28,917 bases of DNA. Source: a virus (taxonomy: Duplodnaviria; Caudoviricetes). The stretch is taken from positions 1 to 28,917 of the IMG/VR virus record IMGVR_UViG_3300033412_000052. The stretch is one strand, 5' to 3'. The notes under the pieces were generated by a model. It was not told the origin of the DNA and did not search any database. It saw nothing but the letters and a program-made list of their open reading frames with translations. This document shows positions 1 to 28,917 of this stretch, one piece after another; the stretch's first letter is position 1, and every line of letters begins with the position of its first letter. A program made the position numbers and the translations under genes.

Positions 1-147
1 CAACGTCCTTGAAGAGCTAACGCCTACCCGCAGTTCATGAGCAGATAATGATCGGGGGGCAGCGTGAAGCGGGTTAGAAATCCGCCTCCGGTTAGTCCTT
101 AAACGAGCGGGTGAGGCCGCCCGGTGCCACAAGCAGAGGAAGCATCA

Positions 148-441
148 ATGTCCTACGAGGGATCAGAAGAGTATCTTTGCGCCGCTGGGCACTATACCCG
201 TGTGGATTGCTGGACTGAGAATGTGTCCAAATGCCCATTCTGCGAAGCCCCGATGACGCACCGTCACGCCATCGACGAAACCAATGGCGAGGAAGACGAC
301 ATGCCATCCACCAAGCCAGCGCCAAAGCAGCAGGTTGGATGGGACGACGACTGGCGGAACGACCATTACGGCAACCGTTTCGCCGTGAAGGTCTTGCGCT
401 ACGTGCCGGGCCAGCATTGGCAAACTATCCGCAGCACTTAA
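148..441 (+). CDS. Small zinc-ribbon-like hypothetical protein (97 aa), convergent with the late operon
   Basis: ATG at 148 preceded by AGAGGAAG. Contains CxxxH...C...CPFC metal-binding-like motif (LCAAGH...DCW...KCPFC). Only credible plus-strand gene in the window. Confidence 0.65.
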   Translation: MSYEGSEEYLCAAGHYTRVDCWTENVSKCPFCEAPMTHRHAIDETNGEEDDMPSTKPAPKQQVGWDDDWRNDHYGNRFAVKVLRYVPGQHWQTIRST

Positions 442-452
442 ACAGTTAGCGC

Positions 453-878
453 CTAGATAAGCCGCACCGCCCACCAGAGAATATAAATTCCGGCGCTTGC
501 GAGCGCGCCAATCCACGGCCAATAGCCAAACGTCGGCTGCGAAACCGTTCGCAGCATGCAGAGGAAGCCGACGACGCCGATCGCCACCCCGATCCCATAG
601 ACGAAACTGTGCGGAGTCCCGACATAGACCTCGCCATGACTCTCAAAGCGAATCAGCCAGAGAACGAATCGGGTGAGGAACACCCCGAATGCAACAGCCA
701 AAGTGCCGAGCGCCATCTGCACACTCAGCGGCAGCCGGAAATTGAACAGAAGCGCTCCCCAGCGGATCTTGCGCTGCACCCGAATAATCAGGACGTGAAA
801 CACCATGAAGACGGTGAGCCACGCCGCCAGGATCGCCCAAACGCCATTCCCAACCTCAAGAATATCGGCACCAGTCAT
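453..878 (-). CDS. Hypothetical integral membrane protein, about 4 TM helices (141 aa)
   Basis: Four hydrophobic stretches (VWAILAAWLTVFMVFHVLII; VQMALGTLAVAFGVFLTRFVLWLI; FVYGIGVAIGVVGFLCML; WPWIGALASAGIYILWWAV). ATGA overlap with the upstream gene. Confidence 0.8.
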   Translation of the reverse strand: MTGADILEVGNGVWAILAAWLTVFMVFHVLIIRVQRKIRWGALLFNFRLPLSVQMALGTLAVAFGVFLTRFVLWLIRFESHGEVYVGTPHSFVYGIGVAIGVVGFLCMLRTVSQPTFGYWPWIGALASAGIYILWWAVRLI

Positions 879-1096
879 TTGCTCAAACCGCGATGAAGTC
901 GCGACAACTGATCGCGATTATAGATATCGGCCATCATCGCCGCAAACGGGTCTCGAGATCGCTGGTATATCTGGAATTGCTTCGTCAACTCATCGGCGCG
1001 CACGCTGATTCGATGGGCCAATTCCCGAGCGATCATCGTGTCGGGATCTGGTGTCCGCCGCTTGAACAGCATCGCGATCCGTCCAAGGAGATTCAT
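875..1096 (-). CDS. Hypothetical protein (73 aa), lysis-cassette region
   Basis: Abuts the upstream stop at 1097 and overlaps the downstream start (ATGA). Helical, charged sequence. Confidence 0.7.
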   Translation of the reverse strand: MNLLGRIAMLFKRRTPDPDTMIARELAHRISVRADELTKQFQIYQRSRDPFAAMMADIYNRDQLSRLHRGLSK

Positions 1097-1297
1097 TTAG
1101 TTTGGCCTGCTGACGAACACATTACCGAGCGTCGCCAGGGTGTTCTCCGTTTTCACCATGGCTTGAATCATGTCGCGAGAAACCGTCTTATGCTCCTCGC
1201 GCTCCTGTCGTCTTTCAGTCCGTTCGAGCCACCACATCACCGCGAAAATAAACGCCGGGCCGGCCGTGGCGAGCTTCTCCAACCATTCCGGCAGCAT
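1097..1297 (-). CDS. Small protein with one TM helix plus coiled coil (holin-like or spanin-like)
   Basis: ATG at 1297. N-terminal TM (AGPAFIFAVMWW) followed by charged helix ERTERRQEREEHK, an architecture common in phage lysis cassettes. Confidence 0.65.
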   Translation of the reverse strand: MLPEWLEKLATAGPAFIFAVMWWLERTERRQEREEHKTVSRDMIQAMVKTENTLATLGNVFVSRPN

Positions 1298-1306
1298 CAA
1301 AGCCGC

Positions 1307-1510
1307 TCAGATCGGAGCGTCAAATTCGTCGAGATCGGCATCCAGCTGATCGCGAACAGTCTTGATCTGCTCCGGCGTCGCATTTGCGCCAGCATCCGCG
1401 AGCTCCTTGATCTTGGAAACCCGGTCCGCAATGTTGATGCCGGCCTCGACGAGTGCCGGCAATGCCGATACAGCCAGGCCGACCAGTTTCAGGATTTCAT
1501 CCGCGTTCAA
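1307..1510 (-). CDS. Hypothetical protein (67 aa), partner of the upstream lipoprotein
   Basis: TTGA overlap with the lipoprotein stop. Amphipathic N-terminus and acidic helical C-terminus. Confidence 0.7.
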   Translation of the reverse strand: MNADEILKLVGLAVSALPALVEAGINIADRVSKIKELADAGANATPEQIKTVRDQLDADLDEFDAPI

Positions 1511-1914
1511 GGCAGTTCTCCCACGTTCACGCCGGCGATCGCCGCCGTGGCTTTCATGTCGCTATAGAGCGCAGAAAGCTGGTTGAAAACAACGACCGCG
1601 TTCACCTGGTCGTTGCTATCGGCGAAGTGCCGCAATTGACCTATCAGCACTTTGGCCTGTTTCGTGTACGGCTGAATCTTCGCGATATTGTCGCGGCAGT
1701 GCACATCGGCGGTGCCGGCGATGCAGGCCCGACGATAGGCGAGCAGCAACTGCAGCGCCGCGTCGAACCCGGCCTCGATCTGCGCCTCACGCGCCGGCGT
1801 GACCGGATTGGAAACCGAGGCCGTGCCGAGCTTGACGGCCGTCCCCAGCGCCTGCAACTGCGCGCAGCCGCCTAGCGCCAATGCTAGGCACGCCGCGGCA
1901 AATACTTTCCTCAT
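1507..1914 (-). CDS. Lipoprotein, candidate spanin component (135 aa)
   Basis: MRKVFAAACLALALGG-C lipobox, AGGAG RBS upstream, located downstream of the endolysin. Extra Cys pair (RRAC...VHC). Confidence 0.75.
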   Translation of the reverse strand: MRKVFAAACLALALGGCAQLQALGTAVKLGTASVSNPVTPAREAQIEAGFDAALQLLLAYRRACIAGTADVHCRDNIAKIQPYTKQAKVLIGQLRHFADSNDQVNAVVVFNQLSALYSDMKATAAIAGVNVGELP

Positions 1915-1926
1915 GATGCGATGCTC

Positions 1927-2367
1927 CTATTTGACGGCCACAACCTTTTCAGACGGAACGAGAGTGGCCAAAACCTCGTCCTTAACCTCGATCGGCTTCG
2001 CGAGCGGCGCCGCATTCGCGGCCGCGTCCAAGATCGAGGCCTTGGCTTCGATCGCGACCGCCGTATTCGGATCCTTGACCGCAGCCTGCACCGCAGCTGC
2101 CTGACTTGTGACCTTGGCGCTATTTGACGCCATCTTGGCCATCACCACGCCGACGATCGGAAACGCCACGACAATGATCTGCCATGCCGACGTCGCGCCA
2201 TGAAAGACCATGCTCAGCCCGTTGAACATCTCGCCAAAGGCGTCGCTCAGCCCCTTGGACTGCGACGCCGACATCAGCCCGACGCCTCCAATGAACCCGA
2301 CAATCGTGCTTGCATAGTTGCGGCCCGATGCCAGGAGCCGCCCAACAGTCTCGGTTGAAAAAGCCAT
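1927..2367 (-). CDS. Membrane protein, putative holin (146 aa)
   Basis: ATG at 2367 with GAGGG RBS. Two hydrophobic segments (YASTIVGFIGGVGLMS; WQIIVVAFPIVGVVMA). Directly downstream of the endolysin. Confidence 0.55.
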   Translation of the reverse strand: MAFSTETVGRLLASGRNYASTIVGFIGGVGLMSASQSKGLSDAFGEMFNGLSMVFHGATSAWQIIVVAFPIVGVVMAKMASNSAKVTSQAAAVQAAVKDPNTAVAIEAKASILDAAANAAPLAKPIEVKDEVLATLVPSEKVVAVK

Positions 2368-2408
2368 TTCCCTCAATCCCTATGATGCCGCTGGAACCTC
2401 TTACGCGA

Positions 2409-3197
2409 TTACGCCTCTTTTGTCGAAATCTTCCCGTCCGAGCGCACAAGTGGCAGCTTGTCGAAGCCAATCGCGGCAGGCACCGGCACCGATTTCGGCC
2501 ACCAGAAACCTTTGTTCAGCCTCAAGACCGGGAAAGGAATGATCGAGACCTGATCCGACTGATTCCCCCCAAGCCCCATCACGTTCCCATGCTGGTCCCG
2601 GCCCACCACCTGGATGATATGGCCGCCGCCCTGCCGAACCATGGGTGCGAATGCACCGACCGCCGGCCCCGCAAGGCGGATCGACGGCCAGTTACCGGCG
2701 AAGTCGAGCGCCCATAGCGTACCGGTGCCCTTAACCCCCGCCGCCGTCAGGCAGTGATTCGCGAACAGCGCGCACCACGGGATCACATCGGCCGTGTAAT
2801 CCCTCGCGATCGCGCCGCCCTCCTCCTTCGCCCAATCGATGATGACCGGATTGTTCTTGGAGCCCGGGCCCTCGTGCGTGTTGATCAGCTTGAGGCCCGC
2901 CTGCAGCCACAGCGGCCGCGCCACCTCCTGCACCACCGGCGCGCCAGGCGCCGAGCGCGGCGCCGCGAGGGCCGCATCGATCGCGCGCGCCGTCGAGGTG
3001 CCGACCTCGCCATCGACATCGAGGCCGGCCCGCCGCTGGAACGCCTCGACTGCGGCATCGGTCGCCGGCCCGAACCAACCGCTACCACCGAGCGGATAGC
3101 CGAGCTTCGCCAGCGCCTTTTGAATGGCCTGCACCTCCGCTCCGCTCGAGCCGAGGCGGAAGATGCGATTTTCAGTCAATGATGCGATCGAGGGCAT
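2409..3197 (-). CDS. Endolysin: N-terminal peptidoglycan-binding domain + TIGR02594-type (NlpC/P60/CHAP-like) peptidase
   Basis: Start ATG 3197 (MPSIAS...). PG_binding_1 motif (LGSSGAEVQAIQKAL..LGY...FGPAT..AV.AFQ...GL.VDG.VG). Catalytic motifs PWCALFA, GGGH, LGGNQSDQV. Confidence 0.9.
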   Translation of the reverse strand: MPSIASLTENRIFRLGSSGAEVQAIQKALAKLGYPLGGSGWFGPATDAAVEAFQRRAGLDVDGEVGTSTARAIDAALAAPRSAPGAPVVQEVARPLWLQAGLKLINTHEGPGSKNNPVIIDWAKEEGGAIARDYTADVIPWCALFANHCLTAAGVKGTGTLWALDFAGNWPSIRLAGPAVGAFAPMVRQGGGHIIQVVGRDQHGNVMGLGGNQSDQVSIIPFPVLRLNKGFWWPKSVPVPAAIGFDKLPLVRSDGKISTKEA

Positions 3198-3208
3198 AGC
3201 CCATCCTT

Positions 3209-3448
3209 TCAGGTGAAAACGCCCGATCCCGCGACCAGGCCGATAAAACAAAAGATCGAGCACGCAAATACAAGCCGCGCCGGCGTCAGGCGAGTCAGCG
3301 CGAATACAACATGGCCAAGGGCCATCCAGTAAAACGCATCGACGAACATTGCCGGCGGATTCCGGAATGCCATGATCCAGCCCACAAAAATCGTGGCGGC
3401 AATGAACGTCACGACCGCCGCCAGCAACCCAAGCGAAACCCTGATCAC
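3209..3448 (-). CDS. Small 3-TM membrane protein (79 aa); holin or exclusion candidate
   Basis: GTG at 3448 overlaps the tailspike TGA (GTGA). Three hydrophobic helices in VIRVSLGLL...GSGVFT. Confidence 0.55.
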   Translation of the reverse strand: MIRVSLGLLAAVVTFIAATIFVGWIMAFRNPPAMFVDAFYWMALGHVVFALTRLTPARLVFACSIFCFIGLVAGSGVFT

Positions 3449-5661
3449 GGGATCTCTCCGCTGCATGTGCCGCCTCCGGCAATACCCGGGCACATCAGAG
3501 CCCCTCGAATAGTTCCGGTGTAGTCGGTGCCGCCGGTCTGCCCGTTCAGGATCGTCTTTGGGCAACCCGTCGCCACGTTCAGAAATACCGTATTGCTAGG
3601 AATGTTCGTGCCGGAGAGTGTGATCGCTTGCGTGCAACTGTTGCTGTTCTGCTGCACATTTTGATAGATCGAGGTATTGCCGGCCGTCGCGTTGTTCATC
3701 AAGAGACCGGTGCCGAACTGCTCCACGTCCAGCGTATTGACGACCATGCGGCCGGAGTTAATGGCGATAGCCGTGGCACTCGGACACCCCGTACCACCGC
3801 AGCCAATTGTCGATTCCCGCAAGCCGAAGTGAGTTGACGATGCGTTGAACACCATCGCCGTCGCCGTCGATCCCTGGTTGAGCTCGCAATCGATATTGTT
3901 GAGGAGAGCATTTGCCGCGCCACCCCAGCCGGTATTGTAGCGGAAACAGCCCTCGCCCGTAGGCTGGATGAGCACATTTTCGACGAGAGTCTGCTGCTGC
4001 CCATTCTCGGAATAAACCATCGCGTCAGTCGTCGTGACGTTCACATTGTCCGAGAAAAGCGTCATGTCGCTGATGCGACAACCAAACTGCCCGATATGAT
4101 AGGTGATATCGCAAAGCGTGATGAAGTTGATGCCAGTCGTGTCGGCCTTGCAGCGCTTGAGCATGGTCGAGACTACGCCCTGTCCGGACAGCCAAACACC
4201 CATAGGAACATTCAGGCCACCGCAGACCATGAAATTTCCAGGCGTAACAATGATCTTCGCGCCGGTCGTTGAGCCATTGCCGGGCGAATGACTATCGTTC
4301 TGATATGCCGCATAGAAAGCGTTCAAGAACGCCGACTGATTGTTCGTTGCACCAGCATCGTTGACGCCGAGCACCCAATCGGCCTTCGCGCCGAACTGCT
4401 TCACATTGAAGTAGTTCCCGGAATCGGTTGTGATCTGCCACTTGTTCGAACCCGTATCCGTGAAACTTCCGGATGGAGTCGTCAGACCATTGACCGTCCA
4501 GGTAAACCCCGAGCCAGTACCGCCAATGAAGCTATTTGGCGTGGTCAGGACATCGCCGCTTTTGTAGTTCGTGCATGGTGCGCCGCGGCTCACCGAAGTC
4601 ACCGCACCGCCCGAAACTGCGACAAAAGCAAAACAGTTAGCGCCGCTTCCACCGGTCAGCGGGACCGTAAAATAGTTTCCGTTCGTATAGCCGGAGCCGC
4701 CGACCAGGACGGCCGACGAAATGTTCGTGTCCCGAAACTGCACGCCGCCAGCGAGTTTTTGGAACATCGCGCCGCCGCCGTCGCCAGGCGACGCATAGCC
4801 CTGCGTCTGCACCGCCGAGAAGGCCGACAGGTTCAGCGTCGCGGCTGTCGCGCGCGAGGGCAGCACCGGGATAAACCCGCACTGCCAACCGGTGCCTGTC
4901 ACCCATTGGGTGAAAGAGTAGAGCGCCGAGCACGATGCGACCGCAAGATCCGTGGTGGTGGTGCCATTGACCGAGCCCTTGACGGTATTGGCTGCGCCCG
5001 TCGACAGATCGCTATTCGAGACCGCGGCGAAGGACGGCGCCCCAGCTGCGTTGCCGTGGAGAACCGTCGTCGTCGTGCCGAGCCCAACCGGCGTCGAGGG
5101 TGCCGCGCCGGCGCCGCCGCCGAGCACCAGCGCGTTCGCGGTCAGCGCGGCGGAGGACGCCATTGCCGAGGTGCTCGAGAAGTACGGAATGCCGCCCGAC
5201 GTCACCGAGCCAGGCAGCGAGAACGCCGCCCAGGATGGCGCCGCGCTCGAGCCCGAGAGCAGAGGCCGCGACGCGTTCGCAGTGCCGGCCAAAATCGCGC
5301 AGGCCGACGCCGTCGAATAGAGGACGCCGCCATTGGAAGCGGTCAGCGCCGCATTGCAGCCGCCGCCGGACAGCCCGAGGATCGCATAGGACGGATCGCC
5401 GCCGGCACCGCCCGAGACCAGGGCCAGGCCCGCGGTGCCGGGCAAAATCAGACCCCACGCGCTCGCCCCGCGCTCGATCAGCGCGCCCCGCGTCGATCCG
5501 AGAGCGCGATCCAGGATCGCCGTCACCGTCTCCGACTTGGCCGGCGCCCGCGTCGCGGTTGAATTGCCCCACACCTGTCCGGAGCCGACCATCGCTTGCC
5601 CGAACGCTGCCGCCGGCAACAAGAAAGCCGCCAGCGCGGCCAGAACCCTAAGCATTTTCAT
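3445..5661 (-). CDS. Tail fibre/tailspike with C-terminal pectate-lyase-like beta-helix (depolymerase-type receptor-binding protein); N-terminal signal peptide
   Basis: Gly/Ala/Ser fibre repeats, then FNVKQFGAKAD...NQSAF..AF...IIVTPGNF (Pectate_lyase_3-like helix start). Begins MKMLRVLAALAAFLLPAAAFG. 18 Cys. Confidence 0.8.
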   Translation of the reverse strand: MKMLRVLAALAAFLLPAAAFGQAMVGSGQVWGNSTATRAPAKSETVTAILDRALGSTRGALIERGASAWGLILPGTAGLALVSGGAGGDPSYAILGLSGGGCNAALTASNGGVLYSTASACAILAGTANASRPLLSGSSAAPSWAAFSLPGSVTSGGIPYFSSTSAMASSAALTANALVLGGGAGAAPSTPVGLGTTTTVLHGNAAGAPSFAAVSNSDLSTGAANTVKGSVNGTTTTDLAVASCSALYSFTQWVTGTGWQCGFIPVLPSRATAATLNLSAFSAVQTQGYASPGDGGGAMFQKLAGGVQFRDTNISSAVLVGGSGYTNGNYFTVPLTGGSGANCFAFVAVSGGAVTSVSRGAPCTNYKSGDVLTTPNSFIGGTGSGFTWTVNGLTTPSGSFTDTGSNKWQITTDSGNYFNVKQFGAKADWVLGVNDAGATNNQSAFLNAFYAAYQNDSHSPGNGSTTGAKIIVTPGNFMVCGGLNVPMGVWLSGQGVVSTMLKRCKADTTGINFITLCDITYHIGQFGCRISDMTLFSDNVNVTTTDAMVYSENGQQQTLVENVLIQPTGEGCFRYNTGWGGAANALLNNIDCELNQGSTATAMVFNASSTHFGLRESTIGCGGTGCPSATAIAINSGRMVVNTLDVEQFGTGLLMNNATAGNTSIYQNVQQNSNSCTQAITLSGTNIPSNTVFLNVATGCPKTILNGQTGGTDYTGTIRGALMCPGIAGGGTCSGEIP

Positions 5662-6107
5662 CAGATCACCGCATAACCACCAGTTTCGGGCTTGAACGTC
5701 TTGGCGTCGAAATCGCTGGCAATCGGATACGTCGTCAGCCCATCGATCGTATCGGCGCCATTACGCACAACGCTAATCGGGTTGGCCTGCGCGTGCCCGG
5801 TCGAATCCTTCACCTCGATCGGCAGATTGCTGCGCGCACTCGCCGCCATCATGTTGATCGTGATCGCGCCGCCCGCCGTGTCCACCAGGAGAAGATAATC
5901 GGTCGCCAACACCGTGTAGGGCGACATCGCAAAATTGACGAGCGTCGGGACAATTGCCGGTGGCTTGAGCGCATTGGCCACGATCTCGGCCTGCACCTGC
6001 TCGATCGCATTTTGCACATTGCGCGCAGTCAGAGGCGCCACCGGCGAATATGTGATTTCCCGCGCCGAAGGACGCGTATCCCGTAAATCCGTGCGAACAA
6101 CAGACAT
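5661..6107 (-). CDS. Tail fibre-associated adaptor-like protein (148 aa)
   Basis: ARNVQNAIEQV fibre motif and YTVLATDYLLLVDTAGGAITI...VKD..G.A..NPI.V...G.DTIDG beta-domain typical of phage fibre proteins. TGATG overlaps on both sides. Confidence 0.7.
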   Translation of the reverse strand: MSVVRTDLRDTRPSAREITYSPVAPLTARNVQNAIEQVQAEIVANALKPPAIVPTLVNFAMSPYTVLATDYLLLVDTAGGAITINMMAASARSNLPIEVKDSTGHAQANPISVVRNGADTIDGLTTYPIASDFDAKTFKPETGGYAVI

Positions 6108-7186
6108 CAGAGCACCCGCAGATAATAATTGATGCCGATCGTCGGCTGCACAATCGCATGCGCGCCGCCACCGCCAGCCCCCTGAGTCGAAATCCCGGTC
6201 GTATTGTTCGCAATAGTCAGGACTTGAGTGTCTGCTGGGGCGCCATTGTTTTTCCCAAGTTCGGCTGTGGTGGTGACATCGGCGCCGGCGTTACCTTGTA
6301 CACGGCCGAATGATCCGGGATGGCCATGGCCGGGATCATTTATTCCGTGGTTGTGGGCCGGCATTTCAGCGGCCGAAAGCGTGTGGCTTTCGCTGCCGTT
6401 GGCACATGCCGCCCCAACCGACGTCATTGACGTGCCGCAGCCAGTTGCCGAGTTTGTCAGGCGATTGGCCGCCGTGAACCCGCTGGGCTGATCCAGAAGC
6501 ACAGGAACGCGCCCCCGCATGTCGATCACTGCAAACTGCCCACCAGGACAAGAACCGCTCGCCGGCGAGCCCATCAGCGCCCAATAACTCGCATAGGTCG
6601 ACGTCGAGATGCATTGCCCCGCCGGAACAATGAAAGAGCTATTCGGCGGCGCCGGCGCCGTCGACGGCATCAACCCACCGAGCGCGACGTTGTACGGATT
6701 GCCATAGCCGCCCTCAAGTGCCCACGCCGAGCCGGTAAAGCTAACCCTATACGGCGTCCCCGCGACCAGCGTCCCAGCCGGCGCCGCGACGCCGTTCAAT
6801 TGAATTGCATAGGTGTTGCCACTGTCCGCCGTCAATGTCGCGCTCGTCCCGCTCGTCGCATGAGCGAAAAACGCCACCATCGTTCCTGTGACCGGCGTCG
6901 TATTGAGGCCCTCGGAAGTCGTCAACGTGTACGCTGTCGACGTCCCCGCCGTGGTGTTGACGCCCGAAATATCGTTCCGCCAGGCCGCCACCGCCGCCAT
7001 CATGGCGCGCGCGCTATCATTCACCGACGAGGGCGACATGCCCTCCGCCCAATTGATCGTGGGATCGGCCGTTGCGTTTGTCGCTGGAGTCGTCGACCAG
7101 TTCCAGATTGCCGCCGCCGCCGGTGCACCGCCGATCGCCAGCGTCGCCAGAACGAGAAACTCAACAAGCCGAGGGAATCTGCGCAT
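6107..7186 (-). CDS. Tail fibre protein with tail-collar domain (359 aa); N-terminal signal peptide
   Basis: ATG 7186 with AGGAGA RBS. N-terminal WNWS..PA.NATADP.INWAEG..PS.VNDSARAMMA virion-attachment-like motif. Collar motifs GQ.IS...Y..., DMRGRV, GSESHTLS.AEMPAHNH, H..VQPTI..NY. Confidence 0.85.
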   Translation of the reverse strand: MRRFPRLVEFLVLATLAIGGAPAAAAIWNWSTTPATNATADPTINWAEGMSPSSVNDSARAMMAAVAAWRNDISGVNTTAGTSTAYTLTTSEGLNTTPVTGTMVAFFAHATSGTSATLTADSGNTYAIQLNGVAAPAGTLVAGTPYRVSFTGSAWALEGGYGNPYNVALGGLMPSTAPAPPNSSFIVPAGQCISTSTYASYWALMGSPASGSCPGGQFAVIDMRGRVPVLLDQPSGFTAANRLTNSATGCGTSMTSVGAACANGSESHTLSAAEMPAHNHGINDPGHGHPGSFGRVQGNAGADVTTTAELGKNNGAPADTQVLTIANNTTGISTQGAGGGGAHAIVQPTIGINYYLRVL

Positions 7187-7196
7187 TTCGAATCTC

Positions 7197-7946
7197 CTAA
7201 CCGTAACCGTAGAGCTTGGCCACCTGCGCTGCCATGGCCTGCGCCTGCGGATTGGCCTGCGCCATCTGAATCGGCTGCAACTGCATGAACTGCGGCTGAG
7301 CCGGCGGCTGCGGAGCCCCCTGCCCGCCACCCTGACCGCCGGGCATGCCCTGGAATTGCTTGCCGGCAGTCTGCAGGATGCTCGCCGTGGTCGGCGGAGC
7401 CAGCGCGCCAACCGGCGCCGTCAGAGACAGCGGCGCCGAGGCCGCAGCCGCCCCCGTCACAGTCGGATCGATCGGGCTTGTGGGATCTTGCGGAACGGGC
7501 TGTGTCGGCGCCCCACCGTTGAGATATCCGACCACGTTGCGCCTATGCTCCGCCATTTGAGTGTTGACCTTATCGGCCACCGTGCCCGGTGCGCCGCCAT
7601 TCGCCGTGTCGCTGCGATTGTAGAGGCCCGGCGATCCGGCGTTGATGGTCGAATAGATATCCATCATGCCCATGCCAGGCCTGACACCGCGATCGCGCAG
7701 GAAGTTCTCGACCGCCCCCATCTGCTCGACCGCCGACTGCCCGGGCTTCACGCCATATTTTGCCCGTTCCTCGGGACCGAATTGGATGAGGCCTAGATAA
7801 TTGTTGTTTTTGCCTCCCCACAAGCCGGGATCAAATTTCGATCCCGTTTCATAGGAAATAGCCGTGCCGAGATCGACGGGATCGATCCCAAGTCGCTTCG
7901 ATGACGTGATGATGGCCTGCGCCAATTCCGGCGACATACTTGCCAT
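7197..7946 (-). CDS. Virion-associated lytic transglycosylase/lysozyme-like protein with low-complexity Gln/Pro/Ala tail
   Basis: ISYETG.KFDP...YLGLIQFG (SLT-like catalytic Glu + GL.Q motif), IY..INAG. Lies at the end of the ejection protein block. Confidence 0.75.
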   Translation of the reverse strand: MASMSPELAQAIITSSKRLGIDPVDLGTAISYETGSKFDPGLWGGKNNNYLGLIQFGPEERAKYGVKPGQSAVEQMGAVENFLRDRGVRPGMGMMDIYSTINAGSPGLYNRSDTANGGAPGTVADKVNTQMAEHRRNVVGYLNGGAPTQPVPQDPTSPIDPTVTGAAAASAPLSLTAPVGALAPPTTASILQTAGKQFQGMPGGQGGGQGAPQPPAQPQFMQLQPIQMAQANPQAQAMAAQVAKLYGYG

Positions 7947-8467
7947 TATGCCGCCCTCGCAAAAGCACCGAACAATTCGGCTGCTTTTTCTGCATAAGCC
8001 ACCTGCGCAGCCTCAACTGAGACGAACCCACCCAGATAATAACGCACACCATCTTTACAGATGGATGCGCGATATCTCCCGTACCGAAAAATCACCCCCT
8101 TGGTATGCAGAGCATTATTTTTCTGAGCTCTAGTATTTGCTCTATTTTGAGAGCGCGTCGCCAGCCGAAGGTTTAACCACGCATTGTTGGCGCCAACTAC
8201 ATCAGCATGCTCGACAATACTCGACGGCCATTCACTAGTAACCCAGAGCCAAATAATCTGAGATTCCTGAAATATCCGATTACCTACACTAACAAACCGA
8301 TACCCACGATATTCAAATCCGGCCCGCTCACCCGCAAATTGACCGCCGATCGATTTACGTCGATAAAGTGCGCCAGAAACGATGCTATAATCGAAAAGCT
8401 CCCGCACCACAGCGAAGGATGGCCGCGTGCCGCGCACTTTGCTTTTGCCACTCTTCTTCTTCGTCAT
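7946..8467 (-). CDS. Free-standing HNH homing endonuclease with AP2-like domain (atypical HNH motif)
   Basis: ELFDY....G.L, W....EWP...VEH.D....NN...NLRLATRSQN..N, KGV, YYLG.F...E.A..AY...A.ELFG.FAR. Lower GC than neighbouring genes. Confidence 0.85.
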   Translation of the reverse strand: MTKKKSGKSKVRGTRPSFAVVRELFDYSIVSGALYRRKSIGGQFAGERAGFEYRGYRFVSVGNRIFQESQIIWLWVTSEWPSSIVEHADVVGANNAWLNLRLATRSQNRANTRAQKNNALHTKGVIFRYGRYRASICKDGVRYYLGGFVSVEAAQVAYAEKAAELFGAFARAA

Positions 8468-8565
8468 GCTGGCCCTCAAACTAATTGCTATGGCGATCGT
8501 TACTTACGGTGGTCACTTCGCCGCTATCTCCACTATAGCATGCTGCCTCTACACAGCGCACAAGA

Positions 8566-11500
8566 TCACTGTTGCGACGCTGGCACCGCATTCCGGAGCA
8601 GGATCGGCGCGCGATTGACCCGCGCCACCCGTTTCGGCTGCTGCCCATAGAACAGATTCACCGCTTCCTTGCCCGCACGCGCCTCCCGAGCGGCGCCGAG
8701 ACCGCGCTGCAGCGCCTCACCAGCGAGCGCGCCAGGCAGACCATGCGCCCCCAGACCGATCATTGCGCCGACATGGCTCGAGGCCTTCTTGGCGATCTTG
8801 GCCAGCATCGGTGCGGTGCCGGACGGATTCGTCACGCCCTTGAGCGGCACCATCCGGCGGTAGACACCCGCCAGCTTGCGCATTTCGGCCTGTTCCGCAT
8901 CCGTGAACAGCACCCGCGCCAGCGGCCGCCCGCTTTCGTTCAGAAATTCGGAGATGCGCTGCGCCAGCGCCTGCGGCCCGAGCTCGGTTTTGCCCTCGCC
9001 CGCATTCGTCAACTTCTCCCACATGCCCTGCCGCACCGACGTCCACCCTTCCGGCGACAGTCGCCCCTTGAGCGCGAGCGCCAGACGTTGCGAAAATCCC
9101 TTGTCACCCTTCCCGGAGCGCGAATAGAGCATGTCAACGACCTCCCCAGGCGAGGCCGGCGGATGCCCATCGGCACCCGAGATGCGCGCAATTGACCGCT
9201 CGACATCATTCGCCGGCGCCGCGCGCGGGGCCGTGGTCCGCAGCGACTGCGCATAACGCGACATCTGCCCCCGCTCCGTTGCCGAAAGCGCGCTGCTGCG
9301 GCCGAGGCTGCTGTGCAGGAATTCGTCAATCCGCGTCGCGCGCTTGATCGGATCGAGGGACGCGTCGTCGACATAGTGGAACAGGCCCTGTTTCCACTGC
9401 GCCCATTCCGGCGAATTCTCGCCGAGGATGTTCCGCAGCCGCAGCGCCACCTTGACCGAGTTGCCGGTGCCGGGCCGGCTTTCCGGCCCATAGGCCAGTT
9501 TCAGGATATCTTCTGGCGTCGCCGCATTGTCGGAGTAGCGCCCGAGGATCTTCTCGACCGCGCGGCCGACCTCGTCGCCAGGACCGCGGCTCGAGAAGGT
9601 CTGTCGGTATTCCGCATGCGCCGCGCGCGCCTCCGATTGCAGCCGCTGCGCGAGCTCCGCGTCGCCCGAGAACTTGCCGCCCTTGATCGCATCCTCGATC
9701 GAGTTGTCGAACTCATGGAGGATTTTCGCCATCGCCCGCATGTCCGACTTGTCGCCGGAGCGGATCGCTGCCGATTTGGCATCGCCGTACATCGTGACCA
9801 GCCGCTTGCGCGCCTCGTCCATCGTGCGCAAGTCGACCGGCTTAGCCGCAGCCTGCTGCGCCGGCGAGAGCAGCGGTCGATCGCCCGGGAAATCGCTGGC
9901 CGCGCGCTCCGCTGCGATCGCATCCTCGTGCTCAAGCTGCCGAAACGCCGTCTCGACCGCATCATCGGCCGCCATGCCCTCGTCGCGCATCAGCGCAATG
10001 GCACGCTCTTTCATCTGCGGCCCGAGCTCGCCGTGCCCAGCCGCCCGCAGATCCTCCTCAATTCCTTGCGTGATCCGATCCGACGCCGAGCGATCCGCAG
10101 CCGACTGCGCCACGACCGCCTTTTTGCTCACCGCGCCGGAATGCCCCTCCGGATAGAGCTTTTGGCCACGCAATTCGGCGTCAATCGCGTCCAGGAACTG
10201 CGTTGGCGTCGATGTGCCGCCATGCTCGCCGCGCAAATAGCCGGCCTCTTCCGCCGCTTCCCGCATACGGTCGATGTTCTCGCCATTCTTCCGAACCGTG
10301 CCAAAGAACCCGCTCTGACCTGGTACCTGCGTCCGGTGCCCTTGATTCAGACCAATCGCCTCAAGTTCCGGATGCGGCGCCAAACCACCTTTTGCCGCGA
10401 TGAATTCGAGCAGACTACGCGGCGCCGACTTGCCGGCAGCGACAATGCCATGTTGCCGCGCATAGGCGTCCGCGACGCTATCGCCAAACTTCGCCCGAAG
10501 CGCCGCCACCGTCACATCTTCCGCCGATGGGGCCGCCGCCGCCGCAGCTGCCGGCGCACCCTTCACCGCCGCCGCGGGAGCCGCGTCCGCCGGCGCCAGC
10601 GACGCCGCATTGCGGAACATGCCGGAATTCTTGCCGATCGTCTCATCGATCAGCTTCAAAGCCTTGTTCGCCGTCGATTCGTTGGTCGGATCGACCCAAA
10701 CCGGATTGTCCCCAGAGTTGAGCCGCGTGCGGATATCTTCCGCCAATCCCTGCGGAACGCTCTCATCAAACGTGCCGGGCACCGCATCCCGCGCATCATA
10801 AGCCGCCCGCGTCCGCGCCACCGCCGCGTCACGCCGCGCGGCAACAGCGGCCCCGGTATTCCCCGCCGCATCAAACGGGGAAACCGGAGCCCTGCCGCCC
10901 GCTAGGTCGCTGGCAAGTTGTGCACCCTCTACCTGCGCCTGCGAACCCCTCACCGCCTCGGCGGCCGCGCGTGCCTGCTCTTGCTGCGCCAACTCGGCCT
11001 GTATTGCCACTCCAGCGTCCTGCGGCGCCGTGCGCGCGCTCGCGCCCGTCGGATCAAGGCCGCTGCCGATCACCTCGCGCGCCTGCCCGATCGCCCGCTG
11101 CGCCTCATCGTCGGCCGCCTTGGCAACCGCCTCCGCCGACTCGCCCGCCGCGCCGCGCCGGATGATCTCCTCGCGCGCCTGCACCGCAGGATCTGCCGAA
11201 ACCTGCCCCTGCGTCAGGGGAACATCGACCCCAGCCACCCGCTCAACATTCTGCGCCACCGGCACCGGTGGACTGCGCAGATCGCGCGCCGCCTGCACCA
11301 GCCTACCGACGCCCTTGCCGACGAGCGGCGCCGCCGCGCCCAGCACGCCGCCGACCTCGGCCGCATGGATCGGATCCTCGCCCCGCGTCGTCGCGTCGGC
11401 CGCGCTCAAAGCCGCCTGCGAGGCCGCCCCGCGCGTCGCCATCTCGCGCAGCGTGCCGGTCAGGCCGAAGGCTTTCGGTGCGGCCATCATCGCCGGCAGC

Positions 11501-11883
11501 GATCCGGCGACGCCGCCCACTACCTTCGCGGCCGTGTCGACGACAGGATGCTGCGCAGCAAACTCCTCATCCATTGCATTCTGCTGCGCCAGCGACTTTG
11601 CCCGCCGCTCCGACCAGGAGCCCTCGAGCCGGTCTTTCTTGTCGAACAACGGGTTGAGGATTGGCGCCAATGTGGCATTCGTCACGGCCTCCGCCTGATT
11701 AAGCAGCCCGCCGACCACCGGAACACCAGTTGCGGCCGAGCGCGCCACCTTGTTTGCCGTCACGCCGCTATCAGCGGCCGGACCGCCGAAATTCTTGGTC
11801 ATCACACCGGAAATCGTCGCCTGATCGGTGCCGTCAGGGAAATCGACGCTTGATCCGTCCGGGCCTTGAACCACGATTGTCAT
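8566..11883 (-). CDS. Large internal virion/DNA ejection protein (1105 aa)
   Basis: N-terminal V.GPDG..V.FPDGT motif. Ala/Gly-rich helical sequence with hydrophobic segments, C-terminal NPSGTA motif. Third ejection gene position in a podovirus layout. Confidence 0.75.
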   Translation of the reverse strand: MTIVVQGPDGSSVDFPDGTDQATISGVMTKNFGGPAADSGVTANKVARSAATGVPVVGGLLNQAEAVTNATLAPILNPLFDKKDRLEGSWSERRAKSLAQQNAMDEEFAAQHPVVDTAAKVVGGVAGSLPAMMAAPKAFGLTGTLREMATRGAASQAALSAADATTRGEDPIHAAEVGGVLGAAAPLVGKGVGRLVQAARDLRSPPVPVAQNVERVAGVDVPLTQGQVSADPAVQAREEIIRRGAAGESAEAVAKAADDEAQRAIGQAREVIGSGLDPTGASARTAPQDAGVAIQAELAQQEQARAAAEAVRGSQAQVEGAQLASDLAGGRAPVSPFDAAGNTGAAVAARRDAAVARTRAAYDARDAVPGTFDESVPQGLAEDIRTRLNSGDNPVWVDPTNESTANKALKLIDETIGKNSGMFRNAASLAPADAAPAAAVKGAPAAAAAAAPSAEDVTVAALRAKFGDSVADAYARQHGIVAAGKSAPRSLLEFIAAKGGLAPHPELEAIGLNQGHRTQVPGQSGFFGTVRKNGENIDRMREAAEEAGYLRGEHGGTSTPTQFLDAIDAELRGQKLYPEGHSGAVSKKAVVAQSAADRSASDRITQGIEEDLRAAGHGELGPQMKERAIALMRDEGMAADDAVETAFRQLEHEDAIAAERAASDFPGDRPLLSPAQQAAAKPVDLRTMDEARKRLVTMYGDAKSAAIRSGDKSDMRAMAKILHEFDNSIEDAIKGGKFSGDAELAQRLQSEARAAHAEYRQTFSSRGPGDEVGRAVEKILGRYSDNAATPEDILKLAYGPESRPGTGNSVKVALRLRNILGENSPEWAQWKQGLFHYVDDASLDPIKRATRIDEFLHSSLGRSSALSATERGQMSRYAQSLRTTAPRAAPANDVERSIARISGADGHPPASPGEVVDMLYSRSGKGDKGFSQRLALALKGRLSPEGWTSVRQGMWEKLTNAGEGKTELGPQALAQRISEFLNESGRPLARVLFTDAEQAEMRKLAGVYRRMVPLKGVTNPSGTAPMLAKIAKKASSHVGAMIGLGAHGLPGALAGEALQRGLGAAREARAGKEAVNLFYGQQPKRVARVNRAPILLRNAVPASQQ

Positions 11884-12377
11884 GACGACCTCGCAAACTC
11901 ACCAAACGACCGCGCCGCAGCCGCCACATACGCCGAATGACCAGATGCCGCATCATCAAACAGGCCAAGACAGGTTTGCCGCCGGTTCACATATATGCGC
12001 GCCAGCCACTTCCCGGATCGCTTGTGAAAGCAAACTCCTTTAAAACCGCTCGTATTATCGGCGCGGATGCTCGTGTTCTGCGAATTCTGCGCTTTCGTCG
12101 CCTCTCGCAAATTGCCCCACCTATTATTCATTTTGTCCAAGTCTTCATGGTCGATGTCGAGCGGATCGCATCCAGTTACCATTTTCCAAATGACGCGATG
12201 GAGTCGATAGCGCGAGCCATCAACACTCACTCGCAGATAGCCGGTACTTGTAACGTCCCCGACGACGCTGCCGGCCGCCATTCTAGCCGCGGCAATTTTC
12301 CTACGCACAACCCCGGTCGCTGGATCGTACGAAAATAACTCAATCAATCGTTCCCGCGCTGGAATCTGTTTCTTCAT
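11880..12377 (-). CDS. Free-standing HNH homing endonuclease with AP2-like domain
   Basis: ATG 12377 overlaps the upstream stop (ATGA). YRLHRVIW...G....DIDHED.DK.NNRW.NLREAT..QN..N, NTSGFKGV.FHK..GKW.ARI, LG.FD....FGEFAR. Confidence 0.92.
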   Translation of the reverse strand: MKKQIPARERLIELFSYDPATGVVRRKIAAARMAAGSVVGDVTSTGYLRVSVDGSRYRLHRVIWKMVTGCDPLDIDHEDLDKMNNRWGNLREATKAQNSQNTSIRADNTSGFKGVCFHKRSGKWLARIYVNRRQTCLGLFDDAASGHSAYVAAAARSFGEFARSS

Positions 12378-14167
12378 TTCGGCACCAGCGCTCCGGTTTT
12401 CGGATCCCACACATACGCGCCGGGCTTCACCGGAGCACCCGCCGTCGGCGCCACGGTCTCACCCGCCGCACGCTTGCGAATCTTCTCCAATTCCTCCGCG
12501 CTATGCTTCTGTACGATCGGAAACTCGGACCCCGCCTCCGACATCATCTTTTTCCAGCCGGCCGGACCGACGCCGTTCTGATATTTGCCTTGCAGCGCGT
12601 TGATCTTCGACTGCATCAATTCGGCTTGTTCGAGGATAGCCGCGCGCCGCGCCTCCGGCGACTGCCCGGGCGTCAGGATGCTGAGAGCTCGATCGATATC
12701 CGATTTGTTGCCGCCCACGCCGCGATAGAACTTCGTGGCCTCTTCCACGAACCGATCCTCGGCCGACTTATAGGCCGCCAGGTCAGGATTGTTTTTGAGC
12801 TCCTCCGCCTTGACGTTCGCCCAATTCACAAGGCCGTTCAGTATCCAGGCCTTGTTCGTGCCACCGAGTTTCTCCGCGAGCTCGCTCATGCGGCCGAGAT
12901 GCTGAATCGCCGTGTTGCCGTTCGTGATGATCGACGCCGGCGAATTCGGACCGCCAGAGGTGAACTCCTTGATAGACGCGGCGCGCGGCGCATAGAGCGA
13001 TGGCCGATAATCCGGATCGGCTTGAGACGCCAGCGCGATCAGGCGCTCACGATTGCCGTTCTTGGCCGAGAGCTTTCCGGGATCAAGGTCATAATTGATC
13101 AACTGCCGGACCAACTGCCGATCCTGCCCGTCCGGAATGGCGCTGAGAAACTCATCGCCAGTTTTCCCGGCCGCAGCCGCCTCGGCCGCAGGATCATGAG
13201 CCGGCCCCGACTGCCCGGGCAGCGGCCGCAGCGTGCCGTCCATCTCGTTTTGCTGCATGAAGGTCTTGCGACCCTGCGCGTCCTGACCAGTCTGCACGAC
13301 CTTCCATTTGTCCTTGCCGAGATACTCGCCGAGCAGCGCCTTGACCGCCTCCGGACCGCCGAGCATTGCCGCCTGCACCTCCGCCGGCTTGGCGCCCCTC
13401 GAGGCCAGCAACCGCGCCGTCGCGTTGCCCTGTTGCGCCTGCAACGCCTTGGCCTCGCGATCCTTGAGGATGTTCTGCGTCACCGACATATCGCCGCGCA
13501 GCGCCGCCCCCGCGCCCATCAGCGCCGGCGCGAATCCCTTCAAGCGATCCATGAATGAGGGCTCAACCGCCTGTTGCGCCACTTGTGGAGGCACCAGCGG
13601 CACCGGAGGCCCAGCCGGACCCGGCGCGCGAGACTGCGAACTGACGTCCGTTGGCGTCCCCACCAGCGGAGCCGCAGCCATATCCTGCGCCCGCGTGATC
13701 TTCGCAGCCAATTCGGCCGAAGGAGGCACCGGAGGCGAGGCCGGCGCACCAGGAGCGCCAGGCGCGGCCGCGGGAGCGCCGACCGTTGTCGCGCCGAACT
13801 GCGCGAGATTGGGCACCGTTCCGAAAGCCGAACCATCCGGAGCCCCCGCCGGCATCGCGCCGGGAAAACCGGTGCCGGCCGGAGCCTGATCCATCGCCAA
13901 TTGCACGCCGGCGCTGTTGACGTCCGGGATGCCGAAAGGCGCATACGGTGCCGTCTGCCCGCCGCCGAAATTGCGCGTCAGGCCGGCCGCGTTCCGCCGC
14001 GCGGACGCCTCGTTCTCTGCCGCCTGTTTCGCCTCGATATCAGCCCAGATTTTCGCCGGATCGGTCTCTGCAACCTTCGGCACATCGGGGAATGGATTGG
14101 CTGGCGCCGGCGCGAACGGCGCCCCGCCAGTTTGCAGCGAAGAAACAACATCCTCTAGCCAGCCCAT
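12374..14167 (-). CDS. Internal virion/DNA ejection protein (597 aa)
   Basis: Pro/Ala-rich N-terminal half, helical C-terminal half, terminal YVWDPKTG.L motif. Second gene in the ejection block. Confidence 0.7.
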   Translation of the reverse strand: MGWLEDVVSSLQTGGAPFAPAPANPFPDVPKVAETDPAKIWADIEAKQAAENEASARRNAAGLTRNFGGGQTAPYAPFGIPDVNSAGVQLAMDQAPAGTGFPGAMPAGAPDGSAFGTVPNLAQFGATTVGAPAAAPGAPGAPASPPVPPSAELAAKITRAQDMAAAPLVGTPTDVSSQSRAPGPAGPPVPLVPPQVAQQAVEPSFMDRLKGFAPALMGAGAALRGDMSVTQNILKDREAKALQAQQGNATARLLASRGAKPAEVQAAMLGGPEAVKALLGEYLGKDKWKVVQTGQDAQGRKTFMQQNEMDGTLRPLPGQSGPAHDPAAEAAAAGKTGDEFLSAIPDGQDRQLVRQLINYDLDPGKLSAKNGNRERLIALASQADPDYRPSLYAPRAASIKEFTSGGPNSPASIITNGNTAIQHLGRMSELAEKLGGTNKAWILNGLVNWANVKAEELKNNPDLAAYKSAEDRFVEEATKFYRGVGGNKSDIDRALSILTPGQSPEARRAAILEQAELMQSKINALQGKYQNGVGPAGWKKMMSEAGSEFPIVQKHSAEELEKIRKRAAGETVAPTAGAPVKPGAYVWDPKTGALVPK

Positions 14168-15271
14168 CTATGCCGCCCTCGCCAATGCGCCGACCCGAGC
14201 CGCGGGCGCCAGCGCCCTGCCATAGTCGACATGCTTCATGCCGCCGATCTCGCGCACCGCATCCGGGTCGCGCCGCTCGACCTCCTGCGCCATGAGGCCG
14301 ATTTCGGTTTTCGGCGACCCCTTGTAGCGGAACGAATAGACGTTCTGCCCATCATGCAGCGCGCCGACCTTGCGCACGTCGGTTTTCGCGCGCCGGTCCG
14401 ACAGCGCCATGAGCGAGCCAAGGCCACTGAGCCAGGAGCCGCCGAGTTGCGTGCCCTGAGACAGCGAGCTCATCAGCGAAGGCGTCGACGTCTGCGTGCC
14501 CTGCGACGTCCCCGACGAGGTGGTGCCGAGACCCGCCAGCGCCGTCGACGGCTGCAACAGCGCCGAGAGATTGGCATAGGGCAGCGAATAGGCCGCATTC
14601 GCCGCGCCGAGTTGCGCCAAGCCGCCGCCGGTCGCCAGCCCGGGGATCGATCCGGCGGCCGTCAGACCGGCAACGCCGTTCGTGAGCCCCTGCTGATTCA
14701 GTGCATTGATGCCAGTCGCAGTATTGTTCGCCCCCGACATCAGCGCGCTATTCGCGTTCATCAGGTTTCCGACGTTCGCATTGAACTGGCTCGCGATCGT
14801 CGGCGAGATGCCCTGCGTAATGCCGCGGCCGAGCGACTGCGCAAACGAACCCGCGCCCGACGGATCGCGCCCCGACCCGGCATAGACACCCTTCACCGCG
14901 TTCGTTGTGTCGGCGATCGCTGTCTTGATCGCGTCCGAGAAACCGGGCGTGTCATAGGGATTCGTGCTGCCGCTCGCGATCGGCGAGAGGTTGGCCTTTT
15001 GCGTGTCATAGGCGGTCTGCAACATGCCGACTTGCGGCGCCGTGTTCGTGTTGAACAGATTGCTGATCGCCGTCGACGCCTGCGGCACGAAGTTCGGCAA
15101 ATTGGAGGTGGCTTGGTTCAGATTGGCCAGCGCGGTCGACTGCTGCCCCGTGACATCAGTGCTCTGATTTCCATATTTCGAAATCAGATTGTTCACCAGC
15201 GGCAACGCCGCCGCCCACGGCTGCGATTGGCTGCTCTGCGTTTGCTGCGTCGTCGATGTGCTATCGGTCAT
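14168..15271 (-). CDS. DNA ejection/pilot protein with C-terminal peptidase S74 (intramolecular chaperone) domain
   Basis: Ser/Thr/Gln N-terminus (STSTTQQTQSS..PW), NPY motif, and C-terminal SDRRAK.D...VG....G..VY.FRY.......IGLMAQEVE...PDAV....G.K.VDY. Confidence 0.8.
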   Translation of the reverse strand: MTDSTSTTQQTQSSQSQPWAAALPLVNNLISKYGNQSTDVTGQQSTALANLNQATSNLPNFVPQASTAISNLFNTNTAPQVGMLQTAYDTQKANLSPIASGSTNPYDTPGFSDAIKTAIADTTNAVKGVYAGSGRDPSGAGSFAQSLGRGITQGISPTIASQFNANVGNLMNANSALMSGANNTATGINALNQQGLTNGVAGLTAAGSIPGLATGGGLAQLGAANAAYSLPYANLSALLQPSTALAGLGTTSSGTSQGTQTSTPSLMSSLSQGTQLGGSWLSGLGSLMALSDRRAKTDVRKVGALHDGQNVYSFRYKGSPKTEIGLMAQEVERRDPDAVREIGGMKHVDYGRALAPAARVGALARAA

Positions 15272-15684
15272 ATTGATTTTTCCAGTTGCACAGTCCGAAC
15301 CCGATATCCCTCATCGCCGAGCACGCGCTCCCAACCGCGCCGCCCCTGGATGATCGTTCTAACACAGCCCTCCGCCTTCGCGTAGGCCTCGAGCCGGCCG
15401 ATGAAATGCAGCCAATTCGCCATGTGCTCACCCGAGCATTGACAGATCCAGCACACGAGGCCGCCGCGCATCGGCACCAGTCGCGTCGTCGCCACCGAGA
15501 CGATGTTCGCCGTCTCCTGCTCCGCCGCACACCACACCACAACTTTTGCCGCTTTCACGTCGTCGAGGAAATCGTCCGGCATGAGCGACGCGCCGGCATC
15601 GAACCCGCGCTCGAGCATCGGGCGCAACACGCCCCACATCGCGACGACGGCATCAGGAGGAAGCGCAGCCAGACCAATTCCCAC
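15268..15684 (-). CDS. GNAT-like phage protein (138 aa)
   Basis: GTG 15684 with GGGAGG RBS. GE.M..W......LE.YAKAEGC......GRRGWERVL...GY motif, typical of the gene preceding podoviral ejection proteins. Confidence 0.7.
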   Translation of the reverse strand: MGIGLAALPPDAVVAMWGVLRPMLERGFDAGASLMPDDFLDDVKAAKVVVWCAAEQETANIVSVATTRLVPMRGGLVCWICQCSGEHMANWLHFIGRLEAYAKAEGCVRTIIQGRRGWERVLGDEGYRVRTVQLEKSI

Positions 15685-15685
15685 A

Positions 15686-16000
15686 TCAGCCTCCCGTGAC
15701 CGTATATCCAAAGGTCCGCGCCGCGCCCGATGCACTATGCGTGATCGTAAACGAACCATTTGAGACCGCCGACACATAGACTGTACCAGCCCCCATCTCC
15801 GCCGCCGCCGCCGCGTTTCGCGCCGTGATCTGCGGCGAGCAATCGGCGCCGCAGTTTGGATGGCTGACCACCGTCGTCGTCGCCGCACCCGTGGCCAGCG
15901 TCACCGTGCCCGCAGCATTGTGTCGGCCCTCGACAAGCTGAATCACCGCCTGCACGATGCGCCAGATTGCCGTTTCAGTCGGGAGGAGTTGGATGGCCAT
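15686..16000 (-). CDS. Small putative tail structural protein (104 aa)
   Basis: G..NA.GTVTL..GA..T.V...... and G.FTITH......RTF.Y beta-rich motif. Located in the tail module. Confidence 0.7.
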   Translation of the reverse strand: MAIQLLPTETAIWRIVQAVIQLVEGRHNAAGTVTLATGAATTTVVSHPNCGADCSPQITARNAAAAAEMGAGTVYVSAVSNGSFTITHSASGAARTFGYTVTGG

Positions 16001-16001
16001 C

Positions 16002-17639
16002 CTATTTGCCCTGCGCCTTCGCCAACGATTTCAAATATGCCTGATAGAGTGACGGATAATCCTCCTCGATCTTGAGGATTTCATGCGACTCCGGCTTCCA
16101 CCCCTCATTGATGACGCGCCCATTACCCATCTCGCGCGTCGCCGAATTCGGGACCAGATAAACCGTGTCGCCAGCCTTCGGAGCAAGTTTTTGATCAACG
16201 ATGTTTCGGGGCGCGCCACCACGATACGGCGGCATAGTATTGACATTCCCGCTTTTTCTGAATCCATCCGCGGCGATCCGTGATGCGATCTCATCCGCAT
16301 TGCCACCAACGCGCCCGCGCAAATCAAGATGCTGACTGTATCGGTCATAAAATTGCTTTTCGGTAAGCGGCTTCTGCGGAATCGACATTTGCGGACCTCG
16401 CGATGCTGCAGCGCCCTCCAATGACCCAACTCTACCACCACCGAACAGCCGCGACATGATCGGCCGCGCATCCATGCCGGCCGTCTCCCACGGCGGTTTC
16501 GCCTTGAGCTCTGCCGGCGTCATGTCGCGCCGCGCCTGCACGTTGCGCGCCTCGATCTCGCCGGGCAATTCATAATAAAGCTGCCGCGGCGTGAACCCCG
16601 ACACGCTCTTATCTGTGCCATAGAGTTCCATCACCTTTTGCAGCGTCTCCGCTGGATTACCTTCGACATCGTGCGCGACAGATCGCGCCTCCTGCGATGG
16701 AAACCAGTCCGGCGCGCCAGCATCCTCATAGCGCTTGCGGATAATCTCGTCCTTTTGCTTTGGCGTCAGTTTGGGATCCAGCCCCTCGAGTTCGCGCCGA
16801 TAAGACAATGCTGAGCGCGCCAATTGCGCATCATCGGACTGCGAGAACATCGAGGGACTGCCGCCACTGGCAAACCCCTCGCGCTCCTGGATGGCGTGCT
16901 GCACCTCATGGAGGGCGACAGACCGAGCGGCCGGCGCGTTCGGCGCCTGTATATTGATCTGCTCATCACGTCCAAAGGTGCGCGCGTCACCATGCGCACG
17001 GGGCTGATATGACCCACCCTCACCAGCCGTCTTTTCCGTCATGCCGGTAATCCGACGCAAGTCCGGATAGGCTTGATAGAGCGGCTTATGCCAGAGTTGC
17101 CCAGCGATCGGGCTCATGTCCCCATTCGGCAGGCCGTTATCATGCCAACTCTGATTCATCTGCGAATGATAGTCGGGAATCTCAAATCGCCACTTGTCAT
17201 CGCCGCCCTTAAACCAGCCGGTTTGATCCCAGATCGCCTTGCGGCCGGCGCCGGCGGCATGCATTTCCTCCGCCTTCGCCAGCGCACCCCGATCGGCCGT
17301 AGCCGCAAGGCGCCCACCAAACACCCCGACCGCTCCCGACGGCGCGAACGGCGTCGACGCACCAGCCAGATTCAGCGCGGCACCGGCACCCCAATCCCGT
17401 GCTCCCTTCTCGCGCGTGTCCTCATAATAGTGCCACTCCTCGCTCCCATACGGATAGGGATTGGCCTGCGAAAGCTGCGCGGGCCCGCGCACCGTGTCGA
17501 CTGCACCTTTCGCCGTGTTGAGCAGCACCTTGACCAGCGCCTGCCCGAGTGGCCCCTGATAGGTCTCCGGCGACATGGCTTGCTCATCCGGCGAAAGATC
17601 GCCAGGACCGCCGACCATGCCAAACGGAATATCGGCCAT
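16002..17639 (-). CDS. Polyvalent protein: LPD23-like domain + HExxH zincin metallopeptidase-like domain + uncharacterised C-terminal domain
   Basis: IWDQTGWFKGGDDKWRFEIPD (LPD23-like), H..LY.AYPDL, SVALHEVQHAIQEREGFASGGS, Y..LPGEIEARNVQAR. Start is ATG 17639 or GTG 17642, overlapping the nozzle stop. Confidence 0.8.
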   Translation of the reverse strand: MADIPFGMVGGPGDLSPDEQAMSPETYQGPLGQALVKVLLNTAKGAVDTVRGPAQLSQANPYPYGSEEWHYYEDTREKGARDWGAGAALNLAGASTPFAPSGAVGVFGGRLAATADRGALAKAEEMHAAGAGRKAIWDQTGWFKGGDDKWRFEIPDYHSQMNQSWHDNGLPNGDMSPIAGQLWHKPLYQAYPDLRRITGMTEKTAGEGGSYQPRAHGDARTFGRDEQINIQAPNAPAARSVALHEVQHAIQEREGFASGGSPSMFSQSDDAQLARSALSYRRELEGLDPKLTPKQKDEIIRKRYEDAGAPDWFPSQEARSVAHDVEGNPAETLQKVMELYGTDKSVSGFTPRQLYYELPGEIEARNVQARRDMTPAELKAKPPWETAGMDARPIMSRLFGGGRVGSLEGAAASRGPQMSIPQKPLTEKQFYDRYSQHLDLRGRVGGNADEIASRIAADGFRKSGNVNTMPPYRGGAPRNIVDQKLAPKAGDTVYLVPNSATREMGNGRVINEGWKPESHEILKIEEDYPSLYQAYLKSLAKAQGK

Positions 17640-19351
17640 CACATCACCCCCGCCGCATCCGCCACCGGCTGCACACCGCGCGCATAGGTCCAGACAGCGC
17701 CATACGGCGCGCGTAGCCGCGCCTTGATATACCGATCCTCGATGGTGAAATTCGCCGCCCCGAAGATATTGAGCGCCGATTCACTTGTGTAAGTCATGGA
17801 TGCCTGCGCCGTCGCGCGATGCCCGAGCGAAATCAGCGCGGCCGCGCAATCCGTCACCGGCCGCACGGTATCCACAAATGCCATCACCCCCTCGCCGTCC
17901 TGCTCGCCCGTCTCGAGCAACGCCTCAATGTTCGGCCCATTGAAGAATCCGAGCTTGTTTGTTGGACCAACGGCCGCCAGCTGCGCGATCGCCGACGTCG
18001 AGATGCTATCAAGAGAGAACGGCAGCGCATCCAACGACCCGCCGATATTGCCGCCACTGACATAAGCGTGCACGAAGGTCGACCCGATCAGGTCGATATG
18101 CGTCGGATCGATGATCGTGACTTTCCAGGTCCCATTCGCCTCCGTAGTCCCCGTCACGCCATAGACGACAATGAAATTCTGCCCGGCGATCTGATATTGC
18201 GCGTTCGACACCGCATCGAGCGTCAACCGGATCGCACCAGAACCGTTGTTAGCCGCGCCCAGCACCGTCAGTTTGCCCGGTGCGATCGAATCCAGTTGCT
18301 CAAGCGTCAAACCCGGCTTGGCCAGATAGCCGAGATATTTGCCGGACATCGGAATCAGCGTCCACTTGCCGTTTTTCCCGACCGACCAGTCGAAGCAAAG
18401 GATTTTGTCGAAGAGGCCGGCCTGCCCGCCCAGCGATTTATAGGCCCAATATACCCGCGTCGCCTGCGGATCGGCCGCCGCGATCACAAGCTGTAGATTG
18501 GAGCGATCGACATCATCGAAAAAGAATCTGTCGACCCGATCCTTTCCAATCGGCACCGGCTCGCCGCCGGAAACAATAACCTTGAACCCCTGCGCCGAGA
18601 TGAAGAACGTTCGCGTGCCCGCGTTCACAACGCCATACTGCGCAAATAGCGTGTCCTGCGTAGAAATGCGCGTGATCTGGAAAATCGCCGCCGAACCCGG
18701 CGCATAAGTCAGTGTCCTGATTGCCTCGTCCTGGAAAACCACGCCATAGGCGTCGCCACCGGATACCTGATGCGCCGAGCCGCCGTCGGGCAGATCCTGG
18801 AAGTCTGACAGTCCCACACCGGCCGTCCAGGTTTCCGGCCCGTCGAGATCGGACCATTGCACCCGCCGGGCATTGGATAGGAGTCCCGTCAGCATCACGA
18901 ACCGGTTCACGATCGCGATGTGCGCCGACTGCGGCGGAGAGCCGCCGAGATCGATGAACGTCGGGCCCGCCGTCAACACGTACTTCTGCGGCACCGTATT
19001 GGCTTGCACCGCCAACACGAAATCATTGAACTGCGCAAACCGCCAGTTCGCATCCGACGTCAGGCCGGAATAGGCCGCCCCACCCTTGGAGACATCACCC
19101 CATGTGAAAGTAGTGTTATCGAGCAGGTAAAGCCGCGTCGCGGTGCCCGCGAATACCGCGATCGATCCATCGCTACGCCGCGCGAAGAAAAACCCGCGGC
19201 AATCGGCCGGCAGCGCCTGAGTGAAGTCGACGAAATCCTGAAATGGCCCGTAACCATCCCGCCGCGGAACCACGCCTGAGATCAACGACGAAAGATCGGT
19301 GCCGATATCACTGAGATCGGGCTCGAAATCGGGAAAGAGAACCGTGGCCAT
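17639..19351 (-). CDS. Tail nozzle/stabilisation protein (P22 gp10-like beta-propeller) with an inserted beta-domain
   Basis: F..F.PD N-terminus, FAGT...LY, WRFAQF, RVQWS.L...E.W, SDFQDLPDGG, PIG.DRVDRFF. Insert GAANNGSGAIR...GVTGTTEANG.W......IDL.GSTF resembles FCCH-like beta domains. Follows the adaptor. Confidence 0.8.
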   Translation of the reverse strand: MATVLFPDFEPDLSDIGTDLSSLISGVVPRRDGYGPFQDFVDFTQALPADCRGFFFARRSDGSIAVFAGTATRLYLLDNTTFTWGDVSKGGAAYSGLTSDANWRFAQFNDFVLAVQANTVPQKYVLTAGPTFIDLGGSPPQSAHIAIVNRFVMLTGLLSNARRVQWSDLDGPETWTAGVGLSDFQDLPDGGSAHQVSGGDAYGVVFQDEAIRTLTYAPGSAAIFQITRISTQDTLFAQYGVVNAGTRTFFISAQGFKVIVSGGEPVPIGKDRVDRFFFDDVDRSNLQLVIAAADPQATRVYWAYKSLGGQAGLFDKILCFDWSVGKNGKWTLIPMSGKYLGYLAKPGLTLEQLDSIAPGKLTVLGAANNGSGAIRLTLDAVSNAQYQIAGQNFIVVYGVTGTTEANGTWKVTIIDPTHIDLIGSTFVHAYVSGGNIGGSLDALPFSLDSISTSAIAQLAAVGPTNKLGFFNGPNIEALLETGEQDGEGVMAFVDTVRPVTDCAAALISLGHRATAQASMTYTSESALNIFGAANFTIEDRYIKARLRAPYGAVWTYARGVQPVADAAGVM

Positions 19352-19359
19352 CCCATCCC

Positions 19360-20031
19360 TCAGAACTGCATCGCCTTGACGCGGCCGGTCGACTTGACCC
19401 GATTGGCCTCCCCCTTGAGCTCGGAGAATGCATAATACGCCTCACCAGGCGCATCACCATGCGGCGACATCGCAGCCGCCATCTTATCATTGCGCGTGAC
19501 GTGCTTGGCGATTTCGTACTTCGCCCGCGATCGGATCAATCGCTCGGCCTCGTTCGTCCAGGGCGAGCTCGTATCCGAGACGTCCGTCGGCGCCGCAAGC
19601 GCGAGATAGCCGCCGATCGTCAGCACATAGGCGATATCAGGCGCAGGATAGATCGCCAGTTGGTTGCCGTCGTAAATGAAGAACCCCGGCGGCCCCGCAT
19701 ACGTGCCGTTGATCGTCGCGAGATAGAGCGCCTCCGGAACGTCGCGCCCCATCCTATTGTTCGTCGACCCCAGCAGGTAATTGATGAAGTCGATCCGCAT
19801 GAGCAGCGCGATCCGCGCGTCATCCGCAGCCGAATAGATGTATTGCTGCGGAACCGTCGTCAGAGTGAACGGAGTCAGCGGCGCGTTCTCGTTGAACCGA
19901 AAACGCTCCTTCTGATAGGCATTAATCGCCGTGCTCACCGCACTGGCGATCGCGCCATTCGAGAGAAGGTCTTGCCGGTCGCCGAGCTCGAAAGCGATCC
20001 GAGTGTAAAGCGTCGTGAGTGAATCGGCCAT
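19360..20031 (-). CDS. Head-tail adaptor protein (223 aa)
   Basis: L..RIA.EL.R.DL, AI..Y...RF.FNE, G.P..F......L.IYP.PD..Y.L, W..EAE.LIR.RAK motifs. Lies between the head genes and the nozzle. Confidence 0.8.
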   Translation of the reverse strand: MADSLTTLYTRIAFELGDRQDLLSNGAIASAVSTAINAYQKERFRFNENAPLTPFTLTTVPQQYIYSAADDARIALLMRIDFINYLLGSTNNRMGRDVPEALYLATINGTYAGPPGFFIYDGNQLAIYPAPDIAYVLTIGGYLALAAPTDVSDTSSPWTNEAERLIRSRAKYEIAKHVTRNDKMAAAMSPHGDAPGEAYYAFSELKGEANRVKSTGRVKAMQF

Positions 20032-20040
20032 TGCGCCCCC

Positions 20041-20592
20041 TTAACCGAGGGCGGCCAGCCCCTCAAGACGGGCCAGGCGCGCCCAGATCGGATCATCGAG
20101 ACCGGCACTCAAATTGCCGTACCAGATCGAGCCGGCTGCGCTGCATGTGAAGATGATCGACTTACCGGCCGCCAGCGAGAACGAAGCATTGGCCGAAAGC
20201 GCGTTGATCGACTGGCCGGACTGCGGAAAGATCGCCGCCGCGTTCGAGGCCGCCGAATTGATGACCGTCACCTGCATGCCGTCGGTATTGCCGTAGCCCG
20301 CCACGCCGCCAGCTATGCCGGCATTGCACGGCGGCAGCATCACACTATCGGCCGCGGTGCCGACCGTCGTGATGATGTTCACGGCGCTGTTGAGCACTAC
20401 CGCGCTCGTCTGGCCACCGCCGGCAAATGCCGTGATCGACCCCGTGGTCGACGTCCGCAGGAACCCGACCTTCATCACCGAGAATTCGTTCGCCGAATTC
20501 GTGCCGGTCAGATTGACCGCCATGGCGAACGAGGACAGCAGAGCCAGCGCGGCAAGAGCAGGCGCGAAACGATTGATCAATTTCGAGAGCAT
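20041..20592 (-). CDS. Putative head decoration/fibre protein with N-terminal signal peptide (183 aa)
   Basis: GAGGT RBS. MLSKLINRFAPALAALALLSSFAMA-V, then ITA.AGGGQ..A..L....N.ITTV.TAADSV.LP...V.N......IFP..G..IN.L.AN motif seen in phage structural proteins. Confidence 0.7.
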   Translation of the reverse strand: MLSKLINRFAPALAALALLSSFAMAVNLTGTNSANEFSVMKVGFLRTSTTGSITAFAGGGQTSAVVLNSAVNIITTVGTAADSVMLPPCNAGIAGGVAGYGNTDGMQVTVINSAASNAAAIFPQSGQSINALSANASFSLAAGKSIIFTCSAAGSIWYGNLSAGLDDPIWARLARLEGLAALG

Positions 20593-20615
20593 TTCCGACC
20601 TCGTTGAAGTGGATC

Positions 20616-20637
20616 GGAAGAGCCCGCCGGCTCCCCC
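20616..20637 (-). other. Intergenic RNA hairpin (9-bp stem with G-U pairs, no U-tract)
   Basis: Minus strand GGGGGAGCC-GGCG-GGCTCTTCC between two head-module genes. Confidence 0.35.
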
Positions 20638-20652
20638 GCATTGATCCAGGAA

Positions 20653-21027
20653 CTACAGGCCGACGCAAATATATTTAACGACGTTCGAACTCGTCGCCGT
20701 CTGCGTCAGCGTGATCGCCGAGGCCGAGGTTGCATAGGACTGCGAAGCCAGCGGCGTCGCGATCCACGTCACCACGCAATGCGGCGCCGCACTCTTGGCC
20801 GTGTTGAACGTGATCACGCAACCGGTCGGCGTGCCCGTCCCCATCGTGACCGTGCCGGCCAAATCGGTACCGGTGATTGCCGGCGAGGTGCCGCAGGACG
20901 TGAGCGCCGGCGCCGTGGTCGAGCCGAGGCCGAGACCATCGGTCACGATCGTGTAGCCGTAGGCCAGGCCGGCCGTCACCAGCAACGCGGCGAGACCAGA
21001 GACAAGTTTCGTCCAAATCTTCTTCAT
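20653..21027 (-). CDS. Putative virion surface protein with N-terminal signal peptide and 4 Cys (124 aa)
   Basis: ATG 21027 with GAGGGA RBS. MKKIWTKLVSGLAALLVTAGLAYG-Y, then Thr-rich beta domain SCGTSP.I.GTD.AG.VT.GT.....C.ITF......P.C.V...Y.C. Confidence 0.75.
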   Translation of the reverse strand: MKKIWTKLVSGLAALLVTAGLAYGYTIVTDGLGLGSTTAPALTSCGTSPAITGTDLAGTVTMGTGTPTGCVITFNTAKSAAPHCVVTWIATPLASQSYATSASAITLTQTATSSNVVKYICVGL

Positions 21028-21072
21028 CGTGGTTCCCTCAATTTTGACCAAATCCGGAAGGCGAAAGGCTGA

Positions 21073-21492
21073 TTAGGTCAGCCAGCCGCCCTCGTAGAAG
21101 ATCACGACGATAGCCTGCCCCGTGGTCGCCGCGCCGCCGGTTTGCGCGTACATCGCGTAAGGCAGCACGTCGCCGGAGGCCGTGAGCGAGCGGCCGAATG
21201 CCCGCGTCACCTGCGTCACGCCGGTTGCGCCCTCGTTGACATCCGCCGCAGCCACGATGTTGTTGTACGACGTCGCGTTCGTGCCGACCGTCAAGACGTT
21301 GGTTGAACCGGCATTGAACACCGTCACAACCTCGACTAGAACGTTTTCGATGAAAGCGTTCTGCGGCAGGTAATTGTCGAACGGCACACCCGACGCGATG
21401 CCAACATCGTTGAAATTGACAGTCTTCTTCAACGTGTTGACGACTTGGCGCGGATCCTGCCGCGCATTGGTTCCCAGAACACCCGTAGTCAT
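21073..21492 (-). CDS. Capsid decoration/cement-like protein (139 aa)
   Basis: Directly after the capsid gene with GGAGA RBS. LP.NA.I..V.V.V.T.FNAG..N.L.VGT and G.AAT.G.A.V...Y beta-sandwich motif. Confidence 0.7.
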   Translation of the reverse strand: MTTGVLGTNARQDPRQVVNTLKKTVNFNDVGIASGVPFDNYLPQNAFIENVLVEVVTVFNAGSTNVLTVGTNATSYNNIVAAADVNEGATGVTQVTRAFGRSLTASGDVLPYAMYAQTGGAATTGQAIVVIFYEGGWLT

Positions 21493-21519
21493 TTCGAGTC
21501 TCTCCTGTGTGCTCTGGCG

Positions 21520-22635
21520 CTAGAACGTCGAGGCCGCGGCGTAAGTGGCCACTACCACCGTGCCGTAGTCCACCGAGTTGTAACGGGTCTTTTTCAGACC
21601 GTGGATGGTGAGGGCGGAGATTTCCAGCCGACGCTTATGGTCGAAAAGCTCCTCGTTCCAGGTGATTTTGGTCGGACCGTTGTCCTGACCAAAGCCCATC
21701 ATGGCGGCCTGAGCGCCGAGCAGAACAGCGCGCTTGACCGTCGGCACATCGGCACCGGCGGACGAAACGCCGTTCGTCACGTCGTAGGCCGAGCGCAGGA
21801 TCACGCCATTGTAGATGCCGACGGCACCCGAGAAAATCGGATTCTGCGTCTGCCGGAGGCCCATATAGGCCGCCTTCTGCAGATCCTGCCATTGGCCGGT
21901 CGACGTGTTCCGCCGCATCGACGTGATCTGATACGGGTGAAGATACATGCAGTACATATCTTCAAGCGTGTTGTTGAAATCCGACCGGCCGCCATCGCGG
22001 GGCGAGTTGCCCTTGAACTGGATCGGACGAATCTGCGGCGTCGCCGTGATCGCGAGCTCCTTCGCCGCGTCGATCAGGCCGAGCGTGAAGGTGTCCGCGT
22101 TGGTCAGAAGATCATCGGAGGCGCGGCCCGACTGGCGGATGACGCGCGTCGCCGACGGCGCCGTGACCGCATTCAGACCGGTGAAGCGGACATCGCTCTG
22201 CACCGTGTAGCCGCACACCTGGTTGAAGAACTCGACCGAATAGCGCTTCGCGTACCAGTCCCGCAGCCGGCCCTTGGCCGTGTCGCGCAGATCCCACGGG
22301 ATACGCTGCTGATCGATCGTGCGGCGCGACTTGACGCCGACCACACCCATGAGCTCGTTGATCACGAGCGCATCGGAATACGTGGTCAGGGATTCGCCGT
22401 TGCCCTCGGCCAGTTGGTTCTCAGTGAAACCGGCCTGCGCAAGCTGCATGACGATGCCATAGGTGATCTGGTCACCCGGCCCCTTCGACAGCGCATTTTG
22501 CAGATGGATCACCGAATTCTCGTCGGTGCCGATGAGCGGGCGGATGGCCGTGTACTTCAAGGCCTCCGTCTCAAGAACGCGCGCCCAAAGTTTTACGGCA
22601 AGCGCGTCATTTTGCGGATAGCTCGTGGTGGACAT
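21520..22635 (-). CDS. Major capsid protein, N4-gp56/DUF4043 family (371 aa)
   Basis: ND.LAVKLW, L.K.PGD.IT..I..QL...G......EG..E.L..Y.D...INE, QRIP.DLR..AK..L.DW, Y...LHP.Q...., NPIF.GA.G.YNGVIL, RAVLLGAQA, GLKKTRYN..DYG. Confidence 0.93.
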   Translation of the reverse strand: MSTTSYPQNDALAVKLWARVLETEALKYTAIRPLIGTDENSVIHLQNALSKGPGDQITYGIVMQLAQAGFTENQLAEGNGESLTTYSDALVINELMGVVGVKSRRTIDQQRIPWDLRDTAKGRLRDWYAKRYSVEFFNQVCGYTVQSDVRFTGLNAVTAPSATRVIRQSGRASDDLLTNADTFTLGLIDAAKELAITATPQIRPIQFKGNSPRDGGRSDFNNTLEDMYCMYLHPYQITSMRRNTSTGQWQDLQKAAYMGLRQTQNPIFSGAVGIYNGVILRSAYDVTNGVSSAGADVPTVKRAVLLGAQAAMMGFGQDNGPTKITWNEELFDHKRRLEISALTIHGLKKTRYNSVDYGTVVVATYAAASTF

Positions 22636-22802
22636 AATGCACCCTGCTTGAACGCCCGCGCGGAGCGGGCTGGATCAATCTTTTGCGGAGGATGCTGCGG
22701 TTATCGCCCGAAGCGGCGAGGCTCGTTTTTAAGGTGCTGGCACCGCACCTGGTAAATGACTTGAGGCCGAAACCGCGCCGTCATTTCCAATTGGCGACGC
22801 AA

Positions 22803-22831
22803 TTCGTAACAGCGAAATTTTGTTACGTCAA
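22803..22831 (-). promoter_or_regulatory. Candidate promoter with overlapping inverted-repeat operator upstream of the capsid gene
   Basis: Minus strand TTGACG-N17-TACGAA. Perfect inverted repeat CGTAACA-N9-TGTTACG at 22805-22827. Confidence 0.4.
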
Positions 22832-22836
22832 CAGCG

Positions 22837-22923
22837 TCAGGAACCCACGCCCGGCATTGGTGTAGCCAGGATGATCAATCCAGCGATGATCAGGCCGAGA
22901 ATGGTGACAATGAAAAAGGGCAT
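22837..22923 (-). CDS. Possible 28-aa single-TM peptide (MPFFIVTILGLIIAGLIILATPMPGVGS)
   Basis: Read by hand; below the ORF-track cutoff. Uninterrupted hydrophobic helix fills the intergenic gap. No clear RBS. Confidence 0.4.
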   Translation of the reverse strand: MPFFIVTILGLIIAGLIILATPMPGVGS

Positions 22924-22975
22924 GCGCCCAATATAGGCACATGCCCCAACCCTAGAAATTCCGGAAAACTACCGA

Positions 22976-23236
22976 TCAGGATTCGCCCGGCAGTTTCACC
23001 CGCGCCGGCTTGAACACGGCCCGATTGACTGCCATGAACGCCTCCTCAATGCGCGTCCGACCAATCGCCAGCCAGCGACCATCGACGCCATCCGGGCCAA
23101 TCATTGTTGCCAATTCATCGAGGCGCCGCAGCACCTGCTCCTCGAGCACCTTGTTCACGTTCACCAGATCAACCGCGCCGCCCGACTGCGGCCGATAGCC
23201 GTGCACGGGCAATCCCTCGTGCTTCTCATCGCTCAT
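22976..23236 (-). CDS. acb2: Acb2-like anti-CBASS cyclic-oligonucleotide sponge protein (86 aa)
   Basis: ATG 23236 with AGGAG RBS. GYR.....DLVN..K..E and GRWLAIGRT.IE..FMA.NRAV..P match the Acb2 signature as I recall it (GYR.LS...N..K...GRWLAIGKT.IQ.G.MA..RAIAQP). Confidence 0.8.
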   Translation of the reverse strand: MSDEKHEGLPVHGYRPQSGGAVDLVNVNKVLEEQVLRRLDELATMIGPDGVDGRWLAIGRTRIEEAFMAVNRAVFKPARVKLPGES

Positions 23237-23254
23237 TGATGTGCTCCTGAAATG

Positions 23255-23275
23255 CCGGAAACCGCCGGCGCGGAT
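23255..23275. repeat. Intergenic repeat copy 1 (hairpin-forming)
   Basis: ccggaaaccgccggcgcggat; matches 23644-23665 at 19 of 22 aligned positions. Confidence 0.6.
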
Positions 23276-23276
23276 A

Positions 23277-23621
23277 TTAAAGGGACGAACCAGGCCAGGG
23301 CTCGACCAAACCATCAGGCTTGCCGAGCACCTTTGCGAGCAGATCATCCGAGAGCACGTTGATAATGGCATCAGCCTCGCGCGCTGTGTCATTGTGCCCC
23401 AAGACACGACGGAGCTTTTCCACGCCATCAGTGGAGGGCTCAGGCTGCTCCTGCGTTGTAGCGCAAGCATCCTCCTCTCGAACCCGCGTGACATAACCCT
23501 CAAGACGTGCGAGCGCGATCTCGGAGGCCCGAAGCGCTCGAGCGAGCGCGATCTGGCCAGATTTCAGTTTCTCGACTTGCGACAATTCACGGGACTGCGC
23601 CCGTGTCGGCTTCTTAACCAT
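23277..23621 (-). CDS. Hypothetical helical protein (114 aa)
   Basis: ATG 23621 (MVKKPTRAQ...) within the 23277..23897 ORF. Fills the gap between the two repeat copies. Confidence 0.65.
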   Translation of the reverse strand: MVKKPTRAQSRELSQVEKLKSGQIALARALRASEIALARLEGYVTRVREEDACATTQEQPEPSTDGVEKLRRVLGHNDTAREADAIINVLSDDLLAKVLGKPDGLVEPWPGSSL

Positions 23622-23643
23622 CTGATGCGACTTTCTGGTTAAA

Positions 23644-23665
23644 CCGGATTCCGTCCGGCGCGGAT
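23644..23665. repeat. Intergenic repeat copy 2 (hairpin-forming)
   Basis: ccggattccgtccggcgcggat, at the stop codon of the 80-aa gene. Confidence 0.6.
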
Positions 23666-23907
23666 TACTGGCGCCCACGCAGATAGCCAAAACCGCGCTG
23701 GCGCGTGTCCTGCGTCTCAAGCCCGAGGAAATCGCACACCCACGACGACGGCAGCACCGAGCACCGCGCGGCCGCCGCGAAGCAGTCCGGATCGAACCCA
23801 CGCGGATCGGCCATCTTCGCCGAGCACGCTGAGCTCGACAGAAGCACGGCCGCATCGTCGACGCTGAGAACGGCCGCCGCAACTGCGGCGAGGACAAGCA
23901 GTCTCAC
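23665..23907 (-). CDS. Small putative exported Cys-containing protein (80 aa)
   Basis: GTG start overlaps the scaffold TGA. Hydrophobic N-terminus MRLLVLAAVAAAVLS and 4 Cys. Confidence 0.5.
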   Translation of the reverse strand: MRLLVLAAVAAAVLSVDDAAVLLSSSACSAKMADPRGFDPDCFAAAARCSVLPSSWVCDFLGLETQDTRQRGFGYLRGRQ

Positions 23908-25235
23908 AACGGCACTTTGCCGAGACTGCGATCGAACTGCGCCGAGGCCTTGGGATTGCCCCTGATCTCGTTATAGACCGCCTCGAACTCGTCATCCGGC
24001 ATGTCGGCCAGCCGCGACAGATCGGGCAGACCACCGCCAGGCGAGCCGCCACCCTCCGACAGCGAGCGCGCCGCAGCCTGCCCCTCCCGAATGTTGGCGA
24101 TCTCGTCCTTGACCGACGGCACCTTGCCGCCCGGCGCCCGCTTCACAGGAACCGGCGCAGCTGCATCGGCCGCAGGATCGACCGCCGGCGCCGGAGCCGC
24201 CTTCTTTTGGAACCCCCGCGCCTTGGCGAGCCCCATCACGATCTCCGACGGACGCTTGCCCAGCCGCTTCGCCTCGCGCGCGACGAGGAGTTGCTCATTT
24301 GCGAACGACTGCTGGATGGCCGTCGAAAGCCGCTGCTGGTCCTCCGTTGAGAGTTTGGCGCACTCCGCAGCGTCGTTGACATCAATGCCGGCGAAGATCA
24401 TGCCGAGCTCATAGAACCGGCTATCCCGCAGCGTCGCGAAGGCATCCGCATAAGACGAATCGGCCTGCGCCGCGTTCTCTAGATCGGCCGTGTAATCATT
24501 GAATAGCGCCTGCTCCGCAGTCTGCGCCTGCTCACGCGTCTCGCGCTGCTGCTGCCCGGTGCGCAATTCATTGACCGTCGCCTCGAGCTTGCGATTGCGC
24601 CATTCGAGATGGCCGATCGGATCCTCGTCCCGGTTCGGTTCCGGATCGGGATCCTCCTGCTGCTGCTCCGCGGCCGCTGGCGCCGCATCCCGCGCCTTGA
24701 AGGCCTCCGCCAGCATCCGCGTCCGCTCGTCCAGGCGTGCGCGCTGCTCTTTCTCGCGCTGCAGCGCCTCCGTCGCCTCTTTCAGCTTCCGCGCATCCTC
24801 CGCGCGCTCGCGCTGATATCGGCCGTAGGCGATTGTTTTGGGCCGTCGCTTGGCGGGATCGGCCTGCGCATCTTTGTCCGTTCGAGCGTCGCCAGCACCC
24901 GCGTCCGGCTCACCGGCGTCGCGATCGTCGGCATCGTCGCCAGCATCACCCATTCCATCAGCATCAGCGTCCGCACCTTCGCCATCGCCGTCACCTGCAT
25001 TCCGATCTGCACCAGCCTCTCGATCACCGCCAGCCTCCCCGCGGCGCATGGCATCGAATTCGGCCTGCTCGGCCGCCGAGAGCCCATCAGCCGACCCATC
25101 ATCGCCCGCCCCACCATCATCGTCGATTCGCTCCGCAAATGCGGGAACCGAGCTTGTATCGGGTTTGGGTGCAAATGCCGCCATCACCGCGACCGAGGCG
25201 CGGTTCATCAGGCGGTCCAGATGACGAGTGCTCAT
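23904..25235 (-). CDS. Capsid scaffolding protein (443 aa)
   Basis: ATG 25235 with GGAGAA RBS and ATGA overlap. Acidic disordered N-terminus, coiled coils, P.P..DEDPIG motif, C-terminal LADM.DDEF. Lies between portal and capsid. Confidence 0.8.
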   Translation of the reverse strand: MSTRHLDRLMNRASVAVMAAFAPKPDTSSVPAFAERIDDDGGAGDDGSADGLSAAEQAEFDAMRRGEAGGDREAGADRNAGDGDGEGADADADGMGDAGDDADDRDAGEPDAGAGDARTDKDAQADPAKRRPKTIAYGRYQRERAEDARKLKEATEALQREKEQRARLDERTRMLAEAFKARDAAPAAAEQQQEDPDPEPNRDEDPIGHLEWRNRKLEATVNELRTGQQQRETREQAQTAEQALFNDYTADLENAAQADSSYADAFATLRDSRFYELGMIFAGIDVNDAAECAKLSTEDQQRLSTAIQQSFANEQLLVAREAKRLGKRPSEIVMGLAKARGFQKKAAPAPAVDPAADAAAPVPVKRAPGGKVPSVKDEIANIREGQAAARSLSEGGGSPGGGLPDLSRLADMPDDEFEAVYNEIRGNPKASAQFDRSLGKVPL

Positions 25236-25594
25236 GATGCAATTCTCCGTTGATGCTTCGGCGACTTTATCCAGTTTCCGATCTTCATCCAAGTTCCAGC
25301 GTCGAGCGGTCCGGATACCAGGACCGGACGCCTCGCCGGATCGCCCGCATCGATCAGAAGCACCTCCCCGAGCGGTGGCTCATCGGCCGGCGAGCGGATG
25401 AATAACTCCCACGGCCCGAACACTAGCCGCACACACTCGCGATAGCGCCCCATACCGCCCTCGCGCCTCTGATCGGCCGGCACTTCCTCGCGGTCGCCGA
25501 CGACCCTCACCTCATCGAAACTATAGCGGCCGACGAGTTGCGCCCGGAAAAACTCCTGCGCCTGACGCATCAGCGCGGCCTGAGCCCGGATCAT
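25232..25594 (-). CDS. Hypothetical protein (120 aa)
   Basis: ATG 25594 (MIRAQAAL...) with ATGA overlaps at both ends. Confidence 0.65.
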   Translation of the reverse strand: MIRAQAALMRQAQEFFRAQLVGRYSFDEVRVVGDREEVPADQRREGGMGRYRECVRLVFGPWELFIRSPADEPPLGEVLLIDAGDPARRPVLVSGPLDAGTWMKIGNWIKSPKHQRRIAS

Positions 25595-25818
25595 GCCCGC
25601 GACCATTTCCAGTGATTGCGCATATAGACCATCCACAGTGCCAAATTCATCGGCAGGAAGCCCCACGCCCCCGCCAGGATGATCCAGAACAGCCAAAGCG
25701 CCTGATTGCCAAGCCCGACCAACCACGCCCGCGGATGCTTATTGCCGGCCAGCAACGTCATCCAAATGGTAATGGCCGACAACAACCACGGCAGATAGGT
25801 CCGGACCGCATCGCTCAC
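25591..25818 (-). CDS. Small 3-TM protein resembling half of a PnuC/nicotinamide riboside transporter (75 aa)
   Basis: L.W....I.I....L.G.K...AW.VG...Q.LW.......G.WG......L......RN..KW pattern. GTGA overlap with the portal stop. Confidence 0.6.
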   Translation of the reverse strand: MSDAVRTYLPWLLSAITIWMTLLAGNKHPRAWLVGLGNQALWLFWIILAGAWGFLPMNLALWMVYMRNHWKWSRA

Positions 25819-28196
25819 TTGCCACCCGCAGGTTGCTTGTTCGGATCGGCGATCGGCGTCCGCGCCAGCACATGCCCCTGCACCCGCTTGTGGAAGGCCG
25901 AGGCCAGATCGTGATGCGCGCCGGCGAGCGCGCCGACCCGGTTTGTGTGCATCTTATCGAGCGACTCCATGTACTTCGTCCGCGCGTTCACCGCCTCGAT
26001 CGAGCGAGACGCCGCGTCATGGTGGATATTCGCCACCTCGCGCGCCGCCTTGGCATGCGTCAGAACCGTATCCGCATCGGCCTTCTTGGCGTCGATCAGC
26101 AATTTGCCGCGCTGCAGCGCGTTGTCGTGCTGCATGTTCTGCGCGATCGCCACATCATAGGCCGCCGTCGCCGTCGCGGTGCCGGCCTTGGCGTTGTTGA
26201 AGTTCGCCACCGAGTCGTTTTTCGAGACCTCGGAGAGCAATTTGGCGAGCGTCAGTTCCTTGATCTGCTGCTGCTCCTGCTGTTTCTGCGGATCGGACTG
26301 CGCCGCCAGGATGATCCGCTTGATGCCGGCCACCAGTTGCGACGGCAGCGGCGAATATTCCAGCACCATCGCCAGCACGTCCGGCTGCGCCATCAACTGA
26401 TCTTTGAACACCGCCAACATCGGCTGGATGATCGCCCAATTCGCCTCTTTCTGGTTCGGCGACGTCGGCGCGTCGTCGACCACGACATCGTATTCGCCGG
26501 CCGTCACGTCCTTGGCCAACTGGACCTTGCCGGAATACTGCTGCCCGACGATGCGGATGATCCGCCCATCGCTGAGCCTGGTCTGGATGATATAGAGCCG
26601 CTGGCGCCCGACAATCTTCCGATACCGACGGAGCGAATCGAACAGCGTCGCCAGCACCGTCATGCCGGCCTGTTTGCGCATGTTCTCGACAATGCCGGGA
26701 TTCTGCATGTCCTGTTGCCCGAGCAGTTCGGCATTGATGCCGGTCACGTCCTTGATCGCCGACACCGCATATTGTAGCAACTGCACATAGGCCGAGGCAT
26801 CCCCGCGACCAGGCTTTTCCATGATCTTCGGCTTTTGCCCCTGCGACAGCGCGCCGGTTTTCAGCCAAGTGATCACGTCCGCTTGCGCGTAACTCTCCTC
26901 CGCCTCGACCTGATCATCAAACGCGTCGACTTCGGCCAGGATACCGCCCTTGGCCGTCGAATTCATGATGTGCATCACCTGCGACATGAACTTGTTGGCC
27001 CACATCTGCGGATCGCGCATCACGCGCGTAAGGCCAAACCACTCCCGTTTCTTGGCGTCCCACTCGCCGGTGATCACAGCCCATGAGAATTGATCTTTGA
27101 GCGGCGCCGGACCGATCTCCCCGAGCAACTCGTTGCCGAGGAAGGCCTGCTTGTAGACCTGACGCGTCAACCGCACAGCCTCCGGCGGCTGCATGCCCAA
27201 CAGGATCATCCGGCGCGACAGGAGCCGATACTCGCGCGGCGAGAGCTCCATTTTGGTATTCGTCTGCTCGTCGGCGACCAGATAATAGGGCTCGCGCTCT
27301 ATCCACTGCATGTGGACGATCGTAACCTCGTTCGTGTCATCCCAATCGAGATACGAATTCTTGCCGTCCCGAACGCGCTTTTCCTCGATCGAGCGCGGGC
27401 CCGCGTCCATGTAAATCCCGATGTCCGCCCAGGACGCATCAAGCTGGCGCTTGTTCTTGCCCGGGAACATCTGCATCGCGTCCGACAGCGGCATGCGCTT
27501 GCACCGCCACATCCGCCGCGCGTCGGTCAGGTTCTTCTTGCGCGCCGTCCGGTCCCAGCCGAATTCACGGCAATCGAACATCTCCTCGATGTATTCCCCG
27601 ATCGATTTTCGCTCATAGGAGAACCGGGCTTCCGTCACGCCGATGCCGGCGATAGCGCATTGCTGGAACGCTTGCGACTGCTCGTCCTCCGCGTCGCACC
27701 GCTGCCCCATCCATTTCGATGTTCCGGACAGGATCTCCGAAATCATCGTGTCATCGTTCTCTTCCGGCAAAAACTGGATTTCGTGCCGGCCGTTGATCTC
27801 CATGCCGGCAACCGCCTTCAAGATCGTCAGGCACCGGTTGAAAACGATGTGCGGCCGCTGCTGCGAGTCCAGAAGCGCCTTGTCATCCTCGCTCAACTGC
27901 TCGCCGGCGACGAACCCAAAATTCTCCGTGGCGTGCCGACGCCACTCCGCCGAATAGTCAGCATCCGCCCACCACCAGCGCTGCAGGATGGCGAAGGCGT
28001 CCTTCGGCCCCATCTTGCTGACCGGTCGCGCCTGGATGTCGTCCGCATCCTGCCCTTTGCCGACCGTATCGCTTTCGCTATTCCAGTCATCGCCCTCGTC
28101 GCGCAGATCGCCGCGGCCCTCGCCAGTGAAATATTCATCACTGCCCTCGTCGTCGTCATAATCGACGTCGCCGACCATTTCCCGGACCGCAGCCAT
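25815..28196 (-). CDS. Portal protein, P22-like (793 aa)
   Basis: F..G.Q......L..Q.RP...FN......V.G.E...R, GIG..E, FGL.R.MRDPQ...NK..S, I..VTGIN.ELLG, LFDSLR, YDVVVD.APTSP.Q, long C-terminal helical barrel. Confidence 0.92.
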   Translation of the reverse strand: MAAVREMVGDVDYDDDEGSDEYFTGEGRGDLRDEGDDWNSESDTVGKGQDADDIQARPVSKMGPKDAFAILQRWWWADADYSAEWRRHATENFGFVAGEQLSEDDKALLDSQQRPHIVFNRCLTILKAVAGMEINGRHEIQFLPEENDDTMISEILSGTSKWMGQRCDAEDEQSQAFQQCAIAGIGVTEARFSYERKSIGEYIEEMFDCREFGWDRTARKKNLTDARRMWRCKRMPLSDAMQMFPGKNKRQLDASWADIGIYMDAGPRSIEEKRVRDGKNSYLDWDDTNEVTIVHMQWIEREPYYLVADEQTNTKMELSPREYRLLSRRMILLGMQPPEAVRLTRQVYKQAFLGNELLGEIGPAPLKDQFSWAVITGEWDAKKREWFGLTRVMRDPQMWANKFMSQVMHIMNSTAKGGILAEVDAFDDQVEAEESYAQADVITWLKTGALSQGQKPKIMEKPGRGDASAYVQLLQYAVSAIKDVTGINAELLGQQDMQNPGIVENMRKQAGMTVLATLFDSLRRYRKIVGRQRLYIIQTRLSDGRIIRIVGQQYSGKVQLAKDVTAGEYDVVVDDAPTSPNQKEANWAIIQPMLAVFKDQLMAQPDVLAMVLEYSPLPSQLVAGIKRIILAAQSDPQKQQEQQQIKELTLAKLLSEVSKNDSVANFNNAKAGTATATAAYDVAIAQNMQHDNALQRGKLLIDAKKADADTVLTHAKAAREVANIHHDAASRSIEAVNARTKYMESLDKMHTNRVGALAGAHHDLASAFHKRVQGHVLARTPIADPNKQPAGGK

Positions 28197-28204
28197 CTAT
28201 CGCC

Positions 28205-28720
28205 TCACTTCTTTTTGGACTTGCCCCGCGCAGGCCCGGACACCCCGTCGACCGCCACGCGCACATCGCGCAGTCGCATTTCGAAATCTTGGAGAATCGA
28301 AATAAGCGATACTCGCGGCGGCTCAAATTCCCCCAGTACGATTTTCGACACCGCGGCGATCTCCGCCTCGAGCTCGCCGACGCGCGTGTGCAGCGCCGTG
28401 ATCGTGCCTCGGAGCCCCTCCGCAACCGCGCGGCCATCCTCGATCGGCTCCCAAGCATGATGCTCCTGCCCGACGCCGTATTGTTCGACCAAGGTCTCGT
28501 CGATCATGTCCCCGGCATCGATCATCACCAGAAGCGACAGCCGACGGCCATTCTCCTGCGCCATCACGAAAGCCGGAAAGGCCGTACGCCCCTGCCGGCC
28601 GTGACCAGGCCGCATGTGATAGAGCACCACCGAGCCCACGGAGGGCAAAGGCGGCGCCCCCAATGGCGGATGAATTCGCTCCGCCGCTTCCGGATTTACA
28701 CTCGAGAGAAGATGGCCCAT
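28205..28720 (-). CDS. Hypothetical phage protein (171 aa), SH3-like N-terminal part + coiled coil
   Basis: ATG 28720 with GGAG RBS. PSVG.VVLY......G....PA.V......L.L.V motif. Directly upstream of the portal. Confidence 0.7.
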   Translation of the reverse strand: MGHLLSSVNPEAAERIHPPLGAPPLPSVGSVVLYHMRPGHGRQGRTAFPAFVMAQENGRRLSLLVMIDAGDMIDETLVEQYGVGQEHHAWEPIEDGRAVAEGLRGTITALHTRVGELEAEIAAVSKIVLGEFEPPRVSLISILQDFEMRLRDVRVAVDGVSGPARGKSKKK

Positions 28721-28789
28721 TTGATGCTCCGTTTGATGCGATCTCGCTAGACATAGCCGAAAACACAAACGGAACCAACCCCATCACCT

Positions 28790-28917
28790 CTAAGCCAGGA
28801 AAGGGACCATCAATACGGCGTATCCAACGGTAGCGCTGCTGGCGTAGTTGCCAACGAGGTAATATCCGTCGTCCCGCATCGCATATTCGTATACCAGATG
28901 ATTGAGGGAAGAGGATC
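28790..28917 (-). CDS. Possible 3' end of an upstream gene (partial)
   Basis: Open frame ...NHLVYEYAMRDDGYYLVGNYASSATVGYAVLMVPFLA* runs from the window edge to TAG at 28790-28792. Confidence 0.35.
   Translation of the reverse strand, partial: SSSLNHLVYEYAMRDDGYYLVGNYASSATVGYAVLMVPFLA

Follow-up and report, generated by a model that had tools for sequence, protein, structure and literature searches.

The window, a 28,917-nt stretch of a soil phage of the Caudoviricetes (IMG/VR record IMGVR_UViG_3300033412_000052), carries the virion and lysis genes of a short-tailed phage whose host is likely Bradyrhizobium-like (Table 1). Four of its genes, encoding a collar-type tail fibre, a spike-like protein and proteins of 183 and 124 aa, open with predicted secretion leaders. 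Promoter and terminator scans stayed at or below chance level.

Table 1. Features of the window discussed in the text
Feature	Position	Strand	Remarks
Lipobox-bearing 135-aa ORF	1507-1914	minus	lysis cassette; putative role from position and hydropathy
Holin-like 146-aa ORF	1927-2367	minus	putative role from position and hydropathy
Endolysin	2409..3197	minus	leaderless; PG-binding domain and TIGR02594
Spike-like protein, 738 aa	3445..5661	minus	18 Cys
Predicted 21-residue leader of spike-like protein	5599..5661	minus	
148-aa protein	5661..6107	minus	leaderless; 0 Cys; directly upstream of spike gene
Collar-type tail fibre, 359 aa	6107..7186	minus	4 Cys
Predicted 25-residue Sec/SPI leader of collar fibre	7112..7186	minus	leaderless homologues begin at its 3' end
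104-aa protein	15686-16000		leaderless; 2 Cys
Nozzle	17639..19351	minus	leaderless; 3 Cys; phmmer match to VP1 nozzle gp16 (8ZKK/8ZKM), E 1e-7
SU10-type adaptor	19360..20031	minus	leaderless; 0 Cys; PF24175 above cut-off
183-aa protein	20041..20592	minus	2 Cys
Predicted leader of 183-aa protein	20518-20592	minus	
124-aa protein	20653..21027	minus	4 Cys
Predicted leader of 124-aa protein	20956-21027	minus	
139-aa protein	21073..21492	minus	leaderless; 0 Cys; after capsid gene
Major capsid protein	21520..22635	minus	2 Cys; PF13252
P22-like portal	25815..28196	minus	5 Cys; PF16510

Leader-bearing proteins of the window

Leaders were called by our own rule-based Sec-leader test, which looks for a basic n-region, a hydrophobic h-region and small residues at -1 and -3. 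All four genes open with Sec/SPI-type leaders by this test, and their N-termini and leaders agree with a sequence-only reading of the same DNA. When window ORFs are read from their first start, 10 of 193 satisfy the test, as do 7 of the 28 window genes; shuffled sequences pass at 2-12%, and scaffold-like and holin-like ORFs that also pass are read as false positives. Counting homologues as related sequences rather than independent events, the leader is found in 120/120 homologues of the collar fibre, 119/120 of the 124-aa protein, 46/47 of the spike-like protein with the same N-terminal module and 12/13 of the 183-aa protein in the loci, the thirteenth being cut at its 5' end. For ten core virion genes, the 139 orthologues examined all fail the test. 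The leaders are kept in function, not in sequence: identity to the window collar fibre is 39% in the leader versus 74% in the next 55 residues. Mean hydropathy of the leaders is 2.2-2.9, none of the four contains a cysteine, a Tat twin-arginine motif or a lipobox, and none of the four mature parts has a segment of transmembrane strength (best 19-residue mean hydropathy 0.9-1.4).

The cysteine distribution described by that reading holds as well, with even counts in all four proteins, no cysteine in the adaptor, the 139-aa and 148-aa proteins or any of the three ejection-type proteins, and a few in portal, capsid and nozzle. Its term "disulfide-rich" suits two of the four, with cysteine making up 2.4% of the 738-aa and 3.2% of the 124-aa protein, but not the 359-aa and 183-aa proteins, at 1.1% each. 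Among its gene names, the collar label is borne out by profile and fold matches, whereas "tailspike", "cement" and "head module" derive from position or motif; no family search names the 738-, 183- or 124-aa protein above cut-off. Going by position, the 139-aa protein may be a cement or vertex base; its PHROG match is labelled as an Rz-like spanin, a label that we doubt. Two proteins missing from the earlier list are the 104-aa protein and the lipobox-bearing 135-aa protein, the latter predicted to be a fifth exported protein.

The collar-type fibre and its leaderless forms

The collar fibre is predicted to consist of the leader, an N-terminal helix that is likely the docking part, a shoulder domain, a T4 gp12-like collar and a needle tip. 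Profile search revealed similarity to the long tail fibre of cyanophage A-1(L) (8KEC, E 1.8e-8) and to T4 gp12. VIA fold matches gave Z scores of 9.1 (T4 gp12, 1OCY), 9.0 (8KEC) and 8.6 (T4 gp37 tip, 2XGF), with an rmsd of 1.8-2.9 over 79-115 residues, and of 8.1 between residues 43-141 of the collar model and the Pa193 fibre. The window protein does not match PF07484, which is recorded on 7 of 120 homologues, and a PDB sequence search with the single collar or spike sequence gave no match. Together with its single-copy status, the profile and fold matches support a real T4-gp12-type tail fibre. It shares the collar and needle-tip fold with T4 gp12, gp37 and the A-1(L) fibre, from which it differs by the leader and four added cysteines.

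These cysteines (Cys192, 213, 250 and 261) track the leader closely. Among the 120 best homologues, all leader-bearing, 104 have four cysteines and 16 have six; all four window columns are kept in 119, and the extra cysteines mostly form one pair (nine together, one alone). The residue before the predicted cut is A, S or G in 116 of the 120. By contrast, none of the 20 rows classed as leaderless has a cysteine in these columns, and most leaderless homologues have their initial Met no more than about five residues from the predicted cut. The correlation of leader and cysteines that the sequence-only reading proposed to test stands for the collar fibre and for the domain family of the 183-aa protein described below, with exceptions on both sides. 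In the homologue L105, initially counted as leaderless, a hydrophobic stretch lies upstream and the four cysteines are missing; the coupling is thus imperfect. Conversely, L089, P0465, P0494 and gp103 of Cellulophaga phage phi19:1 bear leaders without any cysteine; because some homologues keep the leader in this way, oxidative folding, the reason for export given earlier, cannot be the sole one.

Leaderless forms of the fibre are found in cultured phages. Those of RHph_Y1_10, KLEP18-1 (gp22), Mae-JY35 and Bradyrhizobium phage ppBeUSDA76-2 (WAX24428.1), the last matching 75% of the mature window protein at 39% identity, are each a "tail fibre" by record annotation. They share the N-terminal region of the window fibre and likewise follow the ejection genes, but have no leader and 0-1 cysteines, and start at or near the predicted cut site. 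Of the 30 best Bradyrhizobium loci inspected, 28 are leaderless and two have a leader and six cysteines. One leader-bearing member of the family is WP_143270204.1 of Bradyrhizobium sp. Ghvi. In the phage collection searched, no cultured clade member with a leader-bearing copy was found.

The five near-complete relatives each contain one collar-fibre match. Four of these copies have the leader and four cysteines, whereas that of the fifth (G005) is leaderless, lacks those cysteines and occupies the identical gene slot. In a tree built on the region before the four cysteine columns, from which the divergent leaderless rows L002, L030, L045 and L047 and 98 of the 120 leader-bearing database homologues were left out, the G005 row is nested among leader-bearing rows and three changes of state suffice. 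It seems that the leader was added to a fibre that was originally cytoplasmic, and that the cysteine pairs came later.

The spike-like, 183-aa and 124-aa proteins

The spike-like protein comprises the leader, a conserved N-terminal module with fibre repeats to about residue 220, and a variable C-terminal part. Within a set of 47 homologues chosen on residues 22-260, 46 cover residues 60-140 and none extends beyond 260. A conserved N-terminus with a variable C-terminus is also the layout of receptor-binding proteins, and a motif seen by eye in the C-terminal part may mark the start of a pectate-lyase-like β-helix. Searches of Pfam, NCBIfam and PDB sequences gave no match, and among cultured phages a 69-residue stretch of S-PM2 was the sole hit. 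The cysteine count is even in 88 of 99 leader-bearing matches, with a median of nine cysteines versus two in the 21 leaderless ones. None of the 120 matches places a leaderless N-terminal module at the protein start, so the spike has no direct tie to a particle.

The neighbouring 148-aa protein contains a domain that weakly resembles T4 gp9/gp10 (PF07880 at E 0.001, short of the cut-off), and its eight homologues in the loci are all leaderless; it may be a cytoplasmic landing piece. Its domain also lies inside four leader-bearing fibre-like matches, beyond which a fused ancestor of the 148-aa and spike proteins found no support. A domain common to the 148-aa and 183-aa proteins was rejected (hhalign probability 0.4%).

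The mature part of the 183-aa protein is a single domain, which occurs as repeats in many fibre-like proteins without a leader. Both of its cysteine columns (Cys89 and Cys150) are filled in five of nine leader-passing members of this family versus two of 141 other representatives. The mature 124-aa protein is predicted to be a stand-alone all-β domain resembling a fibre tip (weak gp53-C and H-type-lectin-like matches), in which the four cysteines are invariant. Its model has a pLDDT of 82; PDB matches all lie at E > 0.1, three viral models, all unnamed, match at E < 0.001, and Atlas matches to gp53-C and H-lectin clusters reach a TM of 0.48-0.58, under the Atlas naming bar. Profiles of the 183-aa protein, the adaptor and the 124-aa protein found nothing significant in the PDB, as did a sequence search with the adaptor, and no match to the 183-aa or 124-aa protein was found among the cultured phages. 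Gene position and fold point to putative virion membership of both.

A proposed two-compartment assembly and its alternatives

Tailed virions are usually finished in the cytoplasm before lysis, and the T4 gp12, gp37 and A-1(L) fibres are made and attached there. We propose that, in the window phage, the tail fibre and the three fibre/spike-like proteins would be exported by Sec, cut in the periplasm, and there trimerised and disulfide-bonded; at or shortly after lysis, with the inner membrane opened by the holin, they would dock on the particle built in the cytoplasm. As a whole explanation we give this a probability of about 0.62. From the conserved leaders, export and cleavage are very probable. 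The disulfides would quite probably be formed by host Dsb enzymes, since a DsbA-like gene (PF13462) is found in none of the five relatives; Pfam likewise names no export or redox gene among the 84 ORFs of one of them (G004). The freed N-terminus of the collar fibre probably attaches it to the adaptor/nozzle region, with the adaptor as candidate docking site. That the spike is attached by way of the leaderless 148-aa protein is an even bet, and we are equally divided on whether the 124-aa and the 183-aa proteins each attach to the head. Docking at lysis itself appears somewhat favoured. The endolysin is leaderless and would depend on holin lesions of large size, through which the contents of periplasm and cytoplasm could mingle as well.

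Several other explanations compete with this one. True starts could lie downstream, leaving the hydrophobic stretches as chance products of annotation; the 738-aa and 183-aa genes indeed have an in-frame ATG at codon 24, but without a recognisable ribosome-binding site, and the spike start overlaps the upstream stop. In the collar gene a good ribosome-binding site precedes the leader and no in-frame ATG, GTG or TTG occurs between codons 2 and 49, which rules out a downstream start there. As the leaders are open and leader-like in hundreds of homologues, an artefact is largely refuted and hardly credible. It is very improbable that uncut leaders serve as anchors that keep the fibres at the outer face of the inner membrane until lysis, when particles would take them up or be held by them on membrane debris. 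The strong hydrophobicity of the leaders would allow this, cleavage being a prediction, but small residues at -1 and -3 are kept in nearly all homologues, and the predicted cut site coincides with the start of the leaderless forms. Alternatively, a fraction of the proteins might escape export, through a weak leader or Sec saturated late, and assemble on cytoplasmic particles, the leader being either retained or trimmed there and the cysteines oxidising after lysis. In many collar leaders an acidic residue lies immediately ahead of the hydrophobic stretch, a Met occurs close to the cut site in 12 of 120 homologues, and tailed virions can contain many disulfides: the rhizobial Agrobacterium phage Milano has disulfide-bonded tailspikes and fibres and many further virion disulfides, core parts included, in a main text that mentions no periplasm, export or signal peptides (PMC10811340). 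Unlike in Milano, the conserved cysteine pairs of the window phage sit on leader-bearing proteins, a coupling that post-lysis oxidation would not require; moreover, the leaders vary widely in sequence but retain their shape and the A/S/G cut site, and the collar gene lacks a second start. We regard such a double fate as quite improbable.

The proteins might also be exported yet act off the particle, as fibre-derived periplasmic or released decoys, lectins or depolymerases whose task is to block receptors, keep other phages out or remove polysaccharide at lysis. Between terminase and portal, and again after the spike, the relatives have additional leader-bearing genes in variable number; G003 and G004 show no 124-aa gene next to that of the capsid, and virion membership of the 124-, 183- and 738-aa proteins is putative. 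For comparison, lambda Lom is exported without being part of the virion, and its gene lies among those of the tail (PMC12309495); it is an outer-membrane β-barrel of a temperate phage. Unlike Lom, the window proteins have fibre folds, and searches for tyrosine and serine recombinases (PF00589, PF00239) found none in the five relatives, with positive controls, which argues against lysogenic conversion by an integrating phage, plasmid-type prophages lying outside this check. For the collar fibre, an off-particle role is further opposed by the 74% identity of its N-terminal region, its status as the sole copy of that fibre in all five relatives, and the leaderless form that fills its slot in G005. 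Two capsid-less integrated elements also keep the leader-bearing fibre adjoining ejection-protein homologues; separately, a nozzle query found no match in G054 and G399, a weak result run without a positive control. Altogether, an off-particle role is unlikely, and comparison strongly supports the predicted export and cysteine pairing on which the two-compartment assembly builds.

Virion proteins with cleavable leaders are familiar from filamentous phages, in which pIII and pVIII carry them and pIII has disulfides formed in the periplasm. Both proteins stay membrane-anchored, and assembly takes place during extrusion without lysis. By contrast, the mature window proteins have no membrane anchor and the particle would be a tailed, cytoplasm-built virion; the portal, the HK97-type capsid family and the endolysin do not match a filamentous-type assembly. 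A precedent from a phage called unrelated may be offered by phi19:1 (KC821607.1), whose tail-end genes gp101-gp104 pass the leader test (1, 2, 0 and 10 cysteines) and are annotated in the record as virion proteins by MS/MS, a status that could also reflect co-purifying protein. Unlike the window phage, phi19:1 is a long-tailed phage of a Bacteroidota host, and the annotation rows examined make no mention of export. A literature search, mostly without subscription papers, found no description of exported tailed-phage fibres.

If the fibres are exported, lysis would become an assembly step and infectivity would depend on host Sec and Dsb. Disulfides would then be usable for fibre stability in soil, and the fibres would be hidden from cytoplasmic sensors, yet open to pick-up by co-infecting phages or satellites. 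Annotation would change too, because a leader on a phage gene is usually taken as a sign that its product is not part of the virion. The locus offers an unusually clean test, with leader-plus-cysteine and leaderless forms of one fibre family in the same gene slot, and the cultured Bradyrhizobium phage with the leaderless form adds to its value. More broadly, and with the odds evenly poised, tailed-phage assembly may involve a second compartment that has gone unrecognised: Sec and Dsb would produce host-recognition fibres and head appendages in the periplasm, not only in this clade but apparently in many phages from soil and marine habitats, the particle would be complete and infectious only when lysis mixes the compartments, and the leader would be a switchable module gained or lost together with disulfide pairs by sister phages and satellite-like elements.

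Predicted leaders and cysteine pairing in the four proteins

Leaders were called with a rule-based test, not with SignalP. The rules ask for an n-region of net positive charge, 10 uncharged residues averaging 1.9 or more in hydropathy, and a cut site of small residues. Seven of the 28 window genes are positive, namely those of the 738-aa spike-like, 359-aa collar-fibre, 183-aa and 124-aa proteins, a lipobox protein and two others that are likely false positives; the background rates were 10 positives among 193 ORFs and 2-12% among shuffled sequences. Orthologues of ten core virion genes fail the test (0/139 positive). The translations bore out the N-termini and cysteine counts that the sequence-only reading had given for all four genes, while its term "disulfide-rich" suits the Cys-rich 738- and 124-aa proteins and not the 183- and 359-aa ones. 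The homologue counts for these proteins represent kin, not independent events.

The correlation of leader with cysteine pairing that had been envisaged across homologues was found in the collar fibre, the strong case among the four, where the best 120 of 2312 matches all carry a leader and 4 or 6 cysteines, whereas 20 rows classed as leaderless have none in the four window Cys columns. All four window cysteines are kept in 119 of those best 120, among which identity to the window is 39% over the leader against 74% over the following 55 residues. One row classed as leaderless, locus L105, has a hydrophobic stretch upstream and may be an exception to the coupling. Leaderless fibres, including those of four cultured phages, mostly begin within about 5 residues of the predicted cut. 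Among the best 30 Bradyrhizobium collar-fibre loci, two have a leader with six cysteines and 28 have no leader.

The collar fibre is single-copy in each of the five near-complete relatives, and codons 2-49 of the window gene contain no in-frame start; therefore, the only copy of the fibre would be made with the predicted leader. Four of these relatives encode a leader and four cysteines, whereas the copy of the fifth, G005, is leaderless, lacks those cysteines, occupies the same gene slot and starts two bases past the upstream stop. The G005 spike retains its leader although the collar fibre is leaderless. On a collar-fibre tree (44 rows, first 150 mature residues, midpoint root only), the leader state changes 3 times, compared to a shuffled mean of 13.8. 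G005 and the leaderless locus L035 sit inside a well-supported, mostly leader-bearing group, a nested placement for which recombination could be an alternative source. The L035 fibre has a good ribosome-binding site but no ATG, GTG or TTG (L035:5989-6003), and its start is possibly ATT or ATC.

The collar-fibre profile (67 sequences) matches the long tail fibre of cyanophage A-1(L) (E 1.8e-8) and T4 gp12. In the predicted model (pLDDT 78), residues 138-334 share the fold of T4 gp12, the T4 gp37 tip and the A-1(L) fibre (Z 8.6-9.1), and residues 43-141 match the Pa193 fibre domain (Z 8.1). The first 50 residues have no match among solved structures; from their position and conservation, we infer a docking role.

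Among the best 120 of 1387 spike matches, 99 have a leader, of which 88 have an even cysteine count, with a median of 9 cysteines in leader-bearing against 2 in leaderless proteins. The N-terminal module is common to 47 homologues of 405 to 1020 residues (leader in 46, even cysteines in 44), none of which, in this set chosen on residues 22-260, aligns beyond residue 260. The leaderless 148-aa gene precedes the spike gene in every locus with both.

For the 124-aa protein, a leader is present in 119, and four cysteines in all, of the 120 homologues taken from 377, the window protein itself being counted; the leaderless 104-aa protein (Table) is a natural contrast to this fixed number. The 124-aa model is all-beta and weakly resembles folds of fibre tips and H-type lectins, and the domain also forms the end of a longer leader-bearing fibre-like protein. 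The 183-aa protein has a leader in 12 of 13 locus homologues, and in three homologues the leader is present but both cysteines are absent. Its domain occurs in 4744 representatives, often repeated within leaderless fibre-like proteins. In the best 150, both Cys columns are occupied in 5 of 9 leader-passing proteins, two of the nine looking like false leader calls, versus 2 of 141 others, both of which look like partial gene calls. The second cysteine is frequent in leaderless members, whereas the first is almost limited to those with a leader; it looks as though an old buried cysteine had acquired a partner.

The phage, its likely host and independent occurrences

The window content is the late operon of a short-tailed phage, with a nozzle matching that of phage VP1. 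Capsid identity to IMG/VR relatives, with contigs up to 62-66 kb, is 88-93%, and the best cultured capsid match is Rhizobium phage RHph_Y1_10 (51%). The fibre gene of the latter, unannotated in its record, extends to the record end (L001:42534-43229). The host is likely Bradyrhizobium-like, because the collar-fibre family is present in 100 of 401 Bradyrhizobium genomes and one leader-bearing member comes from Bradyrhizobium sp. Ghvi. Runs that contain more than half of the fibre-region words number three, all soil and rhizosphere metagenomes. Searches of the five near-complete relatives, with positive controls, detected neither a tyrosine nor a serine recombinase.

Two Bradyrhizobium genomes carry small integrated elements in which a leader-bearing collar fibre lies beside one or two ejection-protein homologues. 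The 51 ORFs scanned there gave no capsid match, save for a single PHROG label carried by a homologue of an ejection protein, and no portal or nozzle is recognisable; hitch-hiking on helper particles fits these elements. Loci L035 and L105 likewise have fibre and ejection genes with no nozzle match. In the cultured Cellulophaga phage phi19:1, whose record marks 14 proteins as virion proteins, the leader test is positive for four (gp101-104, annotated there from MS/MS; 1, 2, 0 and 10 cysteines) and negative for the other 10.

Several observations count against the assembly route proposed below. Relatives carry a varying number of extra leader-bearing genes, including a second block (proteins of 119, 270-415, 309 and 748-770 aa, with 18-20 cysteines in the longest) that would fall just past the window end. 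No member of the leader-bearing clade was found among cultured phages in the collection searched. In addition, phage Milano has disulfides in its virion, and export goes unmentioned in the main text of its description (PMC10811340).

Location of features in the window and in related loci
Feature	Location	Strand	Remarks
P22-like portal, SU10-type adaptor, capsid PF13252, ejection-type proteins, lysis cassette	window	minus	
Lipobox-bearing 135-aa protein	window 1507-1914	minus	lysis cassette; two further Cys; conserved in relatives; no family match; possible spanin-type protein
Two HNH endonuclease genes	window 7946-8467, 11880-12410	minus	inserted among ejection genes
Leaderless 104-aa protein	window 15686-16000	minus	1-4 Cys in relatives, odd in 6/12
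546-aa LPD23 protein	window 16002-17642	minus	inserted after nozzle; in some relatives, not others
86-aa ORF, Acb2/Tad1 hairpin domain PF24729 over cut-off	window 22976-23236	minus	between scaffold and capsid genes; candidate anti-defence sponge
Two tandem adaptor paralogues	L010:1248-2605		
Satellite-like elements (Bradyrhizobium genomes)	G054:C21 ~417-430 kb (L180, L181); G399:C1 ~1,020-1,038 kb (L183)		recombinase and excisionase-/primase-like genes
Second leader-bearing gene block (relatives)	L144:14696-19802 (G001), L147 (G002), L140:18459 onward (G004)		between terminase and portal

A proposed two-compartment assembly

Sec export, signal peptidase I cleavage and Dsb-made disulfides form an established pathway. 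We propose that the leader-bearing proteins would be exported by Sec, that signal peptidase I would release the same N-terminus with which leaderless relatives begin, and that host Dsb enzymes would close the cysteine pairs; no DsbA-like gene was found in the five near-complete relatives. Export probably came first and disulfides later, because leaders without cysteines exist. Meanwhile, the head, portal, adaptor, nozzle, ejection proteins and 148-aa piece would assemble in the cytoplasm. A leaderless endolysin requires large holin lesions; the window endolysin has no leader, and such lesions would therefore be needed. These lesions would bring particles together with periplasmic contents while the outer membrane still holds, and we infer that the exported proteins dock at this stage. 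Within the nozzle gene (window ~17900-18300, minus strand), close relatives align over the full nozzle and many distant ones end near residue 360; this suggests that a domain was inserted there, and it could provide a docking site. Candidate selective reasons for export are stability, avoidance of cytoplasmic sensors or something else.

The component proteins are known kinds of fibre. A search of the literature, mostly without subscription journals, found no description of an exported-fibre route for tailed phages, and we put the chance that this is a new assembly pathway at about even. To this question the window locus adds the single-copy result, a leaderless sister phage with its fibre in the same slot, and satellite-like carriers.
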